Shown: piece by piece, positions 1-64,000 of the stretch
Layout: the number at the start of each line of letters is the position of its first letter
Position numbering within the stretch: the stretch's first letter is position 1
The notes under the pieces: model-generated
Database searches by the model: none
Told to the model about the DNA's origin: nothing
The model's input: the letters and a program-made list of their open reading frames with translations, nothing else
Position numbers and translations under genes: made by a program
Assembly: GCA_973895155.1 (NCBI GenBank)
Contig: OZ316891.1
Location: 25,419,899-25,483,898 of the forward strand
Reading direction: 5' to 3'
Source of the DNA: Marsupella aquatica
Lineage: Eukaryota; Plantae; Marchantiophyta
DNA: 64,000 nucleotides

Positions 1-599
1 AATTCACCACACTCAAATCCAGCCATCACAATATTTCACCTTTCAAGTCAGCCAACCAACGATTCTTCCCTGCAGATGCACTGTTCACCCAACGGTTGCT
101 CCCAATCTCCACTACTCCTTTCTTGGTTCTGTCAGGTCCTGCATTGCTTTCTGTGGTACTGCTTGGTGTGACAGGTTTAGGATTTGCTGGAACTTTTGTA
201 CTACCCTTTAGTGGACTTATAATGCCCCCTGCATCATCCCACATCCATGTGATATCATACAATAGTAACATCAATACCTTTGTATATGTCAAATAGTGGA
301 TACCAATTGCAATTGTTTATTGTTTCATAAGTGTAACTTACCAGATGCTTTGGCAACACTCTGTGGATAAGAGGCAGGCTCAACTACCTGTACATCTTCC
401 CCACCAGCCAACCAATTAGGCTCTGGCCATTGCTCAGAACCATAGGCTACAGTTGTCCCTTGTCCTGCCTCTACTTCAGGTTCATAGTAAACCTCCTTGT
501 CAGTTACTCCCCAATCAGGATGGGCAGAATCTGCAGTCACATAATTAAGCACTTTAATTAGGTCTTTAACATCACACTAGCATACCCTTTATTTCCAAA

Positions 600-1550
600 G
601 TAATTTACATAAATGCCAGAATTGAAGGGCAATTCCTACTCACATCTCCATCGTCTCTTGTTGCTCCATACTACTCAGTATGTTGTGTTGGTCTACCTTG
701 GCCCCGTGTAATGTGTGCTGGTGGTGGACCCGTAACATACACAATAGTGTGCCCAGCAGGTGGTGGTGGTCCATACCCATCCACTTGTGGGTCTGCTCTC
801 CCCTGAGAGGGTGCACTGTGTGTTGGTGGTGCTCCATACACCACAGTGTACCCCTCGCTGCGTGGGGTTGCTCTAACCTGACCTGTGCTGTGGGTATGTG
901 TTGTTGCTCTACTTGCAAAGGAGGGTGGGATGTGCCCACCATGTGGTGCAGCTCCATACACAACAGTGTGACCACCTACACCAACAGTTGTTGTTCCATA
1001 CCCATTGCTCTGTTGGGTTTTACCTGGAGGTGGAGGTGGTATGTGCCCAGCACGCCCCACCGGACCCACTGCAATGTAATGCACTGTGCTTCGCCCTCCA
1101 AATGTTGTTGTACTGTGCCCACGGCCCATACCCTGAGCAGCAAGTCCACCTCTCTTAGCCTGCAAGAACATATGTGCAAGGACAATAAACTTAAAAGAAG
1201 TATCTTCCTCTGACTTGCCACACTCACATGAGCCAAACATATCACTACTGTGATACACTACTTCAACACTTCATTACCAAAATTTTCCTGGGCTCCTCGA
1301 CAGTACGCTTGCCCTGCCCATATTCTTCATCATGTGCATTGGGCTCCTCCTCTGGATAGTACTCTACATCATCAAATTCCTTATGGTTTTCACTAGACCC
1401 AACATCTTGCCCATCATCTGCAGAATCTGCCATCGATGGAATGTCCTTTACTGCTAGTCTCTCACTACGTCACCGAGGTCCACTTGCACTGTCACTAATG
1501 CTTTGCCTAGCCCTTCTGTGCACTATACTTCTCCTGTCTGGGAGCCTGCA
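600..1550 (-). pseudogene. Pro/Gly/His-rich exon(s), probably the N-terminal part of the CACTA-1 TnpA-like gene
   Basis: ORF 671-1258 has repeated GHTVVYGxPP motifs; lies downstream of TnpD on the same strand. No recognisable domain. Confidence 0.3.
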
Positions 1551-1797
1551 AGCCATCCAAAAGCAACATCCATTGAACAACTCTAGTAAACATAGCTACA
1601 TTCATTCCAATTAATGAGCAAAGTCTGGATAGGTTCTGTGGATGATAATTGTTCCCTTACAAAGCGGAAAATCCCTATTTGAGCTCAGCTCCCAAAGTTG
1701 CCAGCCTCTCATCAACATATGTTGCACGTATCATGGCTTGCTTTTCAGACTCACTCATCTCATCATCATCTTCTTCCATCCTATTCAATGACAAACA

Positions 1798-2552
1798 TTA
1801 TTGCATACGCATGGTGTCAGGCTCAGCCTCTACAAATGGCTCCTCACCCTCCCAAGCATCCACCCATGTTAGAGGAACATACTCTGTGCTTGTCTGAATA
1901 GTACCAACGTCTCCAATACGTGGTTGTTCAAATGCACTATGTCTATCTAAATGAAACTCTAGCTTTGAGCCTTCTACCCTACGATTTCTGGGCTGCTTAT
2001 GACACACTACCCTCCAACCTGGGTTCTCTTCCACATACAAGAAGAAGGCCTGCTCCACCTGACTGGGATACACAAAAGGCTGCTCCCATTCGGGCAACTT
2101 GGACTTGAATTGGCAAGCCAAAAGCCATCCCGGTCTCTTTTCATACTGGCCCTGTTACCACGCCACACTTGTCTTACCCATTCACCCTTCATCAAAATTA
2201 CAGGAGTGGATGTGGCTCCATAGTCAAGAAGCCAGATATCACTTAGTTCTCCTACATACCCCATCTGCAACACTCCACTACTTTCATTAGGGCTCTCATG
2301 CTGAAATACACAAATGAGCCCACAATCATATGTTACCCTGGAAGAAGTTGTTTCATCTCTCACTCTATAGTGATTGCCATATGCTGCCATCTGTTTGTAA
2401 GACTTTACCAGCAACCGTGGAGGATTGGAGAGGAGATAGACATCTGCATCCATATTAGGATGGCTTGCATGATGCTCTCGAACTGTGCATCTCAGCCATT
2501 CTGACATGCATGGGAATGTGGTAGACGTGCTTGATTGAATAGCCTTCTGTGC
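1798..2552 (-). pseudogene. CACTA TnpD C-terminal exon (DUF4216-like), frameshifted
   Basis: YVGELSDIWLLDYG...KGEWV...RDRDGFWLAN then EQPFVYPSQVEQAFF...WRVV across two frames (ORFs 2007-2591 and 1798-2121). Confidence 0.8.
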
Positions 2553-2687
2553 CTCGTACTCCCTACACATATAAGTGCATGGATTTAGCAATCAGAGTAC
2601 ACATTCTATACATATCTGCAATTTAGAAACCAAGGGCAACAAAGAAAATTGAAAACAAGTTACATACAGGGAGACCAAAGTAGGTAC

Positions 2688-3176
2688 TCACTCCAGCCAG
2701 GGTTGCATTGCATCAGTGTTTTCCAGAACGTACTGATGAGCCAAGTCTCTAATTTTGATGGTCAGCTTCACTGTGGTTGCAGCACCTTGTAGGACTTCCC
2801 CAGACACCCCTTCTTCTTCATCAGAATTCCATACTTGCCTTGTCACATGCTTGTAATCTGCTAGGTACTCTGTGATGTAGCCCAGAGTTTCATCTTTTAT
2901 ATAACCCCGAGCCATACTTGCCTCTGGCCTATAGTAAGATCTCACATGACCCTTCATCAACTTCATGTACCGCTCTAGGGGGTACAACCAGTGTGCTGTC
3001 ACCGGCCCGTACTGGTCTATTTCTTCCACAACATGGATGAGCAGATGAGTCATTACATCAAAGAATGCAGGCGGGAAATATATTTCAAGATCACACAACA
3101 ATAGTGCCACATCTTTCTTCAACTGGGGAAACTGTGCAGCATCCCACACCTTTACACAAACTCTGTGGAACACATC
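2688..3176 (-). pseudogene. CACTA TnpD transposase exon (DUF4218-like)
   Basis: LCDLEIYFPPAFFDVMTHLLIH...GPV...WLYPLERYMKLMKGHV...PEASMARGY is the En/Spm TnpD signature. Confidence 0.9.
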
Positions 3177-3195
3177 CACTAGAAGGAAATCGGGA
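3177..3195. repeat. CACTA terminal inverted repeat (one end); candidate 3-bp TSD ATC at 3174-3176
   Basis: CACTAGAAGGAAATCGGGA begins exactly where the TnpD frame of element 1 breaks. Confidence 0.75.
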
Positions 3196-3383
3196 TTTTA
3201 TCACTACCTAATTCACTTGTTTCAGAGTGATAACGGACAATTTACAACTCAATGGTTTGAGTGCACTAATGTCAGTCGCTTTAGACAACTAGTCGTATTG
3301 AGCATGAAGTTGTTTATAACAAGTACTCAAAATGTATGAGTGGTTTATGTCACCATCGGTTTCAAACCCAACGGTCTTAAATA

Positions 3384-3921
3384 ACTAGAAAAATAACAGT
3401 CATTTAAATTTTGCCCAAAACAACTACTATGGTGACTTTTTTTGACAAATGATACTTAGACATGTGGCGGTCTCCACAATCATTGGGGGTGACATTTGCC
3501 AAAAGTCAATTGTGGTCAATGCACCTTGAACCTCAAACAACTTCTTTCATGACTAGAATTCAAGTAGAAACTATATAGCCCTTGCCACTATATGACTAGA
3601 TTTTGAGTCTTAAAGATACTTTGTGTTGAACTTTTAATACTAGTTATATGACTAGAAAAATAACAATTATTAAATTTTGCCCAAAACAATTACTATGGTG
3701 ACTTTTTTTGACAAATGATACCTAAACATGTGGCGGTCTCCACAATCATTGGGGGTGACAATTGCCAAAAGTCAATTGTGGTCAATGCACCCTGAACCTC
3801 AAATAACTTCTTTCATGACTAGAATTCAAGTAGAAACTATATAGCCCTTGTGACTATATGACTAGATTTTGAGTCTTAAAGATACTTTGTGTCAACTTTT
3901 AATACTAGTTATATGACTAGA
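3384..3921. repeat. Subterminal tandem duplication, 2 x ~266 bp
   Basis: ACTAGAAAAATAAC...TAGTTATATG repeated from 3384 and from 3651. Confidence 0.9.
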
Positions 3922-4620
3922 ATTGAAATCATAACCAAATTACATTTATAACTTGTAGTGTCACTAAATTTAAAGTGATAACATGACATATTAGACACAT
4001 GTAGTACTTACAGCTATATAACTAGTTTGATGTAATAAAGATATTATTTTGCAATTTAATTCTTGATATATGTCTTAAATTGAAGTAGTAATTGTAAAGC
4101 ATTTGTTATTTGTTATATATGACTGTATTTACAGACCTATCATTCAATCCATTATTACTTGCTATATGACTACATCTTAAGTGTTATAGATTGCTACGTT
4201 ACAACTTTAAAATGGGTGATGAACATCATATCTTTGATAACTATAGTTGCAGTAGTATGACCATAGTCTAGTATTGATCACTTCAATTGTAGTGATTTGG
4301 GTGTACTATAGAACTTGAATGATAGTACATTGGAATGTAGAATCACTAGATGTAGAGTCATTAGTTTTAAAGTTCTAAACCCTAAATAGCAATAGCAAAA
4401 ACCTCAAATGTCTCACATACACATTCAAATAAATTTGAGAAATGACACAATCTTAGTAAGTCATCATTTCAAACACCAACAAAATTCCAGAGTGATACAC
4501 ATCTGGGAATCCAAAAACTGAGAGCCATAGTTGCACAATAGTATCCATGCTACCTATATGGGAACCTACATACTTCTTCAATCACATGGATTCTCTATTG
4601 CAAGCTCTACTCCTCAATTA

Positions 4621-7600
4621 CTAATCCCACTTCCTCATTAACTTCTGCCTCCACAAAAATGGGTGCCCCTTCACATGTTTGAGGGCTACCAAGCCTTCTG
4701 GGTGCTTTTCTTGGAGAGGTGCATCTCCATTCAAAATAGAAACAACTTTGACAATCAAGAAGCCAGTAGGAACTGGGTTGTCATAATATTGATCAAGTCC
4801 ACATACTCCATCGATTCTGGCAATAGCAGTCACCTGCTGATCCACTGGTGATTTCAATTTCACCATGTCTCCTACTTTAAACTGTCACACATCAACAACA
4901 TAACACAGCCATTTCATTACTTAGACTTGTTAATGACAAGTTACAGCAAATAAACGAATAGGACATGTATTGAAAGCAATCATTTGCTTTTGCTCACCTT
5001 CAAGACAAAAGGTGAAGGGATCGACTTTGAAAACTCTATAACAATGGCTTCTTCAGATGACTTTGTCAAAACAACTTCAGGTGTCAAAGCTTCTATTATC
5101 TCCTGCAAAACAGATTAGGGTGAGACAACTTACATAAGCATGCCCTACCAGGTTCACATTACAAATTCATGGGATAATGAACACATTAATAGTACAAAGT
5201 TTAGGGTTTAGATGGTATTCCAACCTTATCTTTGCCTACTTGATCATGTTGCGCAGGCAAACTGTATACCACCTATGTTTCTTCATTGATCTCTTGCTTC
5301 ACAATAACTGGGTCATAATTGTATTCCATAGCAGCATTGAGATCAATCCCCTGATCATCTTCAACTGCCCATTAACATTTCAAGACATTAGAAAACATTC
5401 ACTAATCCAAATCATGCATGCTTGATTACACATACTTTAACTGTCCTCTGTAAAGAACATACCTTCTTTGGTCAAGTCCACCAAAAAGTCTAGTTTCACA
5501 GCTGAAGTACTATGGCCTGAATGACTTTTCGGAACTGAACTCATTCGTGAGGGCATTGAAGACTGTCCCGACCCAACTGGGATAGTTCTGGTTTCTTCCA
5601 CATCTTGACTTAGGCTAGGTTTTGTCAAAACAGTTAACATTTTGTCAAACCCAACACTTACCCCTGTACTTATTGCATTCACAATCGTACTCAACATACA
5701 TCACCCTATTCATTAAAAGTGTATTTTATTTTGTTCACTTTTAGGCCTTGAAATGTACACTTTTTGGTCTCTAAATGTACACTTTTTAACCCCAAAAGAT
5801 ATATTATAGTACAATACTCTACACTTAAATACTCAATTGTAAACTTGAGGGAGAAAAAATGATCTTTACTAGAAGGAGTCTCATCCTAGTTCATTTATAA
5901 AAGATAAACATGAAAGTATGTCTGATGGCCATCACCTTTATTTCTTGCCCAAATGTACACTTTTTGAAAGCCAAATGTACACTTTCTATTGCCCAAATGT
6001 TCACAAATTGAATAATAATTCACTTTTAATGAATAGATTGATATACGCTCATCACGTCCTTCCTCGTCTCCCATCATAGCCCTGGAACCTGGTGTCTGCA
6101 ACCATTGAACAATCATACAAAAGTTAGTGGATATCACCTAGACTTGGCAATTTGGAAATCAAAAATTGGACTTGTGAACTAATACTCACAATTGACTTTC
6201 TACCTCTTTGATGAGATGGTGTGGTCTGTCTTGTGACAGATCTCACACTTGATACTCCAAATCTATCATCTTTTGAGCGTAGCTCAGACAGAGGTGGACT
6301 TTCCCCTCTTTTTCTCTTCTGAGCAATGAAACCAAACAATACATATTAGAATGAAACTTCTTGCTTCTTTGCATACCAATTGCTAAAACAAAGGAAGACA
6401 CATGTTGTAAGCCTACTTGTTGTTTACAAACATTCATAATAACTGTAAATGAATCTTGTATACTTACAAAGTTAGACTCTTTCCCACGGTAGCCACCTCG
6501 TCCAACCCTTGATGGATTAATGACTTTAGATCTTGCATACTTCATCTTGTCAATGCTAGACATCCCTTCTGGAGACAGCCACCACTCACACAATGCCTTC
6601 CAATGTTCAGGCTTCACATTCTCAGGGGGCTTCTTGTCCAAGCGTCTTCCACCTTCCTGAAAATGTTTGTGGAGTCTTGCTCGCTGTGCTTTCATTACTG
6701 TTGAACAATGAGACCTGAACTTCTTCATTGACAGAGTCCCCTGTACATATTCCCAATTGTTCTCCAACACAACATAAACATGAAGAAGAACCCCTGAGTC
6801 TTGCTTCTTAATCTCACGGATAGAAGGATTCAGTTTACCCATACACACAGCACGAAGATCATCTCCCCAACGTGCCCGATATGGATCACTGGGATCAACA
6901 TCATTGTTCCAAATCTGCACACAATGCATCATAAGAGACCAATAACAGAGGACAAACAATAAATCACAAGCATGATCTTTCACAAGCAACATACAGTGAT
7001 TGCAGCTTTCTTCATGCCCAACTTGCGACGCTCGCTTGTGTTCTCTTCCCATCATTTGTTTCTTTGCAGCACGAGATGATTGTCGTACGTGTGTCTGTTC
7101 TGATCTTTCTATGACAATTCCATCATCCAGATCACGAGCAGATGCTCTAGGCAAGGGTGTCACTACCACAACCAACCAAAGAGATTATGTTAGCAAGTCA
7201 AACATTAATGTAACTTGTGACAATCAATCTACAATTGTGAGAATCTCTGAACTCAGGATTCACTTGGCAAGTCAAAAACAAGTTCATGGCAAGTGAGGTA
7301 ATGAATAAATTACTTACACACACTCACTTCCTTTGTCCTAGGATCCACATATTATTTAAGCCCTGACTTTCGGGGAGCCTGAGGATAACAGTGTGCACAT
7401 TCAAGTAATTAGTAACAATAGCACCAGATTGAGATATACAGAAATTCGACAATTAATGCAATTAGCTTCAAGTGAAGTAGAAAATGACAGTGAGTCTTCT
7501 CTTACCTTACGTAGCTCTTCAACACCATTTGATTCAAAACCATCACTTAAACCTGCCCCATAATTTGTCTCAGCTGATTTTTCAGGCTCATCACTCCCAC

Positions 7601-7730
7601 TGTTGTCACTCTCCATGATTTTCTCCAGGTGCCTGCCAAGTAACCGTGAACTCCTACGCTTTGCTATAGACGACTGATTCTGTTCAGTCTTCTTTGACAA
7701 CTTAGATAGACACTTGACCCTTGCCTCACC
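4621..7730 (-). pseudogene. CACTA-2 TnpA-like multi-exon gene (Ptta/En-Spm Transposase_24-like domain and C-terminal Tnp1/DUF8039-like domain)
   Basis: KPPENVKPEHWKALCEWW...KMKYARSK...SRVGRGGY (6243-7175); final exon ...PVPTGFLIVKV...DAPL...PFLW (4621-4866); one exon split by a MITE. Confidence 0.75.
5700..6042 (-). mobile_element. 343-bp MITE of the element-B (Sola-like) family
   Basis: Imperfect TIRs ATCACCCTATTCATTAAAAGTG / CACTTTTAATGAATAGATTGAT; 4-bp TSD ATAC (5696-5699, 6043-6046); removal restores the ...DERMLSTIV frame. Confidence 0.9.
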
Positions 7731-7805
7731 CTATAAACTGCAATCACCCTGGCAATGTCATGAGTGTGAACCATTAGTAATAAAGTCAAGGCATAAAATC
7801 AAAAC

Positions 7806-7947
7806 TGTTGTAACTCATACCTGAGTTAAGTCTACCTTTGGGATAACTACCTATGTAACTACCCTAACTACTTAGGCTGTAGCCACATGTAATATTCTAC
7901 CAGGAATACAGATGGAACAACTTTTTTGTCTCATTTATCCCACAACA
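7806..7947 (+). repeat. 5' LTR of non-autonomous element copy 1
   Basis: TGTTGTAACTC...CCCACAACA, repeated at 11027-11169. Confidence 0.95.
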
Positions 7948-8482
7948 CGTTATCAGCACTTTGTCTCACCAGCGGAGCGGAGAGAAGAGAACAGGTTATG
8001 GCGATTAAAATCTGAAAACGCTTGGGAAGAGAAGAAGAAGAGAGATCGAACAAGAGAGCACTCTTTAGAAAATCGGACATAGAAATTCATAAGGCATTCG
8101 AGAGGAATCGATAAGGACAGCAAGAACAGAAGCAACATTCCCCTCTAGGGTGAAAAGGATAAGAAGAGCAAGACGACAGCAATAGAGAGAAGATGATCAA
8201 AAAGCAAAAAGAAGAATTCGATTAGGACATCGCGACCTCATAGGGATAGGCCTTGCTCGATAGCCAATGATAGCCGCACGGGATGCAGCTATCTTGGTGC
8301 GAAATTCGGCTATCACAGAGAGAATAGCTGCATATGAGGAGAGAGACGCTGCCCTTCTGCTATGTGACGTAGCTTACGCTTAAGAATGGTTCAAATTATA
8401 GATACTGGAGCAGTAATGGCTCAAATCGTACTAGTTGTGATTTTGAAGCTGTATGCTAGAGAAAGATTGACATGTAATTTAC

Positions 8483-9052
8483 CTCAAGACCAAGCTGCGT
8501 GATTAGAGCCTGGACATGGTCAGCTTTCTCGGAGTGTGAAAGCTTCGTGGGGAGGCGCATCTCAGCAGCGAACATGAAGGTCTCAGTAACTATTAGAAAG
8601 GGGAAGAGAAGGTCTTCCTGCATCACGTACGCGCTATTGCGCTTGATATAGCTGCCGGTCACCTGCTGCCCATCCAGCCGCACTGTCTCGCCCAGACTCC
8701 GTTGCTCAATGCGGCCGGCCAGAGTGTCCAGGAAGGTGGACTTGCCAGCACCGCTCGGTCCCATGATTCCCGTCAATTGGCCTCTGATAGCCTTTCCCAA
8801 AATCCCTTGCAGAAGGTCGACGGGATAGGACTCCCATTTTCCGTCGATCTTCTCCTGCTTGACGACAGTGTACGTGAGATCTTCGAACTCGAGGCCCAAT
8901 TCAGCGGTAAATCTTGTCGGCTCTGCACCTTGAATGGCTTCAGCATTCGGTACTCCAAAATTGAGTTCTCTGTCGCCGCTACGGGATGGCACATTGTCGA
9001 TGTCCTCCAGGACAGTTTTCAGCGTCTTCCTGTCATCCTACCGATGATTCAT
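8483..9052 (-). pseudogene. Captured exon 1 of a half-size ABCG transporter, STR/STR2-like
   Basis: GLEFEDLTYTV..KIDGKW...MGPSGAGKSTFLD.LAGRI...SAYVMQEDLLFP...ETFMFAAEMRLP...QLGLE followed by splice donor GTAAAT; early TAG after the ATG. Confidence 0.85.
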
Positions 9053-11026
9053 ATTTTGAAGTGCTCGATCGGATCCGAAGCCAAAAAAAAATGCTGCCAA
9101 GGTGTTTCGATCCTGAAGACCTTCCAAAAACGCCTTATGGTGTCATTCCACAAGCTGTCGAGTCTGAGATCAAATAGTTTGTGGCAACAACATCAGAGAC
9201 TTAAATTAACAGGCGCAAAATGTTTTGGTTTCGGGGGCCAAGTGAGGCACACTGGGCGTTTACCGAGATGATACATGGTTATACTGATGCGTCTGCACGA
9301 GTTCCACATTTGAAGTATATAATACTGTTGTATTTTGTAAGTTCATGGAGATCTGCGTTTTGGAACGAGTCATCAGACCTCCTAATTCCAGTCTGTGAAG
9401 GCGACCTCATACGGAAGATTGATTCATAAGGAACACCCATGCGCCTAATTCCCAATTGAAAAGATAGGAGGAGAGAAGACGCTACAGAAATCGAACGCAG
9501 ATCGTGAGCAAGGCAGGCAGCATCGCGAACATATAAAGACAGTCCATGATCGAACGCGAAGGGAGAAACTGAAAACTTTGAAGGAAAGAATGCGAGACAG
9601 AGGAGAGAAACAATAAGCACCGAAACCAAGGAGGATAAATCCAAGAACATTGAAGGAAGCACAAACCCGAAAAAGCAAAGAGAGAACGTGAGGAACGCCA
9701 GGAGAGAGAAGGACGTCCAGTGCAGATGGAGATCATGGTACAAGCTAAAGACGAGACGCCGGGCAAAGGAGGCAAACAAAGAGAAGCCATCAAACCAAAG
9801 GAAAGTCCTCCACCTTTTCTTCTAAGAAGACCATTTTACACTAAGGAATGGAGAACTAAAGAACAAAGAGACTTTCTCTTCAAAAGGAAAGAAAAACCAA
9901 ACAACAAAGCATGAAGTAAGGACATAAAGAAAGAAGCTAAAGTACAGAACCTACATGGCGACAAATGATGATTACTTCCACCAATTAATTTCATAAATTC
10001 AGGGGGAAATATTTTTCCCAGGGGTGCCTACTACACATAAAAGCCCTGTGCCTACTGCACATGGAAGCAAATGGGTGCCTACTGCACACCCAGCTAGAAA
10101 GGAAAAATATTTGACAAATTGAGGGGGAGACCTCAAGCAAGACTTGCCTCCCAGAAATTTAACCCATGGGATGTGCCTACCGCACAAGTGCTTTTCACAA
10201 CAATCAATATTTAAAAAAATGGAACTACATTCCATGAGTTAGAAGCATATGGCCAAATTATGAAAAATGCATTAAATCACCAATATTGGATGACATGTCA
10301 TGACGACTTAAATTGGAAATATCAAAGACCCCACATCATATCATAATAAGGTATCATATGATCATATGAAGTATGGTATCACATTACAAGGTACTATCAG
10401 GTGAGGTATGACTTGGTAAGGCACCATGACAGATGGTACGCTATACCTTGATAGGAAATCCCTATGATATATGAGACCTAGGATTGGACACTCCAAACGA
10501 TTCCAAGGCCAACGGATTTCAATCAACCATATCATCTTCATTATGAACTAATACCTTGTTTTTTCCTTGCATGTAATCTATGACCATTGAGGAATCTTCA
10601 TTGCCTGACCGGGAAGAGACGAAAGACACAAAACAGCATCAACTTTGCTAACACCAACCAAGGAGGATCTTCAACAAGCCTATAGTGTTGACAAACACCT
10701 TAAGAGACTTTGTAGAAATTACACATACACTATATTCTTAAACCCAATTATGTTACAACCATGGGGATGGTAATACTCTTTCCTCCCACAAAGAAAGTAG
10801 GGGAGGTTTTAATGAGGTTACATCCCCCACTTATACTTTACCATGCAACATGAATTATAAGACATCTATTAGGAGAAGCTTTACATTCATTTATAATAAA
10901 CTTGAGATGGCTACACCATTTATAAAATAGGCTAGACATAAAAAAAAAACCTATTGTATACCACTGAGTATGCCCAAAGTAGACTCTTGATTGTAACATT
11001 TAAACCCCAATGTTACAAAGGGGGAG

Positions 11027-11169
11027 TGTTGTAACTCATACCTGAGTTAAGTCTACCTTTGGGATAACTACCTATGTAACTACCCTAACTACTTAGGCTG
11101 TAGTCACATGTACATATTCTACCAGGAATACAGATGGAACAACTCTTTTGTCTCATTTATCCCACAACA
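11027..11169 (+). repeat. 3' LTR of non-autonomous element copy 1
   Basis: Near-identical to 7806-7947; preceded by the PPT. Confidence 0.95.
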
Positions 11170-11391
11170 AAAACTATATAGGGATAGAGTACATACTTTA
11201 AATCTCTTGCAGCAGTTCCTACAAACTGGTCAAGTATAGCTTGGTTGACTGCTATGTTCTTATTCCTCTGTGCCTCATAGGCATTCTCAAAACCTTTCAC
11301 CCCAGACCGATCATGCATTTCAATTCAAAAGTGCATAAAAAACACTATCACCAAAGAGCAATCAGTACTTCCTGCCCCAAGAGGCACATTC

Positions 11392-11895
11392 TCACTCTTC
11401 ATCTAAATCTTCTTCATCTTCCCAGACATCATCATCATCACTATCACTTCTTGTCAACACTGCCATCTCCTGAAAAACTACAATTTCTCCTTCATCCAAG
11501 GGCACTCGTCTGTTAGCTGCTGCAACAAGCTCAGCCTCAACAGCCTCATGACGATCCACAAGATCATTAAACTCAAGGTCATTTATACCCTCAACAACTT
11601 GTCGAGACCTCCCTTCCTTATGGAGGACATGTCTCCAAGAGGCCCTGGCTGTGTTTGGGTAAAAGAAAACCTGCTCAGTCTGATTGGGCAAGACATAATC
11701 TAATTTCTCAGCTGAGGGATAAGGCATATTGAAATTGGCAAGCCATAGGCCAGTCTCATCATGTTTCATTGATGGATTAGACCTGTCCTCTCCCCACTTA
11801 GACCGCACCCACTTTGCCTTCAAGATTATGGCTGGTTCAGAATGTAACATAGGTCCATAGTCAAGCACAAGTATCTGTGTTAGAACCCCCACATA
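11392..11895 (-). pseudogene. CACTA-2 TnpD C-terminal exon (DUF4216-like), 5'-truncated by element A
   Basis: YVGVLTQILVLDYG...KAKWV...KHDETGLWLANF...YVLPNQTEQVFF...WRHV; paralogous to 1798-2552. Confidence 0.85.
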
Positions 11896-12164
11896 TAACC
11901 CCAATTTAAGGAAAACCAAACTTTGGAAATTCCAAAAATCACTAAATATTATTATTTTAATAAAAAGGGGGCGACATGACGCGTGGCTGCGCGTGAAACC
12001 CTGAAAATGACTGCAACGTCACATTTTAACCAATCCAACTTGACGGGACCAAGAGACATGCTCACGCGAATAATAATAATAGAGAAATAAATCTTTGAGA
12101 TCCTTTATATATGATAACCAGTATATAAGGAGTTTACAAATGGTTTCTAGAACGACAATACAAA

Positions 12165-13691
12165 TTAATCTGATCTCATGCCGACTATTATTTTGGAAGC
12201 GTCCAAAATTGGGCGCCTGTTAAATTGCTCTACTAGATATCTATCTCCATGCCTCTGAATCACAGGGTCTTCCCATAGAGTATGATTATAATCATAATCT
12301 CTAAAAATAGATTTAACTGACCAATCAGGATAATCTCTTCCATTGGCAATGACAAGTGGCTCACAAGAGTTTGCTAGCTTGCTAAGATACAGAATCAGCA
12401 AGTTAATCAGGAAACTGTCGTCGACCGACCCAAAATATTTGGGCGGAAATAATGATCCAACAACAGGATCTAAACAAGCATGAAATGCATCGGATTTGAT
12501 AAGCATTATATTTTGCTGCAAATACGCCTTTGTATAAATTCCAACCTTCTCAAAACACTTCAAAAATATCCGCTTATTTGATGTCACCCCATCGCATAAG
12601 TAACAATGAGACTGATCCCAAATATACTTAAATGAAGCCATTTCCATCGCAGTAAAAATAGATGCTAAAATCTGATCTAAAAGGTTCTTCCCAAGAGAGG
12701 ACCAGATCCCTACATCAAAATTCTCAAAACAGAATCTCAAGAATTCGTGAAGATGAGGCCTTGGAAAAACGTATATATTCCCAATCCAAATTCCAATTGA
12801 GACCGCCATCTGTCGGGAATGCGGTGCAGTGTAACAGAGTAGATGCTCCACGTCTAAAACTATGAGCCCATTTTCTCTACTGCAATGAATCTCCTGTAGA
12901 GAAACACAAGAAGATGCATGAGCCCGTATGGATGTACTCACGCAAATGGTCGCGTCACATATTACAGAGACAACATCCTCTACACTCTGGCCATTGATAA
13001 GTGACGTCTGTTGAAGTGCTTGATAAGAACTTGATCCGCATGTCTCTACACGTACAGATGCTCCCATATATCCTCGTTCAGATCCCAATCGATCTCGATG
13101 TAGATTTCTAATCGACCAGATGGGATAATCGAACTTGTTAGCGAACGCAAGACAAAGCCTTGAATTTGATAGCTTTTGTAAATATGGAATGAGATCATCC
13201 CTCAAAAAGACATCATCCAACGATCCTTGAAACAACTTAGCGAACAATAATCCGCATACAGCTGTCTGGCATGTATGGGAAGGACAGGCATCAATCTGGA
13301 TTATATTCTCTGGTCGATAATCTTGAAACATATCACGTAGTCTCTCGATAGATTTGAAGACAACAGTCTTATAATTTTTCTTCACATAACCAAGATTCCA
13401 GCAATGATCCCGCGTGAACACATATATTAGCTGCAACAGGTTGGTGCTCGACAACACTTCTGAAAGTATCTGATAAACCAGTTTATCGTCGAGAATAGAC
13501 CAGACCATCACATCAAAATGATCATAACAGAATTTTATAAGATCATGAAGATGCGGCCTTGGAACGACACACAGAGATCCGATACGAATTCCGGGTGTCA
13601 ACTTGAGTTGAGGAGTATATTTTGAAACGGAGCACAGGAAGTTTTCCAGTCCTAAAACTAGAAGTTGACGCGACCTGCTCCACTTAGACAC
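12165..13691 (-). CDS. Element A cargo gene, last exon: two FCP1/NIF (HAD) phosphatase-like domains, catalytic DxDxT degenerate
   Basis: Two copies of L(L/I)VL..E.(F/L)LC...PRPHLH..(I/L).FC...FDV.(V/I)WS...W/F.(R/Q).HC...FK/LK...NI..I. Confidence 0.8.
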   Translation of the reverse strand: MSKWSRSRQLLVLGLENFLCSVSKYTPQLKLTPGIRIGSLCVVPRPHLHDLIKFCYDHFDVMVWSILDDKLVYQILSEVLSSTNLLQLIYVFTRDHCWNLGYVKKNYKTVVFKSIERLRDMFQDYRPENIIQIDACPSHTCQTAVCGLLFAKLFQGSLDDVFLRDDLIPYLQKLSNSRLCLAFANKFDYPIWSIRNLHRDRLGSERGYMGASVRVETCGSSSYQALQQTSLINGQSVEDVVSVICDATICVSTSIRAHASSCVSLQEIHCSRENGLIVLDVEHLLCYTAPHSRQMAVSIGIWIGNIYVFPRPHLHEFLRFCFENFDVGIWSSLGKNLLDQILASIFTAMEMASFKYIWDQSHCYLCDGVTSNKRIFLKCFEKVGIYTKAYLQQNIMLIKSDAFHACLDPVVGSLFPPKYFGSVDDSFLINLLILYLSKLANSCEPLVIANGRDYPDWSVKSIFRDYDYNHTLWEDPVIQRHGDRYLVEQFNRRPILDASKIIVGMRSD

Positions 13692-13822
13692 CTGTAAATG
13701 AACAATTTGATTCTCATATTATGCAATTGCAAACAACCATGCAACCGGGCGCGTCACTCCCAAAATATAAAGTTCAATTTCAATCAATTTATAAATAATA
13801 ATTGATAATAAACAATAAACGT

Positions 13823-14730
13823 TTACTTATTGGACTTATCCCGGGCTTCTATAGCATGGTCTTTTTTGGCAGATAAGTATTTCATAAATTCGTCAAACTT
13901 TTCTAAATGGTCTTTATTCCCCTGATTACGAATGATCACATTTCTTCTCCACAGATTCGTCTTATCAATATAATCTTTCTCAAGATTTTCTTGAGAGAAC
14001 GTTGGAATCCCATATCCACTAAGGAGCTCGCAGAATGTCAACTTGTCAATTGACATGTCGCATAGATATGGATATAGTTTCTTTCTAAAAAATAGGTCAT
14101 CATCAAGCCCAGAATATGCATCGGGATACAGCGATGAATAGAAGTCATTAAGGCTCGTCTTATATGCAGCATCATTGATAAGAATGACATTCTCGATGTT
14201 GTAATCTTTAATATCGGCGACAATGTTGGAGAGACATTTGACAAATAAGGGGATGTCATTATTATTCTTCCCAATAAGTCGAGTTGATTCTTGTTCCCAT
14301 ATAAATTTAATACGTTTCAAAACTTCGGGTCGAAGTATCAGCCTTACACAAGATAGAATATTCTATTTGAACATGCACGACCAGATTGCAATGTCGTATA
14401 GATCTGCCACCTTCTCAAGAAATTCCATTAAATCAGGCCTTGGATAGATAACCTTGTGCATCTGTCTCACACCCCTTGACCAAATGGGCATCCCAGGGCT
14501 GATCTTCTCTGACCAGATAAGTACCCAATTCAGATAAAAAATTACAAGTCTCTTATGAACCGGTGACTTCTTTGTCGATGGATTAGGCGCCATCTGTACC
14601 TGTGATTTTTGTGCCGAAGGGTTTCAAGAACGTACTAGAATGGTCTGTTTGTTTCCCGCCTCCGGACGATCACCGGACTTCCAGACTAGTGCCTTTGATA
14701 CTCGATCAGGGGGTTTTGGGATAGGCTTTT
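13823..14730 (-). pseudogene. Element A cargo gene exon: third FCP1/NIF-like domain (in-frame stop)
   Basis: KRLVIFYLNWVL...YPRPDLMEFL...YDIAIWS...FIWEQ...FVKCL...ENVILINDAAYK (ORFs 14363-14593, 13823-14320). Confidence 0.75.
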
Positions 14731-14885
14731 GTAAAACATTAAGAAATGAAAATAAGTTTATAACACGAACGGTCGCGTGACTACAAAGAGAGACACTGAA
14801 ATGAAGTGTATTACCTATACAAGACGGTCGTTCAGTGCTGGAATTCCGCCGGAAATGTCAATCATAGCAGCACGGATCCCGGTAA

Positions 14886-15622
14886 CTAGGTTACTTGCGG
14901 ACGTCGGCTTGCGGACGTCGGCTTGCGGAAGTCCATGTCAAATAACGACAAAACTATCTCCCGACGGAATTTCTCAATTTGATCCGCGGCAAAATTAATT
15001 TTGTTTTCTTGACACAACCACTTGGCGTATCTCAAGATAAACACACCACAACTGTGGCCATCACTCTGGTGAGGAATATCATTCCGATATATCCGTTCCC
15101 AACCTGAGAGATCCAAGTTGACACCAGTTCTCCAGCCAATTTCATCGGCGTAGTACTTCCCAACAATATCTAGCACCCCAGGATTTTGTCGATTATGAAC
15201 TAGAGAATCTAGGTACTGGAGCCGTTTCTCCTTCGGATACACAACTACCAATGACCAATGTTCTTTCACAGCATTGTGTACTGGAAAGACCAGTTTGTCG
15301 TATTCACTGATTTTTAGCGGAAATTCCTTTGTCCAAGCTGCTCTCTCCTCATCAAAAATGGTAGGATCCATGGAGAGAAGCTCAAAATGGTGTGTTTGGA
15401 AGAATTTGACAAGGTCTGACTTTCCAACTCTATCGAGAATCAGTTCGAGAAACTCAAATAAGCGTTAATTATATCATCGGTGAGCAACTCGCGCGGTCTC
15501 AGACACATCATATGTTTCCTCTTGATCGAGTGTTGTAAGAACTTGGTCAATAGCTCTTCCATATCCTTAGAAGGATCAAGGCATTGATCTATTCGACTAG
15601 CCAAATTTTTAAAAAACTGCAA
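14886..15622 (-). pseudogene. Element A cargo gene exon: Ulp1/C48 SUMO-protease domain
   Basis: CLRPRELLTDDIINAYL ... PVHN..EHWSL ... YLDSL ... PHQSDGHSCGVF; His-Asp-Cys triad present; frameshift near 15440. Confidence 0.9.
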
Positions 15623-15878
15623 AAAACAAAGATTTCAGTACGCCTTCAAATAACGTACTGAGGTTGTAGCCTAAGGGTTCTACCTCAGAAAACAGAAACA
15701 ATAACAAATCAATAATAAAATAATGACGTTTATAATAGAAACTTTAAGCTTATAGCTTGCAAATGACCTTTGGATTGGGTGGATCTGGCCTTTTCGCAGT
15801 TGATCTCTTGGGTGCCTCAATCGCAACAACATCCTTCAGCCCTCCTCAAGACCGCAGTGATCGCTCCACCGGACCAGT

Positions 15879-17132
15879 TTACAAAGGTTGGAGCGATGAG
15901 GCGGGAAGACCTTCAAATGGTTGTGGCATTTGATTCAGATATTCCACAATCTGGGAATCCGATTCCAAAATATCCGGTGCCACAATTTCTGCGCAAGTGA
16001 CCTCTGCAATATATCGGGGTCGAGACCACAAACCCGGTTGCGTCAAGTCAGCTGTTAGTCTCTTAACGACTTGGGCCGAGTCTGGTGCCAAAGACGTTCC
16101 CAGGTCTTTCACTCGATTCTCGGAAAAGCGGACATTATTGATGATTGTCTCCATTCTGGATGCAGTGGCAGTCTTCTCTTCGGTAATCAAAAGACCCTTG
16201 CAATATTGCAAAGCAAGGACTGCCTGGACTCGGAGCTGCTCCGATGAATATTTATTCCAATCATCCAATGAGACCGTACTTAAGGGTGGATCGTTAAATT
16301 CAAACTCCGGGCGAAGAAAATAGTCTAATATTTTTTTCTTTACTGCAATTGAGGGTGAAGAAGGCTTCTTCAAATTCAGCTTTATTTTTGGTAGACGTTG
16401 TGCCTCAAGAATAAGCAAAAGATCCTTGGCCCTCTTGGCCTCCTTCCTCGCTGCCTCCAGTCTTGCGGCTTCTTCTCTCTCCAGTCTTGCAGAATCGACC
16501 TTTTCCGCCTCCAACTTCTCCGCCTCCACCCTCTTCGGTCTTGCGGTCTCGTCCGCCATCCTCTCGACCAGCAGCCTCTCAACCGCCACACTCTCCACCT
16601 TGGCCCTATTTGCCTCTGTCACTAAGAGGACTCTCGCAGCCTCCGTTTTCTCAGCCTGGGCTTTCTCAGCCTCCGCGTTCTCAGCCTCTGCTTTCTCGGC
16701 CTTTGCTTCCTCCGCCTCCGCTTCCTCTGCCTGGGCTTTCTCCGCCTCCACTTTCTCCGCCTCCGCTTTCTCAGCCTAGGCTTTCTCAGCCTCCGCTTTC
16801 TCCGCCTCCGCTTTCTCAGCCTGGGCTTTCTCAGCCTGGGCTTTCTCAGCCTGGGCTTTCTTTGCCTTGGCTTTCTTTGCCTTGGCTTTCTTTGCCTCGG
16901 CTTTCTCAGCCTTGGTTTTCTTAGCCTGGGTTTTCTCAGCCAGGGCTTTCTCAGCCAGGGCTTTCTCAGCCAGGGCTTTCTCCGCCTCGGTTTTCTCCGC
17001 CTGGGCTTTCTCAGCCTGGCTTTCTCCGCCTATGCTTTCTCAGCCTGGGCTTTCTCAGCCTCCACTTTCTCCTTCTTCTTTGTGGCAGTTGCTTTTCTAG
17101 CTGCCGCCTTTTTCTTCTTAGCCTCCTTCTTT
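15879..17132 (-). pseudogene. Element A cargo gene exon: AEKA(Q/E) coiled-coil repeats
   Basis: 15-bp tandem repeats GCTTTCTCAGCCTGG (~16640-17070) encoding AEKAQ/AEKAE; continues from 30638 once the Gypsy is removed. Confidence 0.75.
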
Positions 17133-18481
17133 TGTGGTATGGGTGTCCCTGCAATTTTTTCTGGAAACTTGTTTATTTTTAGCATATCACAAGATTTACT
17201 TACACTTTAGACACCTTCCGGCCAACATTTACTTGTTCTGGACACTTATAGAAATATTTGACATCTCCGGCTTTCCTGACGATTCCTAGTGTACTTTGCC
17301 CGACGCTGTGACCAGCGCCCGTTTCTTTTACTCAAGACGCTGCGGAAGCGTCCAACCTCCTCATGACGCTTTTGGCAGTGCCCGACCGCCACCAAGACTC
17401 TATGAGGATTTCGACCGACGCTGTGGAAAGCGTCAGCTTCAACACACGACGCTGTGAGCAGCGTCCGTTGGTTTTACTTAAGACGCTTCTAGCAGCGTCC
17501 AGATTCTCCCGACGCTTCTAGCAGCGTCCGCTCAACACTTAGTTTTTGAAGTAGATTACTAGTAAAGTAGTATTCTACCACCCTTGTTGAAGTACTTATG
17601 CTGTGCTTCTCCCTTGTTTAGTTTTAAGCTTGGAAAGGCACGACTGTTCTTACCTCCTCCATTTTAGGATTCCAGCACTTATAAGACAGAGTAGAATGCT
17701 CATTTGAAGTAGAGAGAAATAGAGTTAATACTGTATTCAGAATTGAGTCTTCTGAATAGTTTTCTCCTCCTTCCATTGTAACAAGGCATGCTGTGAGTGT
17801 TTTGTATGGAAGTAAAGCTATATTGATTGAAGTTAAGATTGAATTCAAGAGATTCCTGTGGTGATTGAATTCAGTTGCAGATTTCTGAAACTCGTATTGA
17901 ATTCACTGCTAGGCTTGCTTGCAGAGTCGGGATTCGCTAGCCAATTCAAGAATAGTTAATGATAAATGAGAAGTAAATTCTGATTCTCAGAGTAGTTAGT
18001 ACTGTTGCTTTGATTCTGGAATATGGTTTAGAGTTTGACTGAATTGCGTATCGCTGATGTCAAACCATGTTGACGGCATTTTAAATCATATCATTCATTT
18101 GCAATCAGAAAGCTTCTGCTTCATCAGATTGAGAATTCCATTATCATTAACCTTTGTGTTTTGAAGAGTGAGATGGATGAATTATGAGATAGATTTCATG
18201 TCTATACTGAGCCCAAATCCTTTCTGAAGGAGTGGCAGTAGCTTGTAGTCTCTAAATCCTTACTCATTTCTTCTCTAATTCATAAATCAGAAGTTCAGTT
18301 ACTTTGTTGTTTGTTTATTCGATTTTTTTTATTGAGAAGTGAAGTCAACATAGAGCTCAAGACTCTAAATCACTCGGAGTGATAAAAGTTATACAATTCA
18401 TTCTGAAATCTGTTCTTAAAGGGATCGAAACCCTGGTTTTAGGTGAGGAGAGTCACTTTTGATACTTAGCACTATACGACA
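17133..18481 (+). repeat. Gypsy 5' LTR (1349 bp)
   Basis: Near-identical to 29250-30637 apart from a 39-bp indel. Confidence 0.96.
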
Positions 18482-18487
18482 TCTTTT

Positions 18488-18505
18488 TGGCGCCGCTGCC
18501 GGGGA
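18488..18505 (+). promoter_or_regulatory. Primer-binding site (tRNA-Asp type, as in Athila)
   Basis: TGGCGCCGCTGCCGGGGA just after the 5' LTR. Confidence 0.85.
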
Positions 18506-19699
18506 ACGAATTTAAGATTGAATTGACGTACAGGCAGTGTATGCCAGAAGGAGCTAGACGGGAGAGGAATTCACGTTCTACTATAATTGTGAAGATGCGT
18601 CATCACTCTAGTTAAAAAGATGAAGAGCTTCCATTTCGAGGTGATGCCGTACTCTATCCAAAGCGCCCCGGAAGCTCTCTTAAGAGTATTGGAAAAATTT
18701 GTGGTGCCAAACTTAAGAGAAGAAACCGCCCTCCCACCAGAAAAGGCCTCACAGAGAGGAGCTGTTGCTCGTCAAGTTGCTTTGGAGATAGTCGAAGACA
18801 CCAAAGACACTTTGAGTGACAAGTGAAGTTATTCTAACGTTGCTCGGGACGTATGATTTGTAAAATTGTCCAACCATCCTGGTTCGTGTGACCGATGCCA
18901 CCTATCCGATCTTTGGGAACATTAAGAATTAGGAATTTGAGGAATCGTTATGTTAATTCTTGGGTTCTGAGCCTGAGAGGGAGGAATGGCATACATTGGT
19001 TAACTATCACCTGGTGGGAAGATGAAAGTTTGCATTTAGTAATATTAAGGCTGAATGGTAGGATCACACAGGAGTGATATTTAGTCATTTCCATTCGGGA
19101 GTTAGCGGAAAGAATCATGCACCAGGAATTGCGTAGAAGATTAGGAAGGAGTTAGACGTCTGATTAGTAGGATGGCCTAGTGTAGCGTACCATGTGGTAA
19201 AGAAATTTCAGGGTGAAGGAAGTCGGAGATTATGGGGAACGCCCGGTTCCAGTAATCGCCACCGTAAAGGAGATAAGGAAGGACGCCGCGAAGAGCGTCC
19301 AATGCGATTCGTCCCAGAAGATTCCGCAAGTCAGGACGCTTCGAGTAGCGTCCGATCCCAGTGGACGCTGTGAGCAGCGTCCGGTGGAATCTGTGACGAA
19401 CCAACGTGCGCGACGCTTCTGGTGTGCCTTTCCGCGTCTCAACCTGAAGGACGCACCAGAGAAAACGAGGTTTTAGAATCTCGGCTGGTCACTGAAGGGA
19501 AGTATTAGCTACGGGATAGCAAGGGGGAGGAATCATGCAAGGGATGTTGAACGACACTACGGGAAGTCACTTTGAGGAAGCAGGTTCATATCTCCCGGAG
19601 TGGGGTGATAACGTCGCACCTAAATGGTGACTCCTTGCATAAAGACTCCTGAGGAGCGGGTCTGGTGTCTCAAAATCACCCGTGCTTGGAGAATGAGGG

Positions 19700-22600
19700 A
19701 TGTCTGAGGGAGATCCACCGAATAAAAGAAAACCTACCAAGACCTCCAGTAATTCGGATGCTGCAAAATTAGTAGTGACCCCTCGCACATTGTTACCCGA
19801 ATTCCAGTCACCAGGAGCACCTGCACCGGGTAGTGTGTGGAAACAAGTGGGATCTATTCAAGAGGCAAGTGGCTCTTTGGAAAGGCCCACGTCGACCCGA
19901 CCCCTGTTTGTAAATCTTCGTTCAGGTCCAAAACTTATTGGTTCTCAAAAGACCAAGCTCCGCCAGCAGACAGTACGTTCGGTGAACCAAATTGACTCTG
20001 GTGTGGATAGTACCACTGAGAGGGCCTTATCTCATACCGAAGGAAGAAATTTGGGTTTGCCCGAGAATACAGTTGCAGAATCGCTGGCCCAAGATAATTC
20101 TGTCGATCTTTCACAATTGGATAATCCAGAACCACTGAGTGAAGCCGGTGGTTCGTCTTCTAGTGAGACAAGCAGCAGTTCAGGCTTGGGCAGCCCAAAC
20201 CCATTTGCTACCCGATCAGCTCTTCCTTTCGTTACCCTCCTAGCTCCAACCACGATGGCTCGAAATAATGTGAGGTACGACCGGTTCTTCGGTACTTCCA
20301 AGGAGGATGCAGAGGTGTATTTGAAAGAATTTGAAGCTGCAGCTGCATCCAATGGACAGAGTCAAGACGCTGAAAAAGCCAATCTGTTTGGTGGTCTAAT
20401 GAAAAAGGGTGCTCAGAAATGGTATGACCGTTTTCCGGACAAGCAGGATTGGGGGAAATTGAAGGCTGCTTTCTTGGCCAAATATAAAGAAGAAGGAGCA
20501 GCTGCGCGTGCCTTTGCCCGAATCTCACATCTGCACATGAAGAAACATGGGTCTGTGAGGAAATATGCCGACAAATTATTGGATTTGGTAGATCAATATA
20601 ATCCAGCTACCTCGAAATCTACTATCAAGGACTGGTTTATTAACGGTTTACCCTCCAGGATTGCTCGTTACGTGAGACGAGAAGGTGGCACCACTTTGGA
20701 AGAAGTACAAGAGGCAGCCCAGAAGTACGTAGACTCGGAGATTTCAGAGAGAAAACGAGTTAAGAAGGACCTGAAGAAAGACAAAAGAAAGAAGAAGAAA
20801 ATGTCCAGGTCTAAATCTGACTCGGAGACGGAATCAAGTGGAAGTAGCACTAGTAAGGAGGACGAGAGTACAAATTCGAGCACTAGTGATAGTTCAAGCT
20901 CAAGTTCCGACTCAGAATCCGTTGCTCCTAAAAAGAAGAAATCCTCTGTAAAAGGGAATAATAAAGTTCCCAACCAGAAGAAGATGGATCGCATGATGGA
21001 AGAACTCTCTGGCCAATTGTCCAAGTTGAATGTCAATATCGCCGCGGTAAAACCAGTACGAAGGTTGCCTGCTCCCATGAGAATGAACGTATGGTGCACC
21101 CGATGCAGTCAGCAGGGCCATTACCCGAACGAGTGCCCCACATTACGAACCCCGGTGAATTATGTAGATGGTCAAGAAGAGGCTGAGGAGTATGAGTACG
21201 ATCCCACGTATACCGTCCAAACAGCACCCCCTGGACAGTATTTCCCACCACCTCCTGCTTCCAGACCGACTTGGGGACCACCTAAGCCCACTTTCAATAA
21301 ACCAACGTCAAGACCACCCATGGGACCCCCGGGAGGATACCCACCACGAGGAATGCCGCGTCAAAAAGGGGCTTGTTGGAATTGTGGCCAACCTGATCAT
21401 TATTCACCCCAGTGCCCTTATCCCAAACAGGAGGTGGGGTATACACCTGTCTGTGGGAACTGTGGAAAAGAAGGACACTTACCGGTGGAATGCCCGAATC
21501 CGGCTAAGCCTAGGCTGATGGTTCGATTTGCTCAAGAGCCAGTTAAAGAAGCAAGTCGACCTGAAGCCAAGATTCGGATGGTTTATTCTGAAGAGATGGA
21601 GCAATGCAGCTTCATTCAACATATGGATGTAAATCGGGTGGAATTAAAGCCAGATTCACTTTTTCATCAACCAGTATCCGGGGTGGTGCCTGATGTCTTG
21701 GTAAGTCATTTAGTGAAACCTGAAGTAGTTGGTATGCCGAATGATCGAGTTCAGAATCGGGATAAAGTTCTGACTAATATTTACGCAACTACTCGTTCGA
21801 AGAAAAAGGAGACCAAGAAGCACGAGCATCAGAAGGTCGCGAAAGCTCCCAAGGATGAAGGGCGCAAGCCATGTAAGGAAGGCCTCGACAAAGAAGACGA
21901 CCCTGCTTATGACCGATATGACCCAAAATACTTCTTGCCCGACATCTCTTTGGAAGTGAAAGACCATCTGGAAGAGCTAGTTAAGGAGCAAGTGCAATCT
22001 CCTAACCCACCAGTAGTAGTCAAAGCTAAAGAGCCACTGAAAAATCCAGGTTATGATATTGTTGAAGATGTCAAGAATCATCCTGCACATATCACCATTG
22101 GGGAATTATTACAGGACAATCCGGTTTATAGGCGACAGCTGAGGAGCCTCCTTGCAGGAAAACGGAGGAAGAAGAAGTTACCTTCGGTGGATGTGCTACG
22201 AACAGAGTGGGAGGACAAAGGACCGATGGAAATTGAGGTTCAAATCCAGGGGTGTGTCATTCGGAGAGTTCCTGTGGATGGAGGAGCCAGCGTTAATCTG
22301 ATTACACAGTCAGCAGCATTTAATTTGGGTTTCACTAAGTTTGAGCCCACTCCCAAGATTTTGCGCATGGCGGATCAGTCTCGTGTGGTACCCATAGGGA
22401 AGCTGACCAGAGTAGAAACTTTGATTGCTGGTGTCCCTTTTCTGTTGGATTATGTGGTTATTAATCCGGAAATACCATCCAGCTTTCCTGTTTTGTTAGG
22501 CCGACCATGGTTGTATAAGGCTCAAGTTCAGGTTAATTGGCAATCTCAAGAGCTTTCATTTGGGAAGCCTAAGGTGACTGTTAGTTGGGTTCCGGAACCA

Positions 22601-22753
22601 CATTTTGGAGAAACACAAACAGATGATGGGTACACCTCGGATTTTTCGACCTCTTCGCTAGTCCTGCAGCCATTGGAATTTGAACTGGAGGAAGTTCGTT
22701 ACTTGGAAGTTTATCTGTCTGATGCTCCCATAAAACCAACTAGGCCCTCCTGA
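19700..22753 (+). CDS. gag: Gypsy Gag-protease
   Basis: Capsid-like region, three CCHC knuckles (CTRCSQQGHYPNEC, CWNCGQPDHYSPQC, CGNCGKEGHLPVEC), protease VDGGASVNL...LLGRPWL. Confidence 0.92.
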   Translation: MSEGDPPNKRKPTKTSSNSDAAKLVVTPRTLLPEFQSPGAPAPGSVWKQVGSIQEASGSLERPTSTRPLFVNLRSGPKLIGSQKTKLRQQTVRSVNQIDSGVDSTTERALSHTEGRNLGLPENTVAESLAQDNSVDLSQLDNPEPLSEAGGSSSSETSSSSGLGSPNPFATRSALPFVTLLAPTTMARNNVRYDRFFGTSKEDAEVYLKEFEAAAASNGQSQDAEKANLFGGLMKKGAQKWYDRFPDKQDWGKLKAAFLAKYKEEGAAARAFARISHLHMKKHGSVRKYADKLLDLVDQYNPATSKSTIKDWFINGLPSRIARYVRREGGTTLEEVQEAAQKYVDSEISERKRVKKDLKKDKRKKKKMSRSKSDSETESSGSSTSKEDESTNSSTSDSSSSSSDSESVAPKKKKSSVKGNNKVPNQKKMDRMMEELSGQLSKLNVNIAAVKPVRRLPAPMRMNVWCTRCSQQGHYPNECPTLRTPVNYVDGQEEAEEYEYDPTYTVQTAPPGQYFPPPPASRPTWGPPKPTFNKPTSRPPMGPPGGYPPRGMPRQKGACWNCGQPDHYSPQCPYPKQEVGYTPVCGNCGKEGHLPVECPNPAKPRLMVRFAQEPVKEASRPEAKIRMVYSEEMEQCSFIQHMDVNRVELKPDSLFHQPVSGVVPDVLVSHLVKPEVVGMPNDRVQNRDKVLTNIYATTRSKKKETKKHEHQKVAKAPKDEGRKPCKEGLDKEDDPAYDRYDPKYFLPDISLEVKDHLEELVKEQVQSPNPPVVVKAKEPLKNPGYDIVEDVKNHPAHITIGELLQDNPVYRRQLRSLLAGKRRKKKLPSVDVLRTEWEDKGPMEIEVQIQGCVIRRVPVDGGASVNLITQSAAFNLGFTKFEPTPKILRMADQSRVVPIGKLTRVETLIAGVPFLLDYVVINPEIPSSFPVLLGRPWLYKAQVQVNWQSQELSFGKPKVTVSWVPEPHFGETQTDDGYTSDFSTSSLVLQPLEFELEEVRYLEVYLSDAPIKPTRPS

Positions 22754-25726
22754 CAATTAACTTCATCATCGGAAGTGGGCCCAGCAGCAGACGAACCTCC
22801 TAATACTGAGGCTAATAGGGATTTACACCATGATATGGGAGTGTCAGCTACCCTTGAGCCATTTGCACCAGAAGTATCCAAACTTGGACTTCAGCCGGCA
22901 AACCTCACGGATGGAATTGTGGATCCAAAAGCTTGTCAGAAAATCGAAATTGAGCCAGGCAAGTTTTTGAATATTGGTAAGCATATCGAAGGAGAGCTAC
23001 GGGAACAGTATATCAGTTTATTAACCCAGTATAAAGATGTCTTTGCCTGGAGTCATTCTGATTTAAAAGGTATCCATCCACATTTGGGCGAACATCGTAT
23101 TGACCTTATGGAAGGAGCAGTACCTGTCCGACAGAGACAGTACCGTTTGAATCCCAAATATTCCATCCTGGTTAAAGACGAGTTGGACAAGCTCACGACT
23201 GCTGGATTTATCTACCCGGTCTTGAGTAGTGAATGGGTCTCACCAATTGTCATTGTCCCCAAAAAGCCGGGACCCGATGGTAAAACGAAAATTCGCGTTT
23301 GTCAAGACTTCCGGAAGTTGAATGCTGCCACTCGGAAAGATCATTATCCTTTGCCATTTATTGATCTGGTACTTGATTCAGTGGCCTTGCATGAGTTATA
23401 CAGTTTTTTAGATGGGTACTCTGGTTATAACCAGGTGTCCATTCGGAAGGAGGATCGCGACAAGACTACGTTCACCACCGACTGGGGTACATATGCATTT
23501 ACCATGATGCCTTTTGGGCTGTGTAATGCCCCGGGTACTTTTCAGCGCATTATGATGATTATTTTTCAAGAATATTTGCGGCATTTCATGGAGATTTTTA
23601 TTGACGACTTTTGTGTTTACGGGTCAGCGGCTGAACACCTCGTCCATTTGGAGAAGACATTTCAGAAGTGTAGAGAGGCTCAGTTGTGTCTTCATCCAGA
23701 AAAGTGCTTTATTGGTATGAAGGAGGGAATTTTGTTAGGCCATGTTATTTCACAACGCGGCATTGAGGTTGATACAGAGAAGGTTAGAGTAATTATGGAG
23801 TTGCAACCACCGACCGATTTAAAGCAGCTTCGTGCTTTTCTGGGACATGTGGGGTATTATCGTCGGTTCATTTATAAACATGCTAATATTGCCTTACCCT
23901 TAACCCAACTGTTAAAAAGTGATGTGGAATATACATGGAATGAGGAGCGGCAGCAAGCATTCCAGTTGCTCAAGGATCGGTTAATCTCTGCACCTATTTT
24001 GTCACCCCCAGATTGGACTAAGAAGTTTCATGTCTTCATTGACTCTTCTGCGTTCTGCATTGGAGCTAATCTCAGTCAGAAGGATGTGGAAAACCGTGAC
24101 CATCCAATTTACTATGCCAGCCGCCAAATGAGTGCAGCCGAGAAAAACTACTCCGTCACTGAACGGGAAGCTTTGGCCATCGTCTTTGCGTGTAAGAAAT
24201 TTCGTCACTATTTGTTGGGGTATCAGGTTACTTTTCACACTGATCATAATTCCTTAAAATATTTGGTTAACCAAGTGGATCTCTCAGGACGAGTAGCCCG
24301 CTGGGTTTTACTACTCCAAGAATTTGATTATGAAGTTCATGTCCGACCTGGCAAACATCATGAGAATGCAGACTTCCTATCTCGGTTACCTGGTCCGGAG
24401 AATCAGCATAATCTCTCCGATGAATTTCCTGACGAGCATTTGTGGCACATTGAAGGGGAGTCTTCTCGATATTTTAATATTGTGCACATGCTGCTTCATG
24501 GAACGTTCCCTGAAGGCTTTAATGCGGAAGAACGAGCTGTCTTTGCTCATAAGGTGGGTCCCTATACCATTATTCGGGGCACTTTGTTTAAACAAGGTCC
24601 TGATCAACAATTGCGACGTTGTCTAGAGGATAGGGAACTTCCCCAAGTAATTGAAGCTTTACATTCAGGAGAAACCGGTGGGCATTATGCAGTGAATACC
24701 ACAGTTAAGAAAATTTTGGATGCTGGATACTGGTGGCCTACTATGCATCGAGATACTTACAATTTTATTAAGACCTGTGATCCCTGTCAAAGGATCGGGA
24801 AGCCCACTGCTAGTTCCAAATGGCCTCTTACGCCTATCCTTCCGTTGGCACCATTTGAGAAATGGGGGATTGATTTTATTGGCCCAATTTCTCCAGCAGC
24901 TCGGAAAAGCCGAAGCAAATATATTATTCTGGCCACTGATTATGCCACCAAATGGGTAGAGGCGAAAGCTACTCGCAAGAATGATGCTATAACCGCAGCT
25001 GCATTTCTCTTTGAGCACATTATCACCCGGTTTGGTTGTCCTTTGGAGTTGGTAAGCGATAGGGGTTTGCATTTTCTTAACTCAACTATTGAGTTAATCA
25101 CTGACCTTTATCTTATCAAGCATCGCAAAACTACTCCTTACAACCCCCGAGCTAATGGCTTAACCGAGAGAGCTAATGGCATTATGGGCAAGATTCTGAA
25201 TAAAATGGTAGAATCTCACAAGACAGATTGGGATGTGAAGCTCCATTCTGCATTATGGGCTTACCGCACCGCTGAGAAGATTACAACTCTTCACACCCCC
25301 TTCTATCTGACCTATGGCCTGAATAGTATTATTCCAATAGAATTTTCGTTACCAACGGAACGTATCTTGGTACCACACCGACTCTCTCCTTCAGATAGTC
25401 TCTCACATCGGTTTTCCAATATTGTTAAATTAGAAGAAGTTAGACTTTTAGCATTAGACCATACAGTCACCATTCAGAACCAGCGTAAACTTGCTTATGA
25501 TAAGAAGCTGCGCGTAGTGCAGTTAGATGTTGGTGATTTAGCATTAGTCTTTGATTCTCGTTATATGCTATTTCCTGGGAAACTTCATACTCATTGGATT
25601 GGTCCTTACCGAGTTACACACATCTGGGATAATGGTTCAGTTTCATTGACTACCTTAGATGGTCACCCACTTAACACTAGAATCAATGGGTTTAGGATTA
25701 AACGGTACTATGAGTCTTCCATTTAG
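22754..25726 (+). CDS. pol: Gypsy RT-RNase H-integrase, in frame with gag-PR across a single TGA
   Basis: DFRKLN, LDGYSGYNQ, MPFGLCNAP, FIDDF; RNase H DSSAF..ERE..TDH; integrase GH...C..CQ, WGIDF, SDRG, ER.N. Confidence 0.95.
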   Translation, partial: QLTSSSEVGPAADEPPNTEANRDLHHDMGVSATLEPFAPEVSKLGLQPANLTDGIVDPKACQKIEIEPGKFLNIGKHIEGELREQYISLLTQYKDVFAWSHSDLKGIHPHLGEHRIDLMEGAVPVRQRQYRLNPKYSILVKDELDKLTTAGFIYPVLSSEWVSPIVIVPKKPGPDGKTKIRVCQDFRKLNAATRKDHYPLPFIDLVLDSVALHELYSFLDGYSGYNQVSIRKEDRDKTTFTTDWGTYAFTMMPFGLCNAPGTFQRIMMIIFQEYLRHFMEIFIDDFCVYGSAAEHLVHLEKTFQKCREAQLCLHPEKCFIGMKEGILLGHVISQRGIEVDTEKVRVIMELQPPTDLKQLRAFLGHVGYYRRFIYKHANIALPLTQLLKSDVEYTWNEERQQAFQLLKDRLISAPILSPPDWTKKFHVFIDSSAFCIGANLSQKDVENRDHPIYYASRQMSAAEKNYSVTEREALAIVFACKKFRHYLLGYQVTFHTDHNSLKYLVNQVDLSGRVARWVLLLQEFDYEVHVRPGKHHENADFLSRLPGPENQHNLSDEFPDEHLWHIEGESSRYFNIVHMLLHGTFPEGFNAEERAVFAHKVGPYTIIRGTLFKQGPDQQLRRCLEDRELPQVIEALHSGETGGHYAVNTTVKKILDAGYWWPTMHRDTYNFIKTCDPCQRIGKPTASSKWPLTPILPLAPFEKWGIDFIGPISPAARKSRSKYIILATDYATKWVEAKATRKNDAITAAAFLFEHIITRFGCPLELVSDRGLHFLNSTIELITDLYLIKHRKTTPYNPRANGLTERANGIMGKILNKMVESHKTDWDVKLHSALWAYRTAEKITTLHTPFYLTYGLNSIIPIEFSLPTERILVPHRLSPSDSLSHRFSNIVKLEEVRLLALDHTVTIQNQRKLAYDKKLRVVQLDVGDLALVFDSRYMLFPGKLHTHWIGPYRVTHIWDNGSVSLTTLDGHPLNTRINGFRIKRYYESSI

Positions 25727-26109
25727 AATTCCACCTGGGACAGGTTGCAATTTAAGTGGAGGGCGGTAGTTATACTTAGTTAGAATTAGTGACCCTCCCT
25801 AGTAAGTATTCGGCATATTTTTTTAATTTTTTTTAGTTACTTTCAGTTTTTACATTGGACGCTGTGAAAAGCGTCCATTGTAACTCGACGCTGGGGAAGC
25901 GTCCACTTAGTTTACAAAGGACGTTGTGCAGAGGTCCGCTTTTGTATTAGTTCAGTTGCATGAGACGCTGTGAGCCGATGACTAGGCATCTTGTACAATG
26001 GCGGATTGCGACAGCTCAACGGGACGCTGAGGAGTAAGCAGTCGCGCTTCGCCCTAGTTCACTATGGAACACGATTCTCACTGAGCTTACGGAGCTAACA
26101 AGTCACGCG

Positions 26110-29100
26110 ATGGCGGAGACTGAGCTGACGACGCGACCAATACTCGCAGACATTCCATCGAATGCAATGCATAGGCGGCAGTTGAAGACGGCTCTGGCAA
26201 AAATGGGCTTGAAGAAGCTGCTTCAACTTCCTTGGAAGATTTGCGAATTCAGCCTTATCGATCAAGGTGTCTGGGACACTGAAGAAAGGATTGGTGTGCG
26301 CTCGCGTCCCAGTGTTTGGACTGAAGCGCTCATAGCGAAGGTCTATTCGACGCCGATGGAGGGCGAGGATTTACAGAGGGTTGATTGTGAGCCTCGGGTT
26401 TATGTAGAATCCTTCTTCGCTCCAGGATCTTTCAAGAGGCGGAATGGATGGCTAGCGGCGGACTGCTTAGATAATTCTCTGTAGCGTCTATTTCGATTTC
26501 TGGCACCAATTTTCTACCCAGAAAGCCAGACGCGCATCACTCTTTCGTTCGCTGCAACGGTGATCTGTTCATTAGAACAGACGCAGTCTATCAATTGGAC
26601 GAAGGTTTTGCACCGAGTAATTCATACTCAGGTCAAAAATTTTCGTAGCAGGCTGAAAACGGGGAAAATAAGGTGTACCTACTTGGCCCCTTATTTAGCT
26701 CACATTTACCATAAGTATGACTGTCTGCTTGTCTTGGAAAAAGATTTTTATCGCAACAATCAGAGAGCATCTACCGGTGAAGCAAATTATATGCCTGAAG
26801 TACGAGAAGTCCGAGCCAATTCCACAGTGGTAGAGCTATGTGCAATACTCGACTGTGAGGAACCTGAACTGGTGGGTGAAGTTCGGAAATTGAAAGAGAC
26901 AAGAGCATCAGCTGAAGGGAGTGACGATCCGATTCTTCACCAACCAAGAGAGGCTCAAGTTGCCGAAGATGTTCCTTCAACAATGCCAATAGGGTTGGAG
27001 CATTCTATGTCACCTCGACTCTCGTGTTCACCTTGTGCTGCCGAGCCTATTTATGATGTTGATCAGGATAATTCTGCTTCTCGGATGAATGTTGAAGATG
27101 AGGTGAGGGTGGATGAAGAAGGTTTTTCAGGGGAACCTCTTCAACATTCTACTGCTGAGGACGAGTATGATGGATTTACTTCTACCCCTGTTTTGGTTCC
27201 CATAGAGGCAAATAGTGATGCTTTGCAGGCTTTACAGGAGTATGATTCGTCCGACTCTCTTAGTTCTAGCCCAAATATAGGTGAAATCCCTCTGGTCCAG
27301 GAGTCAGAAATATTAAGCTCAGAAATTGTGAAGCTGGTTAAAGTTGATTCGGAGGATGCAATTGTGGATATAGACGAAGTAGGTGAACCAGTGACTTCTC
27401 CCCAATCTGTCGCAAGATACCCTGCCTGGTCTACACCTGGTTCACTCATATCGATTCCTTTGGATATAACTAAGGAATTAGATGAGGCAATAGCCGCGAT
27501 AGGAGCTCCTTCATTTCCGCCTGTAAAATGGGTTTCTCCTGAAGATGAGTTGATTGAAGGAGGCTCTGCTGGTTTTCCGAGTCGCAATCAGGTATCTGGT
27601 AATATGGGTATATCTGTACCCATATTGGTACCCGAGACACCCGCTTCGACAACCAGCTCAGCACCAGTTTCATTGGCTACAAACGAGGATAAAAACATTC
27701 GGGAGGAGTTTTCAGTGACGTATACTCGAAAATCTTGGAAACGGTTGCGCCATGCTATCAGTCGACAGATCTTTCCTGAAGCATCTTCCCAGGATTTTGA
27801 ACAGGGAGAAGCACCTATCGGAACAGACGAGCTACCCCTTCCTGTACTTTTGACAGATCGAACTAACCAGGAAGTCTCTTTACCTAGCGATAATTTTAAA
27901 GAAGAACTTCCTGTTTTAGTACCAATGCATCCCATTGCAGATCAACCAGCTACTGTTGCAAGAGAAGAATTTGAACCACTGGAGCCCGAACCTTCTGCTC
28001 CTTCGTCTCCTGTTACATTGCCAATTCGACCAGTTAAGGAGTCAGTGATTCCTTCCGCTATGCCAGATGTAATTTTCCGTTGGATAGGAGCACCAAGTGA
28101 TGGAGAAGAAGACGAAGACCCTCGCATTATCAGAGTACCTCCTCGACTTCGGCATACAGTGGATTTGCCACCCCGAAATCCTATCCCTAATTTGGCTTCA
28201 ATTCACAGGTGGGAGAAGAAACATTTTCGAGTAGCTTTTCGACATCTGGAGATGGAGAGCATTTTGCAGCAGCAGCAGATTTTGCCAATGACATCCCATC
28301 CGAGGATTCGTAGTTTGATTCGCACATATGAACCTGGGAAGGCGGTTCCTCCCATTGATAAGGACAGACGACATAAGTTTTCGGAGTTCGAAATTTGGTG
28401 TTGGGTGTATATGCTTCGACGAGCTCAAGCTCCATTTCCGCCCCTTGTGCCGGAAATTCCATGGCCCTATCCATACTATGTTTGGGTTTGTCCTGGTGGG
28501 TTTGCTATTCCAATTAAATATGAGAAGAAGCTTGTTAAGCTAAGGGAGCAGTTGATTACAAAACAATGTATGCTACCGGCTTCCCAAGGGTTCAAGTCGC
28601 TTAGGTGTTTAGCGTTCCTACCTATTATTCCTTCTTATCCGGATGTGATTATTCAAGGTGTTTTATCTAGGACACAGATTTGAAGGACACCATTTATGAG
28701 AGATATCAAACGGTGTTGTCATTTATATGTATATAAGCCGTTACTTTTGCAGCATCCTGCAATTGTTTCCTTCTTTCTCCTTCGAATTGATATTTATCTG
28801 CTCATGTGGGACATCAAAGCTACTATGGATTGTTGGAATTCTTTACCCCGTGCTTTCCAACATTCCTTTGAAGGCAAGATCAAACTGGGAGGACATGCTA
28901 TTCAACACTTTGTTATTGATCCAGGCTCTCGAATTAATTTCCTCTCCCACAGACTGTGCCAGCAATTTGTTCATCAAGAAGTACAACCGATATCTGCTCA
29001 GATATCAATCGATGGACGAATCATTAATCTTTGGGGAAGAGTTAAAGGAGTCCCAATACAGATCGGAGAAGAATTCCATGACCTCGATTTTTATATTCTG

Positions 29101-29172
29101 GATTCGGATATCTCCCAACTCCCGTCAATGATTTTGAGCACTACTTGGATTATTAAGCCAGAATATTATTAA
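26110..29172 (+). pseudogene. Gypsy extra 3' ORF (one frame, two internal stops) ending in a second retropepsin-like domain
   Basis: ORFs 26110-26484, 26560-28683 and 28696-29172 share one frame; the last has FVIDPGSRINFLS...LDFYIL...MILSTTWI. Confidence 0.65.
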
Positions 29173-29249
29173 TGAAGAACATGTCACTCGCTTCTGATTC
29201 AATTCGGTCATGTCTTGTGGGGACACGGCGAAATTTAAGTGGAGGGCTA

Positions 29250-30637
29250 TGTGGTATGGGTGTCCCTGCAATTTTTTCTGGAAACTTGTTTATTTTTAGC
29301 ATATCACAAGATTTACTTACACTTTAGACACCTTCCGGCCAACATTTACTTGTTCTGGACACTTATAGAAATATTTGACATCTCCGGCTTTCCTGACGAT
29401 TCCTAGTGTACTTTGCCCGACGCTGTGACCAGCGCCCGTTTCTTTTACTCAAGACGCTGCGGAAGCGTCCAACCTCCTCATGACGCTTTTGGCAGTGCCC
29501 GACCGCCACCAAGACTCTATGAGGATTTCGACCGACGCTGTGGAAAGCGTCAGCTTCAACACACGACGCTGTGAGCAGCGTCCACCCTAGTATTGACGCT
29601 GTGAGCAGTGTGAGCAGCGTCCGTTGGTTTTACTTAAGACGCTTCTAGCAGCGTCCAGATTCTCCCGACGCTTCTAGCAGCGTCCGCTCAACACTTAGTT
29701 TTTGAAGTAGATTACTAGTAAAGTAGTATTCTACCACCCTTGTTGAAGTACTTATGCTGTGCTTCTCCCTTGTTTAGTTTTAAGCTTGGAAAGGCACGAC
29801 TGTTCTTACCTCCTCCATTTTAGGATTCCAGCACTTATAAGACAGAGTAGAATGCTCATTTGAAGTAGAGAGAAATAGAGTTAATACTGTATTCAGAATT
29901 GAGTCTTCTGAATAGTTTTCTCCTCCTTCCATTGTAACAAGGCATGCTGTGAGTGTTTTGTATGGAAGTAAAGCTATATTGATTGAAGTTAAGATTGAAT
30001 TCAAGAGATTCCTGTGGTGATTGAATTCAGTTGCAGATTTCTGAAACTCGTATTGAATTCACTGCTAGGCTTGCTTGCAGAGTCGGGATTCGCTAGCCAA
30101 TTCAAGAATAGTTAATGATAAATGAGAAGTAAATTCTGATTCTCAGAGTAGTTAGTACTGTTGCTTTGATTCTGGAATATGGTTTAGAGTTTGACTGAAT
30201 TGCGTATCGCTGATGTCAAACCATGTTGACGGCATTTTAAATCATATCATTCATTTGCAATCAGAAAGCTTCTGCTTCATCAGATTGAGAATTCCATTAT
30301 CATTAACCTTTGTGTTTTGAAGAGTGAGATGGATGAATTATGAGATAGATTTCATGTCTATACTGAGCCCAAATCCTTTCTGAAGGAGTGGCAGTAGCTT
30401 GTAGTCTCTAAATCCTTACTCATTTCTTCTCTAATTCATAAATCAGAAGTTCAGTTACTTTGTTGTTTGTTTATTCGATTTTTTTTATTGAGAAGTGAAG
30501 TCAACATAGAGCTCAAGACTCTAAATCACTCGGAGTGATAAAAGTTATACAATTCATTCTGAAATCTGTTCTTAAAGGGATCGAAACCCTGGTTTTAGGT
30601 GAGGAGAGTCACTTTTGATACTTAGCACTATACGACA
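29250..30637 (+). repeat. Gypsy 3' LTR (1388 bp)
   Basis: Preceded by PPT-like AATTTAAGTGGAGGGC (also present at ~25749 after pol). Confidence 0.96.
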
Positions 30638-31135
30638 TCTTTTGAAGCTCCTCTTGCCGGGCCGCCTCTTGTTGGGCCGCCTCTTGTCGGGACGCCACCT
30701 CCTGCCGGACCGCCTCCTTCTTTTGAAGCTCCTCCTACCGGGCCTCCTCCAGCCGGGCCTCCTCCTGCCGGGCCTCCTCCTGCCGGGCCGCCTCCTTCTT
30801 TTGAAGCTCCTCTTGCCGGGACGCCTCCTGTCGGGCCTCCTTCTGCCGGGCCTCCTTCTGCCGGGCTGCCTCAAGTCGAGGCTCCTGTGTGGCCTCTTCA
30901 TCAGAGTCCTCAGCGTCCTCAGAACCCTCCATCTCCTCGCCCTCTTCATCAGCGTCCTCAGCGTCCTTCATCTCCTCTCCGTCACTCTCTTCTTCTCCTC
31001 TATTGTCGGAATCTCCGACGTCGTTTTGCTCTGGATCTTGGTCATTGACATCCCCTTCCGCGTCACCTTCCCCCTCACCATCCGCATCACCATTGCTCCC
31101 TGCATCCTCAACATTGAAGCCGCAGTCGACTTGAT
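30638..31135 (-). pseudogene. Element A cargo gene exon: acidic tract and EEARQ repeats
   Basis: Acceptor TTCAG at 31136; DQVDCGF...EEMKDAEDADEE...EAARQEEARQ; interrupted by the Gypsy. Confidence 0.75.
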
Positions 31136-31263
31136 CTGAATAAAATCAGATTATTTGATAAGAATGACTCACGCGCATATTCGCGTGAAAAGAAATGTTA
31201 AGAATGTCCACGCGCATGTTTGCGTGACGCAATAAAAAGCAAGAGGTTTCAAAAGTAACCTAC

Positions 31264-32989
31264 CTTGGATTGGCCCAGTAGGGTACTCCGTTGGTCGAAT
31301 GTACAATCAATCGGAATCTTCAAAGAGTGCATACTCTTGCAATAATTGATTACAAATATTATCAGGGATATGTTGTTCGTGGAGGACATCCAAAACATCA
31401 GCCCTGAGAGCAGTTACGGATGGACGGTACTTCATTAATTTATCTATAAATTTTTCTATACTAGCCCGTACTGGGTCAATCAATGACAGTGTTGTATCAA
31501 TTGTTGTTGTGGTGTGTTGCAATAAACAAGACAACTCCCTATGGGTTGCCACAGGGCAGTAATATTTTACATTGGATCCAGCATCCTGTAAAAAAAGCCT
31601 AAATTAGTTCACAATATTAATTGAGAATATAATAATCTAAATAATCTTAAAATTGAAACCCCAAAATATAAATCTCAAAACTTACCATTAAGCACTGAAT
31701 CAAGTTCGTTCCCTCACCGAAGCATATAGCACATTCCCCACATTGGATAAATTGACTAACAATACTTTCAAAGAATGGAAGTATCTTTTTTGGGGAAGGT
31801 GTTGTGAACTCGTCGCTCTCTTCAAAATTGGCTATCTTCTCAATCCGATATTTGGAGACCAATTGGAACTCGAGGGCTTGTGGATTGCCCATTGTGTTGA
31901 AGGCCAAGCTGTGAAAAGCGTAGGTTACAATAAGCTTCTTCTCCTTCGGCCGCTTCTGAATGTAATGGCTATCAATAGCAACGTAGTGTGTGTACTTCCC
32001 TAATTCCCGTTTGATTAAGTAAGACTCAACGGGAGAGGCTACAATAATAACCACATGGTGTGGTTTTGCCCCTATCTCGCTAGTAGCACGAAATAACCTC
32101 TCATAGAATGAGAAATTTGGCGGACGCAAATCTCCCATTGATGAGGGATCAAAATAAATCAAGCTCGCAAGGTTCTTGTCTTCACGTATGATACAGTTTG
32201 CAAACCCAACATTTTGTATATCCTACAGGGATCGCAATTTTAGCCTCTCACTGATGGGCCGCAGTAGTTGGTTTCCTTGACTATCAACTGATTTCTGTAT
32301 TCCTTCCACCAACTTGTAGAATATCGGGTCGATCTCTTTCAACAAATTATCATTACTAATATTTACATTTAAGCACTTCTTCAGATAACCACTCAACGCA
32401 TCTCTCAACTGCTTCAGCACCATCTTGTCGAGCTTAAAGCGATCAATCATTCCTTTGACCCGCAATTTCCGCGCTGAATCTGTCAGACTTTTCAGCTCCG
32501 TTCGGGTGGATGTATCCCCGTTGAGTTTACTCAATAATAAAATCTCAAACTCAACTTTTGTCTTCTTCTTTATACAGAATTGCTCCAAACTCATGCTGGT
32601 CGTTGACAACACTGGAGCCTCAGAGGACTTCCTCTCCTTCCCAGATTTCACTTTGATGCTTCGGTTTTTGAGTATAGACAGTCTTCCGCTCAACATATAT
32701 TCCGCTACCTTTCAAAGAACCAAGTCTGAGCACCCTTGACAAGAACGGAACGTCTTCTTCAGAAGATGATAAGCACATGGATATCCAAAATTTTGACGGC
32801 GTCCCTCTGTAAAATTCTGTTGTAAATTACAAGCTCTCCTGTCCTTGATAGTTCGTAGACCTCCATCCACTTCTTGAATGTTTCGTCCTCCATTGTAAAG
32901 AGAAATGGAGCCAATTCTCCAAATTTCATCATTTTGTTCTTCCCCATTTGAGCCCATGGGAAAACAAAACTTGTAGCTCTCATAAATAC
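31264..32989 (-). pseudogene. Element A cargo gene exons: helical region and degenerate N6/N4 DNA methyltransferase-like domain
   Basis: SLIYFDPSS (DPPY-like position) and PKKILPFFESIVSQFIQCGECAICFGEG (motif X-I-like); colinear with element B 58740-60210; GT-AG introns 31586-31685 and 31136-31263. Confidence 0.5.
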
Positions 32990-33082
32990 CTGAAAAACAA
33001 TGGAAACATGACAATTCTAAGATTGATGCGACCGTTCGCGTGACAAAAACGATAATGCGATCGAAGAGGGTTATTTACATAC

Positions 33083-34321
33083 CTTCCAATTTGGATGACG
33101 ACAATGTGATCCAGGCTGCCCAAATGAGTTCCAGATATTATGACACTATCGTACAATGGTGAGAAACTATCTTTCTTCCATTGATGTTTGATGATAGTGG
33201 TTCAGAGCTTTCGATAATCCTATCAAATGAACATTATTATCGTTGTTGAGCGTTGCCCAAAACATTACAGCTTCTACAGTACCGCAAGCGTCTTGTACAA
33301 CTTGGCTAACTTTGTCGTCCTCTTTCAGCAATTTGTACGCCATTATTGTGTGCTGGCCTTCGAGTATCCAAAAATGACTGGTCATAATGTCCTCCTCCTT
33401 TGGCGCCAAATCATAGGGCGCCCCATTATAGTCGGGATCTCTGTCAGCCTCCGACTGAACCCACTTCACAAGGACTAAAAAGCAGCATCACTTTTCGAAC
33501 TTTATAGCCGAATGAGAGAGGAGTGAATTCTTTAGCCTATCTGTGTAATCCTGATTCCACTCTCGGCACTTGATGTGGTCCGGTGCAAGATGACAACGTG
33601 ATGTATCAACAAAAAATGACTTGTTGTTAAATATATTCACAACACTATATTCTTTGAGGAAAGAATCAAACAGAGCCCCGACATTCGCTGAGGTAATTAC
33701 TTTCGGAAGATTCTCCGCCGAGTATACTTCAACCTTGGTCACTAGCGGGGCCTTTCCCAAGCAAAATCCCTGGTTGGAAGGAACTCTCTGGAACTCAAGT
33801 ATGTCAATAATGTATTGACAAATCAAATCTCCCGTTGATCCCTCTGGATCGGAAGGATATCCCACACTAGTAACCTTTTCCAAGGCGTGCCTTGCACCTA
33901 GAAGATCATCGATTCTGGGTTGATTGAAGGTTACATATTGCGTTTGATCCAAACAAATGCTTATTTTGTCCTCCTGCTGGTCATCGTTGACTAGCAGAAC
34001 CAATCCCTTTGTACACTCTTTAACTTTCATGTTCTTCTCAAAGAAACACCCAAGAATTTGTGATCTCTCCAAAACTATAGCTTTATCATTTTTTGCCACC
34101 ACAAGACGGACAGCCCCATTGCAAACGACTATTCCAAAATTGGATATCTCAGTCGATTCAAAGAGATGGATACTCTTTGTCTCCGTTGTTCTCTCTCTGA
34201 TTGACTTTCCTCGATATGCAAGTATGGATGTCTTCGCAGGAGTCATTTTTGTCTTGGATTTCTTACAAGAAGCAGCTATAGACGAGCCTCTTTTCCGCTT
34301 TGAAGTTCCGGTAGGATCCAT
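33083..34321 (-). pseudogene. Element A cargo gene exon 1: ParB/Srx-like domain
   Basis: FFVDTSRCHLAPDHIKCREWNQDYTDRLKNSL ... FWILEGQHTIMA; homologous to 57549-58244; intron 32990-33082. Confidence 0.65.
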
Positions 34322-34396
34322 TCTGAAATAGACAAATATTGAAAGTTAAACGTTTATTATAAAATACTAACACGCGCATGGTCGCGTCGTGCCAAA

Positions 34397-34596
34397 TTAC
34401 ATTTTAGGAACGTTTATCCTGACCCAATCTTCTCGCTCATCTTCATCTAACCAAAACCAAAGGTTCCTAAACGTGTCAAGTTCAGATCCTTCAAATCCAC
34501 CCAGAATGTCCAGCGGCGGGAGAGTTCTGATGGATTCTGTAAATCTGCATGCTACACTCCGTGAAGTCAAATGCCTTCGAAGCGATTCATATCCTG
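34397..34596 (-). pseudogene. 3' half of F-box-like gene split by element B
   Basis: Joining 62753 to 34592 gives an open frame DRPG-YESLRR...SIRTLPPLDILG...LDEDERE...PKM*, which resembles paralog 63119-63565 (DISMLPEISVLG...LDEEERD). Confidence 0.8.
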
Positions 34597-34789
34597 ATCA
34601 GCCTATTCATTAAAAGTGTATTATTATTTGATTTATGTACATTTGGGCAATGAAAAGTGTAAATTTGAACATCAAAATAGGTACATTTGGCTTTAAAAGT
34701 GTACATTTGAGTACATTTGGCCTAGAAAGTGTACATTTGAGTGAAAAATGCATACATTTGGCTTAAAAAGTGTACATTTAAGTGTATTT
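34597..34789. repeat. Element B TIR and subterminal GTACATTT repeats
   Basis: 26-bp TIR followed by several AAAGTGTACATTT(G) copies. Confidence 0.9.
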
Positions 34790-37700
34790 TGTTGTGGGAT
34801 AAATGAGACAAAGAGTTGTTCCATCTGTATTCCTGGTAGAATATGTACATGTGGCTACAGCCTAAGTAGTTAGGGTAGTTACATAGGTAGTTATCCCAAA
34901 GGTAGACTTAACTCAGGTATGAGTTACAACACTCCCCCTTTGTAACATTGGGGTTTAAATGTTACAATCAAGAGTCTACTTTGGGCATACTCAGTGGTAT
35001 ACAATAGGTTTTTTTTATGTCTAGCCTATTTTATAAATGGTGTAGCCATCTCAAGTTTATTATAAATGAATGTAAAGCTTCTCCTAATAGATGTCTTATA
35101 ATTCATGTTGCATGGTAAAGTATAAGTGGGGGATGTAACCTCATTAAAACCTCCCCTACTTTCTTTGTGGGAGGAAAGAGTATTACCATCCCCATGGTTG
35201 TAACATAATTGGGTTTAAGAATATAGTGTATGTGTAATTTCTACAAAGTCTCTTAAGGTGTTTGTCAACACTATAGGCTTGTTGAAGATCCTCCTTGGTT
35301 GGTGTTAGCAAAGTTGATGTTGTTTTGTGTCTTTCGTCTCTTCCCGGTCAGGCAATGAAGATTCCTCAATGGTCATAGATTACATGCAAGGAAAAAACAA
35401 GGTATTAGTTCATAATGAAGATGATATGGTTGATTGAAATCCGTTGGCCTTGGAATCGTTTGGAGTGTCCAATCCTAGGTCTCATATATCATAGGGATTT
35501 CCTATCAAGGTATAGCGTACCATCTGTCATGGTGCCTTACCAAGTCATACCTCACCTGATAGTACCTTGTAATGTGATACCATACTTCATATGATCATAT
35601 GATACCTTATTATGATATGATGTGGGGTCTTTGATATTTCCAATTTAAGTCGTCATGACATGTCATCCAATATTGGTGATTTAATGCATTTTTCATAATT
35701 TGGCCATATGCTTCTAACTCATGGAATGTAGTTCCATTTTTTTAAATATTGATTGTTGTGAAAAGCACTTGTGCGGTAGGCACATCCCATGGGTTAAATT
35801 TCTGGGAGGCAAGTCTTGCTTGAGGTCTCCCCCTCAATTTGTCAAATATTTTTCCTTTCTAGCTGGGTGTGCAGTAGGCACCCATTTGCTTCCATGTGCA
35901 GTAGGCATAGGGCTTTTATGTGTAGTAGGCACCCCTGGGAAAAATATCTCCCCCTGAATTTATGAAATTAATTGGTGGAAGTAATCATCATTTGTCGCCA
36001 TGTAGGTTCTGTACTTTAGCTTCTTTCTTTATGTCCTTACTTCATGCTTTGTTGTTTGGTTTTTCTTTCCTTTTGAAGAGAAAGTCTCTTTGTTCTTTAG
36101 TTCTCCATTCCTTAGTGTAAAATGGTCTTCTTAGAAGAAAAGGTGGAGGACTTTCCTTTGGTTTGATGGCTTCTCTTTGTTTGCCTCCTTTGCCCGGCGT
36201 CTCGTCTTTAGCTTGTACCACGATCTCCATCTGCACTGGACATCCTTCTCTCTCCTGGCGTTCCTCACGTTCTCTCTTTGCTTTTTCGGGTTTGTGCTTC
36301 CTTCAATGTTCTTGGATTTATCCTCCTTGGTTTCCGTGCTTATTGTTTCTCTCCTCTGTCTCGCATTCTTTCCTTCAAAGTTTTCAGTTTCTCCCTTCGC
36401 GTTCGATCATGGACTGTCTTTATATGTTCGCGATGCTGCCTGCCTTGCTCACGATCTGCGTTCGATTTTTGTAGCGTCTTCTCTCCTCCTATCTTTTCAA
36501 TTGGGAATTAGGCGTATGGGTGTTCCTTATGAATCAATCTTCCGTATGAGGTCGCCTTCACGGACTGGAATTAGGAGGTCTGATGACTCGTTCCAAAACG
36601 CAGATCTCCATGAACTTACAAAATACAACAGTATTATATACTTCAAATGTGGAACTCGTGCAGACGCGTCAGTATAACCATGTATCATCTCGGTAAACGC
36701 CCAGTGTGCCTCACTTGGCCCCCGAAACCAAAACATTTTGCGCCTGTTAATTTAAGTCTCTGATGTTGTCGCCACAAACTATTTGATCTCAGACTCGACA
36801 GCTTGTGGAATGACACCATAAGGCGTTTTTGGAAGGTCTTCAGGATCGAAGCACCTTGGCAGCATTTTTTTTGTTGCTTTGGATCCGATCGAGCACTTCG
36901 AAATATGAATCATTGGCAGGATGACAGGAAGACGCTGAAAACTATCCTGGAGGACATCGACAAGGTGCCGTCCCGTAGCGGCGACAAATAACTCAATTTT
37001 GGAGTACCGAATGCTGAAGCCATTCAAGGTGCAGAGCCGACAAGATTTACCGCTGAATTGGGCCTCGAGTTTGAAGATCTCACGTACACTGTCGTCAAGC
37101 AGGAGAAGATCGACGGAAAATGGGAGTCCTATCCCATCGACCTTCTGCAAGGGATTTTGGGAAAGGCTATCAGAGGCCAATTGACAGGAATCATGGGACC
37201 GAGCGGTGCTGGCAAGTCCACCTTCCTGGATGCTCTGGTCGGCCGCATTGAGCAACGGAGTCTGGGCGAGACAGTGCGGCTGGATGGGCAGCAGGTGACC
37301 GGCAGCTATATCAAGCGCAATAGCGCATACGTGATGCAGGAAGACCTTCTCTTCCCCTTTCTAACAGTTACTGAGACCTTCATGTTCGCTGCTAAGATGC
37401 GCCTCCCCACGAAGCTTTCGCACTCCGAGAAAGCTGACCATGTCCAGGCTCTAATCACGCAGCTTGGTCTTGAGGTAAATTACATGTCAATCTTTCTCTA
37501 GCATACAGCTTTGAAATCACAACTAGTACGATTTGAGCCATTACTGCTCCAGTATCTATAGTTTGAACCATTCTTAAGCGTAAGCTAAGTCACATAGCAG
37601 GAGGGCAGCGTCTCTCTCCTCATATGCAGCTATTCTCTCCGTGATAGCCGAATTTCACTCCAAGATAGCTGCATCCCGTGCGGCTATCATTGGCTATCGA

Positions 37701-38139
37701 GCAAGGCCTGTCCCTATGAGGTCGCAATGTCCTAATCGAATTCTTCTTTTTGCTTTTTGATCATCTTCTCTCTATTGCTGTCGTCTTGCTCTTCTTATCC
37801 TTTTCACCCTGGAGGGGAATGCTGCTTCTGTTCTTGCTGTCCTTATCGATTCCTCTCGAATGCCTTATGAATATCTATGTCCAATTTTCTAAAGAGTGCT
37901 CTCTTGTTCGATCTCTCTTCTTCTTCTCTTCCCAAGCGTTTTCAGATTTTAATCGCCATAACCTGTTCTCTTCTCTCCGCTCCGCTGGTGAGACAAAGTG
38001 CTGATAACGTGTTGTGGGATAAATGAGACAAAGAGTTGTTCCATCTGTATTCCTGGTAGAATATGTACATGTGGCTACAGCCTAAGTAGTTAGGGTAGTT
38101 ACATAGGTAGTTATCCCAAAGGTAGACTTAACTCAGGTA
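34790..38139 (-). mobile_element. Non-autonomous LTR retrotransposon copy 2 (inverted relative to copy 1; 5' LTR truncated by ~12 bp)
   Basis: LTRs 34790-34931 and 38010-38139; internal region is a near-identical reverse complement of 7948-11026. Confidence 0.93.
36905..37474 (+). pseudogene. Captured STR/STR2-like ABCG exon 1, copy 2
   Basis: Same as 8483-9052, with a different premature stop (TAA 36989-36991); Walker A GPSGAGKST. Confidence 0.85.
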
Positions 38140-40622
38140 CTCTTCAAGGTCTCGAAGACACTTAGCCAAGGATGTCACTGTGAAATCGGCATCTCCTGGC
38201 CAAAGGCTAGTGACACTAAAGTGTGCATAAACTCCTGGATCCCTCCCGTGGGTCAACATCCCTGTGAGAGCAATAGGTAGCGGCATTCCATGACCCGAAA
38301 GAGATTTAGGAGTACTAACCATTTTTGGAATCCATGTCTTTGCTTGATCCATCTTGTCGTGAATAATGCAAAGATATTCTCCTGGGTGTTGTTTGGCCAT
38401 CACTCGATGAGCGTAGTAAACATATCTACGTGACATTTGCTCACGAAGATGTTGCGCTCGCTTTTCTTCAATTTCAGCACGTTCTTTTTTCCTTCTTTCT
38501 CGCATCAAACTGTCTTTGTATTCACAACAAAGAGTACACTTGGCAAATGCACCATCTTTATGAAAACTGAAGTTTACAAATGAGTTGCTCCAGATCTTGT
38601 AGAGAGTATTCTTTGTGACAGGAGGAAGCCCTTCTTCCTTCATCTTTGTTCTCACATCTTCTTGAATCTCTAGCTTCTTGTAACACGCCGAAAGACCGTA
38701 CTCAGTAGAGTCTGTCCCATGTGCCCCTCCATAAGGCATATGAGGCATGGGCTCTGCATTTCGAGTCAAAAAAGCCTCCAACAGAGCTCGTGCATGCAAG
38801 GTATTTGCCCTTGTTTTCATCAAGCCCGTATTGCCATGGAACCCAATTTTGCAACCCTCCACATATCTCCTTTTGTAATCATAATATTTGGTGTGGCTAA
38901 AACCGTGGATAATTGCAAATGCATGTCTGCATATGACCTTGGGGGTTTCACAAAAATGGCATATCACGTGCGACGAAGGATAGGGTCATTTTATTGGTTG
39001 TAAGGGAAGACTTAAGAATTTTTGTAGAAGAACAATAGGGTCTTTTAATTTTGAGACTTATAAGAATATTAGGGCCTTTTTAATCCAATTTTTGGAATAT
39101 TCCAAGGATATTCCAACTTTATAGGGGTTAAAAAATAATATTTTTTTCTTACATTTTAGGGGGTCCAAGGCCTAAAAACGTCGCAGGTGATGGGGAAATC
39201 CCCATGTAGTGAGACCCCCGAGCATATGACCATACCCTTAAGAACATGGTGTCCCTTATCACGAACATCATCCTCTCTATAGTGAAAGAGGTTGAAAATG
39301 TGTGACATTTTTGACTCGCTTGACATCCCATGAAATTCCATCCTAATACCTTCGATGTTTTCCCTTGGCATAATGAGACAACATTTTTGCTTGCAACAAT
39401 TTTCTCTTTTCACATCATCAATTGACGCCTCTGTTGTTTTTGAAATTGCCTTGGTTTCCAACAACCTCCTCTTCTTTTCATTTGGATCTACTTGATTCCT
39501 CTTGTTGAAATTGTACGGCCTTGAACACAATACTCCTCTATCACTTACATCCGCATTGAGTTCATCCCTATCCATTGAGTCCATCCTCTCAGAACCTTCC
39601 ACCAAAATGTCTGAAAAAAAATTTCCATTTGCAACTAGTTTTGTTGAATCAATCCGCCATCGAATCAAACTCACTATTCCCTTGTGGATGTTGGGAAAGT
39701 ATTGTGCTGCCACAACATCTTTCACAGCAATCCCAACATGGTCATCACCAAGAATTTCATCATCAACTGCTGCTGTCACTTGAGGGACAGTGATCGTTCC
39801 AGTAGCAACCATTTTGGTTCGATCCAAAGCAGTGTAGATTTCAACCAACTCTGACATCCAGTTTGCCCAATGAAAATAGTCACACTTAGTGTCCGTGGTG
39901 TTCGCCGAACAAGACTGTGAAACAAAATTTACCTTGTCCTTCTGCTTCTTAGAGGAAGATTTGTTGCTCCCATCAATATCAACATTCCATACTTTATTGT
40001 GGACGTCAACCACATCCCATAGAACCCAGGAGTCCTTTGCCTCTTCAATTGTTGCAGCTCCACCATGTGCGTAAGGTAAAGTCTTACTACCATGAATCAC
40101 ATCTGTGACTTTTACACTAACCCGAGACTCACCGAGTAATATGTTATGACATCTCTCCATTGGATCGGTCTTGAAAACAACTCCAAAGGCCACACAATGG
40201 CCAGAGATAAACATTTCAACCTCATCGCCTGGCCTTAGGGTGGTCAAAGCATCCTCCTCTACATTTGCAAAATTATGGATGTTGTTATCTTTTTGAGTCG
40301 AACAACTACCAATACTGATGCGTTTTTGAGTAATCTTATCCGCAAATCGATATGCACATGACATATCCCAAATGACACATGAGTCAATGGCATCATGAAG
40401 ATTTTCTGCCCTAGGCATTGGAAAAGGGAGCTTCCTAGTCTCACCAAAGGCCTTCTCAATGAGAACCCCAATTCGATTCTCTCCCAGCACAATATTTTGA
40501 ACACTCTCTCGCGGATCTGTCTTTTGAACTGTCCCATTTCCAACGTCGTAACCATCAATTGTCAAGGTAACATCATCACCCCTAGAAAACCTTTGAGACA
40601 TCCTTTTCCTATTTTCCTGCAC
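38140..40622 (-). pseudogene. Sola-like DDE transposase with three N-terminal Tnp1/DUF8039-like repeats; 3'-truncated and MITE-interrupted
   Basis: CCKQKCC...GMVIC|RHAFAIIHG...CTLC...HLREQMSRRYVY...IIHDKMDQAKTWIP; 4-bp TSD consistent with Sola. Confidence 0.7.
38939..39221. mobile_element. 283-bp Mutator-like MITE
   Basis: 10-bp TSD GCATATGACC (38929-38938, 39222-39231); TIRs TTGGGGGTTTCAC / GTGAGACCCCCGA; removal restores KGMVICRHAF. Confidence 0.88.
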
Positions 40623-40662
40623 ACTGAAAAAAATGGATTAAAACCAAACTCATGCAAATTTT

Positions 40663-41660
40663 GATTCAGACTACTATCCTCCAATTTCGGATTTGGACTA
40701 GGACCATCCGAGTCCGGATGTGGACCGGGACCATCCAAGTCTGGATTAGGACTGCAATCCTCCGAGTCTGGATTTGGACTACGATCCTCCAATTCTGGAT
40801 TTGGCCAGGGACCATCCAAGTCCGGATTTGGACCGGGACCATCCAAGTTTGGATTTGGACTGCAATCCTCCGAGTCTGGATTTGGACTACAATCCTCCGA
40901 TTCTGGATTTGGACTGGGACCATCCAAGTCCGGATTTGGACCGGGACCATCCAAGTCCGGATTTGGATTGCAATCCTTTGAGTCTGGATTTGGACTACGA
41001 TCCTTCGATTCTGGATTTGGACTGGGACCATCCCAGTCCAAGGTTGGACTAGAACCATCCCAATCCAAACTAGGACTCGGACCATCCCAATCCAAACTAG
41101 GACTTGGACCATCCAAGTCCAAACCTGGACTCGGACCATCCCAATCCAAACTTGGACTTGGACCGTCCAAGTCTAAACTTGGACCCGGACCATCCCAATC
41201 CAAAATTGGACTCGAACCATCCCAATCCAAACTAGGACTTAGACCATCCAAGTCCAAACTAGGACTCGGACCATCCCAATCCAAACTTGGACTCGGACCA
41301 TCCTAATCCAAAGTTGGACTCGGACCATCCAAGTTCAAACTTGGACTCGGATGATCCCAATCCAAAGTTGGACTCGGACCATCGTAATCCAAAGTTGGAC
41401 TCAGACCATCCCAATCCAAGGACTTGGACCATCCAAGTTCAAACTTGGCCTCGTATGATCCCAATCCAAAGTTGGACTCAGATGATCCCAATGCAAAGTT
41501 GGACTCGGATGATCCTAATCCAAACTTGGACTAGGGCCAATGAGAATCCAAACTTGGACTCGAATGATCCTAATCCAAACTTGGACTAGGGCCAATGAGA
41601 ATCCAAACTTGGACTCGAATGATCCTAATCCAAACTTGGACTAGGACCATCCTAGACCAA
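40663..41660. repeat. Tandem array of a 27-bp quasi-palindromic unit (~35 copies)
   Basis: Unit TTGGACTCGGACCATCCCAATCCAAAC (TTGGAYTNGGA-CCA-TCCNARTCCAA). Confidence 0.92.
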
Positions 41661-42499
41661 CCCATGATGTAATGGGAGATAAACTTCAAACATCTTAAGC
41701 TAAGAAAAATCCAAATTTAGGAAGACCCCGTATTTTACGGATCTCCCTAGATATGGTGTAGCCTAAAGTTTGTGTGGTCTTAAGGCAGACCCTAATGTCT
41801 ACATACAGTTTCATGAAATAATGGAACCTTAAATTTGAATGCATTAACCTTATACTCACCTTAGTATTAAGATCTGGTAGAAGATGAATATCACATCCAA
41901 GGGGTATACATTGTTGTTTGAATAATGGTAAAAATTTCCCAGAACCTTGAAATACAAGCTATATGCCACTAAATCTTGGGAGTAAAAAACAAACTGAACC
42001 CTAAACCACACATGTCTGTAAAAGATAAACTGAGAGGACTCCAAAAGTCAAGAAGCTGGCTAAGCTGACCCAATGAAGGTAAGTGGCTCAATACATAACA
42101 CTTTAAGAGAAACTCCACTCCGGATTACATGGAGCTTAGATTTGGGAAACTAGAACAAGAATGAGCTCCAAAGTGGGCATCTCCCAAATTATACCCTTTG
42201 CTCGAGTCGGCTCAACTGGAAATCGCGTGAAGATAAGGGTTGAGTACGCGTTCACCTTAGCTTGCAGACACACCTTATCTTCACGAGCCTAATTGCGCGG
42301 GGACTACCATGGAAGGCTGTTAGGTAGGCAGGACATCAAGGAAGGAGGCCGTATGCAAGGTGAGGGCAACGGGCCGGATGCAGGAGCAGGCCGTACGCCA
42401 GAGCAGGCCATACGCAATAGAAGGAGGCAACCGGCCGTACACAGGCCGGGGTGAGGCAGGAGGGGGTAAAGGGATGGAGAGGTCCAGCCAGGACCTCGT

Positions 42500-42760
42500 T
42501 CTCATTCTCTCACTCCTCGCTCTCTCGCTCTCTCGCTCTCCTCTCGCTCTCCTCCTCACTCTCTCGCTCTCCTCCTCACTCTCTCGCTCTCCTCCTCACT
42601 CTCTTGCTCTCCTGTCGCTCTCCTTGCTCTTTGCTCTCCGCTCTCTCTTTGCTCTCCGCTCTCTCTTTGCTCTCCGCTCTCTCTTCGCTCTCCGCTCTCT
42701 CTTTGCTCTCCATTCTCTTTCTGCCTCCCCGCCTCCGCCTTCCACCTTCCACCTCCATTC
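42500..42760. repeat. CT-rich simple repeats (CTCTCGCTCTCCTC; 18-bp GCTCTCCGCTCTCTCTTT)
   Basis: Directly visible; lies between the divergent transposase and cargo genes. Confidence 0.85.
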
Positions 42761-42988
42761 TTTTTTATTGCCCTAGATCGGACGCCTGCTAAGACGCCAC
42801 GTGTCTTTCTGCCATGTGTTAGAAAGATGGAAGCAAATCGCGTCCTTGTGATGTCCTACGTGGAAGAAATGGAGGAGTTTGACCTCTCCTCTATGAGCGA
42901 CAGTGTGGAACTGGCACTCAAAGACTCTAGACAATTTCAATCATGAATCCCTAGTAAGTATCCATCACCTATCCTCCCTAAGTCTTAG

Positions 42989-43275
42989 AGGACTGGGACC
43001 ATCCGAGTCCAAAGTTGGACTTGGACCATCCCAATCCAAACTTGGACTCGGACCATCCCAATCCAAAATTGGACTCGGACCATCCAAATCCAAAGTTGGA
43101 CTCGGATGATACCAATCCAAAGTTGGACTCGGACCATCCCAATCCAAAGTTGGACTCGGACCATCCAAATCCAAAGTTGGACTCGGATGATCCAAATCCA
43201 TCTAGGAGATTGAATCCCAATTGTAGGAGCAAGTCTAAAACCATCTCAAGTTGGACTAGGACCATCCTAATCCAA
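42989..43275. repeat. Second array of the 27-bp quasi-palindromic unit (~8-10 copies)
   Basis: Same unit as 40663-41660, immediately upstream of the ATG at 43315. Confidence 0.92.
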
Positions 43276-43314
43276 CAAGAGTTATGCAAATGTTTGAAAG
43301 GTTTTAAGTCTAAC

Positions 43315-43469
43315 ATGGATGACGTTTATGATGTAGGGAGCAATCTTGTTGTTTTCAAACCCGCGATTGCACCGACCCACTGCCTGGACAAATTCTTACT
43401 AGATGAGAGATCCCCACGCTTTTGATGGGGGCTTGAGTTCTCAAGAACCCCGCTTAATAATGAAGTGCC
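43315..43469 (+). pseudogene. 5' end of the element B cargo gene, split by the Copia
   Basis: MDDVYDVG...NNEVP joins in frame with STTIEPV at 56656+ across TSD GTGCC; contains one in-frame TGA. Confidence 0.6.
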
Positions 43470-44005
43470 TGTTGTAAACAAAGTAGATAATTGTAATCTT
43501 CCACACACTTCCATTATATCAAGGACTTATATAGTCCTAAGAGGTTAACATATTGGGTTAAGGTTAACCTACTCTAGTCTAGGGTTAAAGTAAACTATGG
43601 TTTATGACACTTCCCCTTGGTTAATTGGACGGGGTGTCAAGTAACCACACTTTTAACCCTAGTGTAAAATGGAATCCACTTTTGATGTAGCCTCATTAAA
43701 ACTTGTTGCTTTCTTCTCAAGGAAGAGTACTACCATCATTAGAATTTGTGGTCCATAAAATGTATGTTCTATATGATGAATTATCCTGTTAAATTCTAAG
43801 GTATGTTAAAATTTAGGGTAACTTTAGAGTAAGAGTAGTTCACTATGTCTAAAAGTATAATGTCTTATGCCCGAACGGTTAATTGAATCGAAGTAATGGT
43901 GTAAAGTCGGAGGTATATGTGTATAGCTTAGGTCGGGTATTTGGTAAACAGGGAGGTGTTGGGGGGAAAGGTCGAAACCCAAATCCGAAGTCCTCATTTC
44001 GTTTT

Positions 44006-44300
44006 TCAAGCATCTGCTTGGTGGGGTGCGTCGGCAGTGGGGGAAAGCAGGGTAGAGAGTCGACACATTCTGATGGCGGTAACGTGTTGTCGATGGGGTC
44101 CCGTAGGTAAGGGCTTCGTAAAAAGATCGGCGCAATTGTCTTGTGAACGGATCCACTTCACCTGGATCTGGTTTCCACTCTGTTCGTGCGTAAAAAAGAA
44201 TTTTGGATCAATATGTTTGGTCCGATCTGTCTTCATGTAGCCTGCAACAATTTGGTCGACGCATGCTTTATTGTCTTCGTAAATAATTGTTGGTTTGGTC
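44006..44300 (-). pseudogene. Copia RNase H C-terminus
   Basis: PTIIYEDNKAC...DRTKHIDPKFFFTHE...NCADLFTKPLP. Confidence 0.93.
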
Positions 44301-45313
44301 AATATCGTTTTGCCAGAGGGATGGAATGAGCTGGTGACCTTGAGAACTGGTTGCTTACGGGCGCTGACTTGTGCTCTCTCTCAAGAGCTTGGAATCATCC
44401 ACACCTGGATCGGGTGTGGGCGTTGCTTCCCGAGGGGGAAGGTTTTGATATGCAGGAGACACCGCATGCGAATGAACCCACTCTTGCTCACTCTCAACAT
44501 CTCCATGCTCTGGACGGCTCGGGAGATTTTAGAAGGTTTTAGGGCGGTTTAGGGTGTAGGAGAAGGGAGACGCACTGTGTGTACACAGACACGGGCATGG
44601 TGGGTACGGGGGCAGTTTGCTCGATGGAGAATGTTTCCTCAGATACAAGCGATGGCGAAGGAGAGTCTTAACTGTTACACATTGGTGGATAAATCGGTGA
44701 GTGTTGGGTGGATCCGATTCTGTGCTCGGCTATAACCGAGAGTGGCGGAAAAGTGATGAGTGAAAGGGCCAGGATGGGCTTTGAGGAGACCGGAGCGTAA
44801 GCGGACTGATGGTAGATGGGATTGGGAGGATCAATTTTCCGTATGTGGCTGTGCTGGCTGGTTGATGTGACCAAGAATGGTCTCTTCCAGAGGGGAGGAG
44901 CTGCGGGGACTTGATGGGAGGTAATCGCTTACGGAGGTGTGAGGGAATGCCTTTTAGCTGAAGAGGATCGAAGGAGCACGGGACAGTGGGACGTCCTCGA
45001 CAATCGTGGCTTATTCATTGATGGCGTGGAGACTTTTTGATGCCACTCTCCGTTTCTCATAACCTGGGATGGAGCGGTGAGACAATTCTGTATGAAGGTT
45101 TGGCAGCGAGAGGAGAGAGAATAGGGACGAGCTGAGAGCTGTTTCAACGTCGTAACCTGCGAATAGAAGGATGGGCGGGCATACACAGCGGTGAGAAGAA
45201 GGACTGACCTTGGTGCGCCTTGGAGACGAGGAGGTGTGGAGTGGCAGCGGGACTTCGAGCCATCATTGAATCTTCTGGTGAGTACAAGAAGACCTTGACT
45301 ATTTTATTCCTAA

Positions 45314-47287
45314 TTGGATGCAAAGGCTGTAGAGTCAAGGAAGGCCACTTGTATCATGGAGGAACAGGGGATAGACTATTATGGACCCTCGAGCCGCAGG
45401 AGCGCGAGGGGGGGACGCTTAGCTGGTGGACGAGTAGATCGGAGGACACAAGGGGAGCCTGCTGCAAGGCTTGAGGTGGGGGGGATACCCGGTGAAGCTG
45501 TGGGGCGATCACCTGCGCGGGGTGTTATGGTCAATGGACCTGCTATTGGATTCTCTGCGCAAGATGCGCGCTCTGGGAGGAACGACCCGAATTTGGGGGA
45601 GACAACTGCGGCCAGATCTCAGTTGTATTACTTGAATGGGAATGAGCGTCCGGTGAATGGACCTGGACCTAAGGTGCAGTCGGTGAGTGGAATGGAATTG
45701 CCTCAGAACCTGCAGGAGGGGGATGGAGCAGGGGAGAAGGAAGGCGAAGCTCTGCACTGGGGGCGTGGAACAATTGGAAGAGGGGCGAATGAGGTTAACC
45801 AGGATGCAATGGTGGGGAGTGAGGTGCCACAAGAAAATGTGGAGATGCAGGACGCGCCCGTGGAGGATGACGAATCTGAAGAGTGTATCAAGATCCTGCG
45901 CGAGATTGCGATCAGGTCCAAAGGTGATCTTGACAAGAGACTCTTTGCAGAAGTGGAATGGAACCTACCGGAAGCAGCTCGTAATGTGAGACAACTATAT
46001 AATTGCGCTCTCATATGCTACTTCACGGGAAGAACGCCGCTCCTCAATGATTTTAGAGCATGGGTAGACGAAGTGATGACAAACCAGGAGGGATGGCCGG
46101 TACTTCAGGTTAAATTCGTAGGGAAGAACTTTTACATGATAGTGTTTGAGGATCCTAATCACAGGGATCTGGCACTCAACTACGCACCATGGTTTATGGA
46201 GAGACGATTTATATACACGTTCCCATGGGATCCATCCTTTGATGTTAAATGTGAGAACTTCACGAAGCTCCCAGTGTGGATTGAGATACCGTTTAGGGAT
46301 CTTGCTCTAGAGGGCTGCAGAAGAAAGATTGCGTGCTCTCTAGGGACTCTGCTGTACTACATTCAGGGAAACGAATTCAGTTCGTATCCCCATGATCGGG
46401 CTTGCATCCTTTGGGACACGGACAGGGAAGTCCCTGCCAGTGTGAAGATTCGAATTCGTGATGACATTATTATCTGGCAACCGGTGACGTTTAAAAATAT
46501 CCCCTATCATTGCTTTCGATGCAACCAAAGAGGTCACCTGGCCCGTGAATGTAAAGTAATCTTGGAGACTGCCGGTGCTCTACGGATGGGAGCGGACCCG
46601 CCGGACGAGAAAGATGACGAGAGACACTCTGAGGCTGATCAGGAGGAGGTGTTGAGGGCTAAAGAAAATGCTGAAGCACGTGCTATTTTTCGGGGAGCCA
46701 TGGTGCCTCCTGTGCTGGAGGTACCCTTTTCAGTGGAGGAGGATATCGCTCAGGTGGAGTTGCTAATTGTTAGTCCGGTTCCTGGGGAGTTGGCAGGGCG
46801 GGACTCGGGGCCGCTGCTGCGGGAGAACCCGGATTTGCGGGTGGCGGCTTTCTCTTCGGGAACCAGGGAGAGAAGTGCTGATTGTCTCCTGACGCCTGGG
46901 CGGGCTGGCTGCATGGAGGACTCACAAGACACAGAGGCTGCCAGGATTCCACTACTGGCTGTCGTTGTCCCGTCAATTGGGCGACGGACTACTCAGAGAA
47001 ATTCAGTGGAACAAGGAATTGAAGCCCTTACTACTCCCAATTCGCGTGATGGAAATGATGAGACCTTCTCCTTTCACGAAGAATCTGATGCGGAGATGTC
47101 TGAATATGAAGCTTATATTTCACACAGCAAATTCAAAGCTAGAGCCCGCAAGCAAGAACTTCGCACACCGCCCTCTGAAAGGACTGAGAAGGCCAAAGGT
47201 GAGGCTAAGAAGCAAAGATCAATTAGATTCTCACGTGGTGCCATGTCTGATGCAGGAAGTGCGGACGGGATTACAATGCACAAGTGA
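45314..47287 (+). CDS. LINE ORF1 (DUF4283-like + zinc knuckle)
   Basis: GKNFYMIVF...APWF...PWDPSF...PVWIEIP...CFRCNQRGHLAREC. Confidence 0.9.
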   Translation: MDAKAVESRKATCIMEEQGIDYYGPSSRRSARGGRLAGGRVDRRTQGEPAARLEVGGIPGEAVGRSPARGVMVNGPAIGFSAQDARSGRNDPNLGETTAARSQLYYLNGNERPVNGPGPKVQSVSGMELPQNLQEGDGAGEKEGEALHWGRGTIGRGANEVNQDAMVGSEVPQENVEMQDAPVEDDESEECIKILREIAIRSKGDLDKRLFAEVEWNLPEAARNVRQLYNCALICYFTGRTPLLNDFRAWVDEVMTNQEGWPVLQVKFVGKNFYMIVFEDPNHRDLALNYAPWFMERRFIYTFPWDPSFDVKCENFTKLPVWIEIPFRDLALEGCRRKIACSLGTLLYYIQGNEFSSYPHDRACILWDTDREVPASVKIRIRDDIIIWQPVTFKNIPYHCFRCNQRGHLARECKVILETAGALRMGADPPDEKDDERHSEADQEEVLRAKENAEARAIFRGAMVPPVLEVPFSVEEDIAQVELLIVSPVPGELAGRDSGPLLRENPDLRVAAFSSGTRERSADCLLTPGRAGCMEDSQDTEAARIPLLAVVVPSIGRRTTQRNSVEQGIEALTTPNSRDGNDETFSFHEESDAEMSEYEAYISHSKFKARARKQELRTPPSERTEKAKGEAKKQRSIRFSRGAMSDAGSADGITMHK

Positions 47288-47533
47288 CTGCTGCTCACCA
47301 TTCCTAGAGGGAGCGATTGTGATGCGAGGGTCCAGGGGAATGCTCCTTTTGGCGGTGGAGTGGCGCATATAGCATCCCCCATGCGTGTCTCTCCTGCTGG
47401 CTCTATTAATGGATATTTGAGTGGACCTATGGGTCGAGATGTGACGGGGATGTCTCCCGGGGGACGGAATAGACTATGAGACGCAAGGATGGGGGGTGGC
47501 TGTGCCAGGATATAATTTTGGCATAGTAGGAGG

Positions 47534-50500
47534 ATGGACGGAAGGCTCAGGGTGGCATCCTGGAACGTTTGTGGACTTTGTGAGCCTAATCGTAAGCATA
47601 TTGTTAAGAATTGGGTAAGATCGCTGAAGGTACCGCTGGGGATTCTGGCCCTTCAAGAAGTGAAAGCTGATCAATTTAGACTTGATATGGCTCTGCGGGC
47701 TATTCTCCCATCATATCAGCACTTTTCTTCTGAGCCGGAGGAGGGAAAGGGAGGAACGGCACTACTGGTACCTGAGCTGAGGGTGGTGGGCTCGGGAACA
47801 CTGGATATGGGAAGGGCGGTATGGGCTGTGATCGAGAAGGGAGCGGTGACCTTCGGAGTTGCGTGTATATATGCTCCCAATTCAGCTAGACTAAGAGCTC
47901 TGCTATGGAATGATCTAAAGGTGATGCTACCACACAATGACTGGGTGCTGTGTGGTGACTTCAATATGACGGAACGCAGAACGGACTCGACTGGTACATC
48001 GCCGCTGATCCGCGGTAGAGAGGCTGAGTTTTGGAGATTCTTGAAGATGAGATTTAATTTGACAGACGCGTGGGACATTAGGGGAGGAGCTGCTGGCCCG
48101 CGCTTCACGTGGAGAAGGAATCGGAATGGAGAGATGTCACAGTCTCGACTCGACAGGATTTATGTTAGTGAAAGGGGAGAATGGCTTCGTGAGGTGGAAC
48201 TCCTGCATGACGGGGGCTCAGCCCTTTCGGATCATGATCCTGTTATGTTGAATGTGCAGCTCTCTGGACTGACAGAGACGGTGGAGAGAGGCAAAGTGCG
48301 TCTCTTCATGGCCAACCCGGCGTTTCTGCGGAGAAGGGAGGACATTCTGCGGCTGGAGGCTGCTTGGAGGGTGGGACGAGGAGATTTTGTGGACCCGCGG
48401 CTGCGCTTTGCTAAGGGCAGCTGGAAAATGCGTCAAACATTGAAGGAAATTCAAGCCCAACCAAGGACAACTGAGATGGAGATGGCAGCTCAGCGAGCTC
48501 AGTTGCGAGTTCTTAAGATGGCCATTATAGAACACCATTCAGAGGGAGACATTGCAGAGTTCATGGACGCGGAAGACACTCTACATGCTTCAAAGTTGGA
48601 GGAAGCACATAGAGGACGACGGCTAGCCAGAATTAAGTGGTTAAGTGAAGGAGACGAGTCAACAAAGTTTTTCTTTGCTACAGTGAGGGCTAAGCGATCT
48701 CGTGAGTCCATGCCTTCCCTGAATAGGGAGGACGGGAGTATAGTAGCTGACCCTGGAGAAATCTTGAAGGAGGTAGAAAGGTTCTGCCAAACATTATACT
48801 CGCCTGATCCGCGATTGGAAGCGGAGTTGGAAGAGGTTCGTGTGGCCAGAGACAGACTGCTTGGCAACACAAGGTTTGCACTCTCTGGAGCGGAGAATTT
48901 GAGGATGGAGAGACTCCCGTCATACCAGGAGGTGAAGGAGGTGCTGTGGCTCCTGCCTTGTGACAAAACGCCGGGACCGGATGGCATGACAGCTGAGGTC
49001 TACAGAGCATGCTGGGAGTTTCTCGGGCAAGATCTGGTGGATATGATACAGGAGTTCTGGCTTACGGGGGCTTTGGACGTTGGAATCTGTGAAGGAATTG
49101 TGAAGTTCATACCCAAGAAACCTGATAAACGGTTTTTAAGGGACTGGCGCCCTTTGACAATGTTAAATACTATATACAAGCTCATTGCCAAGATCCTCGC
49201 TATACGACTCAAACCGATTCTACACATGATTATTAGCCCGCAACAGACTGGATTTATACCTGGAAGACACATTCTTGAAAATATTTCCTTAGCCTGGCTT
49301 ACATGTGACTGGGTGCACAACAAGAGGAGAGAGGCATTGTTCCTAAAACTGGATTTTGAGAAGGCCTTTGACCGTGTTTCACATGACTACTTATGGGAAT
49401 GCATGCACCTACTGGGCATCAGCGGACGCTTCACTATGCTGGTCAGGGCCCTGCTAGCACAGGCATCTTCCAGGGCCTTGGTGAACGGATTACTATCAAA
49501 CACATTTGAGCTTAAACGAGGGGTAAGACAGGGCTGTCCACTGTCACCATTGTTGTTTGTAATCTCCACGCAACCTCTTATGGACTTTCTCGATACTGAG
49601 ATGGCGGAGGGCCGACTTTGTGGACTGCAGATCACCCCTGGATTCACTATCTGCTATAGACTGTTTGCGGATGATGTTGGGATGTTTATCCCGGCCACAG
49701 AGCGTGCCTTTGAGGAAGCAACCACTGCTCTAGAATGCTATGAGATGGCTAGTGGGGCGCGACTGAATCTGAAGAAATCCGTTGTGATCCCATTGGCATT
49801 GGAAAGGATCCCAGAGTGGCTGAACAACACAGGCTGCCTTATCAGCCTTTTGGGGGGAGTTTGAGCACGGAACAACTGCACAAATTCTGTTTGGATAAGA
49901 TTTGTGCCAGACTTTCTGTTTGGTCCAACAAACTTCTTTCTTTTACTGGCCGTTCACTACTGGTCAAACAGGTACTACTTGCTATCCCGATCTACCATGT
50001 AATGTATTGCAAGGCATCTGTAGGCCTGGCGAAGAAAATGATTGCTCTGAGCAGGGAATTTTTATGGGGATATAATGCCACTGGAGGACGGAAGGTCCCC
50101 CTGGTGGCCTGGGATCGGATGGCTTTGCCACGTGTGGAAGGGGGGCTGGGATTCCGGGACTTCCGCAGTCACTCTGATGCATTACTTTCTCAATGGTTCA
50201 CTAAGGCACTTAACGCGCCTGAGACGAAATGGTCTAGGATGTTGGCAGCCAACCTGAAATTGATGGGGTGGACGAACTACAAAATTATTAGGCGAAATGG
50301 ATACTCCTTCCAGGACCGGCTGCTACTGTGCACGCCTCGTTCATTTAGTGGGCTCCCCTACACGACAGGTCTCTGGAGAAGCTGGGAGCTAGTGAGAGCC
50401 CACTTATTCTTCGATCCTGGGCGGACGGGGCCACCTTCCCGGTGGAGCATCATGGATACCCTCAGGTGTATGGTGGGCTTCAATTCCCTTCCGAATAAAG

Positions 50501-51417
50501 CCCTCATAGAGATTGCTGCAATTTGTGGCAGGCTGGGATTGAGGTCTATTGGTGATGGATGGTCGACGGAGGATGGATGTTGGAAGGACCTACCGCTACG
50601 ATGGCACAATATGCGTGGCTTTTCTGATGAGCATCGAACGATGGCTCGTTCGTTCTTGGAGTGCCTTTGGCGGGCAGACAATTGCCGATCTGAATACTAC
50701 TTGTATGCCAAGCAGTGGAGATGGACAGACAGACCGGAGCCGCTGAAGGACTTCAGAATCGAGAATTGTAGAGTGTATGATTTCTTAAGGCCTAAGACTG
50801 CATCCCATGACCGCCTCAATCGGATCTGGTCACTGTCCTGGCCTGAGATGCGCTGGAATATGTGTTGGGCTAAGCTTTGGGGGTCTGATCTTCCGATTAG
50901 AGGCAAGACCTTTGTGTGGAGGATTATTGTAGGGGGCCTTTTCACTGGGGCACGTGCGCTCAGAATGGAGGTGAGTAATGGAGATTGCAAGCTTTGCAAA
51001 GGATGGCTGGAGACGATCCCCCACGTGTTCTTCCACTGTACACATGCGGTCCGTTGCTGGCTACTCTGGCAGGATTCGTTGCAGATTCTGGGCTTGCCAA
51101 TGGGACGAGGTCTGATGGCTCTTTTAGAGGCGGCCTGCGGGAAGGAGCCTGTGCAAGTGGCCCGGATCTTCGTCTTGCACCATATTCTGTGGCGACTCTG
51201 GACGGGAAGGAACACTCACATGTTTCAGGTGGGGGGGAGACGGGTGTTTGACTTGGGACTTGTTCTGAAGGAGGCAGCGGAGAACGCTTTTGCTGTTAGT
51301 CGGCGCTGCCCCCCGGGCAGGAAGTGCACCCGCCTGATTCGGGCAAAGGCATGGATGGATGACCTGCGTAGGGTTTGGCTAGGCAGTGGCAGCATTGCTG
51401 TCAATTCTTTTGCTTGA
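47534..51417 (+). pseudogene. LINE ORF2 (APE endonuclease-RT-zinc finger), frameshift/deletion near 49850
   Basis: SWNVCGL, LQEVK, GDFN, SRLDR, SDH; KTPGPDG, WRPL, KLDFEKAFD, GVRQGCPLSP, LFADD; CKLC...ETIPHVFFHC. Confidence 0.93.
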
Positions 51418-51694
51418 GGGGGACCGTGGCTTCCTGGATGATCTGACTGTTGAATGCCCTCTTATGTTGGGCTTGGGCTTGTGTTGGTGATTGATTTTCC
51501 CTTTTCCACTGTTTGGTGGTCGGGGGGCTGTGGGATATGCGCTGGTGATGTGTGCCTGTGCGCTGTGTGTTCGGCTTTGTTTTATGTCCCTTGGTCTGGC
51601 CTTCTGGTCTGTCTGTTTGCCCTCCCCGTGGGGCTTTTCGCGGGGGAACCAAAAATTATAAAAATGTTCCCATTCCAAGGAATATCGTTTTGCC

Positions 51695-54600
51695 TGTTTG
51701 TTTCAGGATATAGTTGATAATACTGCGGAGCCATATTGCCTCACGACATGCTTCATAGAGAGAGATGACTTCTGCGTGATTCGAGGAGGTTGTGGTCATG
51801 CTCTGTTTCGTACTCCTCCAGGATATGGCAGTTCTCCCTTGTAGGAAAACGTAGCCAGTCTGTGACTTCGAGTCCTGTGGGTCAAAGAGGTACCCCGCAT
51901 CTGCATAACCGATGAGTTCATCTGGGTTGTCGTTTGGGAAGAAAAGGCCCATATCTATTGAGCCTTGAAGGTAGCGGAATACCCTTTTCACACCGTTCCA
52001 ATGCCGAATAGTTGGATGTGCAGTGTGTCGTGCCAGTAAGCTTACTGCGAAGGAGATATCCGGTCTTGTATTGTTTGCCAGGTAGAGAAGGGCGCCAATG
52101 GCTGATAGATATGGCTTATCCGAGTCAAGGGCTGGTTCATTCTCCTGTCGTCGCCTAAACATGTCCTTAGCTGTGTCCAATGACCGCATCTCCATGGGTG
52201 TGGACACAGGATATGCATTGTGCATATTAAATTGTCGAATGATCTTCTTGGTATAGGTTGATTGACTAATAAATGTGCCAGTTTGCAGGTATTCAAATTG
52301 TAGTCCTAAGCAGTATGTCGGCTCTCCAATTTCTTTCATCTCGAAAATACTCTTCATTGTATTAATAGTTTTGTGTAAGAGTTGTGGAGTACCAAATAAG
52401 TTGACATCATCGACGTACAGGGCGAGGATGACGAATTCTGTATCGATGTGTTTGATGAATATGCACGGTGCGATATCGTTGTTGATAAATCCAAGGGTTT
52501 GCATCTCAGTTTTAAACTTCTGGTACCAGATGCGTCCACTTTGTTTTAACCCGTTGATGGATTTCAGGACTTGCACAACAAACGCCTGCTGTCCAGTCCC
52601 ACTTTTTCTGGGGTGCTGGAGTGGATCTTTATTTGTGTTGCCACTGCTCAACACTAGGCCTTTGAGCTTCTCATCTGGTACAATCTGTCGTATTCCCGAC
52701 TTCATGTCCTTACTCAAGTTCTGGAAATGTTTCCCTTGGACATGTTCTGTCACTCTTGCGAGTAGTTCTTTTGGGGCTTTCATGAAAATTTTGGAGTCTA
52801 GTACTCCATATAGGTACGCTGTTACAACGTCCATTAGTATATTACAGAGTTGGTGTTTTCAAGAGAAAGCTATAAGATACCTGAATGTAGTCACATCCAT
52901 AACAGGTGAATAGGTCAAATCATAATCCCTTCCCGGGATTTGAGTGTAGCCTTTCGCTACTAAGCGTGCGCGGTATCTAATGACATCTCCTTTGGCATTT
53001 CTCTTTCTGACAAATGTGAATCTGCTGTCTGTGTAATCATTGTTAGGTTGGACTTGTTTTAACGGGCCAAAGACATGCCTATGGATCAATGCATCCATTT
53101 CAGTGTTAATGGCCTCTTGCCACTGTGGCCAATCCGACCTCGCTTGTGCTTCTTTAATGGTTAGGGGGTCCGGAGTGTCAGTTGATATTTGCTGAGCTAT
53201 GTGATAGGCAAATTGTGCATCAACGACAGTGTTGGGTCTTTTATAGATTTGTCCGGTGTATTGGTATGGGATGGCCATTTCTTCATTATCTGGTACGTTA
53301 GATCTATCTGGTTCATTAGTAATAGCATGCATCATGGTTTCAGGTAGTACCTGATGAGGGAGTCTCTGGCGTGGTCGGGAGTCTCTAGATTCTGGTGGCC
53401 TACCTCTTTTTTTCTTTGCCGTGGTCTCCATTGCTGATTTTGTGGCAGGTTGTACTCGAGCTGGTACGTTTGCTGCCTCTACATGGGATCTTGTAACGTT
53501 GGCTGCATCATTAAAGGCGTCGGGGATCTTGTCCAACATTTCTTGGAGGTGTAGTAGTCTGCGGACTTCCTCATCCGCTCGCTTCGTTCGCGGGTCCTGG
53601 TTGAGTAATTTTCGACTGTTCCAATTTATGCTTTGTGGAGGTGTATCCCTCGTCAGTGGTTTTTCTGTAAGTAACTGGGGGAATGAATCTTCATAGAAGT
53701 GACAGTCTGCGTATCTGGCTTTAAATAGGTCTGCAGTGGTCGGTTCCAGGTAACGGATTATGGATGAGGAGTCGTAGCCAACGTAGATGCCTTCCTGTCT
53801 TTGAGGTCCTATTTTAGTGCGCTTTGGCCCAAGGATGGGGACCATCACTTTGCATCCAAAGACGCGCAGATGTGACAGATCAGGGGGTAATCCGAACGCT
53901 AAGTGGTGTGGAGTTTTGGTATTAAACGCTGAGGGCCTGTACTTCAGCAATGTGGTGGCGTGGAGGACTACATGTCCCCATGCGGAGAGGGGTAACTTGG
54001 AGTTCAGTAGGAGTGGTCGAGTAATCATTTGGATACGCTTTATAACAGATTCGGCAATTCCGTTTTGAAAATGGACGTAGGGAACTGAGTATTCTGTGTC
54101 AATTCCCGCCATCCAGCAGAAATCATCGAATGCTTTGGAGGTAAATTCCCCTGCTCCATCCACTCTCAGTTTCCGGATTGGATTTTCTGGGAATTGTGCT
54201 TTAAGTTTTAATATATTGGCTAAGATTCGTGCAAAGACTAAGTTTCGACTAGAAAGGAGGGATACTTGTAACCATTTAGTCGATGAGTCAATTATGGCCA
54301 GGAAGTACTTAAACGGTCCAATGGGTGGGTGTATTGGCCCACATACATCTGCGTTCAGGTGTTCCAAAAAATTTGGGATAGCATGGATCGTCTTCGGTAT
54401 TGGTGGTCTTGTAATCAGCTTCCCTTGAGAATAGGCTAAGCATTGTTGTTTCATTGTGGATGGGTTGACTCCTTGTGGGATTCCTCTGGAGTCCTTGATA
54501 ATTCTCCGGTACATATTTACTCCTGGGTGTCCCAGTTGGTAGTGCCATAGGTGTGTTATTTCTGATGATTCAGTTGTAGAATAATTTACAGTAATTTGAG

Positions 54601-55996
54601 TCGCATAGAGACCGGGGGGTATGAGTGGTAATGTCTCTTTAATATTGGTTCCATCATTGGTAATCTCCAAAATTTGTAGTGTGTCCTCTTCATCTGTCTT
54701 TGCCGTTCGCAGTTGGTATTTATTAGCGACTACGTCCCGAAAGCTTATCAAATTTCGAGTAGCTCGTGGGGCAAAGATTGCTGCATCAATATCAATAACT
54801 GTTCCTTGTGGGAATGTCACTGTTGCGGCTCCCTTACCTTCTTCTATCTGGTTTATACCCAAAATTGTGGTCATTGATCGTGTAGATGGGGTGATACTGT
54901 GGAAGTACTTCTTGTCTTTAAGAATTGTATGTGATGTTCCGCTGTCAATTATCCCAAGGTTGGGGTCATCTAATGAGGTGTGTATTGATGCTGGTGTTAC
55001 CATATGGGTCTCCTGTTCTTCAGGTTGTTGTGTAGGTGTTTCTTCCGGGTCCTGATAGTTAGCTAAGTCTTCCTCCATCTCCATATAGTTGCCTTCTGGA
55101 TTTTGCTTTAATTGGGCCCTTGCTTCTGTATGTCGTTTAGCTGCTTGGTCTGATGCCCATCAGTTCTTCTTTATGTGTCCTATTTTACCACACCGGTAAC
55201 ACAGCCTATCTTCTCTGATGTTATCAGGTGGTATGTTTCGTCTGCTGTCTTGGCCGCTTGCTCCTCGACCCCGTGAGTTGTATGAAAAACGGTTTCCTCG
55301 GCCTCTGGGATTTTGATTCCTGCTTCTGTCTTGATATCCGCCTCTGCCTCTTGATCTGCCTCGTCCCCTTTGGTTTCTCATATTATAATTTGTTTCTGGT
55401 TTTTGTGGTGGTGGGGCTGATCCTGCAGGTCGTTTTCTAGCGTTCTGCAGGGCAACGGTCTGCTGCTTCTCTTCTACCAGTAAATGTGCAATGAGGTCTG
55501 AGTAGACTGTAAATCTCATATTTCTGTACTGTGTACCGAGGGCTATATTTGCTTCTGGGAATGTGCTTAGTGTTTTGTCGATCATATCTGCATCAGGGAC
55601 CGGATGGCCACACAACTCCAATTGGGATGTGATTCTAAATAATGCGTTGTTGTAGCTGGCTATTGATGTGTAGTCCATCACTCGCAGGTTATACCAATCA
55701 CGGCGGGCTTCTGGGAGCCAGACTTCGCGCATATGGTCGAATCTTGATTTTAATTTATCCCATAGTAGGCGTGGGTTGACCTCGTTCATATATTGGGTTT
55801 TGAGTGGAGGAGCCAAATGCTGGCGTAATAAGAAAACGGCCTTAGCCTTTTGTTGTAGTGTCAGATTATTATCATTTATCAAAGTATCTTCGAGTTCCAG
55901 TGATGCAAAATATGTTTCTGCATCTACTGACCACGTTAGGTAGTTGTTGCCGTCTACTGAAAGGGCCTGAAAATGCAATTTCTCCAATGTTGCCAT
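51695..55996 (-). pseudogene. Copia gag-pol (gag, PR, INT, RT, RNase H start) with in-frame stops
   Basis: DGNNYLTW, CYRCGKIGH, IIDSGTSHTIL, WHYQLGHPG, DVCGPI, VDGAGEF, RARLVAKGYTQ, LYVDD, GYADAGY. Confidence 0.93.
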
Positions 55997-57342
55997 ATTT
56001 CTTGCACTTGTACTCGGGATTGTAATGCTCGGTGTGGTGGTGTATATATATAATACTTGGGTCTATCCAATTGGTAAATATATGCTTCGGGGAGTTATAG
56101 GTGCTGGTTCGAAGCACCTATAAGTCCAATTTCGGGATTTCACCGTAGCATTGTTGTTTCTAATTTGGCATAATGGCCATTCCCAAATCCTGCATTGGAT
56201 TCCTTGATGAAATAAGTTGGATGGAACAAAAAAATTAGACAAATCCGTCCTTACGGCAATGAAGATTGAGATCGCTAATGGATGCCTTCCTCATAGCAAT
56301 CTGATGTCTGGGCTCAATTTTTGCGTAAACTAGCATCACTTTTTAGGTGGGATTGTACTCAATTTTGGGGTAGTTAGGCGGTTACATAGGATTCCGGTGC
56401 CAAAAATGCAACATTCTTGGTAATTTTCTATGTAAAAACTATGATCTCTCAATATGTCTGTTGGGGCAGCCTAGGCAAAAAAAATCATTGAGCCAGTCGT
56501 GCTAATAACGTGTTGTAAACAAAGTAGATAATTGTAATCTTCCACACACTTCCATTATATCAAGGACTTATATAGTCCTAAGAGGTTAACATATTGGGTT
56601 AAGGTTAACCTACTCTAGTCTAGGGTTAAAGTAAACTATGGTTTATGACAGTGCCATCAACCACGATTGAACCTGTTTTGACCTTAAAGTGCAGAGGAAA
56701 TAATAGCCTGACTTTTGTTTGCGGACCTGTGGTCTCTGTTGGCATTGGAGGGAGAGGGATGAATACGGTCATTCTTGAGATGCACGATAAGTCCTGTTGG
56801 GTTAAAGTTAACCTTCTGTCAAAGGCATACTCCTCTGAATTCAATGTCGAATGGCACGCAAGTGGGTAATTGAGCATTTTGTCAATGGGATTTTTTCCAA
56901 AGACCTATGACACAAAGAAGTTGGTCGTCGGGGTAACTGGTATGCTTCCAGTCGACATTATGTATGGGTTTCAATATTTGAAACTCAACATGATGAAGCA
57001 CCAAGGCAATTTTTCTTTTGCAACGACCTGGACGTTAAGCAATTTACTTGAGAAAGCTGGATTATTATCGTCGGAGTCGGAGGAGCCTGGTGTTTTAATT
57101 GATAAGGATGTTGCATTTGCTCCCAAGTTTGATTTAGTCAAAGCAAAGCAATGGATAGAATCTTTGTCCAAGACGAGAAAGCTTCTAGCGGTGAATACAA
57201 ACCCTGTGCCCGAGAAAGCGCCAGAGAAAGCTCCAGAACCTACAACAGAGACCGCGGGAACTACAACAGCAACCTCTCAAAGAGCAGTGGGAAAACGAAA
57301 ACAAAGCCAAAGGAAACCTCCGGTTGAGAAGAAACTTCCGGT

Positions 57343-57500
57343 TGAGAAGCCGAGTACGAGAAGCCGAGTACGAGAAGCCGAGTACGAGAAGCCGAGTACG
57401 AGAAGCCGAGTACGAGAAGCCGAGTTGAGAAGCCGAGTATGAGAAGCCGAGTTGAGAAGCCAGTTGAGAAGCAACGTCTGGTTGAGAAGCCGAGTGCAAG
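57343..57500 (+). repeat. 14-bp tandem repeat GAGAAGCCGAGTAC within the exon
   Basis: About five perfect and several degenerate copies. Confidence 0.9.
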
Positions 57501-58282
57501 TGAAAGAGACCAAGACAGAAGAAGAAACAGAAAATTGACAGTGCCATCATGGATGATACTACAGAAAACCTGACAGTGCATTCACAAGATGTGGACGAGC
57601 AGTTGAACGCTCCTGAGGAGAAGAAGGTCTTAGAAGGTAATGAGGTATTGCAACAAATGGAGCAATATTATACGTTTGGGATCAATTCGATATTTTCTAT
57701 TCCTATAGACAGTATTTTCCCTGCGTCGGCAAGACTCTGTTATAGAATGTTGAATGCAGAACATGTAAAGGAGGTGGCCAATTCCATGATAAGAAATGCG
57801 GGGCATGAACCACACATAGCAGACTTGATTCCTTACACTACAAAACATAGAAACCTAATGCAGTATGACAGCACAGAATCAGATAGGAGGGACTTTGTAG
57901 CAGCCGTGAAAAAGGGCGAGGTTCAATTCCTTGCCATTAGCGGTCAACATTCGGCTAGAGCAGCCAGATGGATTCGAGAATGGGCAAACAAGGATGCCAA
58001 GCTGACAACATTGGCAAAAAAGCTGGAATTTTGAAAGTCAAGAATATTATCTCATCGAACACCATCATCAATATTAGTTGAGCATTCAATGCGATCTAAT
58101 GCGATCAATAGCACGATGGTGTTTGAGTCATGCTTCAAAGATACAGTCGTTCATGCTAGGCGACAATTTGTGGAATGTGGAAAACCTAGCCGGCCAAAAC
58201 ATGGGGACAACAAAACAAACGCTCAAGACAATCAAAAATTTCAGGTACGAAGTGTTACTGCTTGATGGGTACAATACCGTAG

Positions 58283-58676
58283 ATTCATGCACATTCAGTA
58301 GAATATTTCCACTGATATCTCCTAGTTTTGCGTTGGTCTGGGATGGTCCCAGTCCAAATGGATTCATGCACATTCAGTAAAATCTTTGTCCACTGATATC
58401 GTCTAGTTTTGTGTTGGACTGGGATGGTCCTAGTCCAAATGGATTCATGCACATTCAGTAGAATATTTCCACTGATATCGCCTAGTTTTGCGTTGGACTG
58501 GGATGGTCCCAGTCCAAATGGATTCATACACATTCAATAGATTATTTTTCCACTGATACTGTCTAGTTTTGTTCTGGACTGGGATGGTCCCAGTCCAAAC
58601 TAAATCATGCACTTTCAATAGAATATTTCCACTGATACTGTCTAGTTCTGTGTTGGACTGGGATGGTCTCAGTCCG
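58283..58676. repeat. Intronic ~80-bp tandem repeat x5, each unit containing the element-B palindrome
   Basis: ATTCATGCACATTCAGTAGAATATTTCCACTGAT...TTGGACTGGGA-TGG-TCCCAGTCCAA. Confidence 0.92.
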
Positions 58677-61242
58677 CACCTGAGTGCTATCAAACAATTG
58701 AGTTATGGAGAACTAACAGACTGTCCTTTTCAATTGTAGGATTGGTTGGCTCTTGCAAGAATGACCATGGGAAGGAAAGATTGTCGAAATGTTTACTGGT
58801 TACTGTTTGTGGACGATGCTCTTTTTGAGTTATGGAGTTTGGTATGCCAGTTGTGGTTGGATGGGAAACTTCCCGATGGAGCTGGGGTAGAAGGAAATGA
58901 GAAGTGTGAAAAAGCAGTTACTGTTGCCATGTTTCGTTGTTTTGATGGTGAGTTGATCTCACAACGAGACATCACAAGAATACTGACGCGGGTGAAGTCA
59001 GGAAAGGCATTGCTAAAGAAAGATGCCTCTAATAAATCAGACATGCCATCTATAGAGGAGTTGGCCAAAGATGTGAAGATCGTGCGGAAACTGAAGTCCC
59101 TTATTGAAGACTACTATTGCACCAAGGATGCGGTGAATTTCCCGGCAAATACTAATTGGGGGAAAGTAGTGGAGGTTCTTCCTACGCTAGCAATTGACTC
59201 AGAGTTCAGCAGGTGTCAAAGAGCCGCTGGCGAGGTCTATCTTGCTAACCTTTTAAAACCAAATCATACGCGGGAGAGCGCAATCTTGCCGACGGCATTG
59301 GCATTCCGCCTAGATGATATATACTGCCAGAAATTTGACCCTACCATGGGCTACATTTTTTAGCGACAATCTCATGAAGACCATTGATCCAGAGTCATTG
59401 CAAGAAGCTCCTCCGACCTGCCCTCTTGCCATTGTTGATTTTAGCCGGCTTCCGCAAAAACAATGGACTAAAGCAGAGATTCTTGTTCTCTTTGAATACA
59501 TTGTGGAGCTTCCACAAAATCCCACGATTGTTGTGACGATAACAGTTCATCCTGGACAACTTGCATTGAATGTCCATGGTGCCCTTCGTAAACTGGGACA
59601 AGAGAAAGCTTTGACCATTCACATTGAGTATGGGAGTTATTCTCAAGATGATCAACCGCACCCTCATGACTCATGTTGGGGTGGGGGGATTGAAGAAGTT
59701 ATCTTTGCGGGGATTTCTCGAGATGAAGACGTCAATTGAAATGAAGTTTTCAAGCCCAACTATCCAAAGCCAAAATTCTTGTATACTGCAAAGGATGTTG
59801 ATTACGAAGTATGCAAGATCGACAAGGGAAAGGGGAAGGCGAAGGAATCAGATGAGGGGACACAAAACAACAACCTAAAAGTGGTTTTGGACCCGGAAGA
59901 GGCCGTCAAGATTATGAATATGGCCCCTCGATTTGAGACAGTTGGCAGTCGCGGAGGGTGGGTTAATCCTCATGCCAAACCCACGCGGATGATCTGAAGG
60001 ATTATTGAATCCTTGTCAGAACCAGGAGATTTGGTTCTAGATTTTTTCTCCGATGGCCAAGTCATGAAGACATCATTTTTTTGCGATAGGGAATGCTTTG
60101 TTTATTGTGACTCTCACTCCGAGAGGCATTTTGTGGAAGCTTTTGCTTCCTACCTTTGCGAGAGAGTTCCCTCACTTAAAGCTCATTGTGAATCACTTGC
60201 TGAAAATTCTTGACAATGGGCTACCACTGTTGCGGCTGTAGCTATCGCTGTTGAATCCGATGGTTTTGAGTCTGAAGATGTTGCTGACAAAGTGGATGAA
60301 GGCGTAGAGGCATCAAAGGAGGCATATGTCAAGAATTTGGATGACCGTGTTGGTCAAGGTGAGCCTTATGATGTAGATGATGATATTGGACTTGTACCGA
60401 ACCGTTCATCTGGTTTAGATGACATCCCTCCGGGGCCCAATGAAGTTCAAGTTGATGATAACTTGGACAAGGATGATCCCAATCCATCAACGCCGGGAGG
60501 ACAGATGGAGCAACTGGAAGGAGCAAGGGTTGATACGTTTGATCATCTTTCTTCAACCAATCTGATCAATGAAGGCGCAACGAGGCTTGGAGATTCAAAT
60601 GAAGCTGAAACTAAAGAATTGACTCGGGGGGAGACCGAGGGGGAGACTGGCGGATTGCCTGACATTCCAATCAATCCAGGAGGAAATGCATCAACGGCTG
60701 CTGACAACCAGGCAGGTGCTTCAACTTGTCCTGACACACTTTTCAGCTTCTGATGACAAATTGGTGTTCGTTTGTTCACACTCGGGGAGTCCTATTGTCC
60801 TTTCGCTCTCAAAAAAAAGGAAATAGAGTTGGATCAACTGGATGGAGGTCATTGGAATGCGACGCACGATGTTACGTGTGGAAAAGTGGGCCAAATCGAG
60901 GCCAAGAAATATCATTGGATGTTGCTCCTTCAATTCTCAATAAGGAGGAGTATAAGAGTGGAGAATTGGGGTTGATAACTCCTGTTTGGACTTCACCTTA
61001 TTGGGTAGAACAAAGTACTTCAAATGTCAATTTTGAAATCCAACAGGAGCTTGGTGCTGACATGATTATTGATGAATACGGATCTCTTATTTTGGAATGA
61101 AATTCAGCCTTTGACTTTGTATTTATTCATATCAATCTAAAATACTTCTCGGTCTCACAGAATGCGCTCACCAATTAAAGTCTCCATATCCGTCTACACA
61201 TTGTGAGGCTTCTAAAAATGGTATGTAGGTTAATTTTCTTTT

Positions 61243-62377
61243 TTGTCAGCCATTGTCTTGTATTTTTGGACTGAGACAATCCTAATCCAAAGTTCACTTT
61301 TGGTCTTTTCTCTAAGAATGGTGTTTGGTGCACTTGCAGAATCGAGACCTGGTCCCCTCAAGCGGAAGTTGCTGATTTTGGACCTTAATAAAATACTTTG
61401 GGATTCTATTGAATTCCAAAGCAAGGGCACATCCAGGAATATTGTCACCTCAAGTGGAGTGCATTGGGATAGATCAAATGGAACTAGTCGCATGTATACA
61501 GAGAGGCCAGGGCTCCATGAGTTTCTAAAGTTGGTTTTTGACCGGTTTGACGTTGCAATTTGGACATGTGCTGGGATGCCGCGAACAGTGAAAATGTTGA
61601 ACATGACGTTCACAATTGAGGAGCGGTTTGAAACTGAAGTTTGTATTCACACAGGTGGAAACCTTTGACACAGGCATTCAAAGGCGTGACATTACAAATG
61701 GAAAGGCAAATGTGCTATTGAAGGATTTTCGGGTGGTATGGAGTGCATTTGGAAATCTATATGATGAAACCAACACACTCCTTGTGGATGACTCCCCCTT
61801 GAAGGCATTTGCCAACCCAGACATGACCGGACTATTTCCAGTGCCCTACACGCATGCCAATCGTGGAGACAATTTTCTTCTAACAATTCTTTGGCCATGT
61901 CTTGAGAAACTGTCACATGCAAGTGACATTCGTTGTTATCTTCTCCTAAACTCTCCAAAGTGGTCTCTATTGCACATTAAGAGAGACAAGGCAAAAAATG
62001 AGATTACTTATAATCAACTTAGTAAGAGATGTGCAGCAAAAATTTGGAACTCACAGTATAGGCATAGTGTGCTGGACCTCAATAGCAATGAGATTCCTTG
62101 GGCTGTGAAGCACCGTATATGTAGCTTACGTCCTGAGGTGGAACTTGACGATGCACTAGTCACCTCACTTGCTAGATCATTTGTAGGACGGGAATATTCA
62201 GGTCTGTATAGAGAAAATCCTAGACATTTTTGGTGGGAGATTATAGCAGTTAGGAACAACACCACCAAATTTCATCTCCCTGAAGATAAAGGGAGTTGCA
62301 ACCGTGACATTAGGGTAGATAGTAAAGGAGACAAAGGCACATGCTCAAATAAATATTGTAAGGAACACTTTGTTTAG
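61243..62377 (+). pseudogene. Element B FCP1/NIF phosphatase-like gene (frameshift ~61620)
   Basis: RKLLILDLNKIL...ERPGLHEFLK...FDVAIWT...LLKDF...TNTLLVDDSPLKAFANP...LFP. Confidence 0.88.
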
Positions 62378-62619
62378 AGATCTGACTCATGTTAAGCCCA
62401 TTAGATAGTAAAAATGGGTGCCAGCCCTGGATATTCATTGTAAGTTTGGACACAATTGTATATAATTATTTTCACACATTATCAATCAATGGTCCTTGCC
62501 TGGGCTTCTTTGTGCGGAAATGTTTTTACAAGTATGATCTCTATCCCATGGTTCTTTGTGAACTAATAAGTAATATAATACTATTATAATTAATATAATA
62601 CTAATAAGATTTGGCCTAT

Positions 62620-62749
62620 AAAGTGTACATTTAGGTATCAAAAAGTGTACATTTGGGCTTCATAAAGTGTACATTTGGGGACATAAAAGTGTACATTTCA
62701 GGACTGATTTGTGAACAAAAGAAAATACACTTTTAATGAATAGGCTGAT
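62620..62749. repeat. Element B opposite TIR and subterminal repeats
   Basis: AAAGTGTACATTT x4, then AATACACTTTTAATGAATAGGCTGAT. Confidence 0.9.
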
Positions 62750-63084
62750 CCTGGTCTATCAATGAAGTCGTAAGCTACCAAGGTGACCGTCGCCCAAGTA
62801 CTACTATAAGTAACTATGTGGCACCACTTCTTACTAACTGTTCGAATGACGATCAAGTCCATGACCCGATTTCTAATCGCATTATCCGACAAATTCCCAA
62901 GACAGTGGAAAAACTTTTTGACTAATGGCCAAATATATTTCTCGACAATATCGTTCGGAAAACCGGGTATCAGGTCTTCAGCTTGACTCCATATCATGTT
63001 TCGGTTCATAACCTTTGCACGTGCAATGCGCTCCATCATCATTTGACGATGAGATTTTTGATTCATGTCAAAGGACTGCAACAT
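62750..63084 (-). pseudogene. F-box-like gene, 5' half (element A)
   Basis: DLIPGFPNDIVEKYIWP...IRTVSKKWCHIV...W resembles the plant F-box LIPGLP.D...R.VSK.W pattern with an insertion. Confidence 0.6.
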
Positions 63085-63118
63085 AATATGGAAAAGATTA
63101 AGAACAAGAACCTATCCA

Positions 63119-63669
63119 TTAAGAACTGGGACCACCTAATTTCTGAGAAAATCTACCAAACCTTTCAATTAGAACATCTCGTTCTTCCTCATCTAAATAG
63201 TTATATTTGTTCGTAAAAAATATGATTTTGTCAAAAGTACTAGTCCCAAGAACAGATATTTCTGGAAGCATAGAAATATCCTGTCGAATAACTCGACAGA
63301 CTGAGTCAAACTCCAACTCGTCAGTTTCGGGTATGTAGTAAAGTCCTTTATTTGCGTCATCGACAATCCGGTTTGCTTGTTTGAGAATAGCCCATAACCT
63401 TGTATTTGTAACTAAAAAGTTCCACTTCTTGTTACAAGCTCCAAGCCAAATAAGGTCTCGGACCCTATCGATAACCAAATCAATATCGGGGTGTCGGTAT
63501 CCAGGCAATCCTTCAATTGAAATAAAGTGTTTGTAGAGTATTGGCCAAATGTTTGAAATGACCAAAACATTTGGTATTCCTCCAATGAGACTAGAGGAGG
63601 TTTCATCCAGTGTATCCCATATTGTTTTCTATTTCCTTTCATGAGATGAAAGGAAATCTTGAGCCTCAT
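63119..63669 (-). CDS. Second F-box-like paralog (element A)
   Basis: LIGGIPNVLVISNIWP...RVRDLIWLGACNKKWNFLV...LW; aligns by eye with the neighbouring gene. Confidence 0.55.
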
Positions 63670-63750
63670 TCAAAAGTTGGCTCATCCTGCTTTTATCATA
63701 TCACAAAACATTGTTAGAAGACATACGACGCGCTTGGTCACGTAAGTTAA

Positions 63751-63990
63751 CTAGAATTCCTTAAAAGCGTAGATGTCACCCTCAAGGTATCCAACTTCGT
63801 GGCATCTGACTATAAATTTCCATTTTTCAAGAGGGTGAAGAGCATCGTAAGTCTTCGTGAAGAGTTCCCTAAGATCTCTGGACATTGACCCCATGAATTT
63901 AATTTTTGGGTATTTCTGGAAGAAACTTTGAACTATCGATGAGAGAGACTCATTTCCGATCGATTTAGTAGGATTTCTTGGGAAAGCCAA
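63751..63990 (-). CDS. Unknown ORF or exon of element A
   Basis: Open frame on the same strand as neighbouring genes, followed by the element-A motif; no recognisable domain. Confidence 0.3.
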   Translation of the reverse strand: MAFPRNPTKSIGNESLSSIVQSFFQKYPKIKFMGSMSRDLRELFTKTYDALHPLEKWKFIVRCHEVGYLEGDIYAFKEF

Positions 63991-64000
63991 ATCTAATAAA

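What the first reader, a model, noticed from the sequence alone, without database searches (positions are those of the whole stretch)
11977..63745. Element A is marked by a spaced palindrome (C/G)ACGCG-N6-CGCGT(G/C) found only in its introns and intergenic gaps
Seen copies: 11977 TGACGCG-tggctg-CGCGTGA; 13737 CCATGCA-accggg-CGCGTCA (CpG-decayed); ~14763 ACACG-aacggt-CGCGTGA; 31169 TCACGCG-catatt-CGCGTGA; 31208 CCACGCG-catgtt-TGCGTGA; 33024 TGATGCG-accgtt-CGCGTGA; 34370 ACACGCG-catggt-CGCGTCG; 63726 CGACGCG-cttggt-CACGTAA. The arms and the 6-nt spacer length are conserved while spacer sequence varies. The CG-rich sites sit in short AT-rich introns and spacers, recurring along the element. Inference: binding sites for a dimeric element-encoded protein (parS-like for the ParB-like protein, or VANC-like target motifs) that label the whole element.
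Basis: partly seen in the sequence, partly recalled or inferred. Interest (0 to 1): 0.88.

Follow-up and report, generated by a model that had tools for sequence, protein, structure and literature searches.

The report
ParB-type landing sites in plant transposon
A large jumping gene, likely of a liverwort-like plant, carries nine copies of one short mirror-image DNA word in the small non-coding gaps between its genes and encodes a protein predicted to have the fold of bacterial ParB, which likely binds these words so that the element can recognise its own copies and likely resist silencing.

Summary
Confirmed and extended. ACGCG-N6-CGCGT occurs nine times (one more than reported), always in short intron-like gaps of one gene cassette (ParB-fold gene, ULP1, NIF, F-box-like), in 8 of 11 gaps; 8 hits against 0.04 expected. 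All seven arm mismatches are CpG transitions; related copies in four public runs restore four of them and duplicate motif-bearing units in tandem. The spacer is biased, not free, and there is no covariation, so it reads as a double-stranded DNA site. The cassette protein's domain models as ParB/Sulfiredoxin fold; its methyltransferase domain and a DNA-binding helix-turn-helix were not confirmed. A second, nested transposon encodes a distant ParB paralogue and carries about 41 copies of a different palindrome; neither element has the other's site. Best reading: family-specific landing sites for the element's ParB-fold protein, likely anti-silencing (0.45; binder alone about 0.65). Binding is untested. 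Against: a nested Ty3 without detectable ParB carries a near-identical site in its LTRs, and this dead copy's motif CpGs decayed like their neighbours. The idea is in print for algal transposons; no land-plant case was found. New variant; interest 0.62.

The parts
11979..11994 (.). Palindrome copy, perfect arms; in the gap between NIF gene and DUF4216-like exon
   Evidence: TAG 37 nt downstream on the minus strand
12940..12955 (.).
   Evidence: state in related copies not seen (9 rows hidden)
13739..13754 (.). Palindrome copy, two CpG transitions here, perfect in related copies
   Evidence: 13740 T>C and 13743 A>G in 97-100% of depth in 4 of 4 runs; 67-nt tandem duplication over it in 2 runs
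14763..14778 (.). Palindrome copy, one CpG transition here, perfect in related copies
   Evidence: 14765 A>G in 92-97% of depth in 4 of 4 runs
31171..31186 (.). Palindrome copy, perfect; second unit of a 39-nt tandem pair in a 128-nt intron
31210..31225 (.). Palindrome copy, one CpG transition; first unit of the tandem pair
33026..33041 (.). Palindrome copy in the 93-nt intron of the ParB-fold gene; perfect in related copies
   Evidence: 33027 T>C in 96-100% of depth in 4 of 4 runs; 35- to 38-nt tandem duplications in 3 runs
34372..34387 (.). Palindrome copy, perfect; gap between F-box-like stop and ParB-fold start
   Evidence: 41-nt tandem duplication in 1 run
63728..63743 (.). Palindrome copy, one CpG transition; in the part of Element A beyond Element B
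33083..34321 (-). Exon 1 of the ParB-fold gene: PH-like N-terminal domain and ParB/Srx-fold domain with GQHT motif; 3 in-frame stops in this copy
31264..32989 (-). Exons 2-3 of the same gene; C-terminal part resembles a beta-class methyltransferase in motif order by eye only; broken in this copy
   Evidence: no profile or fold hit
15880..31135 (-). Acidic/Ala-Glu repeat gene of the cassette, split by the Ty3 insertion 17133-30637 (target duplication TCTTT)
14886..15600 (-). ULP1-type SUMO protease gene (frameshifted)
   Evidence: Pfam Peptidase_C48 E 3e-16
12168..14600 (-). Tandem NIF/FCP1-like phosphatase genes (two by Pfam, a third by eye)
   Evidence: Pfam NIF E 1.2e-25, 2 stretches
62754..64000 (-). 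Continuation of Element A: F-box-like genes; joins 34596 once Element B is removed; runs out of the window
   Evidence: empty-site loose end in 3 of 4 runs; Pfam F-box E 0.007, below cut-off
3202..11960 (-). CACTA-type backbone next to the cassette: truncated DUF4216-like exon, TnpA-like exons, subterminal TATGACTAG repeats, CACTAC end at 3202; CpG-poor; no palindrome; interrupted by an LTR element (7806-11169) and a MITE (5700-6042)
   Evidence: (DUF4216 E 0.19, Transposase_24 E 0.095, both weak)
34597..62749 (.). Element B, a 28-kb nested DNA transposon (TIR ATCAGCCTATTC, 4-bp target duplication CCTG) with its own ParB-paralogue/methyltransferase-like gene (about 56870-60210, +), NIF gene and own palindrome TTGGAYTNGGA-N3-TCCNARTCCAA

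Best explanation
The palindrome is a family-conserved DNA word in the intron-like gaps of a transposon gene cassette, and it is likely the landing site of the cassette's own protein, predicted to have a ParB fold, which would bind as a dimer and likely keep the cassette unmethylated and transcribed. Shown: the site, its place in gaps, its restoration and tandem duplication in related copies, the fold match of a relative's model, a second element with a paralogue and a different site. Inferred: a dimer reads the two arms (centres 11 bp apart, one helical turn); one site per gap tiles a 10-kb operon-like array without touching codons, in the only free stretch of 66-130-nt introns, upstream of branch point and acceptor; binding or spreading excludes the host CG/CHG machinery, and the four CpGs per site make it a methylation-sensitive switch; protein and site diversify together between families. 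Odds: about 0.65 that the ParB-fold protein is the binder, about 0.7 of that for an anti-silencing role.
For: Enrichment and placement. Family conservation: 4 of 7 arm mismatches are restored in 92-100% of depth in 4 of 4 runs (2 coded organisms, 2 studies). All 3 listed 'goes back' joints outside the peptide-repeat gene, and one 38-nt insert, contain a site (6 joints hidden), as VANC targets evolve (PMC5735166, passages). No two-sided change in 7 pairs x 9 copies; the biased spacer occurs in both orientations on the transcribed strand. Model of a 35% identical relative (pLDDT 72.9): top 8 VIA rows are ParB/Srx-fold chains (PadC Z 8.9, rmsd 2.7, 97 aligned; KorB Z 8.6), Foldseek's top 9 rows are ParB, Noc or Srx (E 0.008-0.03). 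Element B's paralogue (hhalign 93.9%, E 1.6e-7, 18% identity) goes with 41 copies of another palindrome, 0 in A, and A's site is 0 in B. Cassette exons keep CpG (o/e 0.53-1.22; about 1.09 at family level in 12880-14860) while the adjoining CACTA exons have 0.17-0.32 and other elements 0.42-0.81. ParB-fold anti-silencing on a palindrome is established for Shigella VirB (PMC10653881, passages).
Against: No binding data. No helix-turn-helix or methyltransferase domain could be assigned in Element A's protein (second model pLDDT 36). Foldseek gave no row with E <= 0.001 and Z 8.9 is moderate. The motif is GQHT, without the arginine patch recalled for CTP-clamp ParBs. A nested Ty3 with no detected ParB has 15 hits of ACGCT-N6-AGCGT against 0.16 expected, which suggests a factor not tied to Element A. 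In this copy motif CpGs were lost at the same rate as others (7 of 36 vs 15 of 80), and CpG depletion starts abruptly next to the 11979 site, so the CpG contrast may reflect the cassette's recent arrival rather than protection. One diverged contig shows a degenerate site at 13739 and minor contigs skip the 12940, 13739 or 33026 gaps. Three of 11 gaps lack a site. The pairing of protein and site rests on two elements in one window.
Confidence: 0.45

Rival explanations
1. The ParB-fold protein binds the sites, but to repress its own cassette (as KorB does on its operators) or to bridge and condense the giant element for transposition, not to counter host methylation.
For: KorB is the second VIA match (Z 8.6); sites sit just before ORF starts in several gaps; motif CpGs were not protected in this copy.
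Against: Sites are internal, not seen at the visible CACTAC end, which has its own TATGACTAG repeats; the cassette lineage keeps its CpGs; tandem gain of sites matches anti-silencing targets.
Confidence: 0.2
2. The sites recruit a host transcription factor (each arm contains a CGCG box of the kind recalled for CAMTA, or an unknown dimeric factor) that drives the element in some tissue or stress; the ParB-fold gene is unrelated cargo.
For: The nested Ty3 carries 6-7 copies per LTR and 3 in its leader of GACGCT-N6-AGCGTC, the same geometry with one change per arm, and no detected ParB. LTRs commonly hold host factor sites (own knowledge).
Against: Element B, with a ParB paralogue, uses an unrelated palindrome in the same kind of places, including a single copy in a short intron at 61266; strict inverted 6-nt spacing is not a recalled CAMTA feature (one search gave listings only).
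Confidence: 0.17
3. Another element protein binds the sites: the TnpA-like product of the adjoining CACTA backbone or the acidic repeat protein.
For: TnpA binds family-specific CpG-containing motifs and causes hypomethylation (10.64898/2026.08.24.746577, section 4); TnpA-like exons adjoin the cassette (weak).
Against: In that paper TnpA binds clustered motifs at the termini; here the terminus has a different repeat and no palindrome; Element B shows the ParB-palindrome pairing without a TnpA-like gene among the ORFs scanned.
Confidence: 0.08
4. The palindrome acts in the pre-mRNA as a 5-7-bp hairpin that sets splicing of a polycistronic transcript.
For: In 7 of 8 gaps a YAG follows 35-49 nt after the site on the transcribed strand, and in the eighth related copies have one at 34 nt.
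Against: 0 two-sided changes, covariation below shuffles; arms invariant in sequence; spacer bias in both orientations; the hairpin appears in the lowest-energy fold of only about 3 of 8 gaps; short introns leave no other free place.
Confidence: 0.06
5. The copies are functionless relics of a tiny mobile element or of intron duplication.
For: One gap holds a 39-nt tandem pair; sites duplicate locally in related copies.
Against: With the motif masked, 28 pairs of gaps share only short AT-rich matches (scores 11-23; some above mononucleotide shuffles, none long), while CpG-rich arms stay intact in the family.
Confidence: 0.04

Closest known systems
PAG3 (ParB-like + 2OG oxygenase) and PAG2 (N6 methylase + SET) of red-algal Plavaka/EnSpm transposons (10.1101/2025.02.11.637652; passages and section 8 read)
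   Same: CACTA-related giant transposon, mobile accessory cassette, ParB-like gene, inverted repeats proposed as its own binding sites; untested.
   Different: There: tandem arrays next to PAG3 and a 2OG oxygenase. Here: mostly one 16-bp site per intron or gap along about 10 kb, a PH-like N-terminus, ULP1/NIF/F-box-like cargo, a land-plant-type host with CG and CHG decay.
Ectocarpus Sola1-1_Ec32 ParB-like + N4/N6 methyltransferase protein (PMC12477816; passages)
   Same: ParB-like domain followed by a methyltransferase-like domain in a giant DNA transposon; Element B matches this layout (PF01555 E 1.7e-5, below cut-off).
   Different: No palindrome is mentioned in that text (0 occurrences of 'palindrom'); Element A's methyltransferase domain was not confirmed.
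VANDAL/VANC anti-silencing (PMC5735166; passages)
   Same: Family-specific short motif in introns and non-coding DNA, gained by tandem duplication; protein and motif diverge together.
   Different: VANC motifs are 8-9-nt non-palindromic words in dense same-orientation arrays of Mutator-like elements; here a spaced CpG-rich palindrome and a ParB-fold candidate.
Bacterial ParB/parS, KorB/OB, Shigella VirB (PMC10653881; passages; structures)
   Same: ParB/Srx fold; palindromic site of about 16 bp; VirB counters silencing without ParA.
   Different: No ParA seen; CTP motif and helix-turn-helix not found; eukaryotic, intron-containing gene.
Spm/CACTA TnpA (10.64898/2026.08.24.746577; abstract and section 4)
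   Same: Element-encoded, sequence-specific regulator of its own family.
   Different: TnpA motifs cluster at termini; these sites are internal, and the terminus here has another repeat.

Membership tests
ParB/parS-type site-and-protein system | ParB/Srx-fold N-terminal domain | tested here: met
   Model of a 35% identical relative: top 8 VIA rows and top 9 Foldseek rows are ParB/Srx-fold chains; Z 8.9, E 0.008; moderate scores.
ParB/parS-type site-and-protein system | Palindromic site of about 16 bp on the same element | tested here: met
ParB/parS-type site-and-protein system | CTP-binding arginine motif (recalled GxxRxxA) | tested here: not met
   Relatives read GQH(T/S) at that place; nucleotide binding itself untested.
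ParB/parS-type site-and-protein system | Helix-turn-helix that reads the site; dimer formation | tested here: inconclusive
   Exon-2 relative folded poorly (pLDDT 36); no profile hit.
ParB/parS-type site-and-protein system | Protein binds and spreads from the site | not testable with these tools
   Needs EMSA, DAP-seq or ChIP.
ParB-methyltransferase transposon accessory protein (Ectocarpus type) | N4/N6 methyltransferase domain fused behind ParB | tested here: inconclusive
   Element A: no hit, catalytic word reads DPSS/DCSV/DSTL in three relatives. Element B: PF01555 E 1.7e-5 below cut-off, M.RsrI E 0.017.
VANDAL/VANC system | Motif in non-coding DNA, gained by tandem duplication | tested here: met
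VANDAL/VANC system | Mutator-like element encoding a VANC protein | tested here: not met
   No MuDR transposase or VANC-type Pfam hit among 43 ORFs scanned; the element runs out of the window.
VANDAL/VANC system | Protein induces family-specific hypomethylation | not testable with these tools
   Only indirect CpG counts.
CACTA/EnSpm element | CACTA terminus with subterminal repeats | tested here: met
   CACTAC at 3202, TATGACTAG repeats in 3202-4400; one end only.
CACTA/EnSpm element | TnpD and TnpA genes in one unit with the cassette, both termini and target duplication | tested here: inconclusive
   Weak DUF4216 and Transposase_24 hits, DUF4216-like exon truncated beside the cassette; far end outside the window, so the cassette may be a separate element inserted in a CACTA.

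The most novel reading that the evidence does not exclude
Early land-plant transposons run a bacteria-derived lock-and-key anti-silencing system: each giant family carries a ParB-fold protein and tiles its introns with its own palindrome, the pairs diversify between unrelated transposon backbones, and an LTR retrotransposon without the protein has built arrays of a near-cognate site in its LTRs to free-ride on it.
Probability: 0.15. Interest if true: 0.87.

Novelty: new variant of a known kind. Interest (0 to 1): 0.62.

Why it matters
VANC and TnpA are the plant transposon proteins shown to defend their own family against methylation. ParB-like accessory genes with nearby inverted repeats have been proposed to do the same in algae but nobody has named a site precisely enough to test. 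This window supplies a defined 16-bp site, a second element with a paralogue and a different 25-bp site as a built-in specificity control, and a near-cognate retrotransposon site, in a plant lineage that is likely close to tractable liverwort models. A two-by-two binding test would decide whether eukaryotic transposons use ParB-fold proteins as family-specific readers, and could yield a new programmable anti-silencing module.

Tried and rejected
No whole genome is held, so the genome-wide motif scan could not be run. No RNA holder was listed; no evidence on expression. Word-index search for longer relatives of the ParB part found none of 126 candidates; exon-2 searches found 1 and 3 proteins. 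Alignment-based locus searches had no conserved stretch; a NIF query in metagenomes gave 2 distant loci (26-34% identity), 0 of 2 with the motif; viral contigs gave no relative. Pfam, NCBIfam and PDB sequence searches did not name the ParB domain convincingly (ParBc_2 E 0.19, DUF6551 E 0.038 in 4 of 26). P0028 was dropped from later alignments as an apparent false hit, and P0007 for its out-of-frame tail. The exon-2 model was too poor to search. The protein atlas and the complex predictor were not available, so dimer formation has no verdict. Serial Helitron 3' ends were considered: only 2 of 9 sites have a CTRR within 10 nt (read by eye, output), rejected. A direct link to Marchantia MpDN4MT1 4mC (10.1101/2021.02.12.428880; passages) was not tested. 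Literature searches for a land-plant ParB-palindrome transposon found none: (the library lacks most subscription papers; Iyer et al. 2011, cited for green-algal cases, was not seen; PMC4738411 passages, describe ParB-HTH fusions of chlorophyte Dam proteins, not this family). The Bostrychia supplement, not seen, may show those repeats' sequence and spacing.

Full report
Observation. All eight listed copies are present as written, and a ninth lies at 12940. With at most one mismatch the window holds 11 hits at a 6-nt spacer and 0 or 1 at each other spacer from 0 to 12. The 11,170-bp cassette holds 8 of them against 0.04 expected from 200 dinucleotide shuffles; the other 3 (8629, 21346, 36654) lie in an LTR element and in Ty3 gag, carry transversions and do not match the spacer bias. 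Allowing only CpG-type transitions gives 9 hits, all in Element A. All 9 fall in gaps that make up 13% of the cassette, and 8 of 11 gaps have a site; I drew the gap borders from ORF ends and GT/AG signals, without RNA data. Across 18 half-sites the outer A is invariant, all 7 arm mismatches are CpG transitions, and flank and spacer are biased, giving roughly T(C/G)ACGCG(A/C)(A/C)(C/T) per half.

Anatomy. The window is a stack of nested plant transposons. Element A reads on the minus strand as a dense array: F-box-like genes, a ParB-fold gene, an acidic repeat gene, ULP1 (Pfam E 3e-16), NIF phosphatases (E 1.2e-25), then a truncated DUF4216-like exon, TnpA-like exons (both weak hits) and a CACTAC end at 3202. 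It is interrupted by a Ty3 (17133-30637), an LTR element (7806-11169), a MITE (5700-6042) and the 28-kb Element B (34597-62749, target duplication CCTG). Contigs from 3 of 4 runs join 34596 to the sequence at 62754, which shows that the 63728 site belongs to Element A. The far end is outside the window, so it is open whether the cassette is part of the CACTA or a separate element inserted into its DUF4216 exon near 11960. The only named relatives of the protein are two Calypogeia fissa (liverwort) proteins among 10 looked up; 28 of 38 tabulated differences between this copy and the family majority are C-to-T changes in CG or CHG context, the plant methylation signature. The copy is dead: the ParB-fold gene has stops and a frameshift.

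Related copies. Four public runs (2 coded organisms, 2 studies) laid 143-1424 contigs per stretch. At 13740, 13743, 14765 and 33027 the majority letter restores the perfect arm in 92-100% of depth in 4 of 4 runs. The three listed backward joints outside the peptide-repeat gene (33047 to 33013, 34411 to 34371, 13767 to 13701) and one 38-nt insert at 33048 all duplicate a site; 6 joints were hidden. Against: one diverged contig has a degenerate site at 13739, and minor contigs skip the 12940, 13739 or 33026 gaps.

DNA site or RNA hairpin. On the transcribed strand a YAG follows 35-49 nt after the site in 7 of 8 gaps, and at 34 nt in the eighth in related copies (14729). That could point to RNA, but 7 pairs in 9 copies show no two-sided change and less covariation than shuffles, the biased spacer appears in both orientations (14763 and 33026 are reverse complements), and the hairpin forms in about 3 of 8 lowest-energy folds. 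In introns of 66-130 nt this is also the only stretch free of splice signals (inference). Arm centres are 11 bp apart, the usual geometry for a dimer in adjacent major grooves (own knowledge).

The candidate protein. Exon 1 has 24 relatives among 1.84 billion representatives. A model of the closest (35% identity; pLDDT 72.9) matches PadC (Z 8.9, rmsd 2.7, 97 aligned), KorB (8.6) and six more ParB/Srx-fold chains before any other fold, with a PH-like N-terminus at Z about 5; Foldseek ranks ParB, Srx and Noc first, at E 0.008-0.03. The motif is GQHT rather than the arginine patch recalled for CTP clamps. The rest of the gene could not be assigned: no helix-turn-helix, and a methyltransferase resemblance by eye only.

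Internal replicate. Element B encodes a distant paralogue (hhalign 93.9%, 18% identity) followed by a methyltransferase-like part (PF01555 E 1.7e-5, below cut-off). It carries 41 matches (<=3 mismatches) to TTGGAYTNGGA-N3-TCCNARTCCAA: arrays at 40600-41700 and 42950-43300, five in an intron of its ParB gene, one in a short intron at 61266, one at 60463. Neither element has the other's site. The CACTA end has a third word, TATGACTAG, where TnpA would be expected to bind. The Ty3 complicates matters: 15 hits of ACGCT-N6-AGCGT against 0.16 expected, 6-7 per LTR and 3 in the leader, with no ParB similarity in its extra ORF.

Methylation history. Cassette exons have CpG o/e 0.53-1.22, about 1.09 at family level in 12880-14860, against 0.17-0.32 in the adjoining CACTA exons and 0.42-0.81 in the other elements. 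The active lineage thus escaped CpG decay. But the boundary is sharp beside the 11979 site, and in this copy motif CpGs were lost as often as others (7 of 36 vs 15 of 80), so recent capture of the cassette explains the contrast as well as protection does.

Mechanism. Most likely the ParB-fold protein binds the palindrome as a dimer, one site per gap tiles the array, and occupancy keeps host methylation off, with the site's four CpGs acting as a switch; sites are gained by tandem duplication and diverge with the protein. Shown: site, placement, conservation, duplication, fold match, second pair. Inferred: binding, dimer, anti-silencing. Confidence 0.45; repression or transposition role 0.20; host factor 0.17; TnpA or other cargo 0.08; RNA hairpin 0.06; relic 0.04.

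Comparison and novelty. It works like VANC (PMC5735166, passages) and VirB (PMC10653881, passages) but is a member of neither. The nearest kind is the ParB-like accessory gene of algal giant transposons, proposed to bind neighbouring inverted repeats (10.1101/2025.02.11.637652, section 8; PMC12477816, passages), untested there. Searches found no land-plant case. Unchecked AI notes of this scan describe similar pairs in a fungus, protists and a mussel; they are leads, not support. Verdict: real feature, new variant of a hypothesised kind, made testable by two nested pairs and a near-cognate retrotransposon site. Interest 0.62.

Noticed in passing
window 17302-17522, 19282-19381, 25858, 29419-29684: The nested Ty3 (LTR stretches 100% identical) carries GACGCT-N6-AGCGTC arrays in both LTRs, its leader and after pol; same geometry as Element A's site; no ParB detected in its extra ORF (26038-28683).
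   Followed up: partly
window 34597-62749: Element B: 28-kb DNA transposon with 4-bp target duplication, DUF7869-like transposase (E 0.0016), ParB-paralogue/methyltransferase-like gene, NIF gene and about 41 copies of its own 25-bp palindrome; superfamily not assigned.
   Followed up: partly
window 5700-6042: 343-bp MITE with the same terminal repeat type as Element B and target duplication ATAC, inside the TnpA-like region.
   Followed up: partly
window 7806-11169 and 34790-38139: Two inverted copies of a 3.36-kb non-autonomous LTR element (143-bp LTRs) carrying an ABC-transporter gene fragment (Pfam E 2.5e-13); the second copy's outer LTR is cut short, with Element B's neighbouring sequence apparently lost.
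   Followed up: no
window 11900-11960: Sharp switch from CpG-poor CACTA exons (o/e 0.13-0.29) to CpG-rich cassette (1.2), at a truncated DUF4216-like exon; possible cassette insertion point.
   Followed up: partly
window 15638-15662: A different spaced palindrome, CAGTACG-N11-CGTACTG, in the site-less gap upstream of ULP1; single copy, may be chance.
   Followed up: no
window 12064: A lone half-site (TCACGCGA) in the same gap as the 11979 copy.
   Followed up: no
window 43470-56655: A copia element holding an L1-type LINE (about 45314-51417) nested inside Element B.
   Followed up: no
window 1-3201: A second CACTA (DUF4218 E 1.9e-26) into whose transposase gene the CACTAC end at 3202 is inserted; also CpG-poor.
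   Followed up: no

Follow-up and report, generated by a model that had tools for sequence, protein, structure and literature searches.

Two pseudogene copies of a putative ParB-like transposon cargo gene family, each accompanied by its own palindrome, in the liverwort Marsupella aquatica

The locus and its two cargo genes

The window analyzed here, a 64,000-nucleotide stretch of contig OZ316891.1 of Marsupella aquatica, holds copies of two cargo genes, A and B, both of which are broken and represent pseudogenes. In a preliminary description, they were assigned to two different large elements. This holds for element B, which is a cut-and-paste TIR DNA transposon because it possesses 27-bp identical terminal arms starting GATCAG, a 2-bp TSD (CT), and an empty site, for which two runs showed loose ends at 34596. 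However, B is nested inside A, inserted in an F-box-like ORF of A that reads through across the empty site, and neither ends nor a transposase belonging to A were found in the window, where CACTA-type fragments adjoin A.

Features of element B:
34596..62750, element B, TIR DNA transposon of 28,155 bp including nested insertions; B proper is about 11.6 kb
38131..40637, minus strand, putative transposase gene (ORFs 40637-39159 and 38985-38131), truncated at its 3' end where a TRIM-like insertion lies
43315..58244, plus strand, cargo exon 1 (about 43315-43469 and 56651-58244), split by a Copia insertion (TSD GTGCC)
58245..58739, plus strand, conserved phase-0 intron after QKFQ, holding 5 copies of the B palindrome
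58740..61100, plus strand, cargo exon 2: helical domain, methyltransferase (MTase)-like fold, acidic tract, and C-terminal piece, with several stops and frameshifts
61319..62377, plus strand, FCP1/NIF-like ORF (Pfam NIF E 3.6e-7 and 1.4e-6), with a frameshift at 61627 and DLNKIL for DxDxT

Features on the A side:
11395..12018, minus strand, CACTA TnpD-like C-terminal fragment (Pfam DUF4216 at E 0.11 only), adjoining the FCP1 genes of A
12168..14600, minus strand, three FCP1/NIF-like domain copies with YLNWVL, GLENFL, and DVEHLL for DxDxT
14889..15464, minus strand, Ulp1 (C48) SUMO protease domain (Pfam Peptidase_C48 E 3e-16)
30638..31135, minus strand, predicted exon 4, encoding an acidic tract and EAAR repeats and interrupted by a Gypsy insertion
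31264..32989, minus strand, predicted exons 2-3 (intron 31685-31586): helical domain, then alpha/beta region
32990..33082, minus strand, conserved phase-0 intron after PNWK, holding one A palindrome (33026-33041)
33083..34321, minus strand, cargo exon 1, interrupted by three in-frame stops, with an N-terminal domain followed by the ParB-like domain (EGQHT motif, about 33700-33100)
63628-63122 and 63111-62753, the latter continuing at 34595-34397 across element B, minus strand, F-box-like ORFs upstream of the cargo gene (Pfam F-box E 0.005)

From their position, the TIRs, and characteristic motifs, we infer that the ORFs at 40637-38131 encode the B transposase; the match to Pfam DUF7869 is weak (E 0.0016; 18.5 bits with a cut-off of 26). 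B departs from two known superfamilies in its ends or its TSD. EnSpm/CACTA elements, some members of which would fit the 2-bp TSD, have CAC... termini, in place of which B has GATC, and Sola1 elements have a TSD of 4 bp, not 2 bp.

Exon 1 of B encodes an N-terminal beta-rich domain, a basic linker, and, at about 57630-58220, the ParB-like domain with the motif SGQHS; upstream of the Copia insertion, the exon aligned only weakly (best E 0.4). In exon 2, the helical domain (58740-59340) is followed by the MTase-like domain (about 59330-60200) and a conserved C-terminal piece (60735-61097). The coding region, previously ended at 60753, runs on past a frameshift to 61097, with 40% identity to the C-terminus of the Calypogeia gene model P0007. 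The breaks at 59739, 60211, and 60738 differ in other copies. For A, the start at 34321 was retained, but not the end at 31264, since the predicted gene runs into the acidic and EAAR repeats and resumes at 17127 as AEKA repeats across the Gypsy insertion (TSD TCTTT). The Ulp1 domain, in which the His/Asp/Cys triad and the oxyanion Gln are present as read in the ORF, may be the end of the A cargo gene. Because the best-supported differences between A and other copies are mostly C-to-T/G-to-A changes in the window copy, they suggest that this copy was methylated.

The downstream FCP1/NIF domains reported in both elements are present according to Pfam NIF, but none of the four FCP1-like domains in the window has the DxDx(T/V) catalytic motif of FCP1/SCP HAD phosphatases. 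An FCP1 link was found in 3 of 89 scanned relatives, in gene models from a moss, a fern, and a lycophyte; the Diphasiastrum relative reads DLDDIL at this motif and keeps both Asp residues. Separately, the CACTA TnpD-like fragment is similar by eye to 2010-2591, which lies behind DUF4218 (E 1.9e-26).

Family membership, shared intron, and domains

A and B were proposed to encode colinear, highly diverged proteins, and we found them to belong to one gene family, both being matched by a held-out profile. Every motif quoted in the preliminary description lies at its reported position and strand. The ParB domains of A and B share 15% identity, and pairwise comparison did not give a significant alignment: tblastn of A versus B was without a match at E<1, a B-only profile reached A at iE 3.1, and hhalign returned E 0.0013 with probability 18. 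With added relatives, a 22-sequence profile matched A at E 1.4e-26 and B at 4.8e-30; each of these sequences scores below 30 bits against both A and B, and they stem from an A/B-seeded search and so are not wholly independent. Relatives extend beyond the host: among the 164 representatives from the profile search, the named ones include members from liverworts, one moss, one lycophyte, and one fern. Of 20 representatives checked by name, 10 carried an organism name and none an algal label. Because synonymous sites between B and the B-side relative L001 are saturated (pS 0.84 and 0.78) while pN is 0.45 and 0.50, the cargo gene family appears to be under long-term constraint, over moss-liverwort-fern distances.

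The claim of a phase-0 intron at the same position in both genes was borne out. It reads GT..AG after PNWK in A and after QKFQ in B, and the first exons end in one alignment column. The independent locus L001 has the same intron, and P0007 reads across the junction. ORFs stopping just after the ParB domain show a donor-site-like aromatic-x-V ending in 52 of 68 cases, a loose pattern.

Structure searches with a model of the A-type relative P0009 (pLDDT mostly above 90 for residues 220-370) supported the ParB-like assignment. The best eight VIA matches listed were all ParB/Srx proteins (PadC, Z 8.0, rmsd 3.1, 99 aligned), as were the top Foldseek matches (ParB, E 2.1e-3), which is a middling similarity by the tool's own scale (Z 8.0 at best; Foldseek E above 0.001). 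The A-type domain is thus predicted to have the ParB/Srx core fold. ParB CTPases (ParB/Spo0J/Noc/KorB) carry an Arg-containing GxxR nucleotide-binding motif and an HTH domain, which binds a palindromic parS site. The family departs from these CTPases in the nucleotide-binding motif: GQH followed by S or T replaces it, and Arg occurred in 0 of 129 motif matches. The N-terminal domain of the A-type protein is weakly PH/PTB-like in a relative's model. The helical block of A after the intron scored 24.8 bits, versus 8.8 for the best of 500 shuffles. In L001, the helical domain was modelled confidently; no DNA-binding HTH was identified in it, which was barely a test, since the search results were dominated by the MTase domain.

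The proposed MTase-like region was supported for B but had no statistical backing in A. B matched Pfam N6_N4_Mtase (PF01555; E 5.9e-6) and, by profile, M.RsrI (E 1.8e-5). For the L001 model, the best 11 matches listed were all beta-class MTases (CcrM, Z 16.1, rmsd 4.0, 209 aligned), and M.RsrI was matched at E 2.9e-7. A complete beta-class N4C/N6A MTase fold with the permuted motif order IV...X-I-II is therefore predicted for the B side. Its catalytic motifs are degraded: B has DFSR at the place of motif IV, keeping the first Asp, and DFFSDG at the place of motif I, much of which is kept. Motif IV, (D/N/S)PP(Y/F/W), for example DPPY, was absent from 13 of 13 readable members, a count leaving out four further long models without the region; the SAM motif I FxGxG reads FSGG(Q/V) or is more degenerate, with the last Gly replaced, and the motif II acid at the M.RsrI/MboIIA position was found in 0 of 10 members. 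In several gene models, the domain is incomplete. The alpha/beta region of A, with FDPSS at the motif IV place, is colinear by alignment, scoring no better than shuffles, and a B-side profile detected no MTase-like domain in A, P0112, or P0101. Because the MTase and FCP1 domains are without catalytic motifs, an active DNA-methylating module is unlikely.

Element-private palindromes

Not noted in the preliminary description is an internal palindrome particular to each element, placed before genes and within the introns of the cargo genes, including the conserved one:
40693..41660, B palindrome array 1, 27-bp period, 25 matches, upstream of the transposase gene
42988..43275, B palindrome array 2, 9 matches, upstream of the cargo gene
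60463 and 61266, single copies of the B palindrome (motif matches)
11979..63743, A palindrome ACGCG-N6-CGCGT, eight dispersed copies at 11979, 12940, 14763, 31171, 31210, 33026, 34372, and 63728

The B palindrome, TTGGACTnGGA-nnn-TCCnAGTCCAA, is 25 bp long. It has 41 matches in the window, all in B proper, with 0 expected; most are tandem copies, so that they amount to about five independent sites. The A palindrome has 11 matches with 0.14 expected: eight in A-side DNA, one of these in front of the CACTA TnpD-like fragment, three in nested retroelements, and none in B proper. Both patterns were defined after being seen. The mismatch in the copy at 31210 (position 31221) is absent from the bulk of other copies. 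The intron of L001 shows no such palindrome by eye.

Possible functions and relation to known systems

We tentatively propose, as close to an even call, that A and B are dead copies of a cargo gene family that transposons of seed-free land plants carry, and that its proteins would bind an element-specific palindrome and keep the element active rather than methylate it. The cargo protein would combine the ParB-like domain, the helical domain and, as detected on the B side only, an MTase fold without catalytic motif, and would likely bind the palindrome private to its own element. A dimer probably recognizes this two-fold site via the ParB and helical parts. The MTase fold, which is very likely inactive, might serve as a DNA- or partner-binding surface, and FCP1-like pseudo-phosphatases, joined in A by an active SUMO protease, might act at the bound chromatin. 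By analogy with VANC, the net effect could be a putative sequence-specific anti-silencing, a step that we hold a shade more tentatively than the proposal as a whole. Of the earlier view of a conserved, intron-containing module in plant DNA transposons, the family, the intron, and the B transposon stand, but the transposon ends of A were not found.

Up to its last step, this proposal shares common ground with a role in transposition, in which binding to the palindromes would serve pairing, looping, or transposase loading, comparable to TnpA in CACTA elements or ParB on parS. The ParB/Srx fold and the arrays directly upstream of the transposase gene are consistent with such a role. However, the palindromes are internal, whereas the ends of B carry a different 22-bp subterminal repeat, which a 0.35-kb MITE with the same TIR shares without having the palindrome, and Ulp1, FCP1-like, and MTase-fold partners are generally domains of the chromatin or transcription type. 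We regard this role as unlikely. Still less probable is that the function of the gene, carried as selfish baggage, has nothing to do with the repeats, the palindromes being ordinary minisatellites or short mobile sequences. Tandem arrays arise easily, but within the window each motif occurs either exclusively or with strong enrichment in its own element, with single copies in introns and before genes, and the protein family appears constrained.

That the protein is an active non-canonical N4C/N6A methyltransferase marking its own element, as proposed in print for algal proteins (PMC12477816, in its accessible part), seems marginally less probable again. The complete beta-class fold and the retained parts of motifs IV and I would favor activity, but PPY, the last Gly of motif I, and the motif II acid are missing throughout the members read, some models are without domain parts, and in the A clade divergence has made the region undetectable. 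Very improbable is the capture of a single-copy host gene, to which the spliced structure with its conserved intron might point. This is largely contradicted by at least six divergent family models in Riccia sorocarpa among ten named look-ups, three loci in Calypogeia, hundreds to thousands of contigs in several identity classes aligning on both A and B, and a quick tree in which deep clades are many and the midpoint split separates A from B.

The preliminary description knew of no account of this domain combination; in algae, however, ParB-like plus MTase accessory genes of transposons are in print. According to the accessible part of PMC12477816, Sola1-1_Ec32 of the brown alga Ectocarpus encodes a protein of 1104 aa with ParB-like and N4C/N6A methyltransferase domains, proposed to bind and modify its own element. 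As there, a ParB-like domain is fused to a prokaryote-type amino-methyltransferase on a giant DNA transposon, and the B cargo gene is oriented opposite to the transposase. The likeness is one of domain description, and our elements differ in occurring in land plants, in the 2-bp TSD and DUF7869-like transposase of B, in the lost catalytic motifs, and in the FCP1-like and Ulp1 partners. For the accessory genes PAG2 and PAG3 of red-algal Plavaka (EnSpm) elements, as far as the available text goes (bioRxiv 10.1101/2025.02.11.637652), a ParB accessory gene likewise adjoins tandem inverted-repeat arrays, and a PF01555 methylase occurs in the same element; there, two separate genes encode a fusion of ParB with a putative 2OG oxygenase and one of the methylase with SET, whereas ParB-like and methylase-like domains are combined in one gene here, with palindromes also in introns. 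ParB-plus-methyltransferase cargo and ParB genes beside inverted-repeat arrays were thus already known from these accounts of brown and red algae, respectively; new in the present case are the occurrence of a branch in land plants, its pseudo-enzyme character, and its FCP1/Ulp1 partners. To these algal genes, the window adds two very distant protein versions, each with a candidate binding site. The protein-palindrome pairs of A and B allow a direct test of self-recognition, and the family also has members in the moss Ceratodon and in Riccia. At least for land plants, the missing catalytic motifs speak against the published view that such proteins methylate their element.

To our knowledge, Arabidopsis VANC is the one well-established case of sequence-specific transposon anti-silencing. 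The motifs that it binds are particular to the element and lie in non-coding tandem repeats (PMC10398659, accessible part); A and B resemble VANDAL elements in having element-specific short motifs in such repeats and in that related elements differ in both motif and protein. Pfam scans show no homology, however, and VANC activity was demonstrated experimentally, whereas the present system is known from sequence. Folds are shared with ParB/parS, bacterial and phage ParB-methylase fusions, the beta-class MTases M.RsrI, CcrM, and PvuII, bdelloid N4CMT, and Marchantia DN4MT1. Unlike the bacterial and phage systems, the family has GQH[ST] instead of the Arg-containing nucleotide motif and no (D/S/N)PP(Y/F), and searches of phage and prokaryote collections gave no sequence match. 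The motif reads TSPPY in MpDN4MT1, for which the accessible descriptions mention no ParB. KAONASHI is reportedly a plant DNA transposon carrying Ulp1; similarly, an intact C48 protease lies here in a DNA-transposon-like repeat, behind a ParB-family gene.

It is conceivable, although we consider it doubtful, that in seed-free land plants large DNA transposons from different superfamilies share, through this family, an exchangeable module for parS/ParB-like self-recognition, in which a ParB-type clamp would read the private palindrome and deliver a dead MTase, dead CTD phosphatase decoys, and a SUMO protease against silencing, and that fungal DUF3723, the algal proteins, and this family would make up a single pan-eukaryotic anti-silencing class, programmable by evolution. 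The link to DUF3723 is a lead only: Pfam DUF3723 matched none of 97 aligned family members, and an ESM Atlas feature search with the A-type ParB domain ranked DUF3723-containing clusters first (score 0.95). Like these cargo genes, DUF3723 is, in the available part of the Starship account (bioRxiv 10.1101/2021.12.13.472469), conserved cargo of large mobile elements, and if the lead holds, it bears on the unexplained core gene of fungal Starships.

A cargo-gene family shared by two nested elements

Element A, a minus-strand multicopy repeat, and element B, nested within it, each carry a cargo gene encoding a ParB-like domain. The features that define these genes are the following.

Cargo genes and their immediate context
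34321, minus strand: start of the A cargo gene
33082-32990, minus strand: conserved intron of the A cargo gene (GT..AG, phase-0), after the ParB-like block
34596-62750: element B, with 27 identical terminal bases and a CT target duplication
43470-56650: Copia retrotransposon splitting the B cargo gene (plus strand), with identical 140-bp LTRs and target site duplication (TSD) GTGCC
58245-58739, plus strand: conserved intron of the B cargo gene (GT..AG, phase-0), after the ParB-like block

In the preliminary description, the A and B genes were taken for colinear, highly diverged homologs, and every motif quoted there was located at its place. Homology holds through the family profile but is not significant pairwise: tblastn and shallow profiles gave no significant A-B alignment, and 27 of 181 aligned residues are identical in the two ParB domains. 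A held-out profile of 22 of the 92 long domains, those scoring below 30 bits with A as well as with B, recovered A (E 1.4e-26) and B (E 4.8e-30), with the next best match at 0.089; this test is not fully independent, since A and B had themselves seeded the search that supplied its 22 sequences. The family search, with a four-sequence profile against 1.84 billion representatives, returned 164 matches at E<=0.001 and 79 at E<=1e-10. Past the intron, the helical block of A scored 24.8 bits against the family (best shuffle, 8.8; n=500). A quick tree separates A from B at its midpoint split.

Among named relatives, proteins of Calypogeia fissa come closest, with 57-59% identity in the ParB part, and a bryophyte is therefore the likely host. 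Organism names were available for 10 of the 20 representatives looked up (Riccia sorocarpa, 6; Adiantum nelumboides, 2; Ceratodon purpureus, 1; Diphasiastrum complanatum, 1). Searches limited to short exact words or BLAST-level similarity detected no family relatives in viral contigs, prokaryote genomes, or phage records, and no relatives of the ParB part in JGI metagenomes.

The proposed common position of the phase-0 intron was confirmed, the A and B exons finishing in the same alignment column. This intron is also present in L001, an independent B-type locus, a Calypogeia gene model reads across the junction, and, in a loose test, a donor-like pattern closes 52 of the 68 ORFs ending shortly past the ParB domain, which together indicate that it is old. 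The conserved transposon cargo is real. Synonymous sites between B and L001 are saturated (pS 0.84 and 0.78; pN 0.45 and 0.50), and the dN/dS check therefore yielded no number. Stops and frameshifts break both the A and B copies; at 59739, 60211, 60738, and 61627 in B and at 33169, 33148, and 32781 in A, most other copies differ. Across four public runs and several identity classes, 28-1228 contigs per run fell on the A region and 237-3453 on the B region, figures that are not copy counts.

Domains of the cargo proteins and their neighbors

The suggested ParB-like fold was borne out when the A-type relative P0009 was modeled from a 97-sequence alignment. In VIA the first eight rows are ParB/Srx proteins (PadC, Z 8.0, rmsd 3.1, 99 aligned; KorB, Z 8.0), as are the leading Foldseek rows (E 2.1e-3); the scores are modest and the rows agree. 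By sequence, ParB profiles did not match solved structures, and Pfam placed no ParB family above its cut-off (ParBc_2, E 0.021 in A; DndB, E 0.04 in one of 97 members). The nucleotide motif reads GQH[ST], with Arg in none of 129 motif matches, which makes ParB-type CTP use doubtful. An ESM Atlas search linked fungal DUF3723 clusters to the A-type ParB domain (0.95), but Pfam gave no DUF3723 match among the 97 members, and no paper treating DUF3723 together with ParB was found in the literature searched. Among viral structures in BFVD, the ParB-like model is matched best by the uncharacterized Cafeteria roenbergensis virus protein E3T4G1 (E 1.8e-4), and further giant-virus proteins rank among the BFVD matches. 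The A-type N-terminal domain (window 33700-34250; P0009 residues 32-139) was modeled as a beta-rich fold without detectable similarity to its B-type counterpart; a PH/PTB-like reading was discarded, its match being too weak (Z up to 3.4).

A methyltransferase-like region, originally assigned to both genes, stands for the B side, whereas the region of A scored no better than shuffles. For the L001 model, eleven rows at Z 13 or more are beta-class amino-methyltransferases, with CcrM at Z 16.1 (rmsd 4.0, 209 aligned), and M.RsrI is matched at E 2.9e-7; B itself matches PF01555 (E 5.9e-6 across 28 residues). In A, HMM, hhalign, and blastp tests all failed and the region is colinear only. The B-side profile finds the fern protein P0103 (18.5 bits vs 8.0) and misses the A-clade members P0112 and P0101.

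FCP1-like phosphatase domains had been linked to the cargo. They do accompany it in the window, and of the 89 relatives scanned, 3 have a NIF domain within the cargo gene model (Ceratodon, narrowly below the cut-off; Adiantum; Diphasiastrum). DxDxT is missing from each of the window's four FCP1-like domains. The Diphasiastrum domain keeps DLDD, and the Ulp1 domain on the A side keeps its catalytic residues. Automatic gene models may have fused neighbors, and adjacency holds regardless.

Private palindromes and a probable role of the cargo

Each element has a palindrome of its own, a feature beyond the earlier finding. In B, a 25-bp palindrome occurs in 41 copies at <=3 mismatches, all within the 11.6 kb of B proper, with none expected. 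These copies form arrays in front of both the transposase and the cargo gene, with 5 sites in the conserved intron, 1 in the acidic tract, and 1 before FCP1. In A, the palindrome is the CG-rich ACGCG-N6-CGCGT, with 11 matches against 0.14 expected. Of these, 8 fall in A-side DNA, among them one lying 50 bp upstream of the start codon, one in the conserved intron, and two in the third intron; the other 3 are in nested retroelements, and B proper has none. Each pattern was settled on after the sequence had been inspected, and copies in tandem do not count as independent.

The cargo protein is most likely an element-specific DNA-binding accessory factor. From the observed anatomy, we infer that each predicted protein probably binds the palindrome of its own element: the ParB-like dimer would read a two-fold palindromic site, the methyltransferase fold would serve as a catalytically dead binding surface, and the pseudo-phosphatases and SUMO protease would act on nearby chromatin, so that the element would stay transcribed. 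Such an anti-silencing role, as proposed earlier, is tentative. It recalls VANC, the anti-silencing proteins of Arabidopsis VANDAL elements (PMC10398659, accessible part).

A rival reading makes the cargo protein an unusual active methyltransferase, with the beta-class fold on its side. Of the 13 readable members, none has catalytic motif IV (another four long gene models, in which the region is missing, were left out), the strand expected to bear DPPY ending in D-F/L-x-R or similar; motif I is FSGG(Q/V) or more degraded, and the motif II acid is missing in 10 of 10. Inactivity of the fold is, in our judgment, likely. The protein might instead be a transposition helper. Finally, the cargo gene could be unrelated baggage. 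For the favored reading, a DNA-binding accessory factor, the window offers two testable protein-site pairs, A and B.

The preliminary description knew of no account of the combination; its kind has been reported in algae. The accessible part of a Bostrychia preprint (10.1101/2025.02.11.637652) describes a ParB-like accessory gene of Plavaka with adjacent inverted-repeat arrays and a methylase gene separate from it. The cargo is a land-plant, pseudo-enzyme variant of the kind known from algae. The land-plant family is not described in the accessible parts of PMC4738411, 10.1101/2021.02.12.428880, 10.1101/2021.12.13.472469, 10.64898/2026.05.21.726589, and PMC6431247, nor was a land-plant description found in the literature searched, which takes in few subscription papers and neither Repbase reports nor the 2011 Iyer chapter cited on green algae.

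The host elements and their insertions

Other features of elements A and B
62701-63628 and 34397-34595: two tandem F-box-like ORFs, further cargo of A
17133-30637: Gypsy LTR retrotransposon splitting the acidic/EAAR/AEKA repeats, TSD TCTTT
38131-40637: putative transposase gene of B, truncated, with a weak DUF7869 match
5700-6042: MITE-like element with the terminal inverted repeat and the 22-bp subterminal repeat of B; its duplication appears to be 2 bp (TA)

Element A runs from F-box-like ORFs through the cargo gene to acidic and EAAR/AEKA repeats, followed by the Ulp1 domain, the three FCP1-like domains, and a fragment of CACTA type; neither of its ends was located within the window. The Gypsy element is a very recent insertion. 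Its LTRs are essentially identical, apart from one 39-bp indel, and it has an additional ORF of 732 aa beyond pol. Element B is a cut-and-paste element. The F-box-like ORF that it interrupts reads through once B is removed, and contigs representing the empty site run, in two runs, from 34595 directly into the right flank. The subterminal repeats of B, a motif distinct from its palindrome, are common to the MITE-like element.

The putative transposase of B has three repeated beta-rich units, which we take to be TnpA-like, ahead of its DUF7869-like part; Pfam gave no match to any of the three repeats in ORF 40637-39159, and no paper on DUF7869 was found in the literature searched. Together with the GATC termini and the 2-bp TSD, this protein fits no superfamily among those tested, and the termini match neither CACTA nor Sola1 ends.

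Window positions 1-7730 hold a degenerate CACTA-type region (DUF4218, E 1.9e-26; weak Transposase_24) that includes a Pro-rich repeat ORF at 674-1270. Its CpG observed/expected ratio is 0.27 vs 0.76-0.87 in the cargo of A, and per-region CpG depletion across the window is too mixed for use. A LINE is nested in the Copia element at about 45314-51414. A 3.3-kb non-autonomous, TRIM/LARD-like LTR element occurs in two copies, 98.4% identical and in opposite orientation (7806-11172 and 34790-38139); it has 143-bp LTRs and has captured part of an ABC transporter (ABC_tran, E 2.5e-13) that resembles STR-type ABCG.

Follow-up and report, generated by a model that had tools for sequence, protein, structure and literature searches.

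A decayed liverwort transposon gene with ParB-like and SUMO protease-like domains as a candidate self-targeting anti-silencing factor

To our knowledge, transposons have been shown to counter silencing in a sequence-specific manner only in a few flowering-plant systems (VANC, and TnpA in a 2026 preprint). VANC binds motifs located in introns (PMC5735166), and fusions of VANC with an Ulp1 domain exist (PMC13317346). In Ectocarpus, the accessory protein of the transposon Sola1-1_Ec32 combines a ParB domain with an N4C/N6A methyltransferase (PMC12477816), and ParB accessory proteins have also been described for Bostrychia Plavaka (PAG2/PAG3; bioRxiv 10.1101/2025.02.11.637652), in both reports with inverted repeats adjacent to them. 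The core module of a transposon protein made of ParB and methyltransferase is thus already published, while binding of these algal proteins to their own elements is put forward there as a proposal.

We analyzed a stretch of 64,000 nucleotides from the liverwort Marsupella aquatica (contig OZ316891.1, positions 25,419,899 to 25,483,898; hereafter the window) in which two diverged members of this protein family lie on a probable DNA transposon (element A) and on a second one nested in it (element B) (Table 1). The gene of element A is best read as one decayed copy among many of a plant DNA-transposon accessory gene that likely encoded a single protein of ~2,820 residues and likely served as a self-targeting anti-silencing factor, an interpretation to which we give slightly better than even odds (about 0.5).

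Table 1. Features of elements A and B in the window, numbered from its first letter.
Feature	Position	Strand	Remarks
Copy of the A palindrome near the probable left end of A	11977..11996		
A, last exon: pseudo-HAD repeats 2 and 3	12165..13691	-	508 open codons
A, probable intron	13692..13826	-	palindrome; phase off by 1 base unless acceptor 13675 is used
A, exon: linker and pseudo-HAD repeat 1	13827..14728	-	2 stops
A, intron	14729..14814	-	phase 0; palindrome; both sites mutated here, canonical in other copies
A, exon: Ulp1/SENP-like C48 protease domain	14815..15616	-	catalytic residues intact
A, probable intron, weakest link	15617..15767	-	phase 0; weak donor GTCATT; without palindrome
A, exon part: AEKAQ repeats (likely coiled coil) and unassigned 140-aa domain	15768..17127	-	4 stops, 1 frameshift
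Gypsy LTR retrotransposon	17133..30637	+	TSD TCTTT
A, exon part: acidic tract and 5-residue EARQE repeats	30638..31135	-	
A, intron	31136..31263	-	phase 1; canonical
A, exon: end of methyltransferase-like region and helical tail	31264..31585	-	1 stop
A, intron	31586..31685	-	phase 0; canonical
A, exon: helical domain and most of methyltransferase-like region	31686..32989	-	frameshift near 32781, 2 stops
A, intron 1	32990..33082	-	phase 0; palindrome; position shared with the intron of B's gene
A, exon: unassigned N-terminal region and ParB-like domain (EGQHT)	33083..34322	-	3 stops
A, intron 0	34323..34400	-	phase 2; in frame; palindrome
A, F-box-like exon, 3' half, severed by element B	34401..34596	-	joined-exon alignment
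Element B, Sola-like TIR element	34597..62749		TIRs; 4-bp TSD CCTG; ~28 kb; splits F-box-like exon of A
Inserts in B: a Copia, a LINE, a 3.36-kb insert	within 34597..62749		
27-bp arrays of B-type palindrome	40641..43273		between B's transposase-like gene and ParB gene
B gene: ParB-like, helical, beta-class methyltransferase fold, acidic, C-terminal domain	57504..61100	+	broken
B gene, sole intron	58245..58739	+	
B, separate pseudo-HAD ORF (DLNKIL)	61320..62377	+	frameshifted
A, probable first coding exon, 5' half, F-box-like	62754..63066	-	ATG 63066 assumed; in frame across empty site

In element A, an F-box-like domain is followed by ParB-like, helical and methyltransferase-like ones, then by an acidic part, coiled-coil-like repeats, Ulp1 and finally three HAD folds. 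The initial annotation had proposed a multidomain protein of about 2500 residues encoded by about 8.6 kb on the minus strand; one spliced gene holds up at most junctions, but 8,647 nt is the span including introns, the coding sequence within 12165..34321 amounts to ~7,950 nt, and the predicted protein has grown. The gene probably does not start at 34321: an in-frame intron (34400-34323) links this exon to an F-box-like one further upstream, so that the gene passes 62750 and probably starts near 63066. The F-box itself falls below the Pfam cut-off (E 0.005 for the exon at 62754..63066), and the joined exon aligns with a paralog located upstream (63122-63628) over the site where element B inserted, with a score of 135, where 500 shuffles reached 58 at most. 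As first described, the Gypsy is flanked on both sides by TCTTT, and once it is removed the two sides join in frame within an ELQKKEA repeat; its LTRs have no mismatches over 1,349 aligned bases. The three introns whose phases had been given before (33082-32990, 31685-31586 and 31263-31136) are canonical and in frame, and P0024 is continuous across the junction matching the first of them. Three others called probable could be refined to 15767-15617, 14814-14729 and 13826-13692, though the first of these has a weak donor and the last is one base out of phase. Given one extra base or use of acceptor 13675 at this last intron, all 10 exon segments are in frame and sum to ~2,820 codons. A further in-frame intron with a palindrome may be present at 12965-12894 in the last exon.

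These segments had been thought to be separated by introns only, but the copy in the window is dead: its reading frame is interrupted by 14 stops, is shifted near 32781, 17015 and 15449, and contains 14 duplicated nucleotides at 14894-14921. Element A is multicopy in the genome, and other copies could be read from contigs assembled out of four runs of two studies. In all four runs, they have CAG for the TAG at 14817, CGA for the TGA stop at 15848, AG for the broken acceptor at 14729, the base missing at 15449 and, at about half of the depth, the base missing at 32781. They do not carry the 14-nt duplication, both frameshifts examined (32781 and 15449) are repaired, and reversion was seen for two of the 14 stops, with the other 12 lying outside the displayed or covered sequence. 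C-to-T changes account for 48 of the 65 listed differences between the window copy and the others, and 39 of the 48 fall in a CG or CHG context. Because every lesion that could be viewed is absent from the other copies and both Ulp1-to-HAD splice sites are restored in them, one spliced gene across the domains of element A appears likely.

Element B, labeled Sola-like based on its 4-bp TSD and a DUF7869 ORF (38131-38985, E 0.0016), carries the clearer version of the shared module. Its gene matches N6_N4_Mtase in Pfam (E 1.7e-5), a fold search also supports a beta-class methyltransferase, and its family profile matches M.RsrI (E 2.4e-9), while its ParB-like region hits a DUF3723 cluster of the Atlas (0.94; 14% of members) and, as a lead only, a ParB_N cluster (0.89). 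Active beta-class N4C/N6A methyltransferases have the catalytic motif (D/N/S)PP(Y/F), which reads TSPPY in MpDN4MT1. Unlike such active enzymes (M.RsrI, M.PvuII, MpDN4MT1), none of the 39 family rows covering the catalytic site has PPY, with a D-F/L-S/T-R type in its place, and element A reads DPSS. At SAM motif I the family keeps DFFSGG (D in 31/35, G in 32/35), one residue shorter than in RsrI, and element A has ICFGEG instead; its methyltransferase-like domain is probably inactive. With PHROGs matches confined to the methyltransferase end and a phage tblastn search with P0112 giving no match, a phage donor of the module is without support.

For element A, the ParB-like assignment is weak by Pfam (ParBc_2, E 0.021) but is upheld by homology to element B: global alignments of the exon to B and to P0112 reach z-scores of 4.2-4.5 that none of 300 shuffles equals in score, and the helical part matches the family profile with 16.1 bits (shuffle maximum 2.1). 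The Arg of GxxR, a ParB motif, is replaced by T or S in all four ParB-like sequences compared. The methyltransferase-like label draws on position and collinearity with element B, whereas the profile (21 of 300 shuffles score equally high), the fold search and the Atlas provide no independent support. This part alone has z 1.9, and the whole region z 5.3 against B but 1.7 against P0112. Pairwise BLASTP and hhalign between A and B gave no match. Word-based homolog searches with the N-terminal/ParB region (among longer proteins) and with the methyltransferase-like region of A also came back empty, so that A has no close annotated relative within their length limits. An AlphaFold model of the exon, which was built on the family alignment and is thus biased towards the expected fold, has a pLDDT of 65, a disordered middle and no Foldseek match.

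The catalytic triad of the Ulp1 domain is intact as initially stated (Pfam C48, E 3e-16; alignment to SENP2, E 1e-15), which makes the deSUMOylation proposed on that occasion a plausible, sequence-predicted function; an N-terminal piece of the domain had no match in the PDB, which leaves a domain start upstream of the Met near 15560 unsupported. None of 124 B-type family proteins contains Ulp1. The three NIF/HAD repeats are recognized by Pfam (E 3.7e-7, 2.8e-11 and 2e-13). Motif I of FCP1/SCP CTD phosphatases is DxDx(T/V), and the loss of DxDxT is borne out in all three repeats (YLNWVL, GLENFL and DVEHLL) by differences that C-to-T decay does not explain. In all three, TIGR02245 (HAD-IIID) ranks first and above FCP1, each far below the cut-off, and the sole phosphatase match in the PDB is UBLCP1 (E 0.0011). 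Element A shares the fold family of FCP1/SCP/UBLCP1 (Pfam NIF) in three tandem copies without DxDxT, and its nearest solved relative is UBLCP1 and not FCP1, which leaves the earlier suggestion of phospho-CTD-type binding unsupported.

Each element bears a distinct palindrome, placed in introns and elsewhere in its non-coding sequence. The 20-bp palindrome of element A, whose 8+4+8 layout presumably resembles plant as-1/ocs sites, has eight of its ten strict matches inside A and occurs in five of the seven introns, whereas 1,000 shuffles average 0.04 and never exceed 2; the palindrome had been defined from these same introns. Other genomic copies are nearer to its consensus at 33027 and 14765. 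The palindrome of element B is different; all 43 matches lie inside B, including five in the intron homologous to intron 1 of A. These element-specific palindromes lend independent support to the DNA targeting proposed at the outset; the protein would plausibly bind them. An RNA hairpin was rejected for the A palindrome, as just one of eight A copies folds better than all shuffles. A similar motif, GACGC-N8-GCGTC, is found in the unrelated Gypsy and shares half-site and spacing with the A palindrome, which a host factor could explain.

The left border of element A is compositional, with CpG o/e falling from ~0.8 to 0.16 near 11960, while the window does not reach its right end and transposase. 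CACTA-like genes on the left side of position 11950 show much stronger CpG depletion (0.16-0.35 vs 0.5-1.1) and look like an older element interrupted by A. A itself was rejected as a CACTA element, with no CACTA end near its border, and the inverted 3.36-kb repeats were rejected as its TIRs because one copy lies inside B and the other inside the old CACTA. No MULE transposase was found within the window. Another insert contains an ABC-transporter fragment.

In the mechanism that we favor, the ParB-like/helical module would bind the 20-bp palindrome where it occurs in introns and at the end of its own element, with the methyltransferase and HAD folds, their catalysis presumably lost, serving as DNA- or protein-binding scaffolds. 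The intact Ulp1 domain would then strip SUMO from silencing proteins at these sites, as proposed for VANC/KAONASHI, and the family's transcription and transposition could continue. The joints between coiled coil and Ulp1 and between HAD repeats 1 and 2 are the weakest points of the single gene, which is unproven there. Ulp1 may start a second gene, given the weak donor at 15767, a TAA at 15752, just inside this intron, that other copies share, and the presence of a Met near 15560. Together with the phase mismatch at 13826, this would fit two or three tightly packed accessory genes for separate, cooperating proteins (F-box/ParB/methyltransferase-like/coiled coil; Ulp1 with HAD1; HAD2-3). So would the organization of B-type proteins, which normally end after a short C-terminal domain ahead of the HAD (its motif is found in 21 of 124 proteins, always within 21 residues of the end), with the HAD ORF of B being separate. 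However, just ~190 nt separate the TAA from the next Met, and a canonical acceptor lies in frame within this stretch; other copies have canonical sites for the splice from Ulp1 to HAD1, and the last exon has no Met ahead of repeat 2, its first HAD repeat, leaving HAD2-3 without a start of its own. We consider such a split unlikely, albeit a serious contender.

That a single gene instead encodes a TnpA-like transposition helper for end-bridging or target choice, with the palindromes bound for this purpose or by a host transcription factor, seems quite improbable to us. One palindrome does sit at the probable element end, the arrays of B adjoin its transposase gene, and the unrelated Gypsy has the same half-site and spacing, but most A sites are internal and intronic like VANC targets (PMC5735166), A and B have different palindromes, and Ulp1 and acidic tracts point to chromatin. 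Least of all do we expect the extra domains to be captured host fragments without selected function (Pack-type cargo), even if MULE and CACTA elements commonly capture Ulp1 (PMC2528002, PMC13317346) and an ABC-transporter fragment lies in the same window: the family has kept long open frames and in-frame introns, Ulp1 has its full triad, and HAD domains go with A, with B and with the Riccia gene model P0087, in which one is fused to a methyltransferase-like region.

Beyond the anti-silencing factor that we favor for element A, liverwort DNA transposons might more generally run a parS/ParB-type self-recognition in which each family's ParB-derived module reads its own intronic palindrome. Element A would have joined this module to F-box-like domains, a SUMO protease and three pseudo-phosphatases within a single chain, and the young Gypsy with its look-alike palindrome may hitch-hike on the protection. 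We hold this broader idea tentatively and find it on balance doubtful, though if true, it would describe an anti-silencing machine of prokaryotic parts that converged on VANC-Ulp1. With two diverged family members in the window, each with its own palindrome, a specificity-swap binding test would be straightforward.

Like Ectocarpus Sola1-1 and Plavaka PAG2/PAG3, the liverwort elements appear to be large DNA transposons with a ParB-like region followed by a beta-class amino-methyltransferase fold, both clearer for B than for A, where the fold is suggested by collinearity. The resemblance of B to Sola1-1 extends to a gene of ~1,000 aa on the strand opposite the transposase with inverted-repeat arrays alongside. 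Unlike these algal systems, the host is a land plant; compared to Sola1-1, the PPY motif is replaced throughout the family examined, and in A the module belongs to a predicted protein of ~2,820 aa that also has an F-box-like domain, Ulp1 and three HAD folds, while "Ulp1" does not occur in the main text on the Ectocarpus element (PMC12477816). With VANC/KAONASHI (KIU) of VANDAL MULEs, element A shares a transposon accessory gene with peptide repeats and an Ulp1 domain as well as a family-specific motif in introns and end (PMC5735166, PMC13317346). This likeness is one of architecture and suggests no homology to VANC, since DNA binding in A would come from the ParB-like module and palindromic sites. 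The Ulp1 domain itself resembles SENP1/SENP2/Ulp1 proteases (Pfam PF02902), with the His-Asp-Cys triad and the oxyanion Gln aligning with SENP2, but is transposon-borne and internal to a giant protein, and its fusion to such a module bears on why transposons keep capturing Ulp1.

The initial annotation had described one giant spliced gene of ~2500 aa at 12165-34321, and this observation is real and largely as described, though the copy in the window is dead (14 stops, three frameshifts and one 14-nt duplication). Once the Gypsy element is excised the frame is regained as proposed, and the insertion is recent because its LTRs show 0 mismatches over 1,349 aligned bases. The three introns already checked are canonical, T-rich and consistent in phase. 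Likewise, the C48 SUMO-protease domain Ulp1 (Pfam E 3e-16; SENP2 E 1e-15) and the three NIF repeats HAD1 to HAD3 (Pfam) are bona fide domains, the latter lacking the DxDxT motif; the label "FCP1-like" shifts, as the repeats rank nearer UBLCP1/HAD-IIID. The 8.6 kb taken as coding match the total span without Gypsy (8,647 nt), of which only ~7,950 nt are coding. At the same time the gene is probably longer than claimed, with a model of ~2,820 aa. Without element B, an F-box-like frame runs continuously from 63066 to 34401, and an in-frame intron (34400-34323) connects it to the ATG at 34321; an upstream paralog, the second F-box-like unit, aligns over the insertion point of element B (score 135 vs. 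a shuffle maximum of 58). This unit and the open frame beyond it are possibly further exons of gene A.

Features in and around gene A (window coordinates)
Feature	Position	Strand	Description
CACTA-like remnants, two	1-11950		old, strongly CpG-depleted; DUF4218, DUF4216, Transposase_24
MITE	5700-6042		TIR family of element B; TSD ATAC; splits old TnpA-like frame
3.36-kb insert, two copies	7806-11172; 34787-38139	inverted orientation	48 mismatches; 130-143-bp terminal direct repeats
ABC-transporter fragment of insert	8459-9037		presumably STR2-like
Gypsy	17133-30637		TCTTT flanking each end
Gypsy look-alike palindromes	17302-17530; 19281-19413; 25857; 29419-29685		LTRs and internal non-coding regions
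Gypsy extra ORF	26038-29172	+	long, after pol; 148+732+162 codons, stops between
Element B	34597-62749		TIR element, TSD CCTG, Sola-like; transposase-like gene (-), ParB-methyltransferase-like and pseudo-HAD genes (+)
Copia with nested L1-type LINE	43470-56650		within element B; 140-bp LTRs
Element B gene	57504-61100	+	a clearer relative, with ParB-like and methyltransferase-like parts
ParB-like domain	57504-58031		in element B gene
C-terminal beta-rich domain	60804-61097		P0112 residues 938-984
Second F-box-like unit	63122-63628	-	upstream of gene A
Open frame	63754-63999	-	upstream of gene A, reaching window edge

The window consists of nested plant transposons with uneven CpG loss. Because CpG o/e falls sharply near 11960, element A probably ends there, within an older CACTA. 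Its second end and its transposase lie beyond the window. We class element B as Sola-like on its 4-bp TSD, a Sola trait, and a DUF7869 ORF; its gene layout is the same as that of Ectocarpus Sola1-1, but its host is a land plant. For the extra ORF of the Gypsy, the sole Pfam match is a weak one to an aspartyl protease, at the end of the ORF.

Contigs from four runs of two studies span two compared stretches, 14600-15900 and 30500-34790, with other copies at mostly 90-99% identity. Their depths, which do not equal copy number, suggest that gene A is a multicopy family. In the first stretch, all four runs carry CAG instead of TAG at 14817, a regained AG at 14729, CGA at 15848 and an extra base at 15449, and in two runs the 14-nt duplication is absent from loose ends. 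In the second, an extra base at 32781 makes up about half of the depth in 4/4 runs, and no stop site is among the 40 substitutions displayed of 358. The stops at 15881 and 14626 lie <30 nt from stretch ends and are not listed in the comparison, while those at 17032, 16778 and 14365 and the 13826 junction fall beyond both stretches. Among the differences classed (27/33 and 38/40 rows, respectively, leaving out rows that were mostly from minor contigs or were extragenic), 48/65 are of C-to-T type, 39 of them in CG or CHG; methylation-driven decay of this copy is the simplest reading.

Whether the chain is one gene or split genes depends on its links. The strong ones are the Ulp1-to-HAD1 connection, the site of the Gypsy insertion and introns 1-3. 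The link 15767-15617 is weak, with a GTCATT donor, a TAA at 15752 that is unchanged in other copies and a Met near 15560. So is 13826-13692, where the phase is off by one base; an acceptor at 13675 would restore the fit, and the last exon has no Met ahead of HAD2. We put the probability of a single gene at about 0.7.

The methyltransferase part of the element B gene matches Pfam N6_N4_Mtase (E 1.7e-5) and, used as query, retrieved the homolog P0002 and then 110 proteins with E-values of at most 0.001, whose profile matches M.RsrI (E 2.4e-9). In a model of the homolog P0112, the fold matches PvuII, CcrM, RsrI and rotifer N4CMT, with a low-confidence ParB part. Because the catalytic motif (DPPY type) is replaced in 39/39 family rows covering the site, with DFFSGG retained, we infer a pseudo-enzyme from these alignments. 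Of the 30 homologs looked up, six are models from Riccia sorocarpa and two are from Calypogeia fissa, which points to a liverwort-like host. The family's C-terminal motif occurs in 21 of 124 fetched proteins, all of which end directly after it; among the 124, a HAD fusion occurs in one Riccia model and Ulp1 in none. The small C-terminal beta-rich domain is conserved in the family and confidently folded, with no Pfam match. Atlas neighbours of the ParB-like domain include a cluster of DUF3723, described as a Starship auxiliary gene in PMC13486527, which hints that Starships carry a ParB-like protein too; no paper in the literature searched has DUF3723 together with ParB.

Element A has diverged strongly from this family. 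Alignment gives z 4.2-4.5 for its ParB part, while its helical part scores 16.1 bits (shuffle maximum 2.1); A and B have an intron position in common, over which the homolog P0024 is continuous. Since the methyltransferase part of A by itself gave no significant match, the proposed "MTase-like" label depends on where this part lies and on the register of its motifs.

Across the window there are 26 matches to the palindrome TSACGC-N8-GCGTSA (3.4 expected), and it is present in 5/7 introns of A (1,000 shuffles: mean 0.04, maximum 2), the pattern being derived from these same introns. A stricter version has 8/10 matches in A and 2/10 in the Gypsy. In the latter, GACGCT-N6-AGCGTC is present 14 times; it shares half-site core and spacing with the A palindrome, whose 8+4+8 layout is reminiscent of plant as-1/ocs sites. 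Element B has an unrelated 21-bp palindrome with 43/43 matches inside B, in arrays adjoining its genes and in its intron. Because only 1/8 copies of the A palindrome folds better as RNA than all shuffles, the copies are more probably sites in double-stranded DNA than hairpins in RNA.

Most likely, the gene A product is a self-targeting anti-silencing protein: its ParB/helical module would bind the palindromes, its dead enzyme folds may scaffold, and Ulp1, with its triad present, would provide putative local deSUMOylation. Less likely, the domains belong to split genes, or the product is a transposition helper. The extra domains could also be inert cargo, again a less likely reading.

Comparison is offered by PMC5735166 (VANC), PMC13317346 (VANC/KAONASHI, Ulp1) and PMC2528002 (Ulp1 capture), alongside bioRxiv 2021.02.12.428880 (MpDN4MT1), PMC4738411 and bioRxiv 2026.08.24.746577. 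The literature searched held no ParB+Ulp1+HAD fusion, though Bostrychia Supplemental Table 6 or the Ectocarpus TE library might list some, and no report of this family in liverworts. Ectocarpus has a ParB+methyltransferase gene on the strand opposite the Sola transposase (PMC12477816), and PAG2/PAG3 have inverted repeats adjacent (bioRxiv 2025.02.11.637652). Gene A is a variant within a recently described class of ParB transposon accessory proteins.

Follow-up and report, generated by a model that had tools for sequence, protein, structure and literature searches.

Two transposable elements, one nested inside the other, carry different palindromic words in the same intron of homologous ParB-methyltransferase-like genes. 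The 25-bp word of element B and the 18-bp word of element A are candidate parS-like sites, each for its own element's ParB-like accessory protein, an assignment that we judge to be somewhat better than evenly balanced. Both elements were analysed in a window of 64,000 nucleotides from Marsupella aquatica (contig OZ316891.1), this being the whole stretch of DNA studied and the source of all positions given below.

Element B and its ends

Element B is a cargo-carrying cut-and-paste transposon with TIRs and a 4-bp TSD, the latter length also found in a MITE with the same type of ends.

34597..62749, element B, whole TIR transposon of 28 kb with 26-bp perfect TIRs and TSD CCTG
34597..34622, + strand, left TIR (TSD at 34593-34596; flanks vary among other copies)
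62724..62749, - strand, right TIR (TSD at 62750-62753)
34637..34779, + strand, left subterminal 20-22-bp repeats, core AAAGTGTACATTT
62620..62698, + strand, right subterminal 22-bp repeats, core AAAGTGTACATTT as at the left end
38140..41949, - strand, transposase gene, 3'-truncated (exons about 41860-41949, 39156-40616 and 38140-38985)
5700..6042, MITE with B-type TIRs, TSD ATAC and subterminal repeats, without the 25-bp palindrome

Element B sits inside element A; its excision in silico restored an F-box-like ORF of A, and the empty site is present in sequencing runs X3 and X4, which come from two studies. From their position, the subterminal repeats are likely to be the transposase sites. 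The 25-bp palindrome is separate from the terminal repeats, the ends carrying a different repeat, and the existence of a motif-free MITE with B-type ends and its own TSD argues against a role for the palindrome in transposition. An 8-bp TSD, and with it a hAT reading of the ends, was discarded, since B and the MITE can each be read with a perfect 4-bp TSD.

The transposase is DUF7869-like and probably Sola-type, with its 3' part deleted. Its match to Pfam DUF7869 (E 0.0016) falls under the family cut-off, and it scored 0.92 against an Atlas cluster in which 35% of members have DUF7869, a domain that is presumably linked to Sola transposases. The Sola superfamily has a 4-bp TSD. Sola1 is listed for Physcomitrella.

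The palindrome of element B and its arrays

It had been claimed that an 11-3-11 palindrome is amplified in three non-coding arrays of B. TRF confirmed the arrays, with 27-bp units at 40669-41652 and 42990-43200 and 79/80-bp units at 58282-58675, but the perfect palindrome occurs in only two of 44 copies (41017 and 58493).

40666..41660, + strand, array 1, 27-bp units with 28 motif sites, inside predicted transposase intron 40617-41859
42988..43275, + strand, array 2, eight tandem units and one single copy, in a predicted 5'-UTR intron of the cargo gene
58282-58677, array 3, five 79-81-bp units with the core reversed, inside intron 58245-58739
60463..60487, + strand, single copy (25.0 bits) in the sequence coding for the acidic tail of the cargo protein
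61266..61290, + strand, single copy (29.4 bits) in predicted intron 61221-61339, before the NIF ORF

A 25-bp matrix built from 23 units of the 27-bp type found 44 sites of at least 10 bits in the window, all of them within B (40693 to 61290): 28 in array 1, nine in array 2, five in the 80-bp array and the two single copies, which the earlier note had missed. Thirty dinucleotide-block shuffles gave no match (best 9.6 bits). The motif is thus confined to B within the window, which is also the extent of the test for a genome-wide satellite, and exact matches to the palindrome numbered zero in metagenome contigs. The consensus is TTGGACT(C/G)GGA-CCA-TCC(C/A/T)A(A/G)TCCAA.

Array 1 had been placed simply 5' of the transposase ORF. 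Instead, it lies in an intron of that gene (1243 bp, in-frame join) predicted from sequence, and open frames running through it were treated as by-products of the repeat. Nor does every 27-bp unit contain the core as proposed, since in the left part of array 1 (40666-41016) only six of 13 units have it. Array 2 lies downstream of a GTAAGT donor at 42954 and upstream of a probable ATG at 43318, the intron being predicted.

The core recurs in 27-bp, 108-bp higher-order and 80-bp units as well as in single copies, and tandem amplification is recurrent. As the earlier note stated, the 80-bp unit is a different one: its 48-bp non-core part shows no relationship to the arrays of 27-bp units (local scores 16 and 13). 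The note read selection on the motif from this; across the five units the core is barely better conserved than the flank (0.90 against 0.84). Six positions are invariant in 44/44 copies across unrelated contexts, although the copies are not independent. In a B subfamily present in X1-X4 the intron begins differently, and the shared sequence picks up again at the palindrome (joint 58283 to 58414).

Complementarity of the arms is kept at nine of the 11 pairs in 31 to 44 of the 44 copies; the two exceptions are pair 8/18 (11 copies) and pair 6/20 (19 copies). The mixed orientation of the motif relative to the transcript, together with the lack of covariation at pair 8/18, fits recognition of double-stranded DNA.

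A homologous intron with a different word in element A

Array 3 lies in an intron whose counterpart in A contains A's own palindrome.

58245..58739, + strand, conserved intron of the B cargo gene (GT..AG, phase 0), holding array 3
32990..33082, - strand, homologous intron of A (GT..AG, phase 0), with the A palindrome at 33025-33042
31140..34304, - strand, core exons of A's ParB-methyltransferase-like gene (ParBc_2 E 0.021)
12939..34388, six strong 18-bp A sites, at 12939, 14762, 31170, 31209, 33025 and 34371

The two introns fall at one column (605) of the protein alignment, in agreement with the earlier note, which gave them the same position, and the B intron is backed by a spliced homologue (P0014) and by exon-level homologues ending at its boundary; about 80 homologue clusters (< 50% identity) have the same exon end. 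The word at 33025 is an imperfect 18-bp palindrome with a conserved spacer and short arms, unrelated to the B motif. It too is amplified, being duplicated in the homologous intron of other A copies (X2, X3 and X4) and at 34371 (X2), and in most other copies the base at 33027 makes the palindrome more symmetric.

The A sites were picked by pattern prior to scoring. All six are flanked by predicted splice sites and reach 20-27 bits in leave-one-out scoring, compared with a shuffle maximum of 16.3. They lie without exception in A, as the 44 B sites do in B; none occurs crosswise or in the nested retroelements.

The accessory protein

43318..60753, + strand, B cargo gene, split by a Copia element and with stops and frameshifts in this copy
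61340..62377, + strand, NIF/FCP1-like phosphatase-fold ORF of B (PF03031, E 3.6e-7 and 1.4e-6), frameshifted in this copy

The cargo genes of A and B are homologous. In B the order is N-terminal domain, ParB-like part (57570-58244), helical middle, methyltransferase-like part (about 59400-60210) and acidic tail. ParB followed by a beta-class methyltransferase is also the order in phage ParB-MTase fusions.

Confidence in the ParB assignment is moderate. The Pfam matches are weak, with ParBc_2 on A's protein (E 0.021) and DndB in two of 75. Among viral fold matches of a relative, the best was a phage ParB/Sulfiredoxin protein with E 9.5e-7, but with TM 0.27 and rmsd 21.9, and Atlas ParB clusters scored only 0.80. 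PDB profile searches gave no ParB, no ParB chain was among the Foldseek PDB matches listed for a relative's model, and no ParB match came from PHROGs, NCBIfam or a tblastn against phages. A single-sequence structure prediction reached a pLDDT of 33, too low to be of use.

Canonical ParB has a GxxRxxA arginine patch for CTP, and bacterial ParB/parS and KorB/OB pair a ParB-type domain with palindromic sites. The cargo differs from these bacterial proteins: at the patch position the commonest form is SGQHS (49 sequences) in place of GxxRxxA, with Q and H invariant and a downstream N at least 90% conserved (34 sequences); no HTH was identified in the helical middle, which is modelled with high confidence in a relative; the gene is a spliced eukaryotic one; and no partition ATPase was seen in B.

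The methyltransferase-like part of B matches PF01555 under the cut-off (E 5.2e-5), and Foldseek gave a beta-class permuted Rossmann fold for relative P0092 (RsrI, E 8.6e-8, and CcrM). SAM-binding motif I is DFFSDG in B, DFFSGG-like in 48 of 54 relatives and degenerate in A. The catalytic motif is missing: at motif IV, B has DFSRL and A has DPSSM, D(V/L)THP stands there in 24 of the 27 relatives whose motif IV could be identified, and [DNS]PP[YFW] is absent from A, B and all relatives in the protein set. The Riccia set comprises a few close families. Marchantia DN4MT1 was considered as a putative relative; its motif, TSPPY, is a different one.

An ankyrin protein (P0075) was removed as spurious from the 83 homologue matches. 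Word-based protein searches gave 0/1236 candidates for the methylase region of B and 0/3957 for alignment A1, and no related locus was found in metagenome, prokaryote-genome or viral contigs.

Possible role of the palindromes

If the palindromes are parS-like, a dimer of the ParB-like protein would bind each one. The sites would lie in introns because insertions are tolerated there, and their density would increase through tandem duplication. From the bound sites the protein might spread and so keep the genes of the element available for use, most likely by opposing silencing by the host; the methylase-like half would bind DNA or SAM without catalysis. A distinct word in each family could reduce cross-talk. 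Coevolution of protein and site is putative and is drawn from two families, A and B. The left subterminal zone of B is partly deleted and may have lost motif copies.

The transposase is another conceivable partner, binding the internal palindromes and so regulating transcription of its own family while the ParB-like gene is unrelated cargo. In B its N-terminus contains two or three tandem domains (repeats 1 and 2 score 142 against a shuffle maximum of 44; the third is marginal), sequence-specific activation has been reported for a Mutator transposase (10.64898/2026.08.24.746577), and there is a weak A-type site (14.1 bits, in the chance range) near A's candidate end. Such a role is nevertheless unlikely, as the ends carry a separate repeat that the motif-free MITE also has, and in both families the motif occupies the homologous intron of the ParB-like gene itself. 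Slightly less probable again is a neutral, duplication-prone word that spreads in insertion-tolerant introns without any protein partner. This would suit the scarcity of perfect copies, the small gap between core and flank and the loss of the core from half of the units in the left part of array 1, but not the six invariant positions, the single copies in separate introns or the same layout in A with an unrelated word.

Binding might also occur as proposed with the fused domain an active amino-methyltransferase, writing 6mA or 4mC as a self mark around the arrays. The absence of the catalytic motif throughout the protein set makes this improbable, despite the fold of the relative, the SAM-binding motif kept in most relatives and the proposal of such a role for Sola1-1_Ec32 (PMC12477816); for the same reason, assaying methylation on the arrays would probably be aimed at the wrong mark. 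An intronic RNA hairpin, acting as a splicing signal or small-RNA source, has the lowest probability of the four: the motif is mostly intronic and most arm pairs are complementary, yet both orientations occur within one transcript, most copies break pairs 8/18 and 6/20 with no compensating change, and the A word combines a conserved spacer with short arms. Recognition of each palindrome by the ParB-like protein is preferred.

Relation to known systems

Close precedents exist in brown and red algae; no earlier report was found of a plant case or of family-specific motifs in one homologous intron. Sola1-1_Ec32 of Ectocarpus has a ParB and amino-MTase accessory gene that is proposed to bind and modify its own element (PMC12477816). 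As described there, it is a giant Sola-type element, as B probably is, and like B it has the ParB-like and MTase gene on the strand opposite to the transposase. Compared by architecture, B differs in the loss of the catalytic motif, in the NIF gene next to the cargo and in the presence of two families with different intronic words; the stem 'palindrom' is absent from the main text on the brown-alga element. PAG3 of Bostrychia Plavaka (EnSpm) is a ParB-like accessory gene beside inverted-repeat arrays, which are proposed binding sites (10.1101/2025.02.11.637652). Family-specific words were not found in that report, but supplements may show them. B likewise has tandem inverted-repeat arrays near a ParB-like accessory gene, whereas PAG3, as described, is fused to a 2OG oxygenase, with methylase a separate gene and arrays that are adjacent rather than intronic. 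By their shared architecture (ParB-like gene, giant DNA transposon, nearby inverted-repeat arrays), these algal genes are closer precedents than VANC.

The analogy with VANDAL holds for the layout and not for the element. VANDALs have a Mutator-type transposase and a TSD of about 9 bp, and the VANC family is DUF1985; B has a 4-bp TSD and a DUF7869-like transposase, and a VANC-related Pfam family matched neither the cargo protein nor any of the ORFs scanned. The targets of VANC21 and VANC6 in Arabidopsis are described as 9-bp words in one orientation, with binding and demethylation shown (PMC5735166). As in that account, the motifs here, in two families, are family-specific, amplified in tandem in introns and upstream regions, and gained or lost between copies. 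Unlike VANC targets they are 18-25-bp palindromes, and the protein is unrelated and the transposon superfamily another.

More speculatively, a phage-derived ParB-pseudomethylase and NIF cassette may be a portable self-recognition module of land-plant transposons, moving between superfamilies (B Sola-like, A possibly CACTA). Its protein would be a sliding clamp, loaded at parS-like palindromes that differ by family and are kept in the conserved intron of its own gene, and would shield the family from silencing. There would then be a second VANC-like system of independent origin, comprising dozens of diverged families, whose protein-to-site code is readable. This broad scheme is tentative, and we would not yet expect it to hold as a whole.

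It has been proposed that the ParB-type accessory genes of giant transposons in algae act by binding the elements that carry them, and no test was found in those reports. Here two neighbouring families have homologous proteins, and the same intron contains a different candidate site in each. This provides a built-in specificity control, the A protein against the B site, and the plant lineage includes a transformable model. With about 80 diverged homologue clusters, genomes could reveal a protein-to-site code. If the binding is true, plants have a second, bacterial-derived route to sequence-specific self-recognition of transposons, and the proteins would be a source of long-site DNA binders.

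Nested insertions in element B

34790..38139, nested non-autonomous LTR element, 97-100% inverse match to a copy at 7806-11170
43470..56650, - strand, nested Copia element with TSD GTGCC and a LINE inside; empty site in X2

With nested insertions subtracted, the net length of B is about 11.6 kb, its left side being partly deleted. The right LTR of the non-autonomous element and the 3' end of the B transposase are deleted together, and the junction was observed. At the other end, a contig from X4 joins 62383 to B's right subterminal zone.

Palindromic arrays of element B

TRF recovered all three arrays that the earlier note had reported in element B, the transposon nested inside element A. They carry a 25-bp palindromic motif and are placed, with one single copy, as follows.

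40666-41660: array 1, inside a predicted transposase intron (1243 bp) whose exons join in frame (the earlier note had put it 5' of the transposase ORF)
42988-43275: array 2, downstream of a GTAAGT donor and upstream of the cargo gene's probable start codon (predicted intron)
58282-58677: array 3, 80-bp units in a cargo gene intron
61266: single motif copy, in a predicted intron

A matrix trained on 23 units found 44 sites in the window, all 44 within element B (28 in array 1, nine in array 2, five in the 80-bp array and singles at 60463 and 61266), and the same matrix found none in 30 shuffles. What had been observed earlier is confirmed in part: arrays and motif are real, and the perfect palindrome quoted there occurs in only two of the 44 copies. 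Six positions are invariant among these copies, although tandem copies are not independent. As had been proposed, one core recurs in differing repeat units; outside the core, the 80-bp unit is unrelated to the 27-bp arrays. At the left end of array 1 the core is present in 6 of 13 units. Upstream of its core, the 80-bp unit (58282-58675) also contains another inverted repeat, ~21 bp long and weaker.

The homologous intron and the word of element A

Intron 58245-58739 of the B cargo gene, predicted from sequence, is well supported, and it falls on the same alignment column as the intron of element A with which it had been equated. The protein homologue P0014 spans its junction (spliced read-through). 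An anchor was mappable in 52 of 82 homologue clusters, of which 43 end within 70 residues and 41 have the Val expected of a read-through GT. Element A has a different word, an 18-bp imperfect palindrome, whose six sites (chosen by pattern before scoring) gave leave-one-out scores of 20 to 27 bits, the highest shuffle score being 16.3. All of these sites lie in element A between predicted splice signals. Four further, weaker sites score within the chance range. In other A copies, position 33027 nearly always carries the more symmetric base.

Contigs of three sequencing runs (X2, X3 and X4) show a duplicated A word in the homologous intron, and in X2 it is also duplicated at 34371. A B subfamily seen in all four runs (X1-X4) has another intron start, yet its sequence resumes at the palindrome; so at this shared position each of the two families, A and B, amplifies the word that belongs to it. 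A separate group of B copies in X4 has a different intron.

Element B as a transposon

34597-62749: element B, bounded by perfect 26-bp TIRs, TSD of 4 bp
5700-6042: MITE of 343 bp, with ends of B type, a separate 4-bp TSD and subterminal AAAGTGTACATTT repeats

In silico removal of B restored an F-box-like ORF of A, and the empty site is present in X3 and X4 contigs (two studies). Flanks of the left end vary among other contigs; at the right end, one X4 contig connects the end of NIF with the subterminal zone on that side. B is a multi-copy family with subfamilies, as thousands of contigs match it at 80 to 99% identity (3542, 1464, 481 and 1021 in X1 to X4, respectively, depth not being equal to copy number). 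Other copies differ at several stops or frameshifts of the present one (59739, 60211, 61627). Its transposase is DUF7869-like (E 0.0016; Atlas 0.92) and has lost its 3' end by a deletion adjoining a nested LTR element. Since we take both DUF7869 and a 4-bp TSD to be linked to Sola elements, B is probably of Sola type.

The transposase begins with two, possibly three, tandem ~75-aa domains (39159-40616, minus strand), which gave no match in Pfam and presumably resemble the En/Spm TnpA-type DUF8039. A CT-rich tract of 18-20-bp repeats (42506-42718) between B's divergent genes is probably the 5'-UTR of the cargo gene, whose first coding exon is split by a Copia element that itself contains a LINE.

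The cargo protein

The cargo protein's named relatives all come from Riccia sorocarpa (about 25 to 30% identity to B), this species contributing 3 of 10 looked-up relatives and 52 of 52 matches in a search with a Riccia protein as query. This would point to a liverwort-like host for the nested eukaryotic transposons of the window. The structure model of a Riccia relative (75-row alignment) had a mean pLDDT of 56.6, high at residues about 150-390. Towards its C-terminus the model resembles beta-class amino-methyltransferases (39 matches with E no higher than 1e-3; RsrI, E 8.6e-8), and methyltransferase motif I is retained in B and 48 of 54 relatives. Confidence in the ParB assignment is moderate. 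Pfam matches are weak, and PDB searches listed no ParB; SGQHS with an invariant QH replaces the arginine patch, and a downstream Asn is conserved. Among viral structures, the Riccia relative was best matched by a ParB/Sulfiredoxin protein of a phage, the overall geometry being poor. No HTH was identified in the cargo protein.

In both elements a NIF domain comes next; among the 52 Riccia models, 16 have it joined. The NIF-domain motif is DxDxT; at 12165-13718 (minus strand) and 61340-62377 (plus strand) DLNKIL or DVEHLL stands in its place, and so these domains, like the methylase half, may lack activity.

Possible roles of the palindromes

The likeliest reading, at little better than even odds, is that each family's ParB-like protein would bind its own palindrome as double-stranded DNA. 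Should it do so, anti-silencing would be the first choice of function and autoregulation, as in the KorB type, the second. Tandem duplication in introns would raise the density of sites, as PMC5735166 describes for VANC targets.

Binding by the transposase instead seems unlikely: the MITE has B-type ends and lacks the B palindrome, which argues against the palindrome as a transposition site and makes a cis requirement for it in transposition unlikely. Less likely still is a neutral repeat, though in its favour conservation in the 80-bp unit is only slightly higher in the core (0.90) than in the flank (0.84). That the fused methylase is active and writes 6mA or 4mC is improbable given the state of motif IV, as no PP(Y/F/W) was found in A, B or any of the 27 relatives (a few close families) where it could be located. 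An RNA hairpin is the least probable, since copies are of mixed orientation and arm pairs lack covariation; 11 of the 44 copies keep pair 8/18 complementary and 19 of them pair 6/20, tandem copies not being independent.

The earlier interpretation is supported in part: the comparison with VANC, the anti-silencing proteins of VANDAL elements, applies to layout and does not extend to membership in VANDAL/VANC, and the proposed protein/site coevolution would rest on two families. In Ectocarpus, the element Sola1-1_Ec32 carries a gene for ParB plus MTase on the strand opposite the transposase (PMC12477816); inverted-repeat arrays adjoin the ParB-like PAG3 genes of Bostrychia and are proposed as binding sites (10.1101/2025.02.11.637652). 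ParB-Tls methylases in phages and, for another MTase group, a ParB-HTH fusion in a chlorophyte are mentioned in PMC4738411. Literature searches, mostly at listing level and with subscription papers largely outside their scope, found no bryophyte case. The locus is of value chiefly because its two families, A and B, are a matched pair in which cross-binding could be tested.

Other features of element A

Element A is possibly of CACTA type: its candidate end, a CACTA at 11940, is only 30 bp away from the point where homology of an interrupted CACTA transposase stops; the other end is outside the window. CpG o/e rises there from 0.27 to about 0.8, the outer elements being CpG-depleted (0.25 to 0.27) and A not. 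The sequence suggests CACTA-in-CACTA nesting. CACTA pentamers occur at 11940 and 3202, both close to break-off points of CACTA transposase genes.

17133-30637: Gypsy insertion in A, TSD TCTTT

A's ParB-MTase-like frame (15882-17125 and 30638-31145, minus strand) runs on across this insertion into AEKAE repeats, after which come ULP1 and NIF ORFs; all may form one very large spliced protein. LTRs and leader of the Gypsy element contain a dispersed palindrome of its own, GACGC-N6-GCGTC (17418-17530, 19283-19380 and 29535-29690), whose geometry resembles that of A's word. Two copies of a non-autonomous LTR element with an ABC-transporter gene fragment (7806-11170 and 34790-38139) lie in opposite orientation at 97 to 100% identity.

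Follow-up and report, generated by a model that had tools for sequence, protein, structure and literature searches.

Beta-class amino-methyltransferases of Pfam family PF01555, such as CcrM, M.RsrI, M1.MboII and M.PvuII, resemble the domain described here in their predicted fold, in the permuted order that places motif IV before motifs X-I, and in the sequence of motifs X-I. According to the accessible part of one report, the tested enzymes of this class are active only as multimers, among whose subunits SAM binding and DNA recognition are divided (PMC10406627). The family treated here differs from PF01555 enzymes by lacking the PPY of motif IV and the motif II acid, by a shortened motif I, by its fusion to ParB-like, helical and C-terminal domains, and by being encoded in an intron-bearing gene of a plant transposon. 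A bacterial-type beta-class domain is likewise present in two eukaryotic cases, N4CMT of bdelloid rotifers and MpDN4MT1a/b of Marchantia, the latter also from a liverwort. To our knowledge, the active DN4MT1 enzymes are the only bacterial-type amino-methyltransferase domains known from land plants. In the accessible descriptions, N4CMT and DN4MT1 serve their hosts as active enzymes and carry SPPY or TSPPY motifs, neither of which occurs in our family; N4CMT has a chromodomain, and DN4MT1 is described there as lacking extra domains (PMC8885841). In fold score, N4CMT (Z 14.2) is no closer to the family than the bacterial enzymes are.

A transposon-borne amino-methyltransferase domain is also described for the DIRS1 retrotransposon, where it is judged inactive in all copies (PMC4738411, accessible text). 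That domain belongs to group 2 (PCIF1-like) and is part of a retrotransposon polyprotein, whereas the family domain is beta-class and has a gene to itself within a DNA transposon with terminal inverted repeats (TIRs). The same text links ParB-type domains to amino-methyltransferases in ParB-terminase loci of phages and prophages, and it mentions eukaryotic derivatives of these phage genes in haptophytes, chlorophytes and chytrids, with few such enzymes in land plants (PMC4738411). As far as these accounts extend, the inactive DIRS1 domain and the eukaryotic clades derived from phage ParB-methyltransferase loci are the nearest precedents.

Two transposon systems invite comparison as well. The VANC proteins of VANDAL transposons bind tandemly repeated motifs in the non-coding DNA of the element that encodes them (PMC10398659, accessible part), and both traits, a DNA-transposon accessory gene and an element-specific motif in non-coding tandem repeats, are seen here as well. 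VANDAL elements belong to another transposon superfamily and no sequence relationship to VANC was seen; anti-silencing has been shown for VANC and is proposed for our family. Sola elements have TIRs and 4-bp target site duplications (TSDs), as found here (CCTG/CCTG and ATAC/ATAC), can exceed 15 kb and occur in the moss Physcomitrella; the accessible part of their description mentions no such cargo (PMC10741241), and the catalytic half of the transposase is missing from our copy. Sola is given without a Pfam match in the accessible part of PMC5751038.

The window, i.e., the whole 64,000-nucleotide stretch of Marsupella aquatica DNA analyzed here, contains two genes of interest: gene B, carried by a TIR transposon, and gene A, its distant paralogue (Table 1). 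With a probability of about 0.5, we read gene B as a defunct cargo gene of a multi-copy TIR transposon, and the intact protein of its family would be an accessory factor of the element that lacks catalytic activity and binds DNA in a sequence-specific manner.

Table 1. Coordinates of the features discussed in the text (positions of the window).
Feature	Position	Strand	Remarks
Non-autonomous element, 343 bp	5700..6042	.	related TIRs and 22-bp repeats; TSD ATAC/ATAC
Gene A, distant paralogue outside gene B's element	31650..34345	-	LEGQH motif, helical part, methyltransferase-like part with YFDPSS; broken
Transposon left end, 26-bp TIR and 22-bp subterminal repeats	34597..34787	+	TSD CCTG 34593-34596
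Nested LTR-like insert, ABC-transporter fragment	34788..38139	.	outside the system; second copy 7806-11172
Putative transposase	38140..40637	-	DUF7869 E 0.0016, under cut-off; C-terminal part missing; 293-bp insert 38929-39222
27-bp tandem array upstream of transposase ORF	40669..41660	.	26 palindrome sites
27-bp tandem array upstream of gene B	42988..43275	.	9 palindrome sites
Gene B 5' coding end, inferred	43315..43469	+	separated by Copia insertion; frame carries on past the insertion
Nested Copia	43470..56650	-	identical 140-bp LTRs, TSD GTGCC; splits gene B near its start; outside the system
LINE inside nested Copia	about 44301-51680		bypassed by contigs of two runs (44300->51681)
Gene B N-terminal region	56656..57503	+	14-bp repeat expansion 57344-57472; frameshift near 57502
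ParB/Srx-like domain	57504..58245	+	ISGQHS motif at about 57936; TGA 58032; weak, low-confidence model
Gene B intron, GT..AG	58246..58739	+	repeats of about 80 bp with 5 sites of the 25-bp near-palindrome
Conserved, probably helical domain before the methyltransferase-like domain	58740..59363	+	41-43% identity to P0002, P0003; frameshift at end
Beta-class amino-methyltransferase-like domain, pseudo-enzyme type	59374..60210	+	broken in window copy by TGA 59737 and 59995; then TGA 60211
Motif IV position, D-F-S-R replacing (D/S/N)PP(Y/F)	59437..59448	+	from hhalign to prokaryotic DPPF/Y and family column counts
Motifs X-I, NPHAKP ... LDFFSDGQ	59965..60060	+	family form LDFFSGG[QV]; prokaryotic FFAGSGTT one residue longer
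Acidic linker and conserved C-terminal domain (about 95 aa)	60214..61100	+	palindrome site 60463; frameshift near 60738
NIF/FCP1-like HAD phosphatase gene	61219..62377	+	PF03031 E 3.6e-7 and 1.4e-6; frameshifted; DLNKIL at catalytic motif
Transposon right end, 22-bp subterminal repeats and 26-bp TIR	62598..62749	-	TSD CCTG 62750-62753

The transposon and the layout of gene B

The transposon carrying gene B spans positions 34597-62749 and amounts to 11,615 bp once the two nested inserts are removed. Its 26-bp TIRs are perfect, and the empty site without the transposon restores an interrupted 184-codon ORF with weak F-box similarity. A TSD of 8 bp as in hAT elements was rejected because it contains one mismatch here and does not fit at the 343-bp element, whereas 4 bp are exact at both. 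We also rejected a CACTA element as the carrier of gene B because the CACTA fragments lie outside the TIRs. Sequence matching the region was found in six public runs with three organism labels, and thousands of divergent contigs with 85-99% identity mapped to two stretches of the region examined. Many divergent copies of the transposon exist, and some are free of the lesions of the window copy: at the stop codon at 59737, all contigs listed from four runs differ at position 59739. The summed contig depth on the transposon was several-fold to more than 100-fold above that on the nested LINE and Copia elements, such depth not being a copy number. The element fits a multi-copy, Sola-like TIR DNA transposon, and its transposase is presumably Sola-like by its protein motifs. 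No prokaryotic relative of the transposase was found in our search. The element context was read for the window copy among the family genes.

Several minor features of the element and its surroundings were recorded. A long N-terminal part (39225-40637) belongs to the transposase ORF itself and seemingly contains repeated beta-rich domains without any Pfam match above cut-off, which we take to resemble CACTA Tnp1-type proteins. The 293-bp insert in this ORF, which other contigs skip, is probably a MITE: it comes with a duplication of roughly 10 bp, and its summed depth is very high. The two 3.35-kb LTR-like copies are 98% identical and lie in opposite orientations. With its Copia, Gypsy, LINE and CACTA pieces and GT-AG introns, the region looks like part of a repeat-rich plant genome.

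Gene B codes for a ParB/Srx-like domain, a helical domain, the methyltransferase-like domain, an acidic linker and a small C-terminal domain, in the same order as in the long family members P0158 (1009 aa) and P0160 (1219 aa), the latter of which has an additional basic N-terminus. Because its frame in the window is interrupted by TGA stops at 59737, 59995 and 60211 and by a frameshift near 59345-59362 relative to the preceding coding stretch, gene B cannot make the protein there, and the window copy is dead, a point that the first-pass annotation had left out. The N-terminal domain is likely ParB/Srx-like, as judged from a poor model of its exon (pLDDT 48.8, built from 5 sequences). With this low-confidence model, the first 22 rows listed by Foldseek were ParB/Srx folds (best E 0.024, none at or below 0.001), the VIA search against 48,161 chains placed ParB/Srx-type proteins on ranks 1 to 8, and the best Z was obtained with KorB (Z 5.0, rmsd 5.6, 77 aligned). 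A ParBc_2 match (E 0.038) was recorded in one of five sequences of the domain. The arginine of the GxxR motif, which we take to be the nucleotide-binding arginine of ParB/Srx proteins, is absent from the ParB-like domains, where the site reads SGQHS, SGAHS or EGQHT.

Behind gene B, the transposon carries an NIF/FCP1-like gene. This association recurs, with NIF occurring in the same gene model as the family domain in 3 of the 33 relatives scanned (two of them named Riccia) and NIF ORFs lying downstream of gene A. HAD phosphatases are characterized by a DxD motif. Its second Asp is missing from the NIF/FCP1-like gene of the transposon, from the NIF ORFs near gene A (DVEHLL and others, 12165-14575) and from P0126 (DVEGLL). 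The ParB-like, methyltransferase-like and HAD-like cargo domains all look disarmed.

Fold, motifs and relatives of the methyltransferase-like domain

The beta-class motifs quoted in the first-pass annotation are indeed present. NPHAKP (59965-59982) and RIIESLSEPGDLVLDFFSDG (59998-60057) lie in one plus-strand frame, IVDFSR (59431-59448) precedes them in the same frame, and YFDPSS of gene A is read on the minus strand (32156->32139). The point in the quoted string 'I.RIIES' is the TGA stop at 59995, and LVLDFFSDG ends at 60057. The FFSDG of the window copy represents a lesion or a variant, as the family reads FFSGG at this place (Gly in 22 of the 24 full domains). With its stops read as X, the window domain matched PF01555 at E 1.5e-5 and 25.5 bits, just below the cut-off of 26.7 bits, over residues 199-226 only, which comprise motifs X-I. 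Among the 33 relatives scanned, 20 matched PF01555 at E <=0.05 and 3 reached the cut-off.

The domain was modeled with a pLDDT of 86.9 and a pTM of 0.86 (75 sequences). Foldseek placed beta-class amino-methyltransferases on all of ranks 1 to 10, with CcrM (E 3e-7), M1.HpyAVI, MboIIA, TTHA0409, RsrI and PvuII among the top matches, followed by N4CMT and METTL14 chains. VIA-align gave Z 16.9 for CcrM (rmsd 3.2, 203 aligned), 14.9 for RsrI and 14.2 for N4CMT. At the sequence level, the family profile matched M.RsrI with an E-value of 1.6e-9, and profile-profile alignment by hhalign with five prokaryotic enzymes set the Asp of DFSR onto the Asp of DPP[FY] with 97% probability. The profile match and the whole-domain fold match rule out a chance motif. 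A non-Rossmann fold or missing profile similarity had been named beforehand as arguments against amino-methyltransferase homology, and neither was encountered: the predicted structure is of Rossmann type with the beta-class permutation, and profile and fold agree. We are therefore confident that the model represents a complete beta-class amino-methyltransferase fold. A special link to N4CMT or DN4MT1 was not supported, as bacterial N6-adenine enzymes score equally or higher in fold.

Word searches returned four relatives (P0002-P0005) with long open frames and 38-48% identity to the window domain, and a profile search of 1.84 billion representatives yielded 198 matches at E <=0.001, the best 150 of which were considered. 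Among 24 representatives, 13 are named, namely 11 from Riccia sorocarpa, whose loci are spread over six chromosome-size contigs in agreement with a transposon as carrier, one from Ceratopteris richardii and one from the liverwort Calypogeia fissa, the nearest named relative of the window domain, which makes a liverwort host likely. Long open frames are found in P0002, P0003, P0158 and P0160. The family thus occurs in liverworts and at least one fern. The viral contigs searched contained no relative. All 14 loci from a metagenome scan belong to ordinary enzymes of prokaryotes, with the match lying in motifs X-I; DPP[YF] is present in 11 of them, the other three are truncated, and five served as outgroup. 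In the resulting tree, the family was set apart from the five prokaryotic outgroup rows, and a donor cannot be named from such a tree. No description of the family was met in the literature searched, which consisted mainly of freely accessible papers. The family apparently represents a second, undescribed lineage of bacterial-type amino-methyltransferase domains in land plants.

The active site is altered throughout this lineage. PP[YFW] at motif IV was found in 0 of 46 rows (the window copy and two near-duplicates included), and the search for members keeping (D/S)PPY came out negative, as (D/N/S)PP(Y/F/W) occurs nowhere in the 165 stored family proteins. The motif IV Asp is kept in 42 of the 46 rows, followed by FSR (13), FGR (6), LTH (4) and many other combinations, so that positions 2-4 vary freely. 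Among the full domains, 19 positions are conserved to at least 80% at a median identity of 23%, which speaks for constraint, and the best conserved parts are the motif IV Asp (22 of 24), the motif X Lys (23 of 24) and the D-F-F-S-G-G of motif I, which is one residue short of the prokaryotic FFAGSGTT. The position after motif I is never Thr (0/24) but Q, V, I or another residue, and the ribose-binding acid of motif II is likewise missing (0/24), with S, A, V, T, C or G at the aligned position and a D/E one position further in 12 of 24. The fern-type members P0128 and P0090 lack even DFFS. In N4CMT, Asp301, Ser283, Thr285, Pro109 and Tyr110 bind cofactor or base, with Tyr110 modeled as stacking the target base (PMC10406627, accessible part), and changing SPPY to APPA abolishes activity (PMC8885841, accessible part); these residues were mapped onto the family by motif position, which is an inferential step.

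Because intact relatives from Calypogeia, Riccia and Ceratopteris also lack PPY, the loss is ancestral, and we rejected pseudogene decay as its cause. The earlier description of an 'eroded' catalytic motif is accordingly wrong if decay is meant by it, since intact ORFs with a median identity of 23% have D-x-x-x in common. Similarly, the SAM-binding motif is recognizable but not canonical, considering its short motif I and the missing Thr and acid. Judged by its sequence, the family is likely a pseudo-enzyme whose intact protein is catalytically inactive, and it is also borne by a transposon; the first-pass annotation had offered these as alternatives, which do not exclude each other. As the motif IV Asp and motif X Lys are kept, some residual chemistry may persist. 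The family also cautions against taking PF01555 matches from seed-free plants for 4mC/6mA writers.

The 25-bp near-palindrome and the proposed function of the intact protein

The reference 25-mer at 41017-41041 consists of 11-bp arms and a 3-bp spacer and is self-complementary at 22 of 25 positions. With up to 5 mismatches, it occurs at 42 sites, all within the about 11.3 kb of the transposon's own DNA, compared to 0 sites in the other 52.7 kb of the window (nested inserts and outside) and 0 in 50 shuffles; a second search gave 30 sites versus 0 in 100 shuffles. Besides the two upstream arrays with 26 and 9 sites, gene B has 5 sites in its intron and 1 in the exon of the linker, and a single site (61266) lies in what is probably the first intron of the NIF/FCP1-like gene. 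Because of the tandem arrays, the 42 sites are not independent and represent five separate places. The near-palindrome is absent from the transposon ends and the 343-bp element, and the ends carry a different 22-bp repeat. The location of the palindromes before and inside genes suggests expression control rather than cutting.

Because the beta-class enzymes tested act as multimers, the simplest expectation for a disarmed form is a dimer that binds DNA, with a palindrome as the target to be expected. We propose that the gene derives from a prokaryotic ParB-methyltransferase gene such as those of phage packaging loci, and that it would have lost methyl transfer and kept the scaffold for dimerizing and reading DNA. 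The methyltransferase-fold dimer would bind the palindromes before the transposase gene, before its own gene and in introns, and the bound dimer may keep the transposon expressed against host methylation in the manner of VANC, with the FCP1-like partner perhaps linking it to RNA polymerase II. A more elaborate version for liverwort and fern DNA transposons, in which a methyltransferase-fold dimer reads the arrays of element-specific palindromes, the ParB-like domain loads or spreads from them as on parS and the FCP1-like partner engages RNA polymerase II, constituting an anti-silencing system of bacterial origin and independent of VANC, seems rather doubtful to us in its entirety. If palindrome binding is true, the family would represent a new sequence-specific accessory or anti-silencing system, and a test would be ready, with the protein, a candidate site and a transformable liverwort at hand. 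The reader of the palindromes could instead be the transposase or a host factor. A model of one protein and one motif also predicts an array at gene A; its surroundings in the window showed no repeated motif of this sort, which counts against the VANC parallel.

The same pseudo-enzyme may alternatively act in transposition itself, i.e., in end pairing or target choice, and leave the palindromes to be recognized by either the transposase or some host factor. Second proteins of CACTA or Harbinger elements have a role in transposition, gene B adjoins the transposase within the TIRs, and the missing array at gene A would be in line with such a role, as would the transposase's own long N-terminal part. 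This alternative is nevertheless unlikely, because the ends bear another repeat, the palindrome is missing from them and from the 343-bp copy, and the sites lie where expression control would predict them. We consider it quite improbable that the protein has a rewired but functional active site and methylates element DNA (4mC/6mA) or another substrate. The complete fold and motif order, the 3 of 33 relatives reaching the PF01555 cut-off and the strong conservation of D-F-F-S-G-G, of the Asp in motif IV and of the Lys in motif X would suit such an enzyme, but they are outweighed by the missing PPY and ribose-binding acid, the unconstrained motif IV positions 2-4, the members without DFFS and the inactivity of the APPA mutant of N4CMT.

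Marginally less probable is a captured passenger, i.e., a host or foreign gene copied along without service to the element. Gene A and gene B are both broken in the window, as such a gene might well be, and the elements of the window do carry other fragments, e.g., the ABC-transporter piece; yet the family comprises subfamilies that have diverged strongly while keeping their frames intact, both in liverworts and in a fern, the element's palindrome lies inside the intron of gene B, and other copies are free of lesions of the window copy (e.g., the stop at 59737, among contigs listed from four runs), all of which speaks against a passenger. The least probable alternative, in which the protein reads methylated DNA or acts like METTL14 as the scaffold of an active enzyme, for instance DN4MT1, could cite METTL14 as a pseudo-methyltransferase scaffold elsewhere (PMC4738411, accessible text), its chains in the fold search behind the beta-class enzymes, and 4mC in liverwort sperm (bioRxiv 2021.02.12.428880, accessible part), but the family lacks the aromatic residue that stacks the target base, the transposon as preserved does not encode an active partner, the family also occurs in a fern, and nothing in the analysis points to methyl-DNA reading in particular.

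Gene A and its surroundings

Gene A was not detected from gene B by tblastn, and the fragment of its methyltransferase part alone reached only E 0.055 in hhalign. Its helical and methyltransferase parts together aligned collinearly with the family at 91.8% and E 7e-7, with a score of 56.5 versus at most 21.3 in 30 shuffles, and the FD of gene A fell on the motif IV Asp. Located 3' of gene A, past a Gypsy-type insertion, are an Ulp1 protease gene (PF02902, E 3e-16) and several NIF ORFs. The gene A stretch, which lies beside CACTA fragments, may represent a second, larger cargo element. Like the transposon of gene B, gene A is covered by many divergent contigs. With the inserts removed, F-box-like ORFs, gene A, an acidic ORF, Ulp1 and the NIF ORFs are co-directional on the minus strand (11392-17130, 30643-34592 and 62754-63628). 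The Gypsy-type element (17133-30643) has long direct repeats of 334 and 1035 bp that are 100% identical, which indicates a recent insertion.
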